Source: Woeseia sp. (GTDB taxonomy: Bacteria > Pseudomonadota > Gammaproteobacteria > Steroidobacterales > UBA11654). From it: a stretch of 64,000 bases of DNA. This document shows positions 1-64,000 of this stretch, one piece after another; the first letter of the stretch is position 1, and each line of letters begins with the position of its first letter. The notes beneath the pieces were generated by a model, which saw nothing but the letters and a program-made list of their open reading frames with translations, was not told the DNA's origin and ran no database searches. The stretch lies in the NCBI GenBank assembly GCA_019653755.1, contig BPCL01000004.1, positions 71,578 through 135,577 on the forward strand, written 5' to 3'. The translations under genes were made by a program, and so were the position numbers.

Positions 1-570
1 GGTATTGAAATTTTAGCTCGTGGTCCTGTCTCTTATCTTCAGGGTGGAGCTATTGAGGTAACAGAAGGAAAACTCAAAGGAACTAAGCTTTTTGTAAGAA
101 AGGATGCTCATCCGGGAGAGCCTGAATCTTATAGCTATAAAACTAGCTATAGGCATCAGAACTCAAGAGATCCCAATATCGGTGAAAATGCCGTAAGGCC
201 TTTTAATGAATTTGGAAATTATGATGATCATTTAATTAGTGCGTGGTTTGATTTCAATGCAATGATCGGTACTCAAAGTAAAAGCAAACCAGATCAAGAA
301 ATGCCAAAATTGAGTAATGCTATTTCAGAATCAGTTTATATTGGGCCTTATAGGACATTATTTAACTCACCAGCAACAATCACTATCCCAATCGATACAG
401 ATAAAGTAACTGATCCTAATAAAATACAAGCTTATATTTTTAATGACTTATCTGGCGAATATGAGCCAGTTTTCAAAGTCCCTGGAGGACAAAATATAAG
501 GGTTAATTTAGACAAAGGTTCCGTTTCGTTTGATACTCAAGTTCTCGGTATCTTTGCTGTTGGAAAATAA
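1..570 (+). CDS. 5'-truncated hypothetical protein, C-terminal beta-rich domain
   Basis: Frame is open from base 1 (GIEILARGPVSYLQGG...) through ORF 262..570; ends ...SFDTQVLGIFAVGK; no family recognised with confidence. Confidence 0.7.
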   Translation, partial: GIEILARGPVSYLQGGAIEVTEGKLKGTKLFVRKDAHPGEPESYSYKTSYRHQNSRDPNIGENAVRPFNEFGNYDDHLISAWFDFNAMIGTQSKSKPDQEMPKLSNAISESVYIGPYRTLFNSPATITIPIDTDKVTDPNKIQAYIFNDLSGEYEPVFKVPGGQNIRVNLDKGSVSFDTQVLGIFAVGK

Positions 571-571
571 A

Positions 572-605
572 AAAAGGGGCAGTCTTTTGGAGGCCTGCCC
601 CTTTT
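572..605. terminator. Bidirectional Rho-independent terminator
   Basis: Inverted repeat AAAAGGGGCAG...CTGCCCCTTTT with A/T tails, between convergent genes. Confidence 0.85.
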
Positions 606-624
606 CCTATGGGGGTCATAAGGT

Positions 625-3267
625 TCAGAACTTATAAGTAGCCCTAACCCCTACAACTCGTTTGTCAGCTAAAGAAACTGAGAGTATTCTAGGTCCGGCT
701 GCAGTAGTAGCGCCATCACCAAAACCACCCGTGATTCCAGATAAGTCATACATCTGTTGCAGTCCTTTAGGCTGATCGTCATCGAGGCAGTTCGTGCAAT
801 ACGCTTCTACCCTGAAATTACCTGTTTCAATACCGGTCCTTAAATTGAATTTTTGTCCAGAACCAGTATGAGCAAGCATGGCATTGGATGCATACATTTT
901 TCCTGTATAGAGATAATCTACTCTTGTGAACCTTGTCATTTCAGCATTAACCTCTTTCGAATAATTTGCAGACAAACTTCCACTGTTTTTAGGGTATCGA
1001 GAAAACTCATTACCAATAACAGCGTTTCTATCTCCCATCAAATCAAAGGTATCTGCACTTTGGAAACCTGATTTAATTTCACTGTCATTCTTAGCAAAAG
1101 TAAAATCCAGTGACCAAAAATCATTAAGCAGAATAGTACCATCAAGCTCTATGCCTGAAAGCTCGGCTTTTCCGCCTTGAGAAGTGGTGTTACCACTTAG
1201 TACTGCAGGCAAGCCATCATCGCCAGTGTATCCCACTGAGAATAATGGAGTGTGAACATTATCAAGGTCAGTTTGATAGAAAGCTAATGCTATAAAGCCT
1301 CGACCATCCATGATGCTGCTTTTAATTCCAAATTCAATATTTTCAGAAGTTTCCTCATCAATCTTAACTCCTGCTCCACCTGTTTGTGCTTTAACTTCTG
1401 CCAGTTGACTCTCTGAGAGTGATGCTAGTGCAGGATTAAACAAACCCGGTAAAGTTCCTTCTGAATAACTGAAATAAATAGTTTGTCTATCATTAGGCTT
1501 ATAATCTAGGATTACTCTAGGGAGCGTAGATTTGAAGTTAGCTTGCTGAACATTGACTGGCGAACCTACAACTTTAGGAGTTCCAGTGTAGGGGCCTAGA
1601 CCACCTGAAGTTACATCATCATCTTGTTTCCGTACATCAAGGCTGAGTGTTAAGTTATCTGAAATATCAGCTTCAATGGAAGCGTAATACGAAGACGTAT
1701 TCACTGTGTCCCATTTGAAGTCATTATTATTGGAAGTTACATCTCCGTAATTTCCACAGACATTACTACCGGCCAAGGTACCACCGAATAAATAATATGG
1801 GTTGTAGCAGACAGGGGTTGTCAAAGTAGAGTTATCAAGCCCATCATTCGGATAATAAACAATCATAGAGCCAATATTTTGTGTGAACCAATCCATATCA
1901 ACATCACTGTAACCAATCATCCATCGGAATTTTTGATCCTGAGATGAACTCAATCTGAATTCTATTGAGCTATCTTGCATTGAATTCATTCTTAGATCAG
2001 AGGCATCTGCTGGGTGATTAGCACCCCAAGATCCAAACATTCCTCCGCCCATTCCTTGCAGATAGAGTCCTTCAGTTACTCTTCGATCTAAATCGTTATG
2101 ACTGCTATAAGCATTCTCATGGTCAGCTGTAATAATATTTAAATTCATGCCGTTATCAAAATTAATATCAATGGCAATACTTAATTCTTCAGCTTCCCTC
2201 TCCATTCCAAAGTGATCTGGGACCATAAAATCTGGAACATCTCTTATCCCATTAGCAATAGGGAAAAGGTGTTCATCAATTCTCATTCCTAACAATTTTA
2301 GCGCTCTAGCGGATCCAGTGTCTTGAGCAATTTCAGATGCAGTTGGTACCGGTACCTTGCCACAAACTGTTGTAACTGGCACATTATCTGCACCGAAATC
2401 CCAAGGAACCATATGTGCTGCACCCCATCTTTCTACCGTTCCACCTGGGCTACAATTATGGCGACCACTTCTATAATCATAAGCAGTACCTGCATCAGGA
2501 CCATCACTATCTTCCCATGAATGATAGCGAGCTTTAACTTTTATACGATCAGAAGGCTCAAACACAACTGTTAAGGCAAAGTCATCAGTTGATTGTGCGC
2601 CTAGTTTTTGCCCTTCTACGTTAGCGTTATCATACATACCGTCAGTATCATAGGTACTGGTTGTCAAACGATAGCCTAAACTATCACCCAATGGTCCTTC
2701 TAAAACTATGCCGGCTCTTTGTGTGCCGTATTTACCAGCTTCAAAATTAATAGACCCTGAAAATTCATCGCCTGGATCTTTGGTGACAATATTAATGGCA
2801 CCGGTATAAGTTGCTCGTCCAAAATGAGCTCCTTGAGGACCTTTTAATACTTCAATACGTTCAACATTTTCAATACCTCCAAATTCAGCACCTACAGTTG
2901 CTGCACCGTCAATAAACATGGTGGAAGCCTGTCTCGTTGGTATATCAGTCCTTGGGTTCATGCCTCTAAAAATAAGTCTTTTATGAGTCCGACTGTTTTT
3001 CCCAACATTGTTATCTGAATAGAAAAAACCAGGTGTGTAGCCGACAACATCTGAGAGTTGATTGATTCCTCTCATTTCTATTTGTTGTGATGTTAGCGCT
3101 GTAATAGTGTAAGGCGCATCAGCTAATGATTCTTCCTTTTTTCTGGCTGTTACTGTTATCTCTTCTATTGCTAGCATGCCCTCTTGAGCATGGGTAATGT
3201 TATTTGCAGAAAATAGCATTATTGAAATAGCAACAGAGAAAGCAGCCATTTTGTAGATTAATTTCAT
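625..3267 (-). CDS. TonB-dependent receptor
   Basis: Signal peptide, IEEITVTARKKEESL TonB-box/plug start, RIEVLKGPQG motif, C-terminal ...RATYKF, 880 aa. Confidence 0.95.
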   Translation of the reverse strand: MKLIYKMAAFSVAISIMLFSANNITHAQEGMLAIEEITVTARKKEESLADAPYTITALTSQQIEMRGINQLSDVVGYTPGFFYSDNNVGKNSRTHKRLIFRGMNPRTDIPTRQASTMFIDGAATVGAEFGGIENVERIEVLKGPQGAHFGRATYTGAINIVTKDPGDEFSGSINFEAGKYGTQRAGIVLEGPLGDSLGYRLTTSTYDTDGMYDNANVEGQKLGAQSTDDFALTVVFEPSDRIKVKARYHSWEDSDGPDAGTAYDYRSGRHNCSPGGTVERWGAAHMVPWDFGADNVPVTTVCGKVPVPTASEIAQDTGSARALKLLGMRIDEHLFPIANGIRDVPDFMVPDHFGMEREAEELSIAIDINFDNGMNLNIITADHENAYSSHNDLDRRVTEGLYLQGMGGGMFGSWGANHPADASDLRMNSMQDSSIEFRLSSSQDQKFRWMIGYSDVDMDWFTQNIGSMIVYYPNDGLDNSTLTTPVCYNPYYLFGGTLAGSNVCGNYGDVTSNNNDFKWDTVNTSSYYASIEADISDNLTLSLDVRKQDDDVTSGGLGPYTGTPKVVGSPVNVQQANFKSTLPRVILDYKPNDRQTIYFSYSEGTLPGLFNPALASLSESQLAEVKAQTGGAGVKIDEETSENIEFGIKSSIMDGRGFIALAFYQTDLDNVHTPLFSVGYTGDDGLPAVLSGNTTSQGGKAELSGIELDGTILLNDFWSLDFTFAKNDSEIKSGFQSADTFDLMGDRNAVIGNEFSRYPKNSGSLSANYSKEVNAEMTRFTRVDYLYTGKMYASNAMLAHTGSGQKFNLRTGIETGNFRVEAYCTNCLDDDQPKGLQQMYDLSGITGGFGDGATTAAGPRILSVSLADKRVVGVRATYKF

Positions 3268-3338
3268 ATTTATTCCCCCTAAAAAATAATCTGTTAATCA
3301 AGTTATCTCGATTAAAATACTCGTTTTGAGTAGATTTC

Positions 3339-3356
3339 ATTTATCACTTGATCAAT
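3339..3356. promoter_or_regulatory. Palindromic operator copy 1, ATTTATCACTTGATCAAT
   Basis: Matches ATTTATCA-N2-TGATHAAT; in the divergent TBDR/flavo-oxidase intergenic region. Confidence 0.8.
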
Positions 3357-3392
3357 AAAATATAAAATAATTATTAAACAAAGGCAAAGTTT

Positions 3393-3410
3393 ATTTATCA
3401 TTTGATTAAT
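3393..3410. promoter_or_regulatory. Palindromic operator copy 2, ATTTATCATTTGATTAAT
   Basis: Same motif, same divergent intergenic region. Confidence 0.85.
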
Positions 3411-3517
3411 AAGGAAAAAAGTATAGACTTTCATTCCTAAGAAAAATCTTTAATTTTTGGTACAAAAAAGCCTAAGATAAATCAAGTTACAATATCAATT
3501 CTGGAGTCTAACTCACC

Positions 3518-4993
3518 ATGAAAAGACGAGATTTTATTAAGCATGCAGGGCTACTATCTGTGGCCTCTCATATCCCAATTAGTCGCGCGTCAATACATGA
3601 TATTCAAGCTCTATCATTGGAGGGCAATGAAATCGTGCTCAAAAAAACTGATATTCTTGAATTCATGTCTAGCTTCCAAGGAAGCGTGATCACAAAAGAA
3701 CATTATGATTATGACATGGCTAGATTGGTTTGGAATGGAGTTTGGGATAAGCGCCCTGCTCTTATAGTCTTTTGTGAATCTAGCTCAGATATCCAAAAAG
3801 CGATTAATTTTTCAAGAGAGCAGAATCTAATAACTGCTGTCCGAGCTGGCGGACATAGCATTTCAGGAAAATCAACTTGTGATGGAGGCATTATTATTGA
3901 TCTTTCGCGGATGAGAAAAACCAGCGTAGATCTTCAAAGAAAAATAGTTACTGTTGAGCCAGGGTGTACCTTATACGACATGGACTCAAAAACACTGCCT
4001 CATGGATATGTTGTTCCTGCCGGTGTTGTTTCTCACACTGGAGTTGCTGGTTTAACCCTAGGTGGAGGCATAGGATCATTGATGAGAATGTATGGGCTTA
4101 CAATTGATAATCTGATAAGCGTTGACATCATCACTGCTGACGGTGTCATGAGGAAAGCAAGTAAAGATGAAAATCCGGATCTTTTTTGGGGAATTAGGGG
4201 TGGCGGAGGTAATTTCGGTATAGTCACCTCCTTTGAATACAATCTTCGCCCGCTTCCCAATGGAAAGGTTATTGTGGGAGTGAACCTTTATGACCTTAAG
4301 TATGCTAAAGAAATCTGGGATTTCTACTACGATTACTCAGAGGATCTTTCATCTGACATTATGCTCAATGCAGGAATGTGGAATGTTACTCAAGGTGAAG
4401 GCTACTTTTTTCTAGGAACTCTATTTCTAGGAGATGAAAATAAAGCAGACAAAGCTTTAAAAACAATAAGAAATTTTGGAAAACCTCTATCAGATGATGT
4501 GTCAAAAAAAGATTTTATCGAGCATCAACAAGTTGCTGATAAGAGAAACGCTCATTATAGAAACTATTATGTGAAAGGAAGACATATAGATGAATATGAT
4601 CCTAAATTGACAGAAAATTTGATGGACGGATGGATGGGTGTAGAAGGTCGATTTGATACCATGCGTGTGGTACGTTTTGGAGGAGCGATTGCCGAAGTTG
4701 CTGAAAATGAGACAGCATGGGTAGGAAGAAATGCTAAATGGGATATTGAAGTGGGTGGCCACTGGAGCGATAGAGAAAAAAATGAGGAATACACTCAATG
4801 GGGAAGAGACTACTGGAAAAATCTCACACCGTATTGTGCAGAACGAATATACATCAATGAATTAATGGATGAAGACCAAGACTTTGTTGCTACCAGCTAT
4901 GGTCAGAATTATGGGCGACTGGTGGAAATAAAAAATAAATACGATCCAAAAAATCTTTTCAGACTCAATGGCAACATTAAACCCAGCATTTGA
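3518..4993 (+). CDS. Tat-exported FAD-binding oxidoreductase, VAO/berberine-bridge (6-hydroxy-D-nicotine oxidase-like) family
   Basis: MKRRDFIK twin-arginine signal; RAGGHS covalent-FAD motif; GLTLGGG; RGGGGNFG; C-terminal BBE motif KYDPKNLFR. Confidence 0.9.
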   Translation: MKRRDFIKHAGLLSVASHIPISRASIHDIQALSLEGNEIVLKKTDILEFMSSFQGSVITKEHYDYDMARLVWNGVWDKRPALIVFCESSSDIQKAINFSREQNLITAVRAGGHSISGKSTCDGGIIIDLSRMRKTSVDLQRKIVTVEPGCTLYDMDSKTLPHGYVVPAGVVSHTGVAGLTLGGGIGSLMRMYGLTIDNLISVDIITADGVMRKASKDENPDLFWGIRGGGGNFGIVTSFEYNLRPLPNGKVIVGVNLYDLKYAKEIWDFYYDYSEDLSSDIMLNAGMWNVTQGEGYFFLGTLFLGDENKADKALKTIRNFGKPLSDDVSKKDFIEHQQVADKRNAHYRNYYVKGRHIDEYDPKLTENLMDGWMGVEGRFDTMRVVRFGGAIAEVAENETAWVGRNAKWDIEVGGHWSDREKNEEYTQWGRDYWKNLTPYCAERIYINELMDEDQDFVATSYGQNYGRLVEIKNKYDPKNLFRLNGNIKPSI

Positions 4994-5017
4994 ATTAGTA
5001 ATTTCAGCTAAACTATA

Positions 5018-5686
5018 GTGATGAACATTAATTTCCATGACCTAATGGCGTTTTTTCATGTGGTTCTTTTTGTCTATGCCATTGGGGGAGATATCGCTGT
5101 TTATTATATAGGTAACTACATTACCAAAGATGAACTCAGTATTGAGGAAAGACTCAGAGTCAGATCTATGCGTTTTCTTGTGGATATGTCTGCTAGAACT
5201 AGCTTGGTTCTATTGTTACCTATTGGATTTACCTTAGGGACAACCTTTGGTTCAGAAATTGATGGGGCTAGCCTAACAATCATATGGATGTTTAGCTTCT
5301 TTTGGCTAGGTCTGATTTGGATGGTCCATCTTAAAAAAGATACAGAAACAGGAGAACTCTTAAGAAAGCTCGATTTATTTATTAGGTATCTGCTCTCTTT
5401 TGTTTTAATTTCCTTGGGAGTTTTCTGTCTTATCACAAATCAAATTATTCAAAGCAACTGGCTCGCATGGAAAGTCATAATTTTTGGGTTAATCCTCATA
5501 AATGGGATCTGGATAAGATCTATAGTTGGAAGGATGCGATTTTCGATCAAGCTAGCTCAAAATCTGGAAACTAAATTTGAAGGTGAGCAATTAATTAAAA
5601 ACGATCAATCCATGTTAAATAAAGCCGCCTTACTCATATGGATTTTAGTAATCCTTATGGCATTCTTAGGTGAGCTAAAACCTTGA
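5018..5686 (+). CDS. Integral membrane protein, possibly HemJ/CopD/DUF2269-like
   Basis: About 6 hydrophobic helices, His in TM1 (FHVVLFVY), WLAWK, C-terminal KP; family assignment tentative. Confidence 0.6.
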   Translation: MMNINFHDLMAFFHVVLFVYAIGGDIAVYYIGNYITKDELSIEERLRVRSMRFLVDMSARTSLVLLLPIGFTLGTTFGSEIDGASLTIIWMFSFFWLGLIWMVHLKKDTETGELLRKLDLFIRYLLSFVLISLGVFCLITNQIIQSNWLAWKVIIFGLILINGIWIRSIVGRMRFSIKLAQNLETKFEGEQLIKNDQSMLNKAALLIWILVILMAFLGELKP

Positions 5687-5730
5687 TAAAAAATGAGTAA
5701 TATATCAAGTAAAATACCTATTTAATTTTT

Positions 5731-7202
5731 ATGGAGACTAAATATCTTGGCCCTTATAGATCATTGAGAGAATATCTTGATGCGTTAGAATATTTTGAAC
5801 ATGTGCTCCATATTGACACGATTAATCAAGATAGATACGAAGCTACAGGCTTGATGTATCGACTAATTGAAAAATTTAATAACCAAAAAGCCCCGGTTTT
5901 ATTTTTTGATAAAATTCATTCTAAAAATAAAATATTCAAAAACTCATCGGTTGGTAATTTATTTGGTAAATGGGATATCGAAGCAATAGCTCTTGGAATC
6001 GAGCCAACTGGTAACTCAGGGAAGAACTATAAATTAGCGGTAAAAAAAATTGAACAACACATAGGTAAAGATGGAAAATGGCCCACCATTAAACCCGTAA
6101 TCATTGATGCAAAAAATGCACCTTGTAAAGAAAATATTTTGCAAGGAAAGGATATAGATCTTTTTAAATTTCCCTTTCTTCAAACCAACCCAGCGGATAA
6201 TGGATGTTACATCAATACAGGCAGCGTTATTCTAGAGCATCCTAAATTAGGAAGAAATGTCGGTACATATCGTTGCCAAATAAAGAATCCGACAAAAATT
6301 GGGATTAATCCTCAGGTGAATCAAGATGGATGGAGATTCCTTGATGAATTAAAGAGACAAGGTGAAAAAACTGCTCAAGTTGCAATTGCAGTAGGAACTG
6401 ATCCAATCACTTTTTCAATGAGTGGTTCAAAAGTAGCAAAATTTGGTGAAGATGAATTAGAAATAGCAGGTGGGCTTATTGGCGAACCAATAGAGATTAT
6501 TAAATGTGAAACCAGCAATATCTATGTTCCTGCTCATGCCGAACTTATAATAGAAGGTGAGATTCCACTAGACAAAATGGAAACAGAGGGTCCGTTTGGA
6601 GAAATGTACGGTTATATAGGTGGGAAAAAAGAGGAAAACTTCTTTATGAATGTCACATCAATAACACATAGAAATAATCCAATTATCCCGAATCAGTTCA
6701 CTGGTATCACCCGGGGCTGTCTAACTGCTCCAATTGAAGCGAGTTTAAACAATAAGTATCGCACACATTTCGAAGATTTCATTGGGCTTTACTATCCATT
6801 AGAATTTCCAGGTTTCTGTTTTATCAATCTAGAAAAAACCTAAAGCTAAAAAAGCATTCGAAATTGGAAAATATATTTCAACATCATTGAAAATCGCCAA
6901 AATAACTGTTCTTTTTGATAAAGATGTCGATATTCATAACTTAAATGAAGTGCTTCATGCCCTCGGATCAAGATGGCAGCCTCAAAGATCCACAAAAATG
7001 ATTGAGAATGCACCTGCATTAAGCGGTGATCCTAGCTCCATTAAGAAAGGGGAAGGCAATCGGGTAATTATTGATGCGACTAGGAATGCCACAGAAAGTC
7101 AGCATGATAAATCATTTTCGAAAATGAACATTGAATGCCTAAAAAGCGAGTTCCCAGAGCTTTTAGATGGGATTGATGAAAAAATTTAAGGAAATTATTT
7201 AA
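5731..7202 (+). CDS. UbiD-family (prFMN-dependent) decarboxylase, split by probable sequencing frameshift(s)
   Basis: NVGTYR, VPAHAELIIEG and EGPFGEMYGY motifs; continues in ORF 6887..7189 (DVDIHNLNEVLHALGSRWQP, IIDATR) after an A-run near 6840. Confidence 0.88.
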
Positions 7203-7835
7203 CTACTTTTTATCAGCAGTTAGACCTGTTGTCGCGATGTAGTTAACAACATCTTTGTACATTTGGTCACTGAACATTAGCGCTGTATCCCTCATTTGCT
7301 TTCCATAGAGGTCTTCTGGATGATCGCCTCTTATTCCCTTTTGAAAATTAATAAGCTGTTGATATAGATACCAATCACTTTGCCCAGTTAGCCTAGGTGC
7401 ACCAATGGTTTTATCACCTTCTCCAAATTCTCCATGACACGACATACAGTGATCAAAGACAAATTTACCTGTTCCTATATTTCCCTTGATAGTCACCGCT
7501 TGTTTTTTAGCAGTCATATTCGAAATGTATGTTGCAAGTGCCTCAAGTTCGCTGTTGCTCATATTGATGATACTTAATCGCATCGTTTGCCCAAAGACAT
7601 CCTCGGGATCAATGCCTCTAATGCCATCTTTATAATTTTTAAGTTGTCGATAAGAATACCACTGACTTAATCCAGCTATAGAAGGCGCATTTAAATCTTT
7701 ATTTCCTTGAAGCTGAGATCCATGACAAGTCTGACATAAAGCTATTGATTCTGGTTTTTTTGCATTGTCGGCATGCAAGTTATTAAAGGGGATAAGTATG
7801 AAAATAATCAGTAAAAATACTTTTGATTTAATCAA
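7203..7835 (-). CDS. Periplasmic diheme cytochrome c (c4-like)
   Basis: Signal peptide; two CxxCH motifs (CQTCH, CMSCH); duplicated AP.LxG...Y..QL..G.RG domains. Confidence 0.92.
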   Translation of the reverse strand: MIKSKVFLLIIFILIPFNNLHADNAKKPESIALCQTCHGSQLQGNKDLNAPSIAGLSQWYSYRQLKNYKDGIRGIDPEDVFGQTMRLSIINMSNSELEALATYISNMTAKKQAVTIKGNIGTGKFVFDHCMSCHGEFGEGDKTIGAPRLTGQSDWYLYQQLINFQKGIRGDHPEDLYGKQMRDTALMFSDQMYKDVVNYIATTGLTADKK

Positions 7836-8838
7836 TGTTTTTCTACCTCTCTCATCACTCTAAAACCAAAATTTATGTAGCGAGTATCCTTATTATTTGA
7901 TTGATCTGACTGAAAACCATAATGGTTTGATGACCTAAGATATATCGGCATATCGTAATAGGATGCACCCCTTAAAATGGGTCTATTACAGTCTCCGTTT
8001 AATCTTGAAGAACCATCTGATGGTGCATTTGTATAGGAATCGTGCCAGCAATCTTGCACCCACTCAGCAACATTACCTAAAATATCAAAAATACCAAAGG
8101 CGTTGGGTTTAAAAGTACCCACTGGGGCTGATGTAGCAAAACCATCATGACAGTTTGCAACCTTCCAATTTTCCGGCAATACAATCTTAGTTTGCCTAGC
8201 TTGCATTTCCTCTAAAAAAGCCTCAGGTGTGATATCTAGATCAGCTCCGTTTGCAAAATCACACCCTTCTTCTTGATCTCCCCAATAACGAATAGTGTTT
8301 GTTCCTGCACGAGCAATGTACTCCCATTCTGATTCAGAAAAAAGTCGATAAGTGAATCCGGTATGTTGCGATAGCCATGCTACGTAAGCCTGTGCGTCAT
8401 TCCAACTGACACAGACTACAGGATGATGATCTGAAACTGGGTAACCTGGATTAAACCAATCTGAAGTTTTTGAAAGCTGTATGCCTTGCTCTGTTGCGCC
8501 ATAACAACCGCCTGACATATCATAGCCTGTGATCTCAATAAATTTCTGAAACTCGACTCTTTTAACCTCAAACTGACCGGCTGCAAAAGAATAATCTATG
8601 CTAACTTTGTGTACGGGTCTCTCATCTTCTCTTGATCCTTCGACATCGGATGATGATCCCATCAAAAAGCTACCTGGCTTTATTACCACCATTACAGGAC
8701 AATCTTCACAGTCCTGAATATTTTTCCCTTCATGAATTAATCTGTAGCTTGTAGATCTATAGTGAAAAAATAGATTAAGAAAGATATAAGAATTAATTTG
8801 CCTTGAATTGAATCAAAGTGGCCATTTAAGAGTTTCAT
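7832..8838 (-). CDS. Secreted FGE-sulfatase (SUMF1/EgtB/PvdO-like) domain protein, frameshift near 8740
   Basis: DCEDCPVMVVI, HPVVCVSWNDA, SESEWEYIARAG, PNAFGIFDILGNVAEW, GFRV; signal peptide MKLLNGH...LILISFLIYFFTIDLQA starts at 8838 in another frame. Confidence 0.85.
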
Positions 8839-8842
8839 CTTC

Positions 8843-10660
8843 CTAATCAGTTATATAGTCAATAAGGTCCTTATAGCTTACTGGTTCCTTATCATGAGAT
8901 CCAACTAAAGACTCAATTGGTATAGCGAATTTAATGATTGCATCGTTCAAGGATGTAGCTGAATGATAAGGTAAAACATCTGGTCCTCTCTTGGTACCTG
9001 ATCTTTTATCACGTGCGATACCACTTACATACAAATCACCAGCATAAAGCATCTTTTTGTTATCAATTACAGCAATGACCATATCCTCCGTATGCCCGTT
9101 CAGAATTGGATAAATAGTCATTGGTTGCAAAGTGTCTTCTATTGTATAGCCTTGATCTGGGTTTACTTGGATGATTTGCTCGCTTCCTTTTTTAAATTTA
9201 CGATCGAGAGCGTCAATAACAACTGATGATTTTGGTCGATTGATTTGCATGCTGTAAAATTCCTTGGCTGATTCATGCACAACCAAGGCGGCTCCTGCAG
9301 CTATGTATGGGCGAATTCCTCCCCCATGATCATTATGAAAATGAGTAGCAATTAAATGCGTTATAGGCTTATCAGGAAATTTATTCATCGCCCATTTGAT
9401 CACCTCTTCACCTTTTAAATCGTTCATTCCAGGCTCAACCACCACCAGCCCATCGCTTTGCTCAACAACCATGGTATATATGCCATCCAGTGGTTTAGCT
9501 GATAATAAATAAACTCCATCGTCTAGTTTCAAAGCATCAAGCTTAGGACGACTAGCACCAGAGAGAGTAAACATTCTCAATGTTTGACTGAGAGTTCTAC
9601 CACGTTGTGCTGAATTCTCATCATGAACATAGGCCACACTATCTGGGGGTGAAAAATGATCTAGTGAGTAGTCAGGGTTAACTTCGATTGTCTTTCTGGT
9701 AATCTCTAATCGAGGTGCGCCACCTTGTGACATCCTGACTGTCCTTGGAAAAAAAACACCGCTATAAATCTGCCAATCGTCATATGTAACTTCGAGTGTT
9801 ATATCTCCATAAATTACATCCCATTCCATGGTTTTGAGTTTATCTATCTTTGATGTTTGCGGATTAATAAAAAAAGTTATCGGGTACACCTCATTTTTTA
9901 TAGTCAACTGAATATAATCTGACTCATCAATATCGGTGTTTTTTTGCCACCTATTAAACCAGTCAGGATCATCGAGAATTTTATTAATCATTAATGGATA
10001 AAAAGTTTTTTTGCTTGCTTGTCGCTCCCATTCTTTGGAGGCAATAAGAGTCCTTTTCCCAGTTTGTCTAACCCTATCTATGGTTACAGGTAAGACTTCA
10101 TCTTCTTTGTATCTCCAGCCCTTATTCAAATTTGCTGTTAATTTTAGATCTAATACCAAACTTGAATCTTGCAATGCCTCCTTTATCAATATATGAGGAT
10201 TTAGCAATCTTTCAGTTCTCATAGCTGCTGCTGATTTATCAGAGGAAAGGGGCTTATCTCTTTCCTTGACTATACCCATGATGTCATTTTCACTTACGTA
10301 ACCCTCTTGACCAAGTAGAAGTGTTTTAATTTCATTTTCAAAATAGCCGCCTTCTCTTGCTGCAACTAAATTTATCAGGCCAATTCTCACAAATCCTTGC
10401 TTAAGATCGTGAGACGCTCTAAAAATAGGCGCAGAGATTCTAAACATACCTTTGCCTGGTTCTGGGCTCTGCCCCATGATGTATTCATCTCGCTCACTCT
10501 CAATTTTATAGCCCTCTAATTGTCGAATCACATCAGCTCCTCCTAACCCTTCTAGAGCATGAGATAAACTATCTTGCTCATTATTATCAGAAGAATGAGC
10601 ATGAAGATTTAGTGTAAAAACAGATAGAAGGATGGTGACCTTAAGAATTGTTGCTCTCAT
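8843..10660 (-). CDS. Secreted metallo-beta-lactamase-fold hydrolase with long N-terminal domain
   Basis: Signal peptide; THFHNDH, GHTED, AGDLY and GSH metal ligands in the C-terminal half. Confidence 0.85.
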   Translation of the reverse strand: MRATILKVTILLSVFTLNLHAHSSDNNEQDSLSHALEGLGGADVIRQLEGYKIESERDEYIMGQSPEPGKGMFRISAPIFRASHDLKQGFVRIGLINLVAAREGGYFENEIKTLLLGQEGYVSENDIMGIVKERDKPLSSDKSAAAMRTERLLNPHILIKEALQDSSLVLDLKLTANLNKGWRYKEDEVLPVTIDRVRQTGKRTLIASKEWERQASKKTFYPLMINKILDDPDWFNRWQKNTDIDESDYIQLTIKNEVYPITFFINPQTSKIDKLKTMEWDVIYGDITLEVTYDDWQIYSGVFFPRTVRMSQGGAPRLEITRKTIEVNPDYSLDHFSPPDSVAYVHDENSAQRGRTLSQTLRMFTLSGASRPKLDALKLDDGVYLLSAKPLDGIYTMVVEQSDGLVVVEPGMNDLKGEEVIKWAMNKFPDKPITHLIATHFHNDHGGGIRPYIAAGAALVVHESAKEFYSMQINRPKSSVVIDALDRKFKKGSEQIIQVNPDQGYTIEDTLQPMTIYPILNGHTEDMVIAVIDNKKMLYAGDLYVSGIARDKRSGTKRGPDVLPYHSATSLNDAIIKFAIPIESLVGSHDKEPVSYKDLIDYITD

Positions 10661-10697
10661 ATTTTTCCCTTAATGATTCCTTGATGACTTATATCTT

Positions 10698-10715
10698 ATT
10701 TATCATTTGATTAAT
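10698..10715. promoter_or_regulatory. Palindromic operator copy 3, ATTTATCATTTGATTAAT
   Basis: Identical to copy 2; divergent intergenic region. Confidence 0.85.
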
Positions 10716-10788
10716 TAGCAATATGCATGTGGCTTTTTTTATTATATTCTTTAGTAAAGCTAGAACATAATATCAACAGATTAACTTT

Positions 10789-11523
10789 ATGAAATATTTA
10801 GGTAGGCTTTTAGTATATAAATACTTAGAAAGATTTTTCGTAAAGGTTTGTTTTGCTCTTTTCCTAATCACCCCTAATGTCTTAGCAGATTATGATGAAA
10901 CAATCTTGGTTATTGGAGGCACCGGTCGTGTGGGCTCAGAGATTGTTAAAATCTTACATAAACAGGGATATAAAAATATTTCTGTCTTGAGTAGATCTGA
11001 TAAAAATAGATCTCGATTAAAAGACCTAAATATTAGATACCTAAAAGGTGATATTTTGTCAGAAGAAGAGATTAAAGAAGTGTTCTCAGACAATTCTTTT
11101 GATGTGGTTATAAATGCCGTTTCTAAAGTTGGTAAAAGCAAGAACCCACATGCAATCGGGCAAGCTAATCTTAGTAAGTGGTCTAAAATAAATGGCACTA
11201 AACATTTTATCTTAATCGGTTCTGTTGGCGCAGGGCCTAACCCAAAAGATAATATGTGGAGAGATATATTAATAGCCAAGGGTGAAGCGGAACAATCCCT
11301 AATTTATAGTGGCTTGGATTATACAATTATTAAAACAGGTATTATCATCTATGATGATACACCAGCTACTAATCAAGCATTTCTAAGTGATAATGTAAAT
11401 ATTGTAGGTAAAGTTACTAGAAAAGATTTGGCTTTATTGAGTGTAAACTGCATTTTAAATAATAATTGCTTGAATCTTACATTAAATGCAGTTGATGACT
11501 CTTTAGGTTCAATGGCTAACTAA
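10789..11523 (+). CDS. Atypical SDR / NAD(P)H-binding protein with predicted signal peptide
   Basis: GGTGRVG Rossmann motif; KGEAEQSLIYSGLDYTII; hydrophobic N-terminus ending VLA. Confidence 0.8.
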   Translation: MKYLGRLLVYKYLERFFVKVCFALFLITPNVLADYDETILVIGGTGRVGSEIVKILHKQGYKNISVLSRSDKNRSRLKDLNIRYLKGDILSEEEIKEVFSDNSFDVVINAVSKVGKSKNPHAIGQANLSKWSKINGTKHFILIGSVGAGPNPKDNMWRDILIAKGEAEQSLIYSGLDYTIIKTGIIIYDDTPATNQAFLSDNVNIVGKVTRKDLALLSVNCILNNNCLNLTLNAVDDSLGSMAN

Positions 11524-11580
11524 AATGGTATTTAAAAGGAGAGAGATCCTTTATAGAGAAAGATAATTAGTCGTTCTCTT

Positions 11581-11598
11581 ATTTATCATTTGATAAAT
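11581..11598. promoter_or_regulatory. Palindromic operator copy 4, ATTTATCATTTGATAAAT (perfect arms)
   Basis: Perfect 8-2-8 palindrome 40 bp upstream of the second flavo-oxidase. Confidence 0.9.
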
Positions 11599-11638
11599 TA
11601 TATTTGAGTGTTATTATCCTCTAAATAAGGTTGAAAAT

Positions 11639-13129
11639 ATGAAGAGAAGAGATTTTATAACAAGCTCAAGCTTAGCTTTAACTCTACCCTTATTCCCAGC
11701 GTGGGAAGGCTATTCTGCAGACTCTATTATTCCAAGTGAATTATTGGCAATCACTGGTGAGGGTAAAAATATCATGATCAAAAAAACGGATATTGCCGAC
11801 TTGAAAAAAAGCCTTAAAGGTACGCTTCTGCTACCCGATGATAATGGATATAACATAGCTAGGCTTGTTAGAAATAGCATCATTGATAAAAAACCAGCAC
11901 TGATAGCACAATGTATTGATGAAACTGACATCCAAAAAGCTGTTAATTTTGCTAGAGAATACAGTCTTTTAACGGCTGTAAAATGTGGAGGTCATAGCGT
12001 TTCAGGAAAAGGCACTTGTGATCTCGGTATTATGATTGATTTGTCTCCCTTCAGAGGTTCTCGGTTAGACATTAACAATAAAAGAATTTTTATTACGGGT
12101 GGTTCATGGCTCAGTGAGCTTGATGAAGCTACTGTTCCTTACGGTTTAGGAACAACTGCTGGAACAGTATCGCACACAGGCGTTGGTGGCCTAGCAACCG
12201 GTGGCGGCTTTGGAAGACTCGGAAGAAAATACGGACTCACCCTTGATAATATAAAAAGCATTGAAATAGTCACGGCTGATGGACAACTTCGATATGCAGA
12301 TGAAAATGAAAACTCAGATCTGTATTGGGCTGTCAGAGGTGGTGGTGGCAACTTTGGAGTTGTTACTATGTTTGAGTTTCAATTATATCCAATGAATAGG
12401 GAAGTCATTGGGGGCAGGATTACTTTTGATTTTGCAGATGTTAAGCAGCTTCTAAAATTTCACGGCGAACACACCTTAGAAGCCCCATGGGATATGTATC
12501 TCGATCCGGTTGTTTTTGCTCCTCCAATGGGTTTTGATAACACAGTTTATTTTGATGTCTGTTACTCAGGACCTCACAACAAAGCTGAAAAAGCCCTAGA
12601 ACCCCTGAGAAAAGCCGGAAAGATTCTGAAGGATGAAATTGCAGCAGTAGATTATGTTGAAATTCAAAAGAGTGGAGACGATGATGACCCCAGAGGAAGA
12701 TCTCAGTATCTTAAAGGTGGGTTTACCATTAATGTAACCTCTGGGCTTATTGATGCAATTGTTGATAATTTAGAGCCTCATCCAGAGAGGGGAAGTATGG
12801 CTTTCTTCCAACATAATGGAGGAAAAATTAATACAATTCCAACTGATGCTACAGCCTTTCCGCATCGCTATGCGGAGCATAATCTAGTCACAGGTTCATT
12901 TTGGAAGCAAGGGGTTGATATTGATCCACATATCAGCTGGTCAAGGAGATATTGGAAAAAAGTAGCTCCTTACACTGATGGTTTCTATATTAATGACGAA
13001 TTCATGGAAACCCAAGAAGAAGTGAATTTAAATTTTTTAGGCAATTATGAGCGTTTAGTAGAAATCAAGAATAAGTATGATCCAACTAATTTATTTAGAC
13101 TAAATGCAAATATAAAGCCCTCAGTCTAG
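11639..13129 (+). CDS. Tat-exported FAD-binding oxidoreductase, VAO/BBE family (paralogue of 3518..4993)
   Basis: MKRRDFIT; KCGGHS; VSHTGVGGLATGGG; RGGGGNFG; KYDPTNLFRLN. Confidence 0.9.
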   Translation: MKRRDFITSSSLALTLPLFPAWEGYSADSIIPSELLAITGEGKNIMIKKTDIADLKKSLKGTLLLPDDNGYNIARLVRNSIIDKKPALIAQCIDETDIQKAVNFAREYSLLTAVKCGGHSVSGKGTCDLGIMIDLSPFRGSRLDINNKRIFITGGSWLSELDEATVPYGLGTTAGTVSHTGVGGLATGGGFGRLGRKYGLTLDNIKSIEIVTADGQLRYADENENSDLYWAVRGGGGNFGVVTMFEFQLYPMNREVIGGRITFDFADVKQLLKFHGEHTLEAPWDMYLDPVVFAPPMGFDNTVYFDVCYSGPHNKAEKALEPLRKAGKILKDEIAAVDYVEIQKSGDDDDPRGRSQYLKGGFTINVTSGLIDAIVDNLEPHPERGSMAFFQHNGGKINTIPTDATAFPHRYAEHNLVTGSFWKQGVDIDPHISWSRRYWKKVAPYTDGFYINDEFMETQEEVNLNFLGNYERLVEIKNKYDPTNLFRLNANIKPSV

Positions 13130-13218
13130 TATCAAAGTTCCAACTACATCATAAAAGCCTACTGGTTGCAGATATGCAAAGCTTGGAATAATTTTTATTA
13201 TCAAGAACCCATCCAAAG

Positions 13219-14100
13219 CTAATCTTCTATTGGTACTCTTTCATCCTTATACGCTTGAAAAGTTCCCTTTCTTTTGATCCAAGGCTTTTCTGATTCAAAA
13301 TAACCTGGGCTCTCTTTTTCAATAAATTCAATTAGTTCAACGGGAACATCGTTCTCAAGATTGTCAATTTTCTTGCCAACAGATTGCCAGTAGTGTCTTC
13401 CGGGCCTTTTGCCCATAAGAAAAAAAGGATACCAACTGGTATTATGAGTTGATGTGATTGTCATTGGTGCGCTTGCCAGATCAGGGTTGGCTAAATCTGA
13501 GATTTTTCCATGGTATGTCTCCACATAAAGAAAGCTGAGTTTTTCAGCTGTGGACGCTTTTTTCCATATTTTAGGATCAAGTTTATTGACAAAATTTAGA
13601 TAAGCGGGTTCATCTAACCACAGTTCATCGCCTCTAACCTTGAAAGGTCTAATCTCTGGCTTAATGACTCTATCAAATGGACCGCCAATAATTTTTACTG
13701 GTCGATTAATCTCTCCCGTAAACGGATTGGTAAATTCTTCAGACGGTAATCCTGTTTTCAGATCCATAAAATACCCAACATCATACAGAGTATAATAAAA
13801 GCTATTATCGACCCACGGTTTCCATACACCCTTCAAAACGCCTGTATGTCCAATCATTGGTTTAACACCCTCTTCTGGGGTCATCCCAAATATAGTCCCT
13901 TTGTAATAAATATGAACCATGCTTCTGGCTGTTGTACCGATTAATTTGGTGTAGGCTAAAGCATTTTGAACAGGGTCATTTAAATCAATTTTATAATTTT
14001 TAAAAGTTATATCTTGGCTAGATATTAACCTAGGTGAAGCTACCAAGGCACCCATACCGGCCATCATATCTCTCCTACTCATATGATTTTTCTTACTCAT
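13219..14100 (-). CDS. DUF1838-like protein with Tat signal
   Basis: SRRDMMAGMGALVA; DLNDP..N..AY.KL.G; DLKTG...FTNPFTGE; SWYPFFLMG, shared with its two paralogues. Confidence 0.7.
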   Translation of the reverse strand: MSKKNHMSRRDMMAGMGALVASPRLISSQDITFKNYKIDLNDPVQNALAYTKLIGTTARSMVHIYYKGTIFGMTPEEGVKPMIGHTGVLKGVWKPWVDNSFYYTLYDVGYFMDLKTGLPSEEFTNPFTGEINRPVKIIGGPFDRVIKPEIRPFKVRGDELWLDEPAYLNFVNKLDPKIWKKASTAEKLSFLYVETYHGKISDLANPDLASAPMTITSTHNTSWYPFFLMGKRPGRHYWQSVGKKIDNLENDVPVELIEFIEKESPGYFESEKPWIKRKGTFQAYKDERVPIED

Positions 14101-14888
14101 TTACTATTCCTTTTTTGGAATTCCCTATAGTGACTTAATGTACTTGTTTTTTTCGTCCAAGGATTACTAGAGCTAAAGTAATCTTTTTGTCTCGAAACTA
14201 AATATTCTTGCATTGATTGAGGTAAATCGTTCCACGATTGGATTTTATTTCCGACTGCTTGCCAGTAAATCTTAGTCTCATCATCATTAATACCAAAGAA
14301 CGGGTACCACGGACTCACATAGTTGTATGTCATCATAGATGGAGCCATTGTTGATTCATCGGCTAATTCTGATAACTTTCCTCTAAATATAGAATCAGAA
14401 AAGGCAGTTTGCTCAATTTGATTTTCTGACTCTTCAGGACCAAAATAGCCGCTAAGAGAGATCGGTTCTTGAATCCAAATATCATCGCCTGAAATAACCC
14501 AATCAAAATTTCTGGGCCCAATAAGTCTATCGTAAGGTCCTCCCTTAATATCAGTAAGCACATTGCTCTCATTAGTAATAGGGTTATCAAATACCCTAAT
14601 TGGTTCGTTAGAGTCAAGATTATGGAAAAAGCCAGTTTCATATAAACGATATTGATGCGTGCCCTGTTCTTTTCTGCTCCAAATACCTTTTAATAAAGCT
14701 TGGAACCTAATAAACGGTTTAACGCCATCAGTCAAGAGAGCAAAAATTGTTCCCTCTATACTATAGTGAACCATTGCATTGCCGGCTGAGCCCACTAATT
14801 TTGCGTAAGCATGAGAACTCTGGACAGGGTCGCTAAGGTCAAGGCTATCTATGCTAAATTGAGCTGTTATTAGATCTCTTCTATCCAT
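14097..14888 (-). CDS. DUF1838-like protein with vestigial twin-arginine motif
   Basis: Clear paralogue of neighbour (LDLSDP..AYAKLVG, FDNPITNE, GGPYDR, SPWYPFFG, YWQAVG); MDRRDLI lacks an h-region. Confidence 0.7.
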   Translation of the reverse strand: MDRRDLITAQFSIDSLDLSDPVQSSHAYAKLVGSAGNAMVHYSIEGTIFALLTDGVKPFIRFQALLKGIWSRKEQGTHQYRLYETGFFHNLDSNEPIRVFDNPITNESNVLTDIKGGPYDRLIGPRNFDWVISGDDIWIQEPISLSGYFGPEESENQIEQTAFSDSIFRGKLSELADESTMAPSMMTYNYVSPWYPFFGINDDETKIYWQAVGNKIQSWNDLPQSMQEYLVSRQKDYFSSSNPWTKKTSTLSHYREFQKRNSK

Positions 14889-14897
14889 AATAAATTC

Positions 14898-15455
14898 CTA
14901 AAATGGACAATAATCCTCTTTTTCAACTAAATCAAAAACAAAAGTAAACTTTGCAACGCCAACAAGCACAGCCATAATCATTCCAAGCTCATAAATCTCT
15001 CCGTCTGTGAAATCTTTTTTTAATTCCTTATATAATTCTGAGTTCAAATTTCCATGATTATTATTAAGCACCATTTCATCTGCCAATCTCAATGCTGCCT
15101 TTTCACGAGTGCTAAATGGACCGAAAAGATAGTCGCCCAGAGAATCCACTTGCTCTTGGCTAATCCCTGATTGAAGTGCATGCGCTGTATCTCCTTTGTT
15201 GCAGAATGCGCAACCATGGACATTTGCCAATCTAAGGCGAACGAGTTCAACTAGGCTAGTTTCCAGCCTGTCAGAATAAAATAACTTCTTATAGAAATCT
15301 TTAAAATACCAATCATATACTTCTGGATTATTCCCAGAAACTTCTATAAATGTCGCATCGCCAGTAAGTTCTTTAGCTTGATCCCATCCGCTCTGCATAT
15401 GCTGAGGTAAATCCTTTCTAGGAACTTTGTTTATTGAAGGCTGTGGCTTTGTCAT
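14898..15455 (-). CDS. Carboxymuconolactone decarboxylase/AhpD-family protein
   Basis: ELVRLRLANVHGCAFC, FSTREKAALRLAD, FTDGEIYEL; start at ATG 15455 after an AAGGA RBS. Confidence 0.85.
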   Translation of the reverse strand: MTKPQPSINKVPRKDLPQHMQSGWDQAKELTGDATFIEVSGNNPEVYDWYFKDFYKKLFYSDRLETSLVELVRLRLANVHGCAFCNKGDTAHALQSGISQEQVDSLGDYLFGPFSTREKAALRLADEMVLNNNHGNLNSELYKELKKDFTDGEIYELGMIMAVLVGVAKFTFVFDLVEKEDYCPF

Positions 15456-15506
15456 AAAATAATCCTTTATTTTTGCATTAATATTATTAAAGAACAAAAC
15501 AAATGT

Positions 15507-16369
15507 CTAAGATGCCTTCATTTCTGAACTTACTGTTTTAATTCTGTTTGGCGCCTCAAAATGCTCTATGATCTTTCTTGTCATATCGCCTCTATTAAGG
15601 GTGTAAAGATGAAAATTATCAATCCCTTCATTAAGCAGATCATCTATTTGCTGTATGGCAAACTGCACCCCCAAATCTTCAGCTGCATCATCATTCCCTT
15701 CAATATTTAGAAATGCTTTCTCTATTTCCACAGGAATCGTAGAACCACAAAGCTTTGCAAAATACTTAACCTTTTTAATATCACTAATTGGTAGTATGCC
15801 AGGAGAAATTGGAATCTTTATATCTCTTGCGTAACACAAATCTCTGTAGCGAAGAATTAGATCATTGGAAAAACACCATTGAGTAATTATCTCATCAACA
15901 CCGGCATCAGATTTCTCTTTAAGATGGATAAAATCTGCAATAACTCCCCTGCTCTCAGGATGAGCTTCTGGATAACCTGATATTGAGACTCTGATGTCAA
16001 AGCTAGCATTGATTGCTTTAATAAAATCTAGAGAATTATCATAATAAGGTTCTCTATTGCTAACGCTTTGTTTTGTGTTGCCCCTTAATGCAACTATAGA
16101 ATCCACACCTAAAGACAAATAATCTTGAGTCATTTCCATAATCTCGCTCTTGGAGTAATTTATGCAGGTCATATGCGGCTTTATTTCAACGATAAATTTT
16201 TTTTTAGGATTTTAACTGTCTCCATCGTTTGATTATTATCAACTGTATCAGCGGTGTGTGTGATGCTCATATATTCAGGAGAAAAGATTGATAAAAGGCG
16301 CGCTTGATCAATAAAGTCTTTGAAACTTTCTTGATCCTTTGGTGGGAAAAACTCAAGTGAATAGTTCAT
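15507..16369 (-). CDS. metF: Methylenetetrahydrofolate reductase-like protein (divergent), frameshift near 16200
   Basis: SLEFFPPK, HMTC, ALRG, GYPEAHP, ITQ, PGILPI and HLYTLN motifs across ORFs 16181..16369 and 15507..16172. Confidence 0.8.
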
Positions 16370-16384
16370 TATTATATTTTCCTT

Positions 16385-16402
16385 ATTTATCAGTTGATAA
16401 AT
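16385..16402. promoter_or_regulatory. Palindromic operator copy 5, ATTTATCAGTTGATAAAT
   Basis: Perfect arms (extends to TTATTTATCA-GT-TGATAAATAA); divergent metF/ligase region. Confidence 0.9.
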
Positions 16403-16425
16403 AAAGAGTATATTATAAATCTTTT

Positions 16426-16443
16426 ACTTATCAAATGATTAAT
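16426..16443. promoter_or_regulatory. Palindromic operator copy 6, ACTTATCAAATGATTAAT
   Basis: Second site in the same intergenic region. Confidence 0.8.
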
Positions 16444-16460
16444 AGATACTTTATTCAGAA

Positions 16461-18410
16461 ATGAAACACTCAAAAAAACCAATGTGGCTTCCAGATGAAA
16501 GCAATAGCAGTCTATTGGGAGACTATATTGATTTTCTTGAAATAAATCATAATCTAGGAATCAACAATTATTCTCAATTGCATCAGTGGTCTATTGACTG
16601 CCCTGTAAATTTTTGGTCATCTTTTGCCGATTTTGCAAGTATTAATTTTGCTGTACCTCCATCTAAAGTTTTAAGTTCTGATCAAAGAATGATTAATGCA
16701 AAATGGTTTGTTGATGCAGAGCTTAATTTTGCTGAGCATCTACTCCCTAAAAAAGATGCCTCCACGGCAATCATCTATAGGGATGAAACAGGTAGAAGAA
16801 AAGAGCTTTCATATAGAGAACTTAATGAAAAAGTTAGCTCGTTTGCTCATGCTCTGATTGATCAAGGGGTAGGTAAAGGAGATGTTGTTGCAGGAATTAT
16901 AACCAATTCTCCTGAAGCAATTATTGCCATGATTGCAACCAGCTCATTAGGTGCTATTTGGACATCATGTTCACCAGACTTTGGCACTGATGCCATTTTA
17001 GATAGGGTAGGACAAGTTAAACCAAAAGTATTAATTGCTATTGATCAATACAACTACGGTGGAAAAACATTTAATTTAATTCAAAAGATAGCCTCTATTT
17101 CAAGCAAGTTAGAAAGCCTAACTAAAATCTTTATTGTTCAAAACTCTAATGAAACTCTTGAGCATCAAAGTATAAAAAATTCTGTTTTATTTAATGATTA
17201 CTTAGATTGTGGAGATAAGCTTGTATTTGATTCATTTCCTTTTGATCATCCCCTATACATAATGTATTCATCTGGCACCACCGGTAAACCAAAATGTATT
17301 CTCCACAGTGCAGGTGGCACCTTAATCCAGCATATGAAAGAACATCAGCTGCACTTAAATTTAAAGCCCAAAGAACGGTTATTCTTTTTCACTACCTGCG
17401 GTTGGATGATGTGGAATTGGCTTGCAAGTGCCTTGGCGAGCAAGGCAACTATTATTCTTTATGAAGGATCCCCTTTTTACCCAAAACATGAATCCTTGTG
17501 GGAGATTGCAGAAGAGGAGAACATTACACACTTTGGTATCAGCCCTGGTTATATCAGTACACTGATGAAGAACAATGTTGTGCCTGCAAAAAAACACAAA
17601 CTCCAATCATTGAAAACCGTTCTCTCTACAGGTTCACCATTGCTGGCAGATCATTTTCAATACATTCAAAAATCAATAAAAGATGGAGTCCAGATATCGT
17701 CGATTTCTGGGGGGACAGACATCATTTCCTGTTTTGTCCTAGGTAACCCAATGACCCCGGTGTTTAAGGGAGAGATACAATCTATTGGTTTAGGCATGGA
17801 TGTAAGAGTCTTTACAGACAATGGAAAAGAAGCCCAAAGAGAAGAAAAAGGTGAGCTTGTTTGCACCCAACCCTTCCCTTCAATGCCTATTGGGTTCTTT
17901 AATGATCCAGGAAAAAGAAAATACAAGCAGAGCTATTTCAGTAGCTATGAAAACATTTGGGCTCACGGTGACTTTGCAACAATAACTGATAATGGTGGTG
18001 TAATAATTTATGGTCGATCCGATGCAACTTTAAATTCTAAGGGTATAAGAATTGGCACTGCAGAAATTTATCGCCAAACTGAAAAGTTTTCTGAAATACT
18101 TGAAGCAGTGGTGGTTGAAACAAATGACAATTCTGAATCAACAGTGACGTTATTTTTGAAATTAGATAAAGACAAAAAGCTTACTGAAGAATTAATAGAA
18201 CAAATTAAACATAGACTCAAAATCTACGCTAGCCCTAAACACGTTCCAACAAATATTATTCAAGTTGATGATATCCCTAAAACAATAAGCGGTAAAATCT
18301 CAGAGTTATCGGTCAAGTCAGCTATTGAAGGCAAAAAAATTAAGAACATTGAAGCACTATCAAATCCTGATTCACTAATTTTTTTTAAACAGTTTGCAAA
18401 GGAAAACTGA
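16461..18410 (+). CDS. Acetoacetate-CoA ligase
   Basis: WTSCSPDFG, YSSGTTGKPK, FTTCGWMMWNWL, SISGGTDIISCF, WAHGDF and GRSDATLN family motifs. Confidence 0.92.
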   Translation: MKHSKKPMWLPDESNSSLLGDYIDFLEINHNLGINNYSQLHQWSIDCPVNFWSSFADFASINFAVPPSKVLSSDQRMINAKWFVDAELNFAEHLLPKKDASTAIIYRDETGRRKELSYRELNEKVSSFAHALIDQGVGKGDVVAGIITNSPEAIIAMIATSSLGAIWTSCSPDFGTDAILDRVGQVKPKVLIAIDQYNYGGKTFNLIQKIASISSKLESLTKIFIVQNSNETLEHQSIKNSVLFNDYLDCGDKLVFDSFPFDHPLYIMYSSGTTGKPKCILHSAGGTLIQHMKEHQLHLNLKPKERLFFFTTCGWMMWNWLASALASKATIILYEGSPFYPKHESLWEIAEEENITHFGISPGYISTLMKNNVVPAKKHKLQSLKTVLSTGSPLLADHFQYIQKSIKDGVQISSISGGTDIISCFVLGNPMTPVFKGEIQSIGLGMDVRVFTDNGKEAQREEKGELVCTQPFPSMPIGFFNDPGKRKYKQSYFSSYENIWAHGDFATITDNGGVIIYGRSDATLNSKGIRIGTAEIYRQTEKFSEILEAVVVETNDNSESTVTLFLKLDKDKKLTEELIEQIKHRLKIYASPKHVPTNIIQVDDIPKTISGKISELSVKSAIEGKKIKNIEALSNPDSLIFFKQFAKEN

Positions 18411-18452
18411 CTTCATCGTGAAATACAATTAACATAAAAAGACACAACAAAT

Positions 18453-19489
18453 ATGAAACAAATTTCAAAACTGGATTATCCATTTTCCAAAAGACCTCCT
18501 GATGGGGGAACAATAGAAGTCGAAACTAATGTATTTTGGCTTAGAATGCCTCTCCCTATTGCTCTAAATCATATAAACCTCTGGTTATTGGAAGGCAATG
18601 AAGGTTGGACCATTGTTGACAGCGGTATGGCAACTAAAGAATCAAAGGCAATTTGGAACAATATATTCACAGAATCACTTAAGAAAAAACCTGTGGAGGA
18701 AATACTCATAACCCATATGCATCTTGATCACTCAGGATTGGCTGGCTGGCTGGCAAGTAAGTGGAATATTGAGCCGCATTTCACAGAAAAAGAATTTTTG
18801 GAAACAGTAAAAATAAACAAAGGAATGAGCAACGATCAACAAAGAATATATTTAGATTATTATAAAAAATGCGGTTATGACGAAGAAGCGCAACTTCACT
18901 TTATTGAGAGGGCCAAATACAGACAATCATTAATCACCAAGCTTGGTAACAGTTTCCAAGGACTTGACGATCAACAAACAGTCAAACTCAGCGATGGTCC
19001 TTGGAAGGTAATTATTGCTCAAGGCCATTCTCCATCACACGCCTGTTTATTTTCCGAAGAAAAAAATATTTTTATTTGTGGAGATGTGCTACTCCCAAGA
19101 ATTACTCCAAATGTTAGCGTAAACCCTGTCTATCCTGATGGGAACCCTTTAAAAGAGTGGCTAGATAGCTTGAAAAATATAAAACAAACAGATTCCAGAA
19201 GATGTCCTGGTATTACCCTCACACGGATACCCTTACAAAGGTGCTCATGCAAGAATTGAAACCATACTCAAAAACCATCACGACAAACTTAATAAAATCT
19301 ATGAAAACATTGATGAGCCAAAAACTGTTGTTAAAGCTCTTCTCAGTCCTCTTTGAGAGTAAAATTAATAAACATAATATTGTGCTGGCAGTTGGTGAGA
19401 CCATGTCGCACCTCAATTATTTAGTTGCTGAATCCAAACTTAGCAAGTCTATAGACAAGAATGGTTTATATTCATTTTCAAGGACCTAG
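18453..19489 (+). CDS. MBL-fold metallohydrolase, frameshifted near 19190-19330
   Basis: WLRMPLPIALNHIN, THMHLDH, GHSPSH, GDVLLPRITPNV; C-terminus AVGETMSHLNYL in the downstream frame. Confidence 0.85.
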
Positions 19490-19498
19490 GAGAAAGCC

Positions 19499-20906
19499 TT
19501 GAGTATAATTTTTGATGATCACAAACAATTTGAATATTCAATTCCTGTCATTGTAATTGGTGCTGGTGGTTGCGGTTTATGTGCAGCTCTAGCTGTCAAA
19601 GAAAATAACACTGACGTTCTAGTTATTAAAGAGAGATCCAACCCCCTTAGGCACCACAGCTATGTCTACTGGATTGATACCTGGAGCAAATACTAGATTA
19701 CAAAGAGAAGCAGGAATAACTGATTCTCCTGAAATATTCGCAAATGACATAATGAAAAAAACAAAAGGTGAAACTGACCCAAACATTGCGACTTGCTTGG
19801 CAAGAGAATCTTCAAAAACTATTGAATGGTTAATTGATGAATATCAGATCCCTTTAAGTTTGGTTGACAGTTTCCTATATCCTGGTCATTCCTTGAAGAG
19901 GATGCATGGAACACCCAATAGAACAGGAAGTGAGCTGATGGGCGCATTATGCAGAGCAGCTGAAAAATCAGAAATTGATATATTAACAAACGCATTGGTA
20001 ACTGATCTGTTTCAGTGATTCGACTAAAAGGATTCTTGGGGTAAAAATTTTAAGAAATGACGGTGAAATAGAAGAGGTTGGTTGTGATGCACTAATTCTT
20101 GCATGTTGTGGCTTTGCTGGAAATCCAGAAATGATTGAAGAATATATGCCACAAATCAAAGACGCTGAGTTTTTTGGCCACCCTGGTAACAAAGGCGATG
20201 CGATCATCTGGGGAAAATCCTTAGGCGCGGGGCTTGCTGATATATCAGCTTACCAAGGTCATGGTGGTTTAGCTGCAGGAAGAGGTGTTCCAATCTTGTG
20301 GCCAATGATTATGGAAGGTGCTTTTCAAGTGAATAAAAATGGACAAAGATTTTCTGACGAATCAAAAGGCTATTCTGAACAAGCTGTAGGGAAATGGTCA
20401 GTCAACCAGACAAAATCGCATGGAATATCTTTGATCAACGCCTTCATAATCTGATGATGGAATTTGAAGATTATCACAATGCTATTGAGGCAAATGCAAT
20501 CGTAAATGCAGACACAATCAAAGAATTGAGTATGTTGACGAACATAGATGAATCCTCGCTGAGGGAAATCATTAAAGAAGTTGAAGAGATGGTAGAAGGA
20601 AAGAGACAAGATGATTTTGGAAGAGATTTCACAGGCAAACCAAAACTATCGGCACCCTACTATGCCGTCAAGGTGACTGGCGCACTTTTTCATACCCAGG
20701 GCGGCTTAGTCGTGAATGAAAATGCAAGAGTCATGGATAAAAAAGGCAATACCCTGCCAAATCTTTTTGCAGGAGGAGGATCGGCAAGAGGCATATCTGG
20801 TCCTGCTGACTGGGGTTATATGGCTGGAAACGGCCTTCTGACTGCCACCACTTTTGGAAGACTAGCAGGATCAGCTGCAGCAAAATTAATTGTGGAATTT
20901 AGTTAG
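19499..20906 (+). CDS. FAD_binding_2-family flavoprotein (flavocytochrome c / KstD / TcuA-like), several frameshifts
   Basis: GAGGCG, HSLKRMHG, ALFHTQGGL, NLFAGGG and GYMAGNGLLTA spread over four consecutive ORFs. Confidence 0.85.
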
Positions 20907-20912
20907 TCCACT

Positions 20913-20930
20913 ATTTATCGTTTGATAAAT
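20913..20930. promoter_or_regulatory. Palindromic operator copy 7, ATTTATCGTTTGATAAAT
   Basis: Extends to ACTATTTATCG-TT-TGATAAATAGT, immediately upstream of the CoA-transferase operon. Confidence 0.85.
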
Positions 20931-20967
20931 AGTTGCTATATTATCCCTAGCTACTTTGGAGAAAAAA

Positions 20968-23259
20968 ATGAAAGAACTTAAGGGACCACTTAATGGATTA
21001 AAAGTATTAAGCATAGGGACTTCTATAGTCGGGCCTTGGGCAGCAACTTTGCTTGGATATTTAGGTGCAGAAGTTTTTAAAGTGGAGCCTCCAAAAGGCG
21101 AATTCCTCAGAGTCCTCTACCCACATCAAAATAAACTCTCAACGGCCTATAGCTCTACAAACCTCAATCAAAAATCAGCTGGTCTCAACACCAAAGAAGA
21201 GGAAGGAATGAATGCGATGCTGAATTTGGCAAATCAAGCAGATATTCTAATTGAAAACTTCAGGCCAGGAGTCGCAGATAGGATTGGACTTGGTTATGAC
21301 CTCTTGCACAAATCAAATCCAAATTTAGTTTTTGCATCAAGCTCTGGCTATGGAGATGATGGACCAATGAAAAATTTAGCGGCCCTAGAACCGCATCTAC
21401 AAGCATTTAGTGGAATGAGCGGTCTAACTGGATATGTAGGAGACGATGGACAATTAATTAGATTTACACATTTAGATCCTACAGGGGCAATTTTTTTCTG
21501 TGGTTTAATTATGTTAGGACTCATTGAAAGAGAGCGCTTTGGGCATGCCTGTTGGGTAAAAACTTCTCACTTAGCTAATGCCTTAGCCAATATGAACAAT
21601 AAAGTCTCAGAGGTATTATTAGCAAACGCTCAAGGAGAACCCCTTGGAAGTGCTTCTTCGACTTCTGCCCCTAATCGATGTTACTTATGCGAAGATAAAA
21701 AATATATTGCTGTTTCTTGCGAGAATGAGGATCAATGGTCTGGTTTTTGTGAAGCGACTGGCTTGAACGAATTAACCGAGGACTCAAGATTTTCTAAAAA
21801 TACTGATCGAATAGATAATCGCGATGAACTGGATGAGATTCTCAAAGATCACTTTCTGCAAAAACCCTCTCGATGGTGGTCACTAAGACTGAATAAAGCA
21901 AAGGTTCCAAATAGTTTTGACTTATGCTTTGATGATTTGCAATTCCATCAGCAAATTATAGAGAATAACTTCTTAGTGGAAGTTGATGGTGATCACACTG
22001 GTCCATTTTTTTGTGGGCGGTTTGCCATGGGAGTTTAGCGAAACACCGCCTAAAATCGATACCTCAATTCCTGTGCCAGGAGGAGACACAGAAAGAGCGA
22101 TGAATAAAGGATTTGCAAATAAGGCAAAAGATGGCGTAAAAGAACAATCCGATTCCCCTGTATACCCTTTAAAAGGCATCAAGGTTGTGGATACCACACA
22201 GGGATACACGGGACCATATCTCTCATTTATGCTGGCTGAGGCCGGTGCTGAAATTATAAAAGTAGAACCCATTGAGGGAGACTGGTCGAAAAAATTAAGC
22301 CCCCAAACAGACAAAGGAATCAGCGCTTTATACCAATCATTTAATAGAAATAAAACAATCACTCAAATTGACCTCCAAACCGATGAAGGACAATCAAAAT
22401 TTGAATCACTTCTAGAAGATGCCGATATTCTAATTGAAGAGTGGACTAGCGAAAGTCCTGAATCAACAATTATGCTTATGACACATTGAAGAGCAATAAG
22501 CCATCACTTATTCATTATTCTCTCTCAGCATTTGGGCATTGCGGACCAATGAAAAATAGACCGGGAAGTGATCTTACAATTCAAGCTATGTCTGGTTATT
22601 TGAGAACTATGGGTGATGTCGGTGAGGAACCAGTTCGAGTGGGTGCAGACGTGGTCTCTACATGCACAGCAGCCATGAGTTTTATTGCAATACTTTCAGC
22701 ACTATATTCTCGAATTCAAACCGGTAAAGGGCAGCAAATAAAATCCAGCATGCTTGGAACAATGATGGCCATAAAAACTCTTCAATGGTCAGGTTTTAGT
22801 GACCCAGACAGTTGGGAAGGCAATTTTTGCAAAAATGAGACCGATGGCTCTAATTATGGCCAAAGAACAAAAGATCGTTCAATCTTCGCAACGCCCTCCC
22901 CTGCACTGACAGAGGATAAATTTTTTGAAATGATTACTGAATTTGGGATGTATGAAGAATTCATGAAAGACGAAGATTTAGTTAAAAATTGGTGGAATTC
23001 ATTTGGTGTCGGAACAAAAGCTAGCCAAGCAAGGCCTCTTTGGGATAAGTATCTTACAAAAATGACATCAGAGGAAGTGCTGGAAATATTTTATCGATAT
23101 GAGGTCTGGGCTGTTGAGTTTTCCAATATTGAAGAATTGAGAAATCATCCACAAGTGGAATTCCTCAATATGTTCGAGAAATACGAAAACGACACATATC
23201 TTCGGGCTCCATGGAAAACGCCATGGGGATTTCCAAAAATTGATCCTATAAAATTTTAA
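20968..23259 (+). CDS. Family III (CaiB/BaiF) CoA transferase, two tandem domains, frameshifts near 22010 and 22470
   Basis: GPLNGLKVL..GAEVFKVEPP..ENFRPG, then PLKGIKVVD..GAEIIKVEP..NRNK; fragments overlap without an obvious intervening RBS/start. Confidence 0.8.
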
Positions 23260-23278
23260 GGCAAAGCAAGGCGTTCTA

Positions 23279-24056
23279 TTGAGAAAACACTATGTAAATA
23301 CTGACCTAGGTCAAGTTCATTATTTAACAAACGGTGAGGGTAACCCCCTTTTGCTTTTACACATGACGCCTCAATCGTCTCTTCAATTCCTCTATACATT
23401 TGATTATTTTAATAAACTTGGATTTAGGGTAATTGCCCCAGATACACTAGGTTATGGAATGTCAGACAAGCCGAAATGAACCCTTAACCATTGAAGAATA
23501 TGCTTCTGTTTTACCTGAAGTTCTTGATGATCAAGATGTAGATAGAATTACAGTTATCGGTCATCATACGGGTGCTTCGATTGCCTCTGAGTTTGCTAAG
23601 TCTCATCCCAGCCGAGTAGACAAAATCATACTTCATGGAATCCCTCTTTACACAAAGGAAGAACGCAAAGAACGCATGAGTAACTTAAAAGTTGATTTAT
23701 CGCCAAAAAAAGATGGCTCCCATTTGGTAAATTATTGGAATTGGATTCAAAGCAGAGTCGGCGGTAGAGCAACGCTAGAATCATGCCAAATGTCTCTGTT
23801 GCATGTATTTCTAGCAGGAGAAAATGAATGGTTTTGTCATCATGCAGCGTTTGCCTACAACCTCGAAAAGACTTTATTAGAATTAAGACAGCCCTGCTTA
23901 ATTATTAGCAATACAGGTGATCCTTTACACTATATTATTCCCAGAGTTCAATCACTAAGAGATGATTTCACATACAGAGAATTAGAAGGAGGCTCTGTAT
24001 TTTTCATTAGAGATGAGCCAGAAAAATGGGTAGATTGTATAGGTGATTTTCTTTAA
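23279..24056 (+). CDS. Alpha/beta-hydrolase fold protein (GHHTG elbow), frameshift near 23475
   Basis: PLLLLH, APDTLGYGMSD, VIGHHTGASIA. Confidence 0.85.
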
Positions 24057-24091
24057 TAATAACCAAATCGAAAAATAAGAGATAAATAACA

Positions 24092-25234
24092 ATGCTTTAT
24101 AAACTTCCAGAAGAAACCTTGATTCTTCAAGACACAGTTAAAAGATTTGTCGACAACGAGTTAATCCCTCTTGAGCGAAAATTTCCTGAGCGACCCAATT
24201 CATATGAGCTGCCTGAAGATGTGTTTTTGGAATTAACAGCTAAAGTTCATGAGATGGGATTGACTGCCAGAGAAACCCCTGAAGATGCTGGAGGAGCTGG
24301 TCTAGGGACTCTCGATAATTGTATAGTCACAGAACAAGTGCATCGTTCCACAGCCGGTTGCAGTGTTTTCTCAGCTACATTTGCCTCGATGCTTTATGAA
24401 TTAGGGACAGAAGAGCAAAAAGAGAGATACCTAGTTCCTTCAGTTAAAGGCGAATTTCATGGGGCCAGCGCTTTTAGTGAACCGGGTGCTGGGGGAGATT
24501 TGGCTGGGATTCAAACAACGATTGAAAAAACAGACGATGGCTGGGTTATAAATGGCAATAAATGCTGGATATTTAAAGCTAAAACTGCTCGTTTTATATT
24601 GGTCTTAACCCGATTGAAAGGAACGGAGAGACATGACGGTCTCCAATGGGTCATAGTTGATTCAGATGCTCCTGGTTTCAAAGTTGGCAGAGAACAAAAA
24701 ATGATTCATGGACAAAATACTTATGAATTATTTTTTGATAATTGCATAGTTGATGAGAAGCAACTCTTAGGGAAACAAGGACAAGCTTGGTCATCGGGAA
24801 CTGACTATCTTTTTTCAGGAAGAATACAGATTGCAGCAAGAGCATTGGGCATTGCTGATCGATGTCTTGAAATGGCAAAAGAATATGCAAAAATAAGACA
24901 TACTTTTGGTAAGCCACTATCATCTCGTCAAGCCATTCAATGGATGATTGCGGATTCAGCTCTAGAACTGCATAGTTGCAGACTTCTAGTCTATGACACA
25001 GCTCTAAGAGCCCAGGAAGGTGAAAAAGTTTATACAGAAACTGCTATGGCAAAGCTATCTGCGACTGAAATGGTTGCGAAAGTTGTCGATCGAGCAATGC
25101 AAATTCATGGTGCCGCAGGTCTGTCTGATGAATCCATTTTAGAAAGGTGCTATCGAGATGTCAGGCCAATGAGAATTTATGAGGGGACCTCTGAAGCACT
25201 TAGAAGCATGATAGCAAGAGACTTACTTAAATAA
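24092..25234 (+). CDS. Acyl-CoA dehydrogenase family protein
   Basis: FSEPGAGGD, INGNKCWI, RHTFGKPL, MQIHGAAG, RIYEGTSE. Confidence 0.93.
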   Translation: MLYKLPEETLILQDTVKRFVDNELIPLERKFPERPNSYELPEDVFLELTAKVHEMGLTARETPEDAGGAGLGTLDNCIVTEQVHRSTAGCSVFSATFASMLYELGTEEQKERYLVPSVKGEFHGASAFSEPGAGGDLAGIQTTIEKTDDGWVINGNKCWIFKAKTARFILVLTRLKGTERHDGLQWVIVDSDAPGFKVGREQKMIHGQNTYELFFDNCIVDEKQLLGKQGQAWSSGTDYLFSGRIQIAARALGIADRCLEMAKEYAKIRHTFGKPLSSRQAIQWMIADSALELHSCRLLVYDTALRAQEGEKVYTETAMAKLSATEMVAKVVDRAMQIHGAAGLSDESILERCYRDVRPMRIYEGTSEALRSMIARDLLK

Positions 25235-25243
25235 TTAAGGTTT

Positions 25244-26575
25244 ATGCTTCCATTTAAAACAAAATTTGGCTGGGGAATTGGAACATTAACCGTTTCGCTA
25301 ATGTTTCAAGCAAATGGACTGCTTTTACTGGTTTATTTGACAGACTATGTAAATATGCAGGCTGCTACAGCAGGTCTGCTGATTGGATTATCAAAGATTT
25401 ATGATGCTTTAACTGACCCGGTTATGGGAAGAATTACCGATAGAACCAATACAAGATGGGGCAAAAGAAGACCATATGTTTTTATAGGGACTTTGCTCTG
25501 CGCTCTATCATTTCTATTCTTATTTAATCTGGCGTTATTCTCTGAATCTGAAAATATTATTTTGATAACTCTTTTTGCTCTCATTCTTAACGCCACAGGT
25601 TACACAATTTTTAATGTTCCATATCTGGCAATGCCCTCTGAGATAACGGATGACTATGATGCCAGGACAGATCTAATGTCCTATAGAGTAATGGCAGTCG
25701 CAGCAGGTCAGTTAGGAGGTTCGGCGCTTGGGCCAGCATTAGTCGTCTATTTTGGGAGTGGAGCGACAGGTCACACTGGTATGTCTATGTCTCTCGCTTT
25801 GATTATGGTAATGGCTGGCTTTGCATGCTTTTGGATGACAAAGGATGCTCCGTTTGTAAAAACTACTGCAGAAAGGAAAGATGAGGGATCTTTTTTTAAA
25901 CAGTTTAAAACCGCTTTTAGGGTTAAGCCTTTCGCAATCCTGTTAGGAATTAAAATTACTCAGCTCACTGGTTTCGCAGTTTTTCTTGGCTCGCTACCGT
26001 ATCTCTTTACGAGAATCATGGATCTTTCATATAACTATCTTGGTTTCTATTTCCTCATACAAGGATCTGTGATGTTTATTTCACAACCATTATGGGTAAA
26101 GATTGTGAACAGTATAGGTAAGAAAAATGGTTATTATCTTGCCTCTCTGTCTTGGGGTTTAGGTGCATTGTCATGGATACTTGCAAGCTCAGGAGAAAGT
26201 GATCTTGGTATTATCTTGAGGGGATGCTTCCTTGGTTTTGGGGCAGGAGGACTTTTATTGGTTGGGCAATCAATGCTGCCTGACACCATGCAATATGACA
26301 AAAAGACAACTGGACAAAACAGAGAAGGAATACTGGCAGGTGTCTATACAACTGTCGAGAAATTATCATTTGCTATAGGGCCTTCAATTTTAGGAATTAT
26401 GCTTGGAATGGTTGGATATGATGCACTCTTAACGAGCCAAAGTGATACTGTGATCAAGATGGTCTACTTTGCTGCAGGCGGTTTTCCCGTGATTGCACTA
26501 ATGGTCAGCTGCTTTTTTATTATGATCTACAACATAGACCAAAAAACATTAAAAGAAGAGGAAGAATATGAGTGA
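25244..26575 (+). CDS. MFS transporter, GPH/MelB-like family
   Basis: DALTDPVMGRITDRTNTRWGKRRPY; REGILAG..EK; about 12 TM helices. Confidence 0.92.
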   Translation: MLPFKTKFGWGIGTLTVSLMFQANGLLLLVYLTDYVNMQAATAGLLIGLSKIYDALTDPVMGRITDRTNTRWGKRRPYVFIGTLLCALSFLFLFNLALFSESENIILITLFALILNATGYTIFNVPYLAMPSEITDDYDARTDLMSYRVMAVAAGQLGGSALGPALVVYFGSGATGHTGMSMSLALIMVMAGFACFWMTKDAPFVKTTAERKDEGSFFKQFKTAFRVKPFAILLGIKITQLTGFAVFLGSLPYLFTRIMDLSYNYLGFYFLIQGSVMFISQPLWVKIVNSIGKKNGYYLASLSWGLGALSWILASSGESDLGIILRGCFLGFGAGGLLLVGQSMLPDTMQYDKKTTGQNREGILAGVYTTVEKLSFAIGPSILGIMLGMVGYDALLTSQSDTVIKMVYFAAGGFPVIALMVSCFFIMIYNIDQKTLKEEEEYE

Positions 26576-28016
26576 GAAAAAGACTTGTGACACCTTGATA
26601 AAGGGAATAGTCATTTCCATGGATCCTAAAAGACATGTCTATTTAGATGGCTTTGTTGCTATAGAGAAGGGATTGATCAAAGCTGTCGGTCCCATCAATG
26701 AATGTGACTATGACTCGGATAATATCCTCGGTGGAAAAGACTACATGGTCCTTCCCGGGCTGGTCAATGTCCATACACATCTGATTCAGGGCTGTATGAG
26801 AGGAATGGCAGATGGAACAACATACGAGGAAAGGTTTTTTGGATTCTACTATCCAATGACAGGTGCCTGTGATGAAGAAAGATCTTATATTGCTTCAATG
26901 CCTCCCATTATGGATCTTTTGTTAAGAGGGGTCACAACGACAGCGGATGACCATTTTACTCATTTGCATAAAAAGTCTATTGATGGCGTCTTAAAAGCAG
27001 TTGATGATTCAGGAATCCGTTGCAGGATGGCTCGTCTTACCATTAATGATAAAGAAGCTGTTCCAGAAGGATTCAGAGAGGAGTTAGATGAAGGAATCGC
27101 TGAAACTGAGCGTGTAAAATCAACATGGGAAAACGATAAAATATCAGTCACAGCGTCAACCATTGGTATTACTTACTGCGAGCCTGATCAACTGGTTGAA
27201 CTCTGGAAATGGACAGATGATAATAATCGCCAATTTGATATCCATGCTCCAGCAGTAATGGATCATAAGTATCTAGCATCCAGAAGAGGTTGGGAAGGAG
27301 GCTCTTTTGAATGGCTCGATCATGTTGGAATCTTAGGGCCTAACCTCATTTCAGCTCACTCCCAAAATTTAAGGCCAGGCGAAGCAGAATTAATATCAAA
27401 ATGTGGTGCGTCAGTTGCGCTCGTTCCTGATATGGAGCAAGTTCTGGGTTTGGTTAATTTTGATGCAAAAAAATTCCTTGAATCCAATGTCACTTGTGGA
27501 CTCGGTCTTGATGGCCCAGTTGTTGCATATGGGCATGATCTTTGGACGGCAATGAGGAGTTTTCTCACAGCACAGAGAATGGGAGATCAGCATCGTACGA
27601 TGATGTCCGATACTCAGACAAAATGGACAGGAGATGAAATACTCTATGGAAATGCAGAACAAGCCCTAGAATTGGCCACAATCGATGGGGCTAAAGCACT
27701 AATGATGGAAGACAGTGTTGGCTCTCTGGAAGTGGGTAAAAAGGCTGATATTCTCCTAATAGATAGATCCTCTGAAAGTCACCTAACACCGATGGGTGCC
27801 ATGATTGCTAATTTAGTTTATGGCAATGGCCCAAATCAAAGTGCAATTAAAGCTGTGATGATTGATGGCGAAATAGTGGTCAAAGACGGAGAGCATCAAA
27901 CGATTGATCATGCACAGGTTGTTAAAAACTCAGATGAATTGCAGGAAACTCTTTTAGATGAAACTGGTGCTAGGCAATATCTAAGAAAACGAAGTCGCTT
28001 TACCTGGGTTCAGTAA
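26568..28016 (+). CDS. Amidohydrolase superfamily metalloenzyme (AtzA/TrzA/deaminase-like)
   Basis: LPGLVNVHTH, GLGLDG, ATIDGAKAL, GSLEVGKKAD. Confidence 0.9.
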   Translation: MSEKKTCDTLIKGIVISMDPKRHVYLDGFVAIEKGLIKAVGPINECDYDSDNILGGKDYMVLPGLVNVHTHLIQGCMRGMADGTTYEERFFGFYYPMTGACDEERSYIASMPPIMDLLLRGVTTTADDHFTHLHKKSIDGVLKAVDDSGIRCRMARLTINDKEAVPEGFREELDEGIAETERVKSTWENDKISVTASTIGITYCEPDQLVELWKWTDDNNRQFDIHAPAVMDHKYLASRRGWEGGSFEWLDHVGILGPNLISAHSQNLRPGEAELISKCGASVALVPDMEQVLGLVNFDAKKFLESNVTCGLGLDGPVVAYGHDLWTAMRSFLTAQRMGDQHRTMMSDTQTKWTGDEILYGNAEQALELATIDGAKALMMEDSVGSLEVGKKADILLIDRSSESHLTPMGAMIANLVYGNGPNQSAIKAVMIDGEIVVKDGEHQTIDHAQVVKNSDELQETLLDETGARQYLRKRSRFTWVQ

Positions 28017-28679
28017 TTAGCTTACAAATAACTCTTTTAATTCAGTCACAGCCGCATCTGGAGTATTGAGGACCAAATGGTCTGATATGTCTTTATTTAT
28101 TTGCTCAACAGCTCTTGCCATTGAAAATTGACCAAGGATTACTGTTTCATCGCTTGGAATCATCATAACAGCATCGATGATTTTCTGATTATGTGCTTGC
28201 ACTTGATCTTCTTTCAGAAGTTCAAGGGCATTTTTGATTAAATGACCCTTGATGTTTATATCCAAGCCTTCGCTCATGGCCTGAAATTCATTAACCAATA
28301 ATTCTAAAGATGGTTCAAATGTTACCAATATATTTGTATCAGATTCAGCATTGATAGCCATCCTAAAAGCTGATTCATTGGGCCTGAGAATAGGTAAATT
28401 GAATTTAATTTTTGCAGCATCTATCGCATCTCCAAAGGCGCTACAAGTGTAAAGAATTGCATCAACGTGATCATTAACAGCTAGTTGACCTAAATCAATT
28501 ATTCGCGATCTTATTCTAGATTCATCTAGTCCATTTGCTCTATCGATGGATAATTGGAAGTCAGAGTACTCATTCAAAATGACATTTGGCCATAATTTTT
28601 GAAATGATTGTCTGATTGGCTCCTCAGATTCCTCAAGTGCATGAATCAAACCGATTCTAATTTTATTCTGATGTTTCAT
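28017..28679 (-). CDS. Asp/Glu/hydantoin racemase superfamily protein
   Basis: IGLIHA, AILYTCSAFG, PILRPNE, VILGQFSMA, VLNTP. Confidence 0.8.
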   Translation of the reverse strand: MKHQNKIRIGLIHALEESEEPIRQSFQKLWPNVILNEYSDFQLSIDRANGLDESRIRSRIIDLGQLAVNDHVDAILYTCSAFGDAIDAAKIKFNLPILRPNESAFRMAINAESDTNILVTFEPSLELLVNEFQAMSEGLDINIKGHLIKNALELLKEDQVQAHNQKIIDAVMMIPSDETVILGQFSMARAVEQINKDISDHLVLNTPDAAVTELKELFVS

Positions 28680-30412
28680 TGTTTTGGAATAATTGGCAGA
28701 AGTAGGTATGGCGCTCTACTCTCTCCAAAATGAAGCGAGGTCTGGCCATTAAATCTAGCATCTCTGTCGATTGGATCATTATGCAGGAATGGTCCACATC
28801 CCTTTAATTGATTCTTAAAATTAGAAAGCTTTTGTGGTTGAGCGTCTGGGCATTCGTAATCTTTGCCTTGGATTGAAAGCATAAGGTAATACCCCTTTGG
28901 AATAACTATTGACGTTGGCCAGATTTCGATATCCATCTCAACAATCTCACCTGGGTTGAGTACTGCTTTCTCGGTGTGTGAATGATAAGGACGCCATGGT
29001 CTTGATAGTTGCTGGTCTAATTTCCGATGAGATGCCCTCAACCATCCTTGAGCAATTGGTGTATAAGGGTCAACTGCTCCTTGAAAAACCACTTCATTAT
29101 CTTGATCACTAAAGAGTCTTAACACAACGAACAAATCAGCATCTTCCGTTGAGGATGAAACAAACAATTTCAAGGCCATAGGGCCTGTGATCTCTGTCTC
29201 CTCATCAAAAGGTCTCGACTTAAAATCTATACCATCTCCCATTGCGTCAAAGGTGATTGATGAAGAATCTGTATTTTTAATTTCTCCACTCATTTCATAT
29301 GCGTCATTCATGTACATTTTGGTCCATGTGGTTCTCTCAATCGGCCATTCAGTCTCATGACGTTTCTTGAAGCCATCAATATGCCTGACCTGTAATTGAA
29401 CTTTTGGTTGATCTAACCAATCATTCTTTATGCCTTTTAGAAAGTGATCAAAAAATCGCTTTTGAAGGTTTACACCATAATCTGTGTAGAATTCGGTCCA
29501 GTGTTCCAAACCATGAATCTCAAGCCATTTTTGCTCTGATGCAGCCCTTATAAATCCTTCCGTATTACCCCTAAGATGAAGTCCTTGGCCGCCCCAATTA
29601 CCAGCCGAAAGAAAGGGGACTGTAATCTTATCCCAGACCGCTGATCGCTCTTCGTGGTATTGATTGTTTAAGGGGTGTGCCCTAATTTCATCACCAAATG
29701 AACAACGGTTAACCTCGAGTTGCTCTTCACTTAACTCATCATTGCCACATATAGGTCTTCCGTTAAACTGATTGATCATTCCATTTTTTCCAAGGCCATG
29801 CTGTACTGTTTTAACTTGCATATCAAACCAATTGGCCCAGAAAGTACTTAGAATTCCTCCATGGTGTGTCATATCCCTATACCAATCGCTGGCACCCTCC
29901 CATATGCACATTGCCTTTAAATGTGATGGCTGTTGTGAAGCAACTTGCCATTGATTGATACCAAAGTAAGAAACGCCATTAATTCCAACATTTCCATTGC
30001 TCCATAATTGCACTCCAGCCCATTCGATGCACTCTTTAAAATCCATTGTTTCTCGCATGGAAAAGTGATCAATATAACCGGGAGATGCACCGCAACCTCT
30101 AGAGTCCACACGAACACAAACATATCCATCCGGAACCCATTTTTCTGGATCTACCACTTCCCAGTTCTGATATTTATTTGATGAGCCTCTTGTTACATCT
30201 GGATGTTTTTCAGCCATCCTGTCCCAAGCGCTAGGATATCCTTGTTGGAATGGAAGGCCTTTCGCATATGGTCCATAAGTGATCAAAACAGGATATACTC
30301 CCTCCTTAATTGGCCTAAAAATATCTGCTCGCAGCTCCAACCCATCATCCATCTTGATCGGAACATCCCAATCAATATGCATGCTATCTTTAATTTCAGA
30401 AAACTCCTTCAC
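28676..30412 (-). CDS. CocE/NonD family hydrolase (peptidase S15)
   Basis: DGLELRADIFRP, VDSRGCGASPG, GVSY nucleophile, ITGPMAL, GWLRASHR. Confidence 0.93.
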   Translation of the reverse strand: MKEFSEIKDSMHIDWDVPIKMDDGLELRADIFRPIKEGVYPVLITYGPYAKGLPFQQGYPSAWDRMAEKHPDVTRGSSNKYQNWEVVDPEKWVPDGYVCVRVDSRGCGASPGYIDHFSMRETMDFKECIEWAGVQLWSNGNVGINGVSYFGINQWQVASQQPSHLKAMCIWEGASDWYRDMTHHGGILSTFWANWFDMQVKTVQHGLGKNGMINQFNGRPICGNDELSEEQLEVNRCSFGDEIRAHPLNNQYHEERSAVWDKITVPFLSAGNWGGQGLHLRGNTEGFIRAASEQKWLEIHGLEHWTEFYTDYGVNLQKRFFDHFLKGIKNDWLDQPKVQLQVRHIDGFKKRHETEWPIERTTWTKMYMNDAYEMSGEIKNTDSSSITFDAMGDGIDFKSRPFDEETEITGPMALKLFVSSSTEDADLFVVLRLFSDQDNEVVFQGAVDPYTPIAQGWLRASHRKLDQQLSRPWRPYHSHTEKAVLNPGEIVEMDIEIWPTSIVIPKGYYLMLSIQGKDYECPDAQPQKLSNFKNQLKGCGPFLHNDPIDRDARFNGQTSLHFGESRAPYLLLPIIPKQ

Positions 30413-31285
30413 CTATTTTCCTTTCATATAATCAATTATCTTTACAGCATCTTCATGCATAAATCTCTCTTGCTTGATCGCCTCGGAATAGACCTCAAAA
30501 GAGGATTGTGTTGTCGGTATATTAATCCCCATCTCTTTTGCAGTGTTCAAAATCACAGAAAGATCTTTGACCATGCTTTTCATGTCAAAAGCTACAGGCA
30601 TATCTTCACCCATCATAATCGGTATTTTCATTTTTAGTACAGCAAGTGCAGCTGAGCTATCAGCAATCGCATCTAACATCATCTCATCACTTAGACCGCC
30701 TGACTTTCCAAGGAGCACTGATTCAGCTAGCGCTTGCCAGTATATTGCCAATGGAAGATTGACAACCAGTTTCAATAACGATCCCGATCCAGTCTTACCT
30801 GCATGAATCACCCTTCGTCCAAGAATATTAAGGTAGGGTTTTGCTTTGGTAATATCTTGGGTATTGCCTCCACAAAAGATTAGTAATTCTCCTTTTGCAG
30901 CAGGAGCAACTGTTCCTGATACAGGAGCATCAATGAAAGCTCCTGATTTCTTTTTGATTTCGTTGGCAATGCTTGATGTCGTCTTAGGCATGATAGTGCT
31001 CATATCAATAAATAAGCGATCTGTTACATCGCCACTCAGCAGACCCTTATCGGATAAAAATATTGACTCTACTGCATTATCATCACTCAACATGGTAAAA
31101 ATAAGATCAGAATTTTTTGAAACCTCTGAAGGAGTTTCTGCCACCAATGCGTCCATCCTTCTCAAAGGTTCTGTTTTCTCTACGCTGCGATTGTAAACAG
31201 TCAGTTTATGGCCCGCTTCTATAAAAAGAGGCGCCATTACAGAACCCATCTTACCTAAACCAATAAAACCAATGTCTTTTCTCAT
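30413..31285 (-). CDS. 3-hydroxyisobutyrate dehydrogenase-like (beta-hydroxyacid dehydrogenase family)
   Basis: GLGKMG, YNRS, IDMST, DAPVSG, KLVVN. Confidence 0.9.
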   Translation of the reverse strand: MRKDIGFIGLGKMGSVMAPLFIEAGHKLTVYNRSVEKTEPLRRMDALVAETPSEVSKNSDLIFTMLSDDNAVESIFLSDKGLLSGDVTDRLFIDMSTIMPKTTSSIANEIKKKSGAFIDAPVSGTVAPAAKGELLIFCGGNTQDITKAKPYLNILGRRVIHAGKTGSGSLLKLVVNLPLAIYWQALAESVLLGKSGGLSDEMMLDAIADSSAALAVLKMKIPIMMGEDMPVAFDMKSMVKDLSVILNTAKEMGINIPTTQSSFEVYSEAIKQERFMHEDAVKIIDYMKGK

Positions 31286-32572
31286 TCAATCTTCACGTGG
31301 TATGTATGCAATAAGGTCCAAAAGAGTATTTGCACCTTCTAAAACCATCGAATCATTCAACCCAATTGTAGTTGAAGCTGGTTTATCCGATGGAAAATAT
31401 CGTGCCCATTCCTCGATTGATTCAGCAAACCACTGCAGATCATTATGAAAGCAAGCTCTTCTAACAATATTTTCAACTGAAGACCCTGCTGATTCTGCGA
31501 TAGCATTGATATTAGTCATCATATATCTCATTTGAGATTGAGCAGGTCGTCCATACCATGGGGCTGCTGAATTTCTTGTCATGCCCTCAGCAATATTCCC
31601 TGATGAATCAAATGCCATCTGAGTACTGTAAAATAAGAGTTGCCCTACTTGGATAGCCTGAGGTTCATGACCAAATGGCTCGGGAGCATCAGATGTTTCA
31701 ATAGATTTTTTCTTTAACTGTGCGTCGTTAGTTAATGCCATTAAGGAAACTTCGACTTTTGCTTTGCTATGATTCATGCCTGACCTAGGTAAAACAAAAC
31801 GTGCTGGAGGGTTAGGAAAATGTTTTTTCCATATTTCATCCATCAACTTAAAATCATTGGGATCAACAATAAAAACTTCTGCCTTCACTGAATTCTCAAG
31901 TGAGGATCCAGCTTGCTCAAGCAATTCTGAAGACTTGCTGATCACTAGCTCCAATTGCTCTTCAAATGTATCTGCAATATAACCGTCCTTATCGGTAGGT
32001 GTCTGGTTTGAAACGAAAACCCACTCTCCTTTCTTTAAAGCATCAGACCCAAGTGAATTAGGGTTGAGGCTATAATGACTAACCTCATCATTAGTCTTAT
32101 AGCACATGACTTCCAGCTCTACTTTTGTGCCAACCCACATCAATTCTTTTATACCTATAGTTGACCTAGTCGGCCCTATAGAGAAAGCTTTCTCTAATAA
32201 TTTTTCATAGGTATGTATGTCTATGTCATGCGAAAAAAGACCTTCTGGATCATTTTCTAGATTGGGTCTATCTGAAACAAACCATTCCCAGATTCTTACA
32301 CTGTCTTCAGACATATTCAAACCAGCGGCTTGAACAGTTTGAGCCATATTCCCTAACACAAACTCTGATTGCATACCTAACCCTGTGGAAGGGTCTTTAT
32401 CCTCTGGTATTAGATTTTTTGGTACACCGGTTTTAAAATCACTAGCAAGCTGACCTGCAATAAAAACCCAATCACCGACTTTAACTGCTGGCGAGTATGG
32501 CATTACAGGCTTAGGAACCCCTTCTTCTAAGCCAGGCCAGATTGCAATTGGCGTATTGTCATCCTTTTTCAT
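31286..32572 (-). CDS. RidA/YjgF-family protein with three tandem domains
   Basis: PYSPAVKVGDWVFIAGQ / GEWVFVSNQ / QAIQVGQLLFYSTQ; AGSSLENSVK and AGSSVENIVR repeats; 428 aa. Confidence 0.85.
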   Translation of the reverse strand: MKKDDNTPIAIWPGLEEGVPKPVMPYSPAVKVGDWVFIAGQLASDFKTGVPKNLIPEDKDPSTGLGMQSEFVLGNMAQTVQAAGLNMSEDSVRIWEWFVSDRPNLENDPEGLFSHDIDIHTYEKLLEKAFSIGPTRSTIGIKELMWVGTKVELEVMCYKTNDEVSHYSLNPNSLGSDALKKGEWVFVSNQTPTDKDGYIADTFEEQLELVISKSSELLEQAGSSLENSVKAEVFIVDPNDFKLMDEIWKKHFPNPPARFVLPRSGMNHSKAKVEVSLMALTNDAQLKKKSIETSDAPEPFGHEPQAIQVGQLLFYSTQMAFDSSGNIAEGMTRNSAAPWYGRPAQSQMRYMMTNINAIAESAGSSVENIVRRACFHNDLQWFAESIEEWARYFPSDKPASTTIGLNDSMVLEGANTLLDLIAYIPRED

Positions 32573-32661
32573 TGTACGATCATTATCTCCACCCCACCCC
32601 CCAAAGATAGCATGGCATTTATATGCATAGTTAATTGTTATATTTTCTTAGATAATATACT

Positions 32662-32679
32662 ATTTATCAACTGATCAAT
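32662..32679. promoter_or_regulatory. Palindromic operator copy 8, ATTTATCAACTGATCAAT
   Basis: Divergent RidA/LLM intergenic region, 25 bp from the LLM start. Confidence 0.82.
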
Positions 32680-32704
32680 AATTATAGCTTCAAGTAACCT
32701 TTTT

Positions 32705-33781
32705 ATGAAATTATCAATGTTCACAATGCCGTTGCATCCACCTTCTCGTGATTATCACGAAGTGCTCGAGGAGGATAGAGAGGCCATTATTTATGCTGAT
32801 ACATTAGGTTTTTCAGAAGCTTTTATAGGCGAACATATAACTGATCGTGCCGAACCAATAACATCATGCCTAATATTCATAGCCAGCCTAATAGACTCAA
32901 CAAACCAAATCAAACTTGGGAGCGGTACTGTCAATCTACCTAATGCTCACCCCGCAACGATCGCAGCTCAAGTTGCTATGATTGATAATATGCTAGAGGG
33001 TCGCTTTCTATTCGGAATAAGCCCTGGAGGGCTTCTCTCCGATGCAGAGATATTTGAAAATTTAGAAAATGATAGAACAGAAATGTTCGTTGAGTCTATA
33101 AATCATATTCTAGACATTTGGTCTAAACCAGCTCCCTATAATCTCGAAGGTAAATATTGGAACATTACAACTGAAAAAAACTTTGTTGAGGAAACTGGTC
33201 AAGGCATTATTGTGTCCCCATTCCAAGATCCTCACCCTCCAATAGTGGTTACTGTAGTAGCCCCTTTCTCAAAAGGCATTGTGTCTGCAGCTGAAAGAGG
33301 CTGGGAACCAATTTCAGCGAACTTTTTACAACCAAATTGGGTAGCTTCACATTGGCCTATGTACCAAAAAGGTTGTGAACAAGGGGGTTATGAGGCAGAC
33401 CCTAAAAATTGGAGAGTGGCAAAGAGTATTTTTGTAGCTGATGATGAAAAGACTGCTCAAGAATATGGGAAAGGTGAGGATGGTCCTTATAATTTCTACT
33501 TTAAGCAAATAATGAAGAAATTGATCGGCAATGGAAGACCAGACCTTTTCAAGCACGATAGAGACATGCCTGATTCTGATGTAACGCTAGATTATGTCCT
33601 TGATTCTATGGTGATCTGTGGCACCAGTGAAAGTGTAGTGGAGCAAATTGAAGCATTTAAAGATATTACAGGAGAATTTGGAACACTTGTTTACGCTGCC
33701 CATGATTGGGTTAATCCTGAGCTTTCAAAAAGGTCTATGGAGCTAATGGCGAATGAGGTAATGCCAAGACTCAATAAGTGA
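32705..33781 (+). CDS. LLM-class (luciferase-like) flavin-dependent monooxygenase
   Basis: GFSEAFIGEH, IKLGSG, HPATIA, GRFLFGISPG, PFQDPHPPI, SMELMANEVMP. Confidence 0.92.
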   Translation: MKLSMFTMPLHPPSRDYHEVLEEDREAIIYADTLGFSEAFIGEHITDRAEPITSCLIFIASLIDSTNQIKLGSGTVNLPNAHPATIAAQVAMIDNMLEGRFLFGISPGGLLSDAEIFENLENDRTEMFVESINHILDIWSKPAPYNLEGKYWNITTEKNFVEETGQGIIVSPFQDPHPPIVVTVVAPFSKGIVSAAERGWEPISANFLQPNWVASHWPMYQKGCEQGGYEADPKNWRVAKSIFVADDEKTAQEYGKGEDGPYNFYFKQIMKKLIGNGRPDLFKHDRDMPDSDVTLDYVLDSMVICGTSESVVEQIEAFKDITGEFGTLVYAAHDWVNPELSKRSMELMANEVMPRLNK

Positions 33782-33783
33782 CC

Positions 33784-34551
33784 CTAACTAGCCTTTAGGA
33801 AGCTAATCACTTCATTCAAAAATTTTTCTTGCTGTTCCAACACTGATAGGTGTTTTGCATCAGTTAACCATTTGACTTTTGAGTTTTGTATGTTTCTTTC
33901 AAACCAATAAGCCGCGTCCCTAAATAATATATTGTCTTGGTCACCGCAAAGAATTAGTGTTTCTGATTTAATCAAAGACGTGGAATCTTCTAAATTACAT
34001 GCAGATAGAGCTTCACAAGCTTTTGCGTAAGATTCACCATTCATCTTAGATATTGTGGCTCTACAGTAATCAATTACTTGATTATTTGCTTCCAGATAAT
34101 CCTTTGTGAAGAAAGCATCTAGAAACTGATCAATCATATCTTGAAGGCCTCCCTCTCTTGCTTTTGCTGCTCTCTGAGTCCAGTTGGCTTGCCATTCTTG
34201 TGAATATTTATTTGTGGTGCTAACCAGGATTAATTTATTAATAATGTCAGGGTTCTTAGCTGCAAAATCCTGAAGAATCATCCCGCCAATAGAAAGCCCC
34301 AAAAAATCGGCATCCACTATTCCAAGATCAGTCAATGAAACTTTCAAAGAATGTGATAAATCTTCAATACTATAGTTCTGTTCTGAGTGAGGACTTAAAC
34401 CATGACCAGGCAGATCATAGGTCATAACGGTTCTATATTTTGAAAGCTCACCTAAACAATAATCCCAAGTACGATGATCTAGGCCTAAAGGATGAATCAT
34501 AATTAGAGGTCGCCCTGATCCTGAACTAAAAAACTCAATAGAATCAGGCAT
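33784..34551 (-). CDS. Alpha/beta hydrolase (PcaD/RutD-like)
   Basis: IHPLG, YDLPGHG, GLSIGG nucleophile elbow, GDQD, AKHL. Confidence 0.88.
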   Translation of the reverse strand: MPDSIEFFSSGSGRPLIMIHPLGLDHRTWDYCLGELSKYRTVMTYDLPGHGLSPHSEQNYSIEDLSHSLKVSLTDLGIVDADFLGLSIGGMILQDFAAKNPDIINKLILVSTTNKYSQEWQANWTQRAAKAREGGLQDMIDQFLDAFFTKDYLEANNQVIDYCRATISKMNGESYAKACEALSACNLEDSTSLIKSETLILCGDQDNILFRDAAYWFERNIQNSKVKWLTDAKHLSVLEQQEKFLNEVISFLKAS

Positions 34552-34553
34552 CT

Positions 34554-35450
34554 TTACTGACTTTTTTCCTGATCAGAAGCTCTTAATACTTCCATGACAG
34601 AAGCGGTATCTAATTCATTCAGATCTAGCTCTTCTGCTTTTTTGTAAAGTTGTTCTGTCATCTTAAAAAGAGGTGAATCAATCTCATGGTTATCAAGCAT
34701 ATCCCTTATAAGCTCCATATCTTTCTTCCAAACATTCATTTTCATTGATGCTGGAGAATAATCCTTGGCAATCATCATCGGCGCCCTTAATTCAAAAATT
34801 TTTGAAGTAGCCGCACCTGACGAAATTACCTTATAGAGTTCATTTAAATCCAGACCACTTTTTTCACCTAACCTTATCGCCTCGGCAGAAGCAACATTGT
34901 GAATAGAAACCAATAAATTAGCGATAAGCTTAACCTTTGTTGCGTTTCCAAAATCCCCCAAAAAAAAGGACTCTCTTGAGAATGTCTCAAGAACGGGTAA
35001 TGCCATTTCATAGGATTCCTTTAAGCCACTGGCATACATAACAATATCCTTATTCTCAGCCTGCCTGCCAGTTCCACTTATTGGGCAATCGAGGATGTCG
35101 ACATTAATTGCATTCAATCTTTCTTGGTTCTTTATTTTGCATTCAAGACTAAGGGTGCTGGTTTCGATGAGAAGCTCTACTTTTCGATTGTCTTGTTGAA
35201 TGATCAAATCAATAGTTTCATCAAGAGCTTTGTTATTTGGCAAAGAGGTAATAATAATTGATGATTGATCTATGATTTCTTTTAAAGATGAAGAAGTGTT
35301 TAAACCCTCATGATTTAATGTATCTATTATTTTTTGATCAATATCAAAACCTATTGGGCTAAATTCTGAATCATGAATATTTCTTAATATCGATGATCCA
35401 ATAATTCCTAAGCCGATAAGACCGATTTTTTTTGTATCAGTTTTTTCCAT
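34554..35450 (-). CDS. Beta-hydroxyacid dehydrogenase family NAD(P)-dependent oxidoreductase
   Basis: GLGIIG, ETSTL, DCPISGTG, KLIANLLVSIHN, WKKDM. Confidence 0.88.
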   Translation of the reverse strand: MEKTDTKKIGLIGLGIIGSSILRNIHDSEFSPIGFDIDQKIIDTLNHEGLNTSSSLKEIIDQSSIIITSLPNNKALDETIDLIIQQDNRKVELLIETSTLSLECKIKNQERLNAINVDILDCPISGTGRQAENKDIVMYASGLKESYEMALPVLETFSRESFFLGDFGNATKVKLIANLLVSIHNVASAEAIRLGEKSGLDLNELYKVISSGAATSKIFELRAPMMIAKDYSPASMKMNVWKKDMELIRDMLDNHEIDSPLFKMTEQLYKKAEELDLNELDTASVMEVLRASDQEKSQ

Positions 35451-35467
35451 CTAGGGTGTTGTTTTGA

Positions 35468-36124
35468 CTAAGACTCAAGATCCTCAATCTTAAATTTTTT
35501 AGAGCCTTCAAGAATTATCTTTACAGAAGTCAAAACAATTGTCTTGAAATCATTTAATACCTTGCTGTGATAAATATTTTTTCTGATTGCGTAATAAAAT
35601 AAGCCGCCATGCAACACCCAAACTCTTTCTAATTCGAGAGGGGTTATTGGGTGCTTTTTTATACTTGGTTGACCACATTCATGTCTTATCTCTTCACATA
35701 TTGGCTTAAGAAATTCATCCTCGACAATTCTAATGTATCTCCTGTTCATAGAATTGCCCATCAGCCCTGAATACATGTAAATCCTTATCCATTCATACTG
35801 ATGAACAATCTTTGCGTAAGAAATATAATAATCAACTAGTCTTTGTTCCAACGAAACAGAGCGGTCTTTAAGATTTGATGACCATTCAGGTTTAATCCAG
35901 TTAAGGTAAACCTCCTTAAATACCCTTTCAATTAGGTCATCCTTGGTTGGAAAATATCGATATAAAAGAGGTTGAGTTATGCCAATTCTTTTTGCAAGAT
36001 CTCTGGTTCTTCCATTGAAACCAAATTCAGCAAAGAACTGGACAGCCTCATCAATTATTTCCTGCTCTCGGTCACTTGGGGTTAACCTTTTTTTTGGTTT
36101 TAATTTAGTAAGCTCTGGCACCAT
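35468..36124 (-). CDS. TetR/AcrR-family transcriptional regulator
   Basis: FAEFGFNGRTRDLAKRIGITQPLLYRYFPTKDDL helix-turn-helix. Confidence 0.93.
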   Translation of the reverse strand: MVPELTKLKPKKRLTPSDREQEIIDEAVQFFAEFGFNGRTRDLAKRIGITQPLLYRYFPTKDDLIERVFKEVYLNWIKPEWSSNLKDRSVSLEQRLVDYYISYAKIVHQYEWIRIYMYSGLMGNSMNRRYIRIVEDEFLKPICEEIRHECGQPSIKKHPITPLELERVWVLHGGLFYYAIRKNIYHSKVLNDFKTIVLTSVKIILEGSKKFKIEDLES

Positions 36125-36130
36125 TTCTAT

Positions 36131-37120
36131 TTACTTTACTGGTTTTTGTTCTATCGAGTAAAGCTCTAAACTTGAAAGACTAGGTGTTTTTGGATCATAA
36201 GTTTCCGGAGCTGTAAAATACTTTGGATAATGCTTCTCAACATAATCCAATACTTGCCTGCTATGGACTTCCTCCAAATCCTCTCCTGAGCCCATAAAAG
36301 CAGAATATAGCATCTGACCTGGCTCTTGTCCCATCAGCATCCAGGGCAAGAAAGGAGTAATTCTCCCCCAAGTACCATTAAACGGTAGAGTGGTATAACT
36401 TGGGTCCTGCATCTGCTTGGCATCAACATGGAACGCAAACATTTCAGAAACTGTCACCATTGGACCGCTTGATTCTCTTACCCACTTCTTAGGATCAAGC
36501 GCATTCGGATAAAACAGATTGATATGAATCTCCATATCTATCCGGTTACCGCGCTGTTGCCAAGGAAGAATAAACGGTATTCTAGGCGGTTCTTCCTCAT
36601 TGAGTCCGCCAAATTTTGGTGGCGCAGGGAAATAATCTTCAATCACATAATTAAACGGATCATTAGCAATATGAACAACATCGACTGTCTCATTTGTCAT
36701 TGGATTCTTCCATTCTTCCAAGACTTCACCGCTTCTGAGGTCAGTGTAGAGGCCAACCTCTCTTAATATTTTTGCATAAGAGCCATCGGCTTGTTGTTCT
36801 AATCTAGAAACACCAAATCCCTCAATACCAACACAATCAATAATCGGTTTGTTTGGCCTCAAAGCCATGATGTAACCTTTGAACCATCCGTATTTCTGTT
36901 TTGACTGATCCAAATCACCGTTCATCCTAGAATAGGCAATTTTATTATCTGGGCCTTTAGATAAATCCAAATAAGGACCATTAAGAGCCTCTCCTCTAGC
37001 TCCCCCATAAGCTGCGGCTTGATCTGCGTGTGCCTTTTCAGAAAGCAACCCTAATGTTGCAGCACTTGCGCTAAGTGCGCCTAAATTTCCAATGTTCTTA
37101 AAGAATTGTCTTCGTTCCAT
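36131..37120 (-). CDS. DUF1838 family protein with Tat signal
   Basis: MERRQFFK...AHA signal; REVGLYTDLRSGEVLEEWKNPMTNETVDVVHIANDPFN; RITPFLPWMLMG. Confidence 0.8.
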   Translation of the reverse strand: MERRQFFKNIGNLGALSASAATLGLLSEKAHADQAAAYGGARGEALNGPYLDLSKGPDNKIAYSRMNGDLDQSKQKYGWFKGYIMALRPNKPIIDCVGIEGFGVSRLEQQADGSYAKILREVGLYTDLRSGEVLEEWKNPMTNETVDVVHIANDPFNYVIEDYFPAPPKFGGLNEEEPPRIPFILPWQQRGNRIDMEIHINLFYPNALDPKKWVRESSGPMVTVSEMFAFHVDAKQMQDPSYTTLPFNGTWGRITPFLPWMLMGQEPGQMLYSAFMGSGEDLEEVHSRQVLDYVEKHYPKYFTAPETYDPKTPSLSSLELYSIEQKPVK

Positions 37121-37131
37121 TATGTAAACCT

Positions 37132-38391
37132 CTATGAATTCATACTATTTTTTCCACGCTCAGAGAATAACAATACTAGCGATAAGATTAAAAGTGCAAG
37201 ATTAGCAAATCCCACCATTGTGAAGGGTGCGGTTGGACCGACGTTATCAAATAACCACCCGCCAATAACGGCAACTAAAAGAATACCAATTGCACCAAAG
37301 AAACTAAAACCACCAATGACAGCACCCCGACCTTTTGCCGGTGCTGCACTACCTATCAAGGATATTGCTGAAATGTTGGCAAAAATTTCTCCCAAGCCTA
37401 AAAGCGCTGCACCAAAATACATTTGGGTACTGAAAATATCATCAATAAAACCTAAATAGAGGTACCCGCATGCAGCAATAGCCATCGAAATAGCTAAAGC
37501 CATGACTCGATCGACTTTATCTATGAAGAAATTGATCAAAACTGCTCCGGGTATTGCAAAAGCTTGAACCATCACATAAAACCCCGTTGATAGTTTAAAT
37601 GCTTCTGCTCGAGACATATCCATAGAGATAGCTTCATTGAATAGCCATAGTGAGAAAAAGGTACTAACCACAGATAAATCACCTCTCGATACCACTCCAG
37701 CAGTATATGCAAGTGCGACTCTTGGGTTTTTAGCTTCCTTAAATGCAATTCCCAATGTTGAAAAATAAGACCCTTTCTTAGTCACCTGAGCAGGCGCACC
37801 TTTCTTCAAATTGGTGAAAAGTACTGTCGAAACAATTAAAACCATTACTGCGGCACACCATATTGTGTATTGACCAGAGAGCGCACTATCATAGCCTTGA
37901 TTAACAAAATATTCTGGGAGCCTTCTAAAGCTACCTATGATGAGCACTAAGCCTAATCCGTTCATAATTGATGTGGTTGCGATGAGTTTCCCTCTTGTGC
38001 TCTCATGTACATAATCATTCGCAGTGGTGGGCAACATAACTGTATTGCAAGCACAACCTAGAGCAATAAAGATACGGAATATGATGAGTTCAGTGCTGTC
38101 TCCTGCAAGCGGATAAAGAAAGTAGCCTATACCAAGAAGAACAAAACCCATGGAATAAACAATCCTTCTTCCCACTTTATCTGATAATGCACCAAACAGC
38201 CCGATCACACAGACCACGACTATCTCTTGCATAGCAGTCAACTTTCCTGCTAGAGCCCCTGTCTCATTTTGAGGAATCTCAAGAATATTAAACACCAGTG
38301 GGCCAAAGACATTTACTAATGCCATGCTGGCGATACCAAAGAATGCACCAAAAAATAATGTGAAAAGATGCCGCTTTTCTATATCCGGCAT
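37132..38391 (-). CDS. MFS transporter
   Basis: GALSDKVGRR motif A; about 12 TM helices. Confidence 0.92.
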   Translation of the reverse strand: MPDIEKRHLFTLFFGAFFGIASMALVNVFGPLVFNILEIPQNETGALAGKLTAMQEIVVVCVIGLFGALSDKVGRRIVYSMGFVLLGIGYFLYPLAGDSTELIIFRIFIALGCACNTVMLPTTANDYVHESTRGKLIATTSIMNGLGLVLIIGSFRRLPEYFVNQGYDSALSGQYTIWCAAVMVLIVSTVLFTNLKKGAPAQVTKKGSYFSTLGIAFKEAKNPRVALAYTAGVVSRGDLSVVSTFFSLWLFNEAISMDMSRAEAFKLSTGFYVMVQAFAIPGAVLINFFIDKVDRVMALAISMAIAACGYLYLGFIDDIFSTQMYFGAALLGLGEIFANISAISLIGSAAPAKGRGAVIGGFSFFGAIGILLVAVIGGWLFDNVGPTAPFTMVGFANLALLILSLVLLFSERGKNSMNS

Positions 38392-38459
38392 AGAGTTATG
38401 GGGCCAAATTTTATCCCCATTTCTTCAATATTGTTCTTTGACGATTCCATTGGTTGATT

Positions 38460-38477
38460 CATAATCACTTGATAAAA
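38460..38477. promoter_or_regulatory. Palindromic operator copy 9 (weaker), CATAATCACTTGATAAAA
   Basis: Core ATCA-CT-TGAT conserved; divergent region that drives the MFS-DUF1838-TetR operon. Confidence 0.65.
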
Positions 38478-38515
38478 TAAATATGTGAACAAAGCATAAC
38501 AATAAAGACTCATCT

Positions 38516-39589
38516 ATGATAAAGAAAATATTAAAAATAATTGGCTGGATTGTTCTTTTCATTCTTCTATTCAGTCTATGGATGTTACAAAGAATGGACA
38601 CTTTTAAAACAATCACCAACAACACTCCTGAGGTTTGTGAAAGTTTTGCGATGAGCGGAAGTGCTGAGGATATTGAAATAGATTATGCTAGAGGCATTGC
38701 TTATCTTTCCATTCAAGATAGGGAAGCTTTAATCAAAGGAAAGAATACTCAGGGGTTTATAGGAAAGATTGATTTGAATAAAAAACCCTATGAACTGGTC
38801 TCTGCACTAACAGAGCAACCCGAACATCTGAGACCACACGGCCTAAGTTTACATATAGATAAAGCAGGCAAAAGACATCTAGCAGTAATCAATCATCCAA
38901 AAAACAGGGGCGATGAACCGGAGGTGATAGACCTATTTATCGAAACTAGCAATGGGTTGTTTGATTTTGTGAGAAGCGTCTCTGATCCTTTATTTCAAAG
39001 CCCAAACGATGTGCTTCTTGTTGAAAAAGAAAAATTTTATGTCGGGAATGACAAGGGTGGCATAAGCGCCGCAGATAAAATCCAAGAGCAAATGGGTAGA
39101 CCTATGTCAACGGTGGTGTTCTATGACGGAGAATCAGCAAGCATTGCCATGAAAAACCTATCTTCAGTGTCTGGCATTAACTTGTCACTGGATCAACAAA
39201 CTGTATATGCTTCAGAAACTAACGCAAAAAGGATGGCAATTTTGAAACGCGATCTGATGGACGGATCTTTAAAAAAAATAAAGACTGTAAAGTTGTCAGG
39301 ATCGCCAGATAACATTAATGTTTCGGAAGACGGTAGCTTGGTGATAGCAAATATTCCAAAAGTATTAGCACTAATACAGCATTTTATTGCGCTCCAGAAT
39401 AATGAATATAAACCGTCCCCTTCACAAGTGGTAAAGATAGATTTTGATGATCAAGGAAATCATTTGAGCAAGGAGCTCTTTATGAGTGATGGTTATGATA
39501 TGTCGACCACGAGTGTTGGAGCAATCTGGGCTGACAAATTATTCATGGGTTCAATTGATGACAAGCAAATGTATGTTTGCGAGTTATAA
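38516..39589 (+). CDS. Paraoxonase/arylesterase-like six-bladed beta-propeller (lactonase), N-terminally anchored
   Basis: GSAEDI, PHGLS, SPNDV, GINLS, VYASET, GSPDNI, LFMGS. Confidence 0.85.
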   Translation: MIKKILKIIGWIVLFILLFSLWMLQRMDTFKTITNNTPEVCESFAMSGSAEDIEIDYARGIAYLSIQDREALIKGKNTQGFIGKIDLNKKPYELVSALTEQPEHLRPHGLSLHIDKAGKRHLAVINHPKNRGDEPEVIDLFIETSNGLFDFVRSVSDPLFQSPNDVLLVEKEKFYVGNDKGGISAADKIQEQMGRPMSTVVFYDGESASIAMKNLSSVSGINLSLDQQTVYASETNAKRMAILKRDLMDGSLKKIKTVKLSGSPDNINVSEDGSLVIANIPKVLALIQHFIALQNNEYKPSPSQVVKIDFDDQGNHLSKELFMSDGYDMSTTSVGAIWADKLFMGSIDDKQMYVCEL

Positions 39590-39596
39590 TTAACAT

Positions 39597-40193
39597 ATGA
39601 ATAATTCAACCTTAAGTAATTTCGAAATACATGTCTCAACTGAGAGGACTCATCTTTCTCAAGTCAGAAGAGCTTTCACTAAGTCCCTAGAATTTGAAAA
39701 CACAGATCCTGGGTTAGTAAACTTTTTTGTTGTCTGCTCGAATTATCTCGAATTTGCATTGAATCGACTCATTGCTCAAGATTATATTTTGCATGATTTA
39801 CTTCTTCCCCATATCAAAAATGACAATACAGACTATCAAGATAAGCTTAAAAGCTTGCACAAAGGTCTCAAAGCCATGGAGTCATCTATAGAAAAACTTG
39901 GTGAGGCCAAAAATGAATTAGTTAAGTCTGGGCTTTATGGAATTGATCCCTTCAAAAATGAAGCACATGAATTCCTTGATGTATTCCTGAACTTACTCGC
40001 ATCTAATCGTCATTCTACTTATGATCTCGAAAAGAAGGTATTCACCTCTCAAGATTGGGAAAAAATAGCAGGAGTCAGTGAGGAAAGTATTAAAAATGAA
40101 CAATTACTTTATCAGGATATTAAACTCTCAGCACCAGAAGGTTGTGATCCTGAAAGTTTTCCTCCAATAGGACATCATGCAAAACCAGAATAA
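39597..40193 (+). CDS. Hypothetical all-helical protein, possibly hemerythrin-like
   Basis: Helical pattern; RLIAQD..LH and HSTYDLEKKVFTSQDW resemble HHE-domain spacing; tentative. Confidence 0.5.
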   Translation: MNNSTLSNFEIHVSTERTHLSQVRRAFTKSLEFENTDPGLVNFFVVCSNYLEFALNRLIAQDYILHDLLLPHIKNDNTDYQDKLKSLHKGLKAMESSIEKLGEAKNELVKSGLYGIDPFKNEAHEFLDVFLNLLASNRHSTYDLEKKVFTSQDWEKIAGVSEESIKNEQLLYQDIKLSAPEGCDPESFPPIGHHAKPE

Positions 40194-40983
40194 AAAAAAT
40201 TATGGTATTGCTTTATTCTTGATACTCATTGGTTTTACTTTCAATTCTCATGGAGATGAATTTGATAATGAACAGCCAACAGTATTAATCACAGGATCTA
40301 ATAGAAATATTGGACTTGAATTCGTGAAAGAATTCTCAAAAAGGAATTGGAATGTTATCGCTACAACTAGACGCCCGGATGATGCCAAAGAATTGAATAA
40401 ATTTGCAGCAAAAAATAATAATGTAAATATAGAGCTTCTTGATATCACCAATAATCAAGATATAAGTAATTTGGCTTCTAAGTATCAAAACCAAACTATA
40501 GATATCTTGCTCAATAATGCTGGATTAACACCTAGGTACTTGTCTGCATTTAGAAGATTGTCAGCTGTTGAGGAAGATATAGCCAGAGAGAGTTTTGAGA
40601 TCAACGCTCTTGGAACAATGAAGGTAATCCAAGCATTTATGAGTAATGTTGAACAATCAGATAATGGAAAAATTATAGCTCTTTCCAGCAAGGCTAGCTC
40701 CTTTGGAGAAAGGCTCAAGGTTCCAATGATGTATAGCTATGCCATGAGTAAAGCAGCGCTAAATAGTATGATTTATAGTTTATCTTTCGAAACAAAAAAG
40801 AAGAATATAATCGTTATATCATTATCTCCTGGTATGGTTAATACCACCCCTGGCACATCTCTTATGGGGGCAATAGAAATAGATGAAAGTGTGACTAAAA
40901 TGATGGTAGTAATAGAGAATCTGACTATGGAGCAAAATGGTTTATTTCTTGACTATGAGGATGGACGAACGATTGATTGGTAG
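40177..40983 (+). CDS. Short-chain dehydrogenase (CsgA/C-factor-like) with predicted signal peptide
   Basis: ITGSNRNIG, NNAG, YAMSK, SPGMVNT; N-terminus KKNYGIALFLILIGFTFNSHG. Confidence 0.88.
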   Translation: MQNQNKKNYGIALFLILIGFTFNSHGDEFDNEQPTVLITGSNRNIGLEFVKEFSKRNWNVIATTRRPDDAKELNKFAAKNNNVNIELLDITNNQDISNLASKYQNQTIDILLNNAGLTPRYLSAFRRLSAVEEDIARESFEINALGTMKVIQAFMSNVEQSDNGKIIALSSKASSFGERLKVPMMYSYAMSKAALNSMIYSLSFETKKKNIIVISLSPGMVNTTPGTSLMGAIEIDESVTKMMVVIENLTMEQNGLFLDYEDGRTIDW

Positions 40984-40988
40984 AAAGA

Positions 40989-42458
40989 TTAGGCCAAACC
41001 CATAACCTCGAAGGCAACCCTTTCTGAAGACTCCATAGCACCTTCCATTCCTCGATTTGCAACAGCGGTGTGCTCACCGCAAAAATGGATTTGTCCATGA
41101 CGATTGCCCACATGCTGACCAAATTTTGAAATTTGACCCGGTTGCCAATAAGCCCAATCTCCCTTGGAGTAAGGACTCTGATACCAGGAGTGGTAAGCAA
41201 GAGGTTCTAATTGATCCTTTGAACTAGGTCTCAGCTGCTCTATGGATTGAATAACAGTCGATATGGCATCTTGCCGATCCATCAAATCAAGTTGTTCAGC
41301 TATAGGGCCTCGCAACCAAACTGTAAGGCTATGCACTTGCTCTGGATTAGCAACATTGCGGTTAGCAATTACCAGTCCTGATAAACCGTCAGTAAACATA
41401 TTCGGACTCATCTCATCGCTTTCCCAAAAAGGAGATTTTGGAAGAAGATGCAGCATATTAATTTTTTGGGAATTAAGTTCTTCTATAGCTTCGGCCTGCA
41501 ATCCTTCGATAGCAGGAGCGATGTTAATTGTTCTTAGAACGGAAAAGGGCACTGAACATATGACATGATCTGCTTTGAAAATTGATCCATCTGCACAAAT
41601 AACTTCAGCTTTATTTGAAGATGTTTTGATCGCATCGACCCTCTTATTAAATAAGACTTCTTGATTAAGATTATTTGCCATGGCTTCAGGAATCATCATA
41701 TTGCCTCCTTCGGCCACTAAACTCGTTCTGAAACCTAGACTCATTTGAGAATTGAAGAATGAATTAACAAACATCAACATTAAAATTGAAACATCTTTGG
41801 CGTTATAACCATGACTGATGTTCATGTTGTATACCAAATCAATCGCTTTCTGATTAAGCCCTTGTGACTCTAGCCAATCATGAACAGAAATATCGTATTT
41901 AAAATTTTCCTCTTGCATCCAACCATCGGGAGATTTTAAGGGGTTCATTTTCCCTAAGAATTGTTGGAAGAAAGCATTAGGCGGAATCATTCTCATCTCT
42001 TTTGGCAAATTGTTTGATGGATGATCAGGCCAATCTTTCAAAGAAATAAACTCTCCATTAATTGCAAGTTGTTGCTGTCTGAAATAAGGCAGAACTGGGC
42101 TTAAATCATTAAGCTGAATATTAAAACGATTAGAAATATCTATAATTCGAGCATAACCAGAACCGAATGCAGTTCCTCCAGTTTCAGGATTACCTGGAAT
42201 CCCAGTCTCAGAAAGCACTCTACCACCAACCCTGTTGTCAGCTTCTAATACCCTTACCCTGTATCCCTCATCCTGAAGTATCGTAGCGGCATACAAACCA
42301 GACAGTCCTGCACCGATGATAATTACATCTGAAGAGCTTGAAGATCTTAGCTGAGTGGGTATAAGGGTAGTGATTGAAGCCGCAGCAAAGGTTTTAAGAG
42401 TCTCTCGTCTGTCTATGGATAAAATCTTGTTTTTTTTAGAATGTACTTGTTTGCTCAT
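40989..42458 (-). CDS. Tat-exported flavin monoamine oxidase family protein
   Basis: DRRETLK signal; IIGAGLSGL..LEADNRVGGR; HFCGEHT; GMEGAMES. Confidence 0.9.
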   Translation of the reverse strand: MSKQVHSKKNKILSIDRRETLKTFAAASITTLIPTQLRSSSSSDVIIIGAGLSGLYAATILQDEGYRVRVLEADNRVGGRVLSETGIPGNPETGGTAFGSGYARIIDISNRFNIQLNDLSPVLPYFRQQQLAINGEFISLKDWPDHPSNNLPKEMRMIPPNAFFQQFLGKMNPLKSPDGWMQEENFKYDISVHDWLESQGLNQKAIDLVYNMNISHGYNAKDVSILMLMFVNSFFNSQMSLGFRTSLVAEGGNMMIPEAMANNLNQEVLFNKRVDAIKTSSNKAEVICADGSIFKADHVICSVPFSVLRTINIAPAIEGLQAEAIEELNSQKINMLHLLPKSPFWESDEMSPNMFTDGLSGLVIANRNVANPEQVHSLTVWLRGPIAEQLDLMDRQDAISTVIQSIEQLRPSSKDQLEPLAYHSWYQSPYSKGDWAYWQPGQISKFGQHVGNRHGQIHFCGEHTAVANRGMEGAMESSERVAFEVMGLA

Positions 42459-44122
42459 TCTTTTAGGGTTAACAGTTGATTGATCCCTATATCGCTATAC
42501 TCACTGATTTTCCCAGAGGGCCACAGAACTTCTATTGAATCAACAATCGTGTTATCTGCAAGACCAAAATGCAATCTCAGGTCATTGGCTGAGTTATAGC
42601 CGTGAGCACTGGTGTGTTCACGATACTGAGTTAAGGAACCTGCGACCATTTTCACTCTTGCCCCATAAGCGTCTCGATTACTCTCAGTTCCCTCTAATTC
42701 TAATTTTATCCAATTACTATCATTGCCTTTGTTTCTAAGTAAATAATTACGGTCCGTAGAAGTAATTTGTTTACCGGCAGAATAAAAGGTTCTGTTGGTA
42801 AAGAATAAATCTAAAAAACCGTCATCATCAATATCGGCTGCACCAACTCCACTTCCAATGCCATATCCACTAGCTCTTGCGCGCCAAGTAAGATCTGAAA
42901 AAGTTAAATCTCCATTATTTCTGAAGAGTTTATTGACATCAGGCTCAATGGCAATGTAGAACTGCACAAAAATTGGCAAAGTTTCAATCACATCATTGAT
43001 TAGAGTGTCCTGAAAACCGCCGTTATTTACATATATATCCAGGAGTCCATCGTTATCAAAGTCTCCCATTGCACAGCCACGAGCACCTGACTTATGGCTA
43101 ATTCCTGAAGTTAATGAAATGTCTTTATAGCTGAGCTCACCGGTATCTGACAATTGACTAATGTATAAACGGTTTGATTGATCGGCAGTGGGTAGAAAGA
43201 CGTCCATATCCCCATCATTATCGATATCTCCTATACAAGCTCCGTTGGCATTACCCGGGTTTAAAAAGGCTGTTGCTGAAGGCGTTCTAAATGACGGTGT
43301 GATATTCTCAAAAGTCCCGTCACCCTGATTCAGGAGCATAATTTTTCGATCGCCCTCATTGGTCACCAGAAGATCAATAAGGCCATCTTGATTGACATCA
43401 GTCCAATTTGGAGAACCCTGTGAGTTGCCTTCAGTGACCATTTCGAGTATTGCTGTACCGGACTCTTCTGTGACGTCAGTAAATGTCCCGTCACCGTTGT
43501 TCCTAAAGAGTGCGTTATCTATATCATATTCCGCGCACTTCCAGTAAAGATCAAGATCGCCATCATTATCGTAATCTGCCCAAGCAACTCCTGCCCCTGT
43601 GTTTCCTATGCCGCCAATTTCTTGATCTTTTGGGTAGGCTTTCCTAAATAGGTTTGCTTCTCGAGACACATCTTCAAAATTTGCTTCGCCTGTCTCAATC
43701 AATAAATTCTTATATAAAGTAGTAGGGATATGAATGGATCTATCTGATGGAGGCATATTGGAGACGACCATATCCATGTCACCATCATTATCATAATCCC
43801 CCCATGAGGCTCCTCTACCGAGTCCGGTTTTATTATCTACACCTCTTTCGACAGCGACATCCTTAAATTTGCCATTGCCGTTATTCTCAAAGAGACGATT
43901 GCCTTGATTTGTTCCGTGATACTCGGTTGACACGTATATATCAATATCGCCATCATTATCGTAATCCACAAAACTAGGGCCTGTGCTATTGACACCTTCG
44001 TCAGCAACGCCTCGAAGAAAGCTATCATCTTTAAAGAGAATTGGAGAGGATGCAACCCAGACATAATACCCTGAGGTATATATAACAGTGCTTAAAACGA
44101 TGGTATAGATTATTTTTTTCAT
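42455..44122 (-). CDS. CRTAC1 / FG-GAP-repeat protein with C-terminal ASPIC-UnbV domain
   Basis: Seven DxDxDG.xD repeats; SNRDAYGARV, LHFGL, IEVLWPSG. Confidence 0.9.
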   Translation of the reverse strand: MKKIIYTIVLSTVIYTSGYYVWVASSPILFKDDSFLRGVADEGVNSTGPSFVDYDNDGDIDIYVSTEYHGTNQGNRLFENNGNGKFKDVAVERGVDNKTGLGRGASWGDYDNDGDMDMVVSNMPPSDRSIHIPTTLYKNLLIETGEANFEDVSREANLFRKAYPKDQEIGGIGNTGAGVAWADYDNDGDLDLYWKCAEYDIDNALFRNNGDGTFTDVTEESGTAILEMVTEGNSQGSPNWTDVNQDGLIDLLVTNEGDRKIMLLNQGDGTFENITPSFRTPSATAFLNPGNANGACIGDIDNDGDMDVFLPTADQSNRLYISQLSDTGELSYKDISLTSGISHKSGARGCAMGDFDNDGLLDIYVNNGGFQDTLINDVIETLPIFVQFYIAIEPDVNKLFRNNGDLTFSDLTWRARASGYGIGSGVGAADIDDDGFLDLFFTNRTFYSAGKQITSTDRNYLLRNKGNDSNWIKLELEGTESNRDAYGARVKMVAGSLTQYREHTSAHGYNSANDLRLHFGLADNTIVDSIEVLWPSGKISEYSDIGINQLLTLKE

Positions 44123-44142
44123 GGCTATAAAATATTTGCTCT

Positions 44143-45024
44143 TTAGGCAAATATCATAGCATCAAACATGGCACCTAATAAAAGTAAACCCAAATGTATG
44201 ATTGAAGCAAAAAAAGTCTTCTTGGCCCAAAGGCTATTTTGCTGTCTTAGAAGCTGAAAGCTAGTATAGAGAAAATAAAGCCCACCTGAGGCAGCAAAGA
44301 GCAAATAAACCCAATGCATAGAATAGAAAACCAGAGTAAAAGAAAGAAGCACAAGGAGTAATGTGTGCCAAAAAATTGCATGACTGGTAACAGAGATTGT
44401 TGATACAACTGGCAACATTGGAATTGAGGCTTTTTGGTAATCATCTTTAAAGCAAATTGAAAGTGCCCAAAAGTGAGGAGGCGTCCATAGAAAGAGAACG
44501 ACTGCTAAGATTAAAGCTGGAGGGGAAAAGGTATTCCCAGTAGCTGCTGAACCCACAAGTACAGCAAAACTTCCGGCTAAACCGCCAATAACAATATTCA
44601 TCCATGTTTTACGTTTTAACCAAACTGTATAAACAATTCCGTAGGTAAATATCCCCGCAAAGAGATACAAACTAGCTTCAATATTTGCAATCAAGTAGGT
44701 GAGATAAAGTGCGACCAAACTAATCAGAGTCAGCCAAATATTCCATGCATTAGAGGGTTCGAGTTCTTTCGTGACAAAAGGTCTTTCTTTTGTCCTATCC
44801 ATTAAGGAATCTATATCTCGTTCAAACCATTGATTAAATGCTCCTGATGTTGATGATGCGACCAACACGCAAATCGCTAAAGCTAGAATTTGCAGTGATG
44901 ATAAAGAGGAAGAAGGCGAAACAGCAATCCCAGCCAATGTACAAGCCATAATCAAAAAGCCTAGACGAACTTTTGCAGCTATATAAATCAGATTAATGGT
45001 TTTAGCGAAGGAACTATTTGGCAT
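44143..45024 (-). CDS. cyoE: Protoheme IX farnesyltransferase (heme O synthase)
   Basis: ERDIDSLMDRTKERP, YTVWLKRKT..NIVIGG, WTPPHFWAL, DYQKASIPMLP. Confidence 0.93.
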   Translation of the reverse strand: MPNSSFAKTINLIYIAAKVRLGFLIMACTLAGIAVSPSSSLSSLQILALAICVLVASSTSGAFNQWFERDIDSLMDRTKERPFVTKELEPSNAWNIWLTLISLVALYLTYLIANIEASLYLFAGIFTYGIVYTVWLKRKTWMNIVIGGLAGSFAVLVGSAATGNTFSPPALILAVVLFLWTPPHFWALSICFKDDYQKASIPMLPVVSTISVTSHAIFWHTLLLVLLSFTLVFYSMHWVYLLFAASGGLYFLYTSFQLLRQQNSLWAKKTFFASIIHLGLLLLGAMFDAMIFA

Positions 45025-45113
45025 TTATTTTCTTATCATTTCCTAAAAAATTGATGGGTATTATCAATGATATAAAAGAAAATTTGAATGAAAATATTTT
45101 TAATTTCTCAAGC

Positions 45114-46898
45114 TTATTTTTTTGATTTGATGCTAATACCTAATTCTTTAAGCTGACCTTTTCCAGCTTGACTTGGAGCATCGGTGAGCAAACAGCTGGC
45201 AGTTTGTGTTTTAGGGAAAGCGATAACATCTCTAATGCTAGTAGATTCAGTCATCAGCATAACTATCCGATCAATTCCAAAGGCTATTCCACCATGCGGT
45301 GGGCACCCGTATTTTAATGCTTCAAGGAAGAATCCAAACTTCTCACTTGCCTCTTCAGGGCTAATACCCAAGGTTTTAAAAACTGCAGATTGCATCTCCT
45401 GTGAATGAATTCTGATTGAACCTCCGCCAATTTCATTTCCATTCAGGACCATGTCATAGCCTAGAGAAATTGCACTTTTCGGATTAGCAATTAGATCCTG
45501 AGGGTCATCGTTAAGTGGCGAAGTAAAAGGATGGTGCTCAGATACCCACCTTTTTTCTTTAGGTTCCCAGTGAAACATTGGAAAGTCTGTAACCCAAAGC
45601 GGGTGCCAACCGGATTCAATTAAATCAAAATCTGTTGCTAATTTCTCTCTCAAAGCACCCAATGATGCATTAACTGTTTCTGCTTTATCAGCGCCAAAGA
45701 AAACAGTATCTCCGTCCTCTATACTTAGGCGATCGGTGAGTGAACTAATGCAATCTTCGTCTAGAAATTTGAGTATTGGTGATTGCATTCCTTTAACGCC
45801 TTCTTTTATAGCATTGACTCTAATATAAGCTAATCCCTTAGCGCCGTAATTGGATACAAATTCAGTGTAATCATCTATTTGTTTTCTAGAAATATCAGGC
45901 TTATTTTTCAAAACAAGGCATGCTACTCTTGAGTCTTCGTCGTTGGCCGGTTGAGAAAAGACTTTAAATTCGACATCCTTCATTAAATCACCAACATCAA
46001 TAAGCTCCATATCGATACCCAAATGAGGCCTATCACTGCCAAATCGCTTCATGCATTCCTCATAGCTAATCTGAGGGAACTCTTTCTCAAGCTTGAAATC
46101 AAGCACCTCTTTGAATAGGTTTTGGATCATATCTTCCATAATCCGTTTTACCTGATCCTGATTAACAAAAGCCATCTCAACATCGAGTTGTGTAAACTCT
46201 GGTTGTCGATCAGCCCTTAAATCCTCATCCCTAAAGCAACGAGCAATTTGATAATATTTATCAAAGCCAGACATCATTAACAGTTGTTTAAAAAGTTGTG
46301 GCGATTGAGGTAATGCAAAAAAATCTCCTTGTTGGGTCCGACTGGGAACCAGATAATCCCTAGCACCTTCTGGTGTAGCTTTGGTCAATATTGGTGTTTC
46401 TATTTCTAGAAATGATCGATCATCAAGAAAATTTCTTAACGATTTAATGATCCGATGTCTGAGTTTGAGGTTATCAGACATATTCTCACGCCTAAGATCA
46501 AGATACCTGTATCTCAATCGGGTATCTTCATTTGCTGATTCATCATGGTGGAACGGAGGGGTCAGAGATGCATTGAGAACTGTGCCTGTTTCTGCTAATA
46601 ATTCAACTTCTCCAGTTGCCATGTCTGGGTTAATGGTTCCTTCTGGTCTATTTCTTATGCTCCCGGTCACAGACAATACATATTCTGACCTTATGTTTTC
46701 TGCTTCAATAAAGAGTTCCTTGTTTGCCGGGTCAAAAACTAATTGCAGCAATCCCGAGGTATCTCTTAAATCAATAAAAATCACTCCTCCATGATCTCTG
46801 CGTCGATGCACCCAACCAGAAACAGTAACGGTTTCTCCAAGATTATTGGTACTAAGATCTTCGCAGTAATGACTTCTAAAATTTTTTTCTTCTGTCAT
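45114..46898 (-). CDS. aspS: Aspartate-tRNA ligase (probably non-discriminating)
   Basis: [62 protein letters not shown]. Confidence 0.97.
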
Positions 46899-46915
46899 TC
46901 TATTTATAGATTCCT

Positions 46916-47527
46916 CTATTCTTTGCCGCCGATTGCTGGCACAACAACACCCAAGGAGATGATCATTTTTATTGCATCTTCCACACTCATTTCAAGTTCA
47001 ATGACCTCATCTTTGGACACCATAATGATATATCCCGAAGTTGGGTTAGGGGTTGTTGGAATATAGACGCAGACGACATCATCTCCAATCTTGCCTTTAA
47101 TTTCGCCCACCTCCTTAGAGGTCTGAAAACATAAGCTATAGACGCCTTTTCTAGGGTACTCAATCAACAATACTTTTGAGAATGATTGTGTCTGATCAGA
47201 TAACACAATCTCTGCAAACTTCTTAAGTGGGTTGTAGATACTTCTTATTAAAGGAATTTTGTCTAGAAGTTTTTCCCAAGCTTCAACCAATGTCTTACCC
47301 AGATAATTGGCTGCAATCAAACCCGTTCCCAATAGAATTATGATCGCTAGGATAATCCCAAACCCAGGTATTGAAAAACCCAAAAGATTTTCCGGTCTAA
47401 GACCTACTGGAATCAGTAAATAAGTCTGACCTAGTAAATCAATTAATAGTTTTACCGCAAAGATTGTTATGCCTAAAGGGATCCAAACCAATAGACCGGC
47501 TACGATTATTGTTCGTAATTTCTTCAT
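46916..47527 (-). CDS. DUF502 family membrane protein
   Basis: [34 protein letters not shown]; usual neighbour of aspS. Confidence 0.9.
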
Positions 47528-47545
47528 ATCATTCCAATTATTACA

Positions 47546-47861
47546 TTACTCAGCATCTTTGGCTGCTTTATCTTTAATTTTATCCTTCTTCTTTGTTTTT
47601 CCAGAATCGTTATCACTTTTTGAACTTTCTTTCCTTTTCAGGTTTTTCATCTTTTTGATCAGCTACATTTTTACGATTCTCTTTTTTAAAATCTGTCTCG
47701 TACCACCCTTCTCCTTTTAATCTGAAATTAGGTGCAGAAATCAGGCGCCTCAGAGAGTTTTTACCGCACTCAGGACAATCAACCAATGGCTTATCATTAA
47801 CCTTTTGAAGAGCATCAAGAACATGGTTGCAATCATCGCATTGATATTCATAAATTGGCAT
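47546..47861 (-). CDS. FmdB-family zinc-ribbon protein (frameshift in charged tail)
   Basis: MPIYEYQC..C, CPECG, FRLKGEGWYETDF. Confidence 0.9.
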
Positions 47862-47926
47862 AAGGCATAATTCTCATTAATTACATAAATAAAATCGAGT
47901 ATATTACGACAGAGTGAAGAAAAACT

Positions 47927-48919
47927 CTAAACTTTAATATCTGGAAAAGCTAAATTATTAATCGTTTTTTTATCCAAGGTATTGCCTGATAACTCTTTGA
48001 TAGTAAGCTCCATATCCTCTGGGAGATCACTAGAAAAAGACATTTGATCACCGGAAACTGGATGAATAAAATCAAGCTTGAAAGCATGTAGAGCTTGCCT
48101 CTTTATAGATCGAAGCTGTTTCATCAAACTCTCCTTTGCCGCTTTGGGGATGGTCAATCTTGTTCCATAAAGAGGGTCGCCTAAAATTGGATAACGAATG
48201 TGTGACATATGCACTCTAATCTGATGTGTTCGACCAGTCTCTAATTGAACCCCAACAAATGTGTAGCCAGATAGTTTTTTGAGAACTCTATAATGTGTCA
48301 CTGCATTTTTGCCATCCTCTGAAACTCTAAATTTAATCCGATTATTAGGGTCCCTTGATAAATGCTCATTAACAGTTCCCCCGCTCGTCATTTCACCAAC
48401 ACAAATAGCGCGGTATTCTCGTTTAATTAATCTTGATTGCATAGCGCTATTCAAAGAATTGTAGGCATTACTATTTTTTGCCACCATCAGTAACCCGCTT
48501 GTGTCTTTATCTAAGCGATGGATTAATCCTGCCCTAGGAAGAAATCTTAGTTCTTCATCATGAAACAATAGGCCATGTTGAAGTGTTGAATCATAATTAC
48601 CATGCCCAGGATGAACAACTAGACCTTGAGGCTTATTAACAATAATTAAATCATTATCTTCATAAATAATATCAAGGTTGATTTTTTGAGGCTCAATCTC
48701 ACTACGCTCTTTTAAGACAGGCACCACTTTAATCTGTTGCCCATCTTGGACTTTAGTACTAGGTTTAACTATCTGATTTTCAAGAAGAATATTCCCTGAT
48801 TCAATCCAATCCTGAATTATGACACGAGAGTATTCAGATAGTTTTGAACTAACCACCTTATCGATTCTCTGATTATGTTCATCAGAGGTAACTAAAAATT
48901 CTATTGCATCTTCATTCAT
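47927..48919 (-). CDS. rluD: 23S rRNA pseudouridine synthase RluD
   Basis: S4 domain, NKPQGLVVHPG, HRLDKDTSG, LETGRTHQIRVH; divergent from bamD. Confidence 0.95.
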   Translation of the reverse strand: MNEDAIEFLVTSDEHNQRIDKVVSSKLSEYSRVIIQDWIESGNILLENQIVKPSTKVQDGQQIKVVPVLKERSEIEPQKINLDIIYEDNDLIIVNKPQGLVVHPGHGNYDSTLQHGLLFHDEELRFLPRAGLIHRLDKDTSGLLMVAKNSNAYNSLNSAMQSRLIKREYRAICVGEMTSGGTVNEHLSRDPNNRIKFRVSEDGKNAVTHYRVLKKLSGYTFVGVQLETGRTHQIRVHMSHIRYPILGDPLYGTRLTIPKAAKESLMKQLRSIKRQALHAFKLDFIHPVSGDQMSFSSDLPEDMELTIKELSGNTLDKKTINNLAFPDIKV

Positions 48920-49007
48920 CTAATCTATTATGCTTGATTTGATTTCACTTATTTTAGGCTATAATTCCATACTTAGAACGTCTAAAAAAGAAAAGAGAAC
49001 TTAAATT

Positions 49008-49792
49008 TTGAAAAATATACAGAATATATCCTTCTTATACTGGCAACTTTCATTGTTTCATGCAGCAAAGATGAAGCCACTGACATGAGATCATCTTCAG
49101 AAGTTATTTATGAAAGGGCCAAGTATGCAATGGATAATGGCAACTTTAGAAATGCTGTCAATTATCTTGAAGTGCTGACAACATCGTTTCCTTTTAGCAA
49201 TGAAGCAAAGCAAGCTCAGCTAGATCTTATCTACACTCATTATCGGAGTTCTTCTTTTGAAGAGGCGATTGATGAAGCCAAACAATTTGAAAAAGAAAAT
49301 CCAACCCACCCAAGAGTTGATTATGCCTTATACATGAGAGGAATCTCATTGTTTGAAGGACAACATCAGTGGTATCACGAAATATTTGACGTGGATTTGA
49401 CTGAACGACCACCTTCAAAAACTGAAGAAGCTTTCTCAGTTTTCTCACAATTATTAAGGAGGTACCCTGAAAGTATTTATATTGATGACGCTACACAGAG
49501 AATGATTTTTTTAAGGAACAGATTGGCAAGATATGAAAATCATGTAGCACAACACTACTTGGAAAGAGGTGCATATATTGCAGCAATTAACCGAGCTAAA
49601 TACGCTCTGGAACAATACAGCGGTGCTCCTGCAACTATAGAATCCTTGGAAATTATTGCCAAAGCATACAATAGCCTTGGAATGGATGATCTAGCTGAAC
49701 AAGCAGAAAGTATTTTCCTAGCTAATCAAACTAAAGATCCAAATCAAACAATCGTCCTAGAAGAAAGTGAACCTTGGTATAAATTCTGGTAA
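49008..49792 (+). CDS. bamD: Outer-membrane assembly lipoprotein BamD
   Basis: Lipoprotein signal ...ILLILATFIVSC upstream of the tracked ATG; QAQLDLIY, PTHPRVDYALYMRG, LRNRLARYE, YIAAINRA; exact start uncertain. Confidence 0.92.
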
Positions 49793-49796
49793 TTGA

Positions 49797-50669
49797 TTAG
49801 CCAACCAGCACGGATTTCATTTTCTCACCTATTAACGCAGGCGATTCAACAGTATAAACACCCGCCTCTTGCAATGCTTCATATTTACTTGCAGCAGTAC
49901 CTTCTTTTCCGGTAACAATTGCTCCAGCATGTCCCATTCTTTTTCCTGGGGGAGCTGACACTCCAGCGATGTATGCAACAACCGGCTTAGTGACGTTATT
50001 TTTAATAAATTCTGCTGCTTTCTCTTCATCAGAACCGCCTATTTCTCCTACTAAGACGATCCCTTGAGTATCTGGATCAGCTTCAAAGAGCTTTAAACAA
50101 TCAATAAAATTAATGCCCTTGATAGGATCTCCGCCAATACCAATACAGGTGCTTTGACCCAATCCATGTTTAGTGGTTTGATCAACCGCTTCATAGGTAA
50201 GAGTTCCAGATCTTGAGATAATACCAATGGATCCTTTTTGATGAATAAAACCCGGCATGATGCCTATCTTGGCTTCATCTGGTGTAATTATGCCCGGACA
50301 GTTGGGCCCTAGAAGAATTGAAGATGAATCTTTTAGACGCGCCTTGACCTTGATCATGTCAGCAACAGGAATCCCTTCGGTAATGCAAACAACGAGTCCA
50401 ATTTCAGCCTCGATAGCGGCAATAATGGCTTCAGCTGCAAATTTTGGAGGAACAAAAATCATACTCACATCAAATTCAAGACTTTCACTAGCCTCACTCA
50501 CTGAATTAAATACTGGAACACCCAAGTGTTCTTGCCCTCCTCTTCCTGGGGTAACCCCGCCAACTATATTGGAGCCATAATCAATACATTGTTGGGAATG
50601 AAATGTTCCTTGTGATCCTGTGATTCCTTGGCAGATGATCTTTGAAGATGAATTGACTAAAACACTCAT
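49797..50669 (-). CDS. sucD: Succinyl-CoA synthetase alpha subunit
   Basis: [28 protein letters not shown]. Confidence 0.97.
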
Positions 50670-51833
50670 TAGCTATCCTTTACTGCATTGACAATCTTTA
50701 AAGCAGCATCTGTTAAGTCGTCTGCGGGTATGACCTTCAAGTCTGATTTACTCAATAATTCCTTACCGAGATCAACATTAGTTCCCTCCAATCTAACCAC
50801 AATAGGAACATTGATATCGACTTACCAACTGCAGCAATAATACCCTCTGCAATCACATCACACCTTACAATCCCACCGAAGATATTGACCAAGATCCCTT
50901 TGACTTTCGGGTTCTCCATAATAATATCAAAGGCAGATTTAACTCTATCTGGTGTAGCGCCGCCACCCACATCTAAAAAATTAGCGGGTTCGCCACCATG
51001 TAATTTAATGACATCCATTGTAGCCATGGCTAATCCTGCGCCATTAACCATACATGCAATTTCGCCATCCAAAGAAACATAACTTAAGTCGTTTTCCGAA
51101 GCTTTAACTTCGAGCTTGTCTTCTTGGTTAGGATCTTTCATAAGACTTAAATCTTCTTGTCTAAATAAAGCATTACTATCAATAGACATCTTAGAATCTA
51201 GAGCAATAAGATGATTTTTCTCATCCAATATGAGTGGATTGATCTCGATTAAATCTGAGTCTTTAGACACAGCTAATGAAAATAATTTAGTTGAATGTCT
51301 ATAAATTCAGTAACGGCACTATTTTTTAGGCCAAGGCTATCCGCCATAGAGGATAATTCAGTCTCTTTTAATCCATGTTTAGGGTCAATAGTGTATCTAA
51401 TAATCTTTTCAGGAGACACATCAGCGACAGTTTCGATATCCATTCCTCCTTCAGAGGATCCGATAAATGTCCAAGACTCCTGTGCCCTATCGATGAGTAA
51501 ACTCAAATAATATTCAGATGCAATAGATGTCCCTGATTCAATATAAACAACATCTACAGGCAAACCTTTATCATCGGTTTGCTTTGTAACCAAGTTAGAA
51601 CCGAGCATTGAACTAGCGATACTCTCAACCTCATCAATACTTTTTGTAATTTTAACTCCGCCAGCTTTGCCTCTTCCTCCGGCATGAACCTGTGCTTTTA
51701 TTACCCATGTGTCGACCTTCAGATCTTCGGCAATTTTCCTTGCTTGATCAGGAGTTGAGGCTACACCTCCTTCTAGAACAGGTATTCCAACATCTGAGAA
51801 CAATTGCTTTGATTGGTATTCGTGTAAATTCAT
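50669..51833 (-). CDS. sucC: Succinyl-CoA synthetase beta subunit (two probable sequencing frameshifts)
   Basis: [47 protein letters not shown]. Confidence 0.95.
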
Positions 51834-51923
51834 TTATCGAAAAACTAAAAAATAATCACTGAGTTATAACAAAAGGCTATTTTCATCTAAACTAGTAGGT
51901 AATTAAACCTTTTTATTAATTTT

Positions 51924-52535
51924 ATGAATGAGACTTTTAAAATTGGACTAACAGGAGGGATTGCTTCTGGGAAAACTACAGTCTGCAATCTTTTCAAAGA
52001 CTTATCAGTAGAAATCATCGATGCCGATGTAATCTCTCATGAATTAAGCAAAAAAGGTGGAGCTGCATTTGAAGAAATTATTGAAGCTTTTGAAGATGAA
52101 ATTATTGGTAATGATGGAGAGCTTGATAGAAAAAAACTTCGTTCAATAGTTTTCAATGACGATAGTAAAAAGAAGATGTTAGAGGGGATTATTCATCCTA
52201 AAGTATTATTAAGCATTAATGAAAAAATTAAAGCTTCACAATCTGATTATCTGATTATCTCTGTGCCACTTATGATAGAAACAGGAATGAATGCGATGAT
52301 GGATAGAGTTCTTTTAATAGACTGCAATGTCGAAACACAAATAGAAAGATTAAGCCAAAGAGACCAATCATCTCGAGAGGAAGCTATCAAAATCATCGAA
52401 AGCCAGGCCTCCATAGAGTCTAAAAGAGAATTATCAGATGACAGGATTATAAATAATAATGAAACTTCCATTGAAGAATTAACATTAAAAGTAAAAGAAT
52501 TGGATGATTTTTATAGAAATCTTAATCATAAGTAG
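51924..52535 (+). CDS. coaE: Dephospho-CoA kinase
   Basis: GLTGGIASGKT, DAD, LDRKKLR, IIHP. Confidence 0.96.
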   Translation: MNETFKIGLTGGIASGKTTVCNLFKDLSVEIIDADVISHELSKKGGAAFEEIIEAFEDEIIGNDGELDRKKLRSIVFNDDSKKKMLEGIIHPKVLLSINEKIKASQSDYLIISVPLMIETGMNAMMDRVLLIDCNVETQIERLSQRDQSSREEAIKIIESQASIESKRELSDDRIINNNETSIEELTLKVKELDDFYRNLNHK

Positions 52536-52577
52536 ATATAAAGATTACCCCACCAAGAAAGTAAATAATTATCTAGT

Positions 52578-53336
52578 ATGGAACAAGGAATATACGAATT
52601 ACCTTTGAATGAGAGATTGAGGACGTTCATGCGAATTGAATTTCTTTATTCTAGACTAAAATATTTTTCTTCCAATTTAGATGATAATTGGCAAACGAGA
52701 ACGGTCATCCATACCCTATTAGAGATCTATTCGATTCTATCTAGAACAGATGTAAGACGTGAGGTCTTAGCAGATCTCGACAGGTACATAATGCAAATGC
52801 AGCGTTTCCAGTCGGCACCTGATGCAGATAACAATATGGTTAATGATGTCTTAGAAGATCTAGATTCAATAAAAGATCAAGTCGTGGACATTGGAACTGA
52901 TTATCTTTTGAAATTAAGAGAAGATGAATTCATAGCATCACTTCTTCATCGGCATACACTTCCTGGAGGTAAGGCAGAGTTTGATATGCCAAAGTATAAA
53001 TTTTTTCTTGAATCGCATAAAAAAAATGTAGTTGTCCAGATTAATAGCTGGATTGATGTTATGAGGCCTATTTGTGAAGGAATAGACAAATTAATGTGGA
53101 TCATAAGAGAGAGCAATGAACCTATTGCTACAGTTGCAGTGGGAGGCCAATATAATCATCAAATAGAAAGACGAACTCAAATCTCATTAGTTAGAATAAT
53201 AACTAACGACACTAATGTTTACCCCGAGATTAGTGGCGGAAGACATTTGATTGCGGTGAGATTTTTTAACCAAAATAGAGATGGTGAATACGTACAATTT
53301 GAAGATAACGTCGAATTCAAGATCTCTCTATGCTAA
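52578..53336 (+). CDS. zapD: Cell division protein ZapD
   Basis: YELPLNERLRTFMRIE, PGGKAEFDMP, YPEISGGRH...RF; follows coaE. Confidence 0.93.
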   Translation: MEQGIYELPLNERLRTFMRIEFLYSRLKYFSSNLDDNWQTRTVIHTLLEIYSILSRTDVRREVLADLDRYIMQMQRFQSAPDADNNMVNDVLEDLDSIKDQVVDIGTDYLLKLREDEFIASLLHRHTLPGGKAEFDMPKYKFFLESHKKNVVVQINSWIDVMRPICEGIDKLMWIIRESNEPIATVAVGGQYNHQIERRTQISLVRIITNDTNVYPEISGGRHLIAVRFFNQNRDGEYVQFEDNVEFKISLC

Positions 53337-53751
53337 AAATATTAGTTAATGTTTCTACAATTGATTTGCTTCCAGGAATAATCTTTACTTTGTTAAGATC
53401 TTGAATATCAACCCATACAATTTGCTCTTTTTCATTGGCAATAGGATCCCCCTTATAACTTTTGATTAAAAATGGGTGAAGCTCAACGCCAAAAGCATCA
53501 TATTCATATATATAGCTTCCCATGGGGGAAATGTCTTTGATGGAAATACCTAACTCTTCTTTAAGCTCTCTTTTTAGGGCTATCCTAGGTGTTTCATCAA
53601 GTTCTTTTTTACCGCCAGGAAATTCGAGGTAATCAGGAAAATCAGTTTTGTGTGTTCTTGTGCTCAAAAGAACCTCATTACTTGAATTCTTTAAAACGCC
53701 AACAACTACTTGTGTGAGATTATTTTTATTGCTACTGCTCAATAGAACCAT
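53317..53751 (-). CDS. mutT: MutT-like Nudix hydrolase
   Basis: Nudix box [27 protein letters not shown]; downstream of secA; start approximate. Confidence 0.85.
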
Positions 53752-56443
53752 GACATTTTTTATACTTCTTTCCAGAGCCGCAAGGACAAGGTTCATTTCT
53801 TCCAATCTTTTTCTGATCTCTCACAAATGGCATGGCCGTCTGCCTAGCTTTATTAGATGAAGATTGATCCGATCCAAATGTTGAAATATTCTTGTGCTTA
53901 AGTTCAACGTTTTCAACATCAGGAGCTTGTTCGTTTACCGCCTCAGCATCCTCTTCTCCCCTAAATCTAGCCCTTGAAAGAATGCTGATAACATTGAATT
54001 TAAGTTGGTCCATCATAAATGAAAACATCTCAAAAGATTCTCGTTTATACTCTTGCTTTGGATTTTTCTGTGCATAGCCTCTCAAATGTATGCCTTGTCT
54101 CAAATGATCCATTGCTGCAAGATGTTCTCGCCATTGCATATCAAGTTGCTGTAGCATGACTGCCTTCTCTATTTCTCTCATTGGTCTTTCGCCAATTGAA
54201 TTTTCTTTTGTGCTGTAATTCCTGGTATATTCTTCAAAAATAATCTTCCAAATATTTTCTGAATTAATTGAGTCGTCCTGATTGATTATTGACTCTAGGT
54301 CTAGGGAAATTAAAAAATCATTGTAAATGGATTGCTCTAGCCCGCCTAAATCCCAACTTTCTTCCATGGAATCTGGTTCAATATACTGTGAGGTTAGTTC
54401 TTGTATAGATTCTTCACTTATGCCTACGATCATATCATTGATGCTATCTTCCGATAAGATATCGCTTCTTAATTGATAAATAACTGATCGTTGATCATTA
54501 GCCACATCATCGTATTCAAGGAGGTTCTTTCTAATGTCAAAGTTATGAGATTCAACCTTCCTCTGAGCTCGTTCAATTTGTCGTGTTAACAAATTACTTT
54601 CAATAGCCTCTCCTTCCTCCATGCCCACTCTCGACAACATGCTTTGCGTTTTTTCTGGATCACCAAAGATTCTCAATAAATCATCGTCTAGAGATAGGTA
54701 AAATCGACTTGAACCCGGATCACCTTGCCTGCCTGATCTACCTCTAAGCTGGTTATCGATTCGTCTCGATTCATGTCTTTCCGTTCCAATAATATGAAGC
54801 CCACCAGCTTCAATAACATCATCGTGTATTTTTTGCCAATCCAGTTTCATTTGTGAAATCTTTTCTTCGTCTAAATTCTCTTTTGAAAGCTTTATTTCTG
54901 CATCAATATTGCCACCTAAAACTATATCAGTTCCCCTCCCAGCCATATTAGTGGCTATAGTCACAGAGCCTGGTTTACCCGCTTGAGCAATAATCATTGA
55001 TTCCTTTTTATGTTGCTTCGCGTTCAAAACTTGGTGCTTTATGCCTTCCTTGCTTAGCAACTGGGATATGTATTCAGAATTCTCAATTGAAGCTGTCCCA
55101 ACCAAGATGGGCTGATCCTTTTCTTGCCTCTGCTTTATGTCTTCAATAATATTTTTAAATTTACCATCTCGATTTAAATACACTAAATCAGCATGATCAT
55201 CCCTAATCATTTTTTCGTGTGTAGGTATGACCACAACTTCAAGACCATAAATTTGCTGAAACTCAAATGCCTCTGTATCTGCTGTACCTGTCATTCCTGA
55301 GAGCTTGTCATAAAGTCTAAAATAATTTTGGAATGTAATTGAAGCTATCGTCTGATTCTCTTCCTTGATATTAAGATTCTCTTTTGCTTCAACAGCCTGA
55401 TGTAGGCCATCAGACCATCTTCTTCCTGCCATTGTTCTGCCTGTAAATTCATCAACAATAACCACTTCACCGTCTTTAACAATATAGTCCACATCTTTAT
55501 TGAATAATTTATGGGCTCTAATAGCGGCGTTGATATGATGCATAAACTTTATATTTTTTGGATCGTACAAACTATCTCCCTGTTGAAGCATATTCATGCC
55601 ATGGAGTATGTTTTCAACATTGGAATGGCCTTCTTCTGTGAGATAGATCTGTTTGACCTTTTCATCAATCGTATAATCTCCAGTTTCTGATTCGCTAGAT
55701 CCAGATTTTAGTTTATGAACTATAGAATTCATCTTCTGATAGAGTTCAGTGCTCTGATCTGCTTGACCAGAGATAATTAAAGGGGTTCTTGCTTCATCAA
55801 TAAGAATAGAGTCAACTTCATCAACGATAGCGAATGAAAGATCCCCTTGAGATTGCATCCCTTCCTCATAAGATAAATTGTCTCTCAAATAATCAAAACC
55901 AAATTCATTGTTGGTGCCATAAGTAATATCAGCCTCATAAGCTGTCTTTCTCTCAGGAGGATTCTGATTAGATTTAATGCATCCTACAGTTAAACCAAGA
56001 AACTCATATATAGGCCTCATCCAATCAGCATCTCTCTGAGCTAAATACTCATTTACAGTTATGATGTGAACACTTTTACCAGACAGTGCATTCAGATAAG
56101 CAGGCAGGGTTGACACCAGTGTTTTGCCCTCTCCAGTTTTCATTTCTGAAATTTTGCCTTCATGGAGCGTAATGCCGCCAATAAGCTGGACATCATAGTG
56201 TCTAAGTCCTAATGTTCTTTTTGAGGCCTCTCTTACAACAGCAAAGGCTTCAGGTAAAATATCATCAAAGCTCTCTGACTCTTCATATAAGGATCTAAGC
56301 TTGTCTGTCTTTGCCTTCAAATCATGATCACTAAGCTCAGATAACTCATCTTCCAATGCATTAACCTTGTCTACAATCGTTGAATATTGATTTAATAATC
56401 TCTGATTGCTGCTGCCAAAAATCTTTGTAAAAAAACCTTTCAA
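53732..56443 (-). CDS. secA: Preprotein translocase ATPase SecA
   Basis: [42 protein letters not shown] motif [18 protein letters not shown]. Confidence 0.98.
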
Positions 56444-56559
56444 AACTGCCTCTATATTTTATTCAACACATAAGTAACTATCTGCTAGCTTAAATGAATT
56501 GATATTATAACCTTAAGGACAAGAATAATATCATTCATAAACTATGAAATAACAACAGA

Positions 56560-56844
56560 ATGAAACACATTTCGGACATAATAAAAAACGGTTTGAGTAA
56601 TTTAGGTAAAATGACTCAATCAGTAGAAGAGAAAACGGCTCTCTTAAAGCATTTACAAAAAAACTTACCCAACTTTGGGTCGTCTATAAAAAGTGCATAT
56701 ATAAACAAGAACAATGTCTTAATTATAGGATCTGAAAATGCTGAGATTTCATCAAGAATAAGATTTGAAGAAATTCAAATAAGAAAACTATGCAAGGATA
56801 TTGAGATTAATCCAAAAAAGATAAAGTTTATTGTCGAGCCCTGA
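56560..56844 (+). CDS. Probable DciA/DUF721 family protein
   Basis: Small protein on the opposite strand between lpxC and secA (canonical position); LIIGSENAEISSRIRF resembles the family core. Confidence 0.65.
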   Translation: MKHISDIIKNGLSNLGKMTQSVEEKTALLKHLQKNLPNFGSSIKSAYINKNNVLIIGSENAEISSRIRFEEIQIRKLCKDIEINPKKIKFIVEP

Positions 56845-56845
56845 G

Positions 56846-57760
56846 CTAAGCTTTGCCTAAAGCAGCGGTCCAATATGAGATAGGAATATCAGTAATTTCT
56901 GACTCCTGAACTTCTTCCCAAGCAGTTTCATCAGCATAGAGCTTTCTGATCAGTTTATTGTTTAACTCATGCCCTGATTTGAAACCGTTAAACTCACCAA
57001 CTAAGATGTGGCCCATTAGATATAAGTCACCAATAGCATCTAAAATCTTATGCCTAACTAATTCATCATCAAACCTTAAGCCATCCTGGTTTAATATCCG
57101 ATAGTCATCAAGAACAATTGCATTATCTAAACTGCCTCCAAGCGCTAAATTATTTGCTCTTAGAGTCTCAATTTCCTTTAAAAAGCCAAACGTTCTTGCT
57201 CTTGAGATTTGATCCAGAAAATTGAGAGTTGAAAAATCAAAAGTAAACTCGGTTAATTTATTTTGAATCATAGGGTGTTCAAACTCTATTTGGAAACTAA
57301 GCCGGTAACCGTTATAAGGTTTAAACTCAGCAAACTTACCGTCGTCCTCGACTCTTACATTTTTTTTAATTCTAAGAAATTTCTTGGGTGCTTTCTGCTC
57401 CTTGATACCTGCTAATTCAACCAGAAGGATAAAAGATGCTGCACTACCGTCCATAATAGGTACCTCTGGGCCATGAATATCCACATAAGCATTATCAATT
57501 CCCAATCCAGAAAAAGCAGCCAATAGATGTTCAACGGTCATGATTGAGGCATCATTCTGAGTTATTGTTGTTCCTAGCTTTGTGTCTGTGACATTGTGAG
57601 CATTGGCTTGAATCTCCTGCACAGGATCAATATCTAATCTCCTAAAACGGATACCAATATCCTCAGAAGCAGGCCTAAGAGTCATCTCAACCCTCTGTCC
57701 TGTATGCAAACCTACACCTGCAGCAGAAATAGGCTTATCCAATGTCCTTTGATGCAGCAT
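56846..57760 (-). CDS. lpxC: UDP-3-O-acyl-N-acetylglucosamine deacetylase
   Basis: QRTL, GVGLHTG, TVEHLL, EVPIMDGS, RARTFGF, HKILDAIGD; start ATG 57760 after an AGAGG RBS. Confidence 0.97.
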   Translation of the reverse strand: MLHQRTLDKPISAAGVGLHTGQRVEMTLRPASEDIGIRFRRLDIDPVQEIQANAHNVTDTKLGTTITQNDASIMTVEHLLAAFSGLGIDNAYVDIHGPEVPIMDGSAASFILLVELAGIKEQKAPKKFLRIKKNVRVEDDGKFAEFKPYNGYRLSFQIEFEHPMIQNKLTEFTFDFSTLNFLDQISRARTFGFLKEIETLRANNLALGGSLDNAIVLDDYRILNQDGLRFDDELVRHKILDAIGDLYLMGHILVGEFNGFKSGHELNNKLIRKLYADETAWEEVQESEITDIPISYWTAALGKA

Positions 57761-57850
57761 TATATTAATACCTCTTTGTATCATGCCCATAAATCAGGTA
57801 AAGACTATCATAGATAGAGAATATTACTCAACTCTTTGTTTTTTATAGAT

Positions 57851-59083
57851 TTATAGATTTGTCTTAAACCAATCTCTGGTTTTCTCGATTAAAGATCCAG
57901 AGGATTTCTGTTTTATCAATTCTTCTGGGTTAGATTGAAACTTCTTAAGCGCGTATAAAAGTAAGCCTGCACCAGTCGCATTTTCTGGGCTATTAATTGT
58001 TTCAAAAGCACCGCTCATTGGTTTGGGATAACCAAGTCTGACGTCTGAGGAAAAAACTTCTTCTGCAAGCTCAACAGCACCGGCCAACTGAGAAGTTCCC
58101 CCTGTTAAAACAATGCCAGCTCTGAGATTATCAGTGTTCATCTTACCTATCTCTTCTAGAACAACTTCAAACAATTCCCTGTATCTTTGTTCAACAACTG
58201 CAGAGAGAATCTTTATGTCAGTATTTCTAGGAGCTCTATCGCCAACACTAGGTACTTCTATTGATTCCCCAGTTCCATTCAGATGAGATAAAGTACAAGC
58301 ATGTTCTATCTTCAATGCTTCAGCACTTTCAATGGGGGTTTTTAGCTCATGAGCAATATCCTTGGTGACGTGATCTCCTCCTATTGGAATAACCTTCGTC
58401 GTTAATATTTGTCCATCCTTGAAAATAGCAATATCTGTTGTTCCGCCGCCAATATCAATTAAGCAGGCCCCAAGATCCTTTTCATCTTTTGACAAAACGG
58501 ACATGCTTGAAGCCAAAGGCTCTAAAACAATCTCTTGAACCTCTAAATCACACCTTTCCAGAGATTTAATAATATTCTCTTCAGCACTTCTTGAGATAGT
58601 AACAATATGAACATCTGCCTCAAGCCTGATTCCAGACATACCAATTGGGTCCCTGATACCTTCTTGGCCATCAATAATATAATCCTTTGGCAAGACATGA
58701 AGAATCCTTTCCTCAGACGGGATTTTCATGGCCTTTGAAGCATCTATAGCTCCTTCCACATCACTATAGTCAACCTCACCACTGTTAATTCTTACAAACC
58801 CATGTCCATCATAGCTCCTCACATGGCTTCCAGCGATTCCAGCGAATACTGTATTGATTTCACAATCTGCAAACTTTTCCGCCTGCTCTATAGCTTGAGC
58901 AATCGAATCAACCGTAGATTCAATATTTACAACTACCCCTTTCTTTAATCCGCTAGATTTATATGTTCCTGTTCCAATTATCTTTAGGTCAGATTCATGA
59001 TTAATCTCAGCTATTAGGACAACAATTTTTGAAGTGCCTATATCAACAGCTGCAATAATTTCATTAGAGTTAGTTCTAGCCAT
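57851..59083 (-). CDS. ftsA: Cell division protein FtsA
   Basis: DIGTSKI, DIGGGTTD, GIVLTGG, C-terminal amphipathic helix LIEKTRDWFKTNL. Confidence 0.96.
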   Translation of the reverse strand: MARTNSNEIIAAVDIGTSKIVVLIAEINHESDLKIIGTGTYKSSGLKKGVVVNIESTVDSIAQAIEQAEKFADCEINTVFAGIAGSHVRSYDGHGFVRINSGEVDYSDVEGAIDASKAMKIPSEERILHVLPKDYIIDGQEGIRDPIGMSGIRLEADVHIVTISRSAEENIIKSLERCDLEVQEIVLEPLASSMSVLSKDEKDLGACLIDIGGGTTDIAIFKDGQILTTKVIPIGGDHVTKDIAHELKTPIESAEALKIEHACTLSHLNGTGESIEVPSVGDRAPRNTDIKILSAVVEQRYRELFEVVLEEIGKMNTDNLRAGIVLTGGTSQLAGAVELAEEVFSSDVRLGYPKPMSGAFETINSPENATGAGLLLYALKKFQSNPEELIKQKSSGSLIEKTRDWFKTNL

Positions 59084-59089
59084 TATTTA

Positions 59090-59835
59090 TTACTGATTCT
59101 TCCTTTTAATCACAAATCCTTCTGAATATCTAAGATCAATATAAGAAATTAATTCAAAATTTTCTAATAGAGATTGGTCCCAAACAGTTAAAAATCTCTC
59201 AAAACGTTCTTCTGTATTCTCTTCTCCAAGCTTAATTTTAATTGATGGACGAACGGTTATTACCCATGAACCCCTCAAATCTAGCTCTATCTCTTCAATC
59301 AAAATACCTCTTGTTACTAATTCATCATTATATAACTTGTATCTAGTGTAGACCTCATTCTCTCGATCTTCTGGTCCAAAAAATTGGATTAACTCATCAG
59401 GAACAACTCGTTGGTCTAAAGCATATAACTCACCAGATGAATTCAGCAGAAGTCTTTCATTCCATAGACCAATAACATCATCTTCTATAAGAATAAGATT
59501 AATAGTATTGGGCCATTGTTTATTTATTTTTACAGATTTAACCCAATCGATAGCTTCTAATTTACCCTTATATTTAGCTGATTGACTGTTAAAAAACCTT
59601 GATTTTTAAGCTCTAAGACAACAGTTTCTATACCCTTCTTGGAAATCCTTTTGAGATCTCCCTCAATATTTATTGATGTTATAGGCTGATTAATAGAAAC
59701 ATAGATAAAGCCAAACACGAATAAAATGAAAAAGATTAGAAGAAAGGGTTTGAAAAGACTTCTTTTCTTTCCTTGGTTGAAATTTTTAAAGAAAGTGAAA
59801 CTTTTTTTCTTATTTTTTTTATTTGATTTAAACAA
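59090..59835 (-). CDS. ftsQ: Cell division protein FtsQ (frameshift near 59575)
   Basis: Basic N-terminus, single TM, POTRA region, YIDLRYSEGF; between ddl and ftsA. Confidence 0.88.
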
Positions 59836-59842
59836 TATGGCT

Positions 59843-60766
59843 TTATTCGCTTGTATTTTTGAGAATCTCTAAACAGAGAGAATTAAAATCTATTCCTTCT
59901 TCTTTAGCGGCCATGGGAACCAAGCTATGACTTGTCATACCTGGTACTGTATTAATTTCAAGTATTACAGGTTGATTATCATCATTGATAAAAAAATCCA
60001 GTCTGCCCCAACCTCTTACATCGAAAAGTTCAAAAATAGACAAGCACTCCCTTTTGATGCTCTCCTCAACACCTTTATCTAATTCGCTTGGACAAATATA
60101 CTGAGTCTCGTCGCTAAAATACTTAGCTTCATAGTTATAAAATTCTTCATTACTTGCATCAATTTTTACCAAAGGCATTACTTGGTTATTTAAATAAGCA
60201 GCAGTGTACTCTGCGCCGTCAAAATATTCCTCAGCAATGATCCAATCATTTAATTGCTGAAGCTCTTTGTATTTCTCCTTGTAAGCAGACTCTTCATCAA
60301 TAATATAAACCCCTAAACTGGATCCCTGAGAGCAAGGCTTAATAATAAAAGGAGATCCTAAGGACTCTGAAATCTCTGAGTAAGATTTAGCTTCATCTAA
60401 CAATAAGAAATCTGGTGTCTGATAATTGTTGGCAATTAGGATCCTTTTGGTAAACAGCTTATTCATCGTCAATGAACAAGACAGTGTCCGACTACCTGTG
60501 TAAGGTATATCTGATAGTTCCAATAAACTTTGAATTTTACCGTCCTCTCCGTCTGCTCCATGAAGAGCCACCCATACATTATCGAATTGTTCTTCTGATA
60601 AGCGTTTGAGAAAAGGCTCCTTAGCATCGATCAGGTAGGCATCAACGCCTTTTTGCTTTAGTGCCTTATAGACTGCTTCACCAGAAATTAGAGATATGTC
60701 TCGCTCTGGTGAAATGCCACCATATAGAACCGCAACCTTCCCGAATTCACTCTCTGCTGTTGACAT
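59843..60766 (-). CDS. ddl: D-alanine-D-alanine ligase
   Basis: GGISPERDISL, LHGADGEDG, QGSSLG, YEAKY, EINTVPGMT. Confidence 0.97.
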   Translation of the reverse strand: MSTAESEFGKVAVLYGGISPERDISLISGEAVYKALKQKGVDAYLIDAKEPFLKRLSEEQFDNVWVALHGADGEDGKIQSLLELSDIPYTGSRTLSCSLTMNKLFTKRILIANNYQTPDFLLLDEAKSYSEISESLGSPFIIKPCSQGSSLGVYIIDEESAYKEKYKELQQLNDWIIAEEYFDGAEYTAAYLNNQVMPLVKIDASNEEFYNYEAKYFSDETQYICPSELDKGVEESIKRECLSIFELFDVRGWGRLDFFINDDNQPVILEINTVPGMTSHSLVPMAAKEEGIDFNSLCLEILKNTSE

Positions 60767-60770
60767 GATT

Positions 60771-61634
60771 TTACTCGCCTATGATTCTAACTTCAGTCTC
60801 TAAGTCTACATCAAACTTAGCTTTGACGATGTTTTGAACATGCTTAATAAGCTCCTCTATATCTGCTGATGTGGCCCCGCCTTCATTGACAATAAAATTT
60901 GCATGTTTTGTCGATATGGAGCAACCACCAATTTTATAACCCTTGAGTCCAGCTCTCTCAATCAGATCTCCTGCATGATCCGGTTTAGGATTCTTAAAAA
61001 CTGACCCGCAAGTATCCTCAGTGAGAGGTTGTGTTTTAATTCTTTGGTCTCTCATAGCTTTCAATTCAGATTTGGTGGTAGTTTCAGATTCTGGAAATTT
61101 CATTAAACAAGAGACGAACCATAGAGGAAAAGGAAATTCGACCGATCTGTACGAGAATTTGAATTCCTTGGGGTCCAAGTGATGGATAATTCCAACTTCG
61201 TCAATAACCTCAACAGATTCTACGAATTCCCAAGTTTCATGACCAAAGGACCCTGCATTCATGGTAAGAGCTCCACCAATTGAGCCAGGAATCCCTGAAA
61301 AGAATGCTGCTGGTCCCATTTCATTCTTTTCAGCAAATAACGCCAAATCCATACATGAAGCTCCCACTTCTGCTCGACAAGAATTCTCTGCCGCCATAGT
61401 TATCTTATTTATAGATTTTTTTGTTGAAATAACAACACCCCTAATGCCGCCATCCCTAACAAGGACGTTAGTTCCATTGCCCAACCAGGTGACTGAGTTA
61501 CCCTTGTTTTGACTTAAGAACTGAGACAAATCTTGACGATTATCAGGTATAAAGAAAACATCTGCAGGGCCTCCCACCTTCCATGAAGTGTGTCTAGATA
61601 AAGACTCATTGCGAAGAAAATTAATTAATTTCAT
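60771..61634 (-). CDS. murB: UDP-N-acetylmuramate dehydrogenase
   Basis: HTSWKVGGPA, GIPGSIGGALTMNAG, FSYR, GSVFKNP, KHANFIVN. Confidence 0.96.
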   Translation of the reverse strand: MKLINFLRNESLSRHTSWKVGGPADVFFIPDNRQDLSQFLSQNKGNSVTWLGNGTNVLVRDGGIRGVVISTKKSINKITMAAENSCRAEVGASCMDLALFAEKNEMGPAAFFSGIPGSIGGALTMNAGSFGHETWEFVESVEVIDEVGIIHHLDPKEFKFSYRSVEFPFPLWFVSCLMKFPESETTTKSELKAMRDQRIKTQPLTEDTCGSVFKNPKPDHAGDLIERAGLKGYKIGGCSISTKHANFIVNEGGATSADIEELIKHVQNIVKAKFDVDLETEVRIIGE

Positions 61635-61639
61635 GATGT

Positions 61640-62766
61640 TTAATTTGGATAATCGTTACGAAACTGATGTTTTTCAATAGTTTTATAACAGAAATTGACA
61701 ATGTTAACTGTTGCATCAACAAATTTCTTATCAAAGGCAGCATCAGACATCCCCTCTAACTTTCCTGGTTCTTTGAAAATACTGTGAATTCTAGTTGCAA
61801 GGACCTTCGGATTAAGATCTTTATCTTTAATAATTAGTGCTCCACCTTTTTTTTCTAAAAATTGAGCGTTAAACAATTGATGATTATCTAAGGCATATGG
61901 AAAGGGTATAAGAATGGAAGGTAGGCCTATAGCACTTGTCTCAGAAACTGTCATTGCGCCAGCTCTGCCAATTAATAAGTCTGCCCATTCATAAGCTTTT
62001 TCTATATTAGTATTAAATGATGCGACTTCAGCATCTATCCCAAAATCTATGTATTTCTCATTTACAACGTCAAAATCATTTTCTCCAGTGTCATGTATTA
62101 CTTCCATAGGAAGATCCTGACTTAGTAAATTGATAGCTTCAGGAGCAGCCATGTTAATTGATCTAGCACCCTGACTTCCGCCCATTATAAAAATTCTTGG
62201 TTTTTTTAATTTATCTGGAAAAGACCTCAATGTTTTTTGAATATTAAGAATCTCATCTCTTACTGGATTACCAAGATAGACCAAGTCGTCAGGGTAGCTC
62301 ATCAAGAATTTGATAAAGGATGAAAAGAGTCTGGAATCCTTCGATAGCAGCATTGCGCTCCTATTAATAATAAGAAACCGATTGGTGCGACCAGCTATAA
62401 AATTTTTGTTCATGAATGATAACGCAAGTTTTCTTTTGTGCGGCTAGACAAAACTCAGAAGAAGCATAACCTCCCATTCCTATAATTAAATCAGGATTTT
62501 TTTTTTCTAAATAAGATTTAATTTCCTTATTCTTTCTCAAACTTAGAAAGAATTTCTTTATAGTGGAAGAACCTTTAAGTCTTGATTCAAAGTATTCTTT
62601 TCGAATCATGCTCTGAAAATATTTTCTTTTCCAATTCATTGCCAGTTCCAGCAAGAATAACCTTATGACCATCTACTCTAAATTTTTTTGCTAGTGCTAT
62701 AGCTGGGAAAATATGACCGCCAGTACCCCAGCGCAATAATAATTTTATATTTTTTTTCCTTAGCAT
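61640..62766 (-). CDS. murG: Lipid II GlcNAc transferase MurG (several probable sequencing frameshifts)
   Basis: GTGGHIFPA, GMGGYAS, HEQ, GNPVR, GGSQGA, RAGAMTVSE, HQLFNA. Confidence 0.92.
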
Positions 62767-62771
62767 TATTC

Positions 62772-63882
62772 TTAATTCTTCTTGGGTTGAGGTTTTTCCC
62801 AAAACCTATTCTCAAAACTATGCTAGTGTATAAGGTAATGCGATACTGCTACTCCAAAACAAATTTAAAAGGAGGTCAGTCCCTTGGTTGGCAAAAGACC
62901 CATATTAACTCCAAGATTAATAATCACTTGAAGGAAACCATATTCCTATTGAAATACATAAATAACCTTGAAACATCAGTTCAGATCGAATCGCTTTAAA
63001 ACCAATACAAAGATTCGAGAAATAAGAAGTCCATAAAACGAAAGGGTCAAATGTTCCCATTAACCCTAGCTCTTCTGCAATGATGGCAAAAATGAAATCC
63101 GTGTGAGCTTCTGGAAATAAAATAATTTCTGAATACTTTCGCCTAATCCAACCCAAATATTCCCCACTCCCCATGCAATGAGTGAATTGGTTAATTGGTA
63201 ACCAACACCGAGGCTCTTTCCAGGGTCAAAAAAACCTGCAGGCGATCATCCGATAGGGTTCAATATATATAGAAAGGCAAAGGCAAGACCTAGGATAATT
63301 ATAAGTCTAAAAATATCTAAATTTTTAAACCGCTATAAAAAACAAACCGCGGTAACTGAAAGAATATCACCGTTGAACCAAAATCTGGTTGGCCAAGGAG
63401 CAAAAGACAAGCCGGAAAAATAAAAATCATTGGTTTTACAAAACTCATAAAATCCTGGTTTAAAGGGTTCTTGTTGTCGGTAACAATAACCCGAAATATA
63501 AATCAAAATAGAAGTCGAGCTGGATCAAAAACTTGTATATTTGGCAAAGGTCCAATCTTAATCCAGCGTGTGGCCCCGTTTGCTGTAACGCCTATATCAG
63601 GAATAAAACTATTGTGAGCAGTCAATTGCTAATATGGGGAATAGAATTCCAAACTTTTCCCAAATTTGGGTAGGAATAAGGAAGCAATAAACCGCTGAAA
63701 GCCCTAAGGCAATGGAGGTAAGCTGTTTGTAGACATAACCGTAAGGGTCTCCAGGTTCTTAACTGCTATCGGCATTGAGCAGAAGCCAACATCACTAATC
63801 CCCCAACCCAAAAAAAAAATGTGGCTATTACAAATAGGTTTCAAGCCTTGAGAAGTGAGTTTTGTCGTTTATTTGAAGCCAA
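62772..63882 (-). CDS. ftsW: Peptidoglycan polymerase FtsW (heavily error-ridden)
   Basis: PEAHTDFIFAIIAEELG; fragments reading GATRWI and QPDFG; position upstream of murG; boundaries approximate. Confidence 0.85.
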
Positions 63883-63902
63883 AACCTTTCCTTTATTAAG
63901 CC

Positions 63903-64000
63903 TTATCTATTTTAAAACTCGATAAACCAATCAAAACCAAAAACACGTATGATCCAGAAACGGACAATCACCTTGGTTCAGCCCAACCTTTTAATTCAAA
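63903..64000 (-). CDS. mraY: 3' end of phospho-N-acetylmuramoyl-pentapeptide transferase
   Basis: Reverse strand reads FELKGWAEP..VIVRFWII..LVLIGLSS.K, the MraY C-terminus (with indels). Confidence 0.8.

What the first reader, a model, noticed from the sequence alone, without database searches (positions are those of the whole stretch)
3339..38477. Nine copies of an 18-bp palindrome ATTTATCA-N2-TGATHAAT define a regulon across the island
Seen at 3339, 3393, 10698, 11581, 16385, 16426, 20913, 32662 and 38460. Every copy is intergenic and upstream of a transcription unit, two divergent promoters carry paired copies, and I found none by eye in the 45-64 kb housekeeping block. Known: the 7-2-7 layout resembles the RutR (TetR-family) box TTGACCA-NN-TGGTCAA. 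Inference: this is the operator of the TetR at 35468..36124, and it shows that seemingly unrelated operons belong to one pathway.
Basis: partly seen in the sequence, partly recalled or inferred. Interest (0 to 1): 0.85.

Follow-up and report, generated by a model that had tools for sequence, protein, structure and literature searches.

The report
TetR operator regulon in catabolic island
Eight copies of an 18-base palindrome mark the switches through which one TetR-type repressor most likely controls about 26 genes of a 35-kb nutrient-degradation island in a small marine bacterial genome, and the same repressor-and-site pair recurs across many other bacteria.

Summary
The motif is real for 8 of the 9 claimed copies. 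All 7 matches with at most 1 mismatch in the 1.51-Mb draft genome lie at window 3339-32662. The eight sites score 22-26.7 bits and the next best genome hit scores 18.8, inside a coding frame. The ninth copy (38460) has 4 mismatches, scores 6.4 bits (background level), overlaps the conserved start codon of the MFS transporter gene and is not conserved in relatives.

The eight sites sit at orthologous intergenic positions in sister species and are the conserved blocks of otherwise diverged spacers.

The assignment to the TetR at 35468-36124 is well supported by comparison. In 401 genomes of the order, 13 of 14 with the TetR orthologue carry the motif, against 10 of 387 without it. In 80 loci from Alpha-, Beta- and Gammaproteobacteria (35-70% GC) holding relatives of this TetR, 48 carry the palindrome within 6 kb, against 3 for a reversed-matrix control. 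In 16 of these it lies directly upstream of the TetR gene. The recognition helix is invariant in the 13 aligned orthologues.

Binding, repression and the inducer remain untested. This is a new member of a known kind: a local TetR repressor with an unusually large, island-wide regulon.

The parts
3339..3356 (.). Operator 1 (ATTTATCACTTGATCAAT), 71 nt upstream of the TonB-dependent receptor gene (minus strand)
   Evidence: 23.6 bits; orthologous site in G006, G002, G015
3393..3410 (.). Operator 2, 107 nt upstream of FAD-linked oxidase 1; paired with operator 1 (54 bp apart)
   Evidence: 24.9 bits
10698..10715 (.). Operator 3 in the divergent region between the MBL-fold 605-aa gene (minus) and the NAD-binding 244-aa gene (plus)
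   Evidence: 24.9 bits; conserved in G006, G007, G002
11581..11598 (.). Operator 4 (perfect palindrome arms), 40 nt upstream of FAD-linked oxidase 2
   Evidence: 26.7 bits; conserved block in 7 of 7 aligned spacers
16385..16402 (.). Operator 5, 15 nt upstream of the MetF-like gene's true start (16369, minus strand)
   Evidence: (26.1 bits)
16426..16443 (.). Operator 6, 17 nt upstream of the acetoacetate-CoA ligase gene; paired with operator 5 (41 bp apart; the same pair at 40-41 bp in 5 of 5 relatives)
   Evidence: (22.0 bits)
20913..20930 (.). Operator 7, directly upstream of a conserved TGnTATATT (extended -10-like) before the CoA-transferase operon
   Evidence: (23.7 bits)
32662..32679 (.). 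Operator 8 in the divergent region between the triple-Rid gene (minus) and the luciferase-like monooxygenase gene (plus); the most widely conserved position
   Evidence: (24.5 bits)
35468..36124 (-). TetR-family regulator, the proposed binder
   Evidence: PF00440 48.8 bits against cut-off 24; all-alpha TetR fold, pLDDT 81; orthologues and co-occurrence
625..3267 (-). Unit 1: TonB-dependent receptor
   Evidence: unit inferred from orientation
3518..7189 (+). Unit 2: FAD oxidase 1, membrane protein (222 aa), UbiD-like decarboxylase (split in this assembly)
7203..10660 (-). Unit 3: MBL-fold 605 aa, FGE-sulfatase-domain protein, cytochrome c
10789..11523 (+). Unit 4: NAD(P)-binding 244-aa protein
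11639..13129 (+). Unit 5: FAD oxidase 2
13219..16369 (-). Unit 6: MetF-like (split), CMD-family, two DUF1838 proteins
16461..20906 (+). Unit 7: acetoacetate-CoA ligase, MBL-fold 268 aa, FAD_binding_2 flavoprotein (split in four)
20956..28016 (+). Unit 8: fused double CoA-transferase III (split in three), alpha/beta hydrolase (split), acyl-CoA dehydrogenase, MFS_2 transporter, amidohydrolase
28017..32572 (-). Unit 9: triple-Rid protein, HIBADH-like dehydrogenase, CocE/NonD (S15) hydrolase, Asp/Glu-racemase-family protein
32705..33781 (+). Unit 10: luciferase-like flavin monooxygenase (closest solved relative: 3,6-diketocamphane 1,6-monooxygenase, E 4.4e-33)
33784..38462 (-). Operon that holds the regulator: MFS transporter, DUF1838, TetR, HIBADH-like, PcaD-like hydrolase. 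No operator found upstream in this genus.

Best explanation
The 18-bp palindrome ATTTATCA-NN-TGATAAAT (core TTATCA-NN-TGATAA) is the operator of the TetR-family regulator encoded at 35468-36124.

Proposed mechanism (inferred): a TetR dimer binds each operator. At the two divergent regions with paired sites, 41 and 54 bp apart, two dimers bind on roughly the same face of the helix. Each operator lies on or directly upstream of the -10/-35 region and within 15-107 nt of the start codons, so bound TetR blocks RNA polymerase at ten transcription units (about 26 genes, window 625-33781). An unknown small molecule, probably the island's substrate or an early intermediate, is taken to release the repressor.

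The regulated genes encode outer- and inner-membrane uptake (TonB-dependent receptor, MFS_2) and a set of oxidative and hydrolytic enzymes:
- a Baeyer-Villiger-like luciferase-type monooxygenase;
- CocE/NonD and alpha/beta hydrolases;
- a Rid protein, FAD oxidases and a UbiD-like decarboxylase;
- a CoA ligase, CoA-transferases and an acyl-CoA dehydrogenase;
- DUF1838 proteins.

Shown here: the sites, their specificity to the island, their conservation, and their association with the TetR across taxa. Inferred: binding, repression rather than activation, dimer stoichiometry, and the inducer.
For: (1) Specificity. All 7 genome matches with at most 1 mismatch lie in 29 kb of the window. There is a clear score gap between the eight sites (22-26.7 bits) and the next hit (18.8). 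The reversed-pattern control gave 0 matches in G000.

(2) Footprints. Sites lie at orthologous spacers in sister species whose proteins are 45-97% identical:
- LLM|Rid3 in 7 of 7 relatives fetched;
- upstream of the CoA-transferase in 5 of 5;
- the AACS|MetF pair in 5 of 5;
- upstream of FAD oxidase 2 in 6 of 6.
In three spacers aligned across 6-7 genomes, the palindrome arms are the longest conserved blocks.

(3) Only regulator in the island. TetR_N is the only DNA-binding domain found among the island proteins scanned. The two family-less proteins look like a membrane protein and a hemerythrin-like protein (leads only).

(4) Co-occurrence across the 401 genomes of the order:
- The TetR orthologue (E <= 1e-30) is in 14 genomes and the motif (at most 1 mismatch) in 23.
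- 13 of 14 TetR-positive genomes have the motif, against 10 of 387 TetR-negative ones.
- Two or more matches occur in 11 of 14 against 2 of 387.
- Outside the family the figures are 3 of 4 against 7 of 377.
- The other two TetRs of G000 occur in 15 of 19 and 18 of 19 family genomes, including genomes without the motif.

(5) Position next to the regulator in other lineages:
- In sister-genus genomes G019 and G017 a site lies just upstream of the operon holding TetR.
- In G235 (54% GC) a site lies about 50-110 nt upstream of TetR.
- In G199 (56% GC) a site lies in the divergent region between the TetR operon and the Rid3 gene.

(6) Wide sample. The 80 loci hold relatives of the TetR at 45-91% identity, with 35-70% GC, 819 kb in all.
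- 69 sites of 12 bits or more fall in 48 loci, against 3 sites in 3 loci for the reversed matrix.
- 16 of 80 loci have a site within 350 nt upstream of TetR, against 0 for the control.
- Several of these loci share no island gene with the window.

(7) The recognition helix ITQPLLYRYFPTK is invariant in 13 of 13 aligned orthologues, down to 46% overall identity.

(8) A deletion in G008 runs from inside TetR to beyond the TonB receptor. It removes all operator positions together with the regulated genes, and G008 has 0 motif matches.
Against: - There is no binding or expression experiment. Everything rests on sequence comparison.
- In this genus no operator of 14 bits or more lies upstream of the MFS-DUF1838-TetR operon, so the classic autoregulation of TetR-type repressors is missing here.
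- 32 of the 80 distant loci have no site of 12 bits or more within 6 kb. Some of those contigs are short, and the matrix was trained on one AT-rich genome.
- One TetR-positive genome (G216, 49% identity) has no match at 1 mismatch or fewer.
- 10 TetR-negative genomes have one or two matches. The four examined (G004 two, G012 one, G018 one) lie outside the island, two in coding sequence and two in other spacers.
- Relatives are not independent, and within the family the TetR and the island are inherited together, so family-level co-occurrence alone cannot single out the TetR.
- Promoter-like hexamers are not enriched over shuffles (65 against 63), so the promoter overlap is a reading, not a result.
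- The closest solved relatives (LuxR/HapR/SmcR) both activate and repress.
Confidence: 0.82

Rival explanations
1. The palindrome is a real operator but is bound by another transcription factor encoded elsewhere: one of the two other TetR proteins, or a global regulator with a similar AT-rich box such as Fur.
For: No operator lies upstream of the island TetR's own operon in this genus. A TonB-dependent receptor is among the targets. From memory, Fur boxes also hold TGATAA/TTATCA words (recalled, not tested).
Against: All strong sites are confined to the island, which a global regulator would not give. The other two TetRs occur in 15 of 19 and 18 of 19 family genomes, including genomes without the motif. 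In 16 of 80 distant loci the site lies directly upstream of this TetR's relatives, some in unrelated gene contexts. I did not search for Fur or other regulator families in the genome.
Confidence: 0.06
2. The TetR does bind these sites but acts as an activator or dual regulator, as its closest solved relatives LuxR/HapR/SmcR do, rather than as a ligand-released repressor.
For: The best sequence and fold matches in the PDB are HapR/SmcR/LuxR-type proteins (E 2.9e-8; TM 0.64). LuxR is described as both activator and repressor (PMC2628434, passages read).
Against: The similarity is weak (19-21% identity) and below the family cut-off (27.9 bits against 350). Sites abut or overlap -10-like elements and lie 15-40 nt from several start codons, which is a repressor position. 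The regulon is a local catabolic island, the usual setting of ligand-released TetR repressors (established knowledge of the family).
Confidence: 0.08
3. The repeat is not a protein-binding operator. It would instead be a shared promoter or UP-like element, a remnant of a small mobile element, or a chance feature of AT-rich spacers.
For: The half-sites resemble -35 (TTGATA) and -10-like words, and some of the best promoter-like hits use them. The spacers are AT-rich.
Against: The dyad symmetry is exact and the arms are invariant in 39 family sites. No similarity extends beyond the 18 bp. The shuffles expect 0.00 matches. The AT-rich word is kept in genomes of 54-70% GC next to the TetR relative, while the reversed matrix finds 3 sites against 69.
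Confidence: 0.03

Closest known systems
TetR / tetO (tetracycline repressor and its operator)
   Same: TetR-family HTH protein. Palindromic operator with TATCA / TGATA arms; the canonical 19-base tetO string is recalled, and its use in print is confirmed only by a search listing of 58 papers. Operators sit on promoters of a divergent gene pair and occur in pairs. The model is release by a small ligand.
   Different: The centre is 2 bp here against 1 bp in tetO. There are ten transcription units here against two genes. No operator lies before the regulator's own operon in this genus. Sequence similarity is limited to the HTH region (E 1e-4), with 27.6 bits against a cut-off of 265 for the TetR equivalog. 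The ligand is unknown.
RutR and the Rut pyrimidine-utilisation regulon of E. coli
   Same: TetR-family regulator. The targets include a luciferase-like monooxygenase, a Rid-family protein and an alpha/beta hydrolase, with weak RutC and RutD matches.
   Different: The protein is not an orthologue (27.3 bits against a cut-off of 368). The monooxygenase is nearest to a diketocamphane Baeyer-Villiger enzyme, and no RutA match was listed. The rest of the island (CoA ligase and transferases, FAD oxidases, UbiD, DUF1838) has no Rut counterpart.
LuxR/HapR/SmcR quorum-sensing TetR proteins
   Same: These are the closest solved proteins by sequence (E 2.9e-8 over residues 9-117) and by fold (TM 0.56-0.64). 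They bind an AT-rich operator with dyad symmetry (PMC2628434, passages).
   Different: They are global regulators that activate and repress hundreds of genes through a degenerate 21-22 bp site. Here the palindrome is sharp and confined to one island. The score of 27.9 bits is far below the cut-off of 350.
Multi-operon catabolic TetR regulons such as KstR/KstR2 of actinobacteria (recalled, not examined here beyond a PDB hit to KstR2)
   Same: One TetR repressor with one palindromic box controls many operons of a catabolic gene island.
   Different: The operator and the protein subfamily differ (E 3.7e-6, HTH region only). The substrate here is unknown.

Membership tests
TetR family of transcriptional regulators | N-terminal TetR-type helix-turn-helix domain (Pfam PF00440) | tested here: met
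   48.8 bits against a cut-off of 24, residues 23-68
TetR family of transcriptional regulators | All-alpha two-domain fold with a C-terminal ligand or dimerisation domain | tested here: met
   AlphaFold2 model from 13 sequences: pLDDT 81, pTM 0.72, 11 helices. All listed Foldseek PDB matches are TetR-family regulators or entries titled as transcriptional regulators, TM 0.49-0.67.
TetR family of transcriptional regulators | Palindromic operator close to the regulator gene | tested here: met
   In this genome the nearest operator (32662) is 2.8 kb from the gene. In relatives the site lies directly upstream of the gene or its operon. This rests on sequence comparison only.
TetR family of transcriptional regulators | Homodimer that leaves DNA on binding a small ligand | not testable with these tools
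RutR (NCBIfam TIGR03613 / NF011584 equivalogs) | Score above the curated equivalog cut-off | tested here: not met
   27.3 bits against 368, and 26.7 against 230, HTH region only
Tetracycline repressor TetR (NF010319) | Score above the curated equivalog cut-off | tested here: not met
   27.6 bits against 265
LuxR/HapR/OpaR quorum-sensing regulators (NF040929) | Score above the curated equivalog cut-off | tested here: not met
   27.9 bits against 350

The most novel reading that the evidence does not exclude
This TetR and its tetO-like TTATCA-NN-TGATAA box form a widespread, uncharacterised regulator-operator pair of Proteobacteria. At least 588 loci carry the recognition-helix word ITQPLLYRY.

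Its ancestral targets would be a conserved module for cleaving an unknown ring compound: a Baeyer-Villiger-like luciferase-type monooxygenase, a multi-Rid protein, a CocE/NonD hydrolase and a beta-hydroxyacid dehydrogenase.

In this small-genome marine lineage the box has spread to ten promoters. One local repressor then switches a whole 35-kb flexible island, including three DUF1838 proteins of unknown function. That would give a direct handle on the function of those genes and on an unrecognised marine substrate.
Probability: 0.45. Interest if true: 0.65.

Novelty: new member of a known kind. Interest (0 to 1): 0.55.

Why it matters
The organism is known only from metagenome-assembled genomes of about 1.5 Mb with very few regulators; only 3 TetR_N matches were found. 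A sharp operator that ties about 26 genes into one unit has three uses.
- It gives a testable functional grouping for many poorly annotated genes: three DUF1838 proteins, two family-less proteins, MBL-fold proteins and an FGE-domain protein.
- It defines the borders of a flexible island that is present in some species of the genus and cleanly deleted in another.
- It supplies a portable repressor-operator pair that can be tested in E. coli and used to look for the inducing compound.

Because the same pair recurs from 35% to 70% GC across three proteobacterial classes, a single EMSA or DAP-seq experiment would annotate hundreds of loci.

Tried and rejected
**Claims and candidate sites rejected**
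- Ninth site (38460): rejected as an operator.
- Extra regulon members outside the island: the next-best genome hits, C2:52257 (18.8 bits) and C7:59091 (17.0 bits), lie inside coding ORFs.
- I first guessed that C2:52257 matched the ATTTCTCAAYTGATAAAT hits of genomes G017-G019. That was wrong. The G018 hit lies inside the orthologue of the 903-aa ORF at window 53732-56443.
- Single matches in G005:C9 and G012 lie in coding sequence. The two in G004 lie in spacers outside the island.

**Steps that added nothing**
- The family-level pattern search repeated the same 20 genomes.
- The promoter scan found promoter-like hits no more frequent than in shuffles (65 against 63.0), so it serves only as illustration.
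- The LuxR/SmcR consensus letters could not be read. They are in figures, so no half-site comparison with LuxR is claimed.

**Literature searches**
- The motif strings are in no paper of the library.
- DUF1838 appears in 2 papers, only in passing by the listing.
- No paper holds at least 5 of the 6 cluster terms.
- Supplementary files were not opened.

**RNA libraries**
Contigs from four marine metatranscriptome-labelled runs were laid on window 3001-23000. Contigs at least 99% alike cover parts of several island genes. One run is probably DNA, DNA can be present in the others, and contigs show no starts or levels. This is therefore not used as evidence of transcription or regulation.

**Not attempted**
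No complex-prediction job was sent.

Full report
**1. The observation**

The pattern as written matches 6 places exactly, with 0.00 expected from shuffles. With up to 3 mismatches to the full palindrome, 8 places appear: 3339, 3393, 10698, 11581, 16385, 16426, 20913 and 32662.

The window is G000:C4:71578-135577 of a 1,513,456-base draft in 17 contigs, 88% complete. In that whole genome there are 7 matches with at most 1 mismatch, and all lie in window 3339-32662.

A matrix built from the eight sites scores them 22.0-26.7 bits. The next genome hits score 18.8 and 17.0 bits, and both lie inside coding ORFs. The matrix fits its training sites by construction, so the independent evidence is what follows from other genomes.

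The ninth claimed copy (38460) fails on four counts:
- It has 4 mismatches.
- It scores 6.4 bits, among about 189 genome hits of that strength.
- It begins with the CAT that is the conserved start codon of the MFS gene in relatives.
- It is not kept in G009, G007 or G002.

No hit above 6.5 bits lies at 45-64 kb.

**2. The surroundings**

The region 625-40983 is a dense catabolic and uptake island. Its genes encode:
- a TonB-dependent receptor;
- two FAD-linked oxidases and a UbiD-like decarboxylase;
- a cytochrome c and an FGE-domain protein;
- two MBL-fold proteins;
- three DUF1838 proteins, a CMD-family protein and a MetF-like protein;
- acetoacetate-CoA ligase, a FAD_binding_2 flavoprotein, a double CoA-transferase and an acyl-CoA dehydrogenase;
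- two MFS transporters;
- a TRZ/ATZ-type amidohydrolase and an Asp/Glu-racemase-family protein;
- a CocE/NonD hydrolase and two HIBADH-like dehydrogenases;
- a triple-Rid protein and a luciferase-like monooxygenase;
- a PcaD-like hydrolase and a lactonase-like protein.

The TetR at 35468-36124 is the only protein with a DNA-binding domain among those scanned. The two proteins without a family look like a membrane protein and a hemerythrin-like protein (leads only). The genome holds only three TetR_N matches.

From orientation and spacing, the eight sites precede ten transcription units with about 26 genes. Gaps between site and start codon are 15-107 nt.

**3. Conservation of the sites**

In the 19 other genomes of the family, 12 have a match with at most 1 mismatch, usually several on one contig. 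After fetching the islands of G001, G002, G005, G006, G007, G009, G015, G017 and G019, sites of 18 bits or more lie at the same spacers as in the window:

| Spacer | Relatives with a site |
|---|---|
| LLM\|Rid3 | 7 of 7 |
| Upstream of the CoA-transferase | 5 of 5 |
| AACS\|MetF pair, 40-41 bp apart | 5 of 5 |
| Upstream of FAD oxidase 2 | 6 of 6 |
| NAD-binding\|MBL605 | 3 of 3 |
| FAD oxidase 1\|TonB receptor | 3 of 3 |

In alignments of three spacers the palindrome arms are the longest invariant blocks, and the centre varies. A TGnTATATT (-10-like) follows the site before the CoA-transferase operon in 6 of 6 sequences.

Over 39 family sites, positions 3, 5-7, 12-14 and 16 never vary.

**4. 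Which regulator**

*Family level.* The TetR orthologue is present in 10 of 19 family genomes, and all 10 have the motif. Of the 9 without it, 6 have no match and 3 have one or two. The four examined hits in those three genomes lie outside the island.

*Order level.* In a sample of 401 genomes the TetR orthologue is in 14 and the motif in 23.
- 13 of 14 TetR-positive genomes carry the motif, against 10 of 387 TetR-negative ones.
- Outside the family the figures are 3 of 4 against 7 of 377.

*Controls.* The other two TetRs of G000 are present in 15 of 19 and 18 of 19 family genomes, including those without the motif.

*Position.* Within the family the TetR and the island travel together, so position matters more than co-occurrence.
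- In the sister genus a site lies directly upstream of the operon holding TetR (G019, 19.0 bits; G017, 18.5 bits).
- In G235 (54% GC, another family) a site lies just upstream of TetR.
- In G199 (56% GC) a site lies in the divergent region between the TetR operon and the Rid3 gene. Two more sites there lie among homologues of island genes on another contig.
- In G021 (59% GC) sites precede the Rid3 and MBL605 homologues.

*Wide sample.* A scan of one genome per species found at least 588 stretches encoding relatives with the word ITQPLLYRY. These come from Alpha-, Beta- and Gammaproteobacteria by the titles of the 80 best records. Those 80 loci have 45-91% identity, 35-70% GC and 819 kb in all.
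- The matrix finds 69 sites of 12 bits or more in 48 loci, against 3 sites in 3 loci for the reversed matrix of the same composition.
- 38 loci against 1 reach 15 bits.
- In 16 of 80 a site lies within 350 nt upstream of the TetR gene, against 0 for the control.
- Several of these loci share no other gene with the window, and some carry perfect palindromes in pairs 46 bp apart.

*Protein.* The recognition helix is invariant in all 13 aligned orthologues. The model is an all-alpha TetR fold.

**5. Mechanism**

The best-supported reading is a ligand-released TetR repressor that occludes ten promoters. Binding, the sign of regulation and the inducer are inferred.

Against the textbook picture, the regulator's own operon (MFS-DUF1838-TetR-HIBADH-PcaD-like) has no operator in this genus. 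The regulator would then be made constitutively, together with a transporter.

The genes most often found beside TetR relatives in the 80 loci are:
- an HIBADH-like dehydrogenase (35 loci);
- the luciferase-like monooxygenase (27 loci, median 68% identity);
- the CocE/NonD hydrolase (22 loci);
- the Rid protein (13 loci).

The monooxygenase's closest solved relative is 3,6-diketocamphane 1,6-monooxygenase (E 4.4e-33). This suggests ring oxygenation followed by hydrolysis. The substrate is unknown.

**6. Comparison with known systems**

The protein meets the TetR-family tests by domain and fold. It fails the curated cut-offs for RutR, TetR(tet) and LuxR/HapR.
- The operator resembles tetO in its TATCA/TGATA arms but has a 2-bp centre. 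The tetO string is recalled; its use in print is seen only in a listing.
- It resembles the RutR box in its 7-2-7 layout, with 5 of 7 half-site letters shared (box string found in PMC2475637, listing only).
- No paper in the library holds the motif strings.

I file it as a new member of a known kind.

**7. Verdict**

The finding is solid but of a familiar type. Its interest lies in three things: the size of the regulon for a local TetR in a 1.5-Mb genome, the many unknown genes it groups, and the breadth of the conserved regulator-operator pair.

Noticed in passing
window 6840-6857, 16190-16205, 19623-19648, about 20011, 20388-20391, 22007-22017, about 22471, 23473-23475, about 38392: At least nine frame breaks split island genes that are intact in relatives: UbiD-like, MetF-like, FAD_binding_2 (three breaks), double CoA-transferase (two breaks), alpha/beta hydrolase, and the MFS N-terminus. 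sucC at 50752-51833 is split too. Contigs of other public runs show 1-2-base indels at 19631, 20009, 20388, 22005/6 and 22469/70, which are the same places. This points to assembly errors in this draft, or to strain-specific decay. I cannot tell which.
   Followed up: partly
L028 (G008:C5:17642-20758), compared with window about 625-36000: One species of the genus keeps the MFS and DUF1838 genes and the first ~40 codons of the TetR. It then continues directly into the gene that in G000 lies left of the window. This is a clean deletion of about 35 kb that removes every operator and every regulated gene, so the regulon behaves as a flexible island.
   Followed up: partly
window 16385/16426 and 3339/3393; L129, L137, L138: Paired operators recur at fixed spacing: 40-41 bp at AACS|MetF in all five relatives, 54 bp at the TonB receptor spacer, and 46 bp in three 62-64% GC loci labelled Rhodospirillaceae or Alphaproteobacteria. 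This suggests co-operative binding of two dimers.
   Followed up: no
G019:C4:21212-24896, G199:C40:9674-13550, G235:C11:6236-10747 (L046/L047, L057, L059): In other lineages the regulon holds a conserved trio that the window lacks: an M24 creatinase/prolidase-like protein, a zinc alcohol dehydrogenase, and a PPDK_N plus PEP-utiliser protein. G235 adds an FAA hydrolase and a TRAP DctM transporter.
   Followed up: partly
window 13219-14888 and 36131-37120: There are three DUF1838 paralogues in one island. Homologues also lie next to the TetR in G021 and G199. The family has no known function, and in the paper library it appears only in passing (2 papers, listing only).
   Followed up: no
window 31286-32572: A 428-aa protein made of three Rid (RidA/YjgF) domains in tandem is conserved at 50-88% identity beside the operator in four families of the order.
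   Followed up: no
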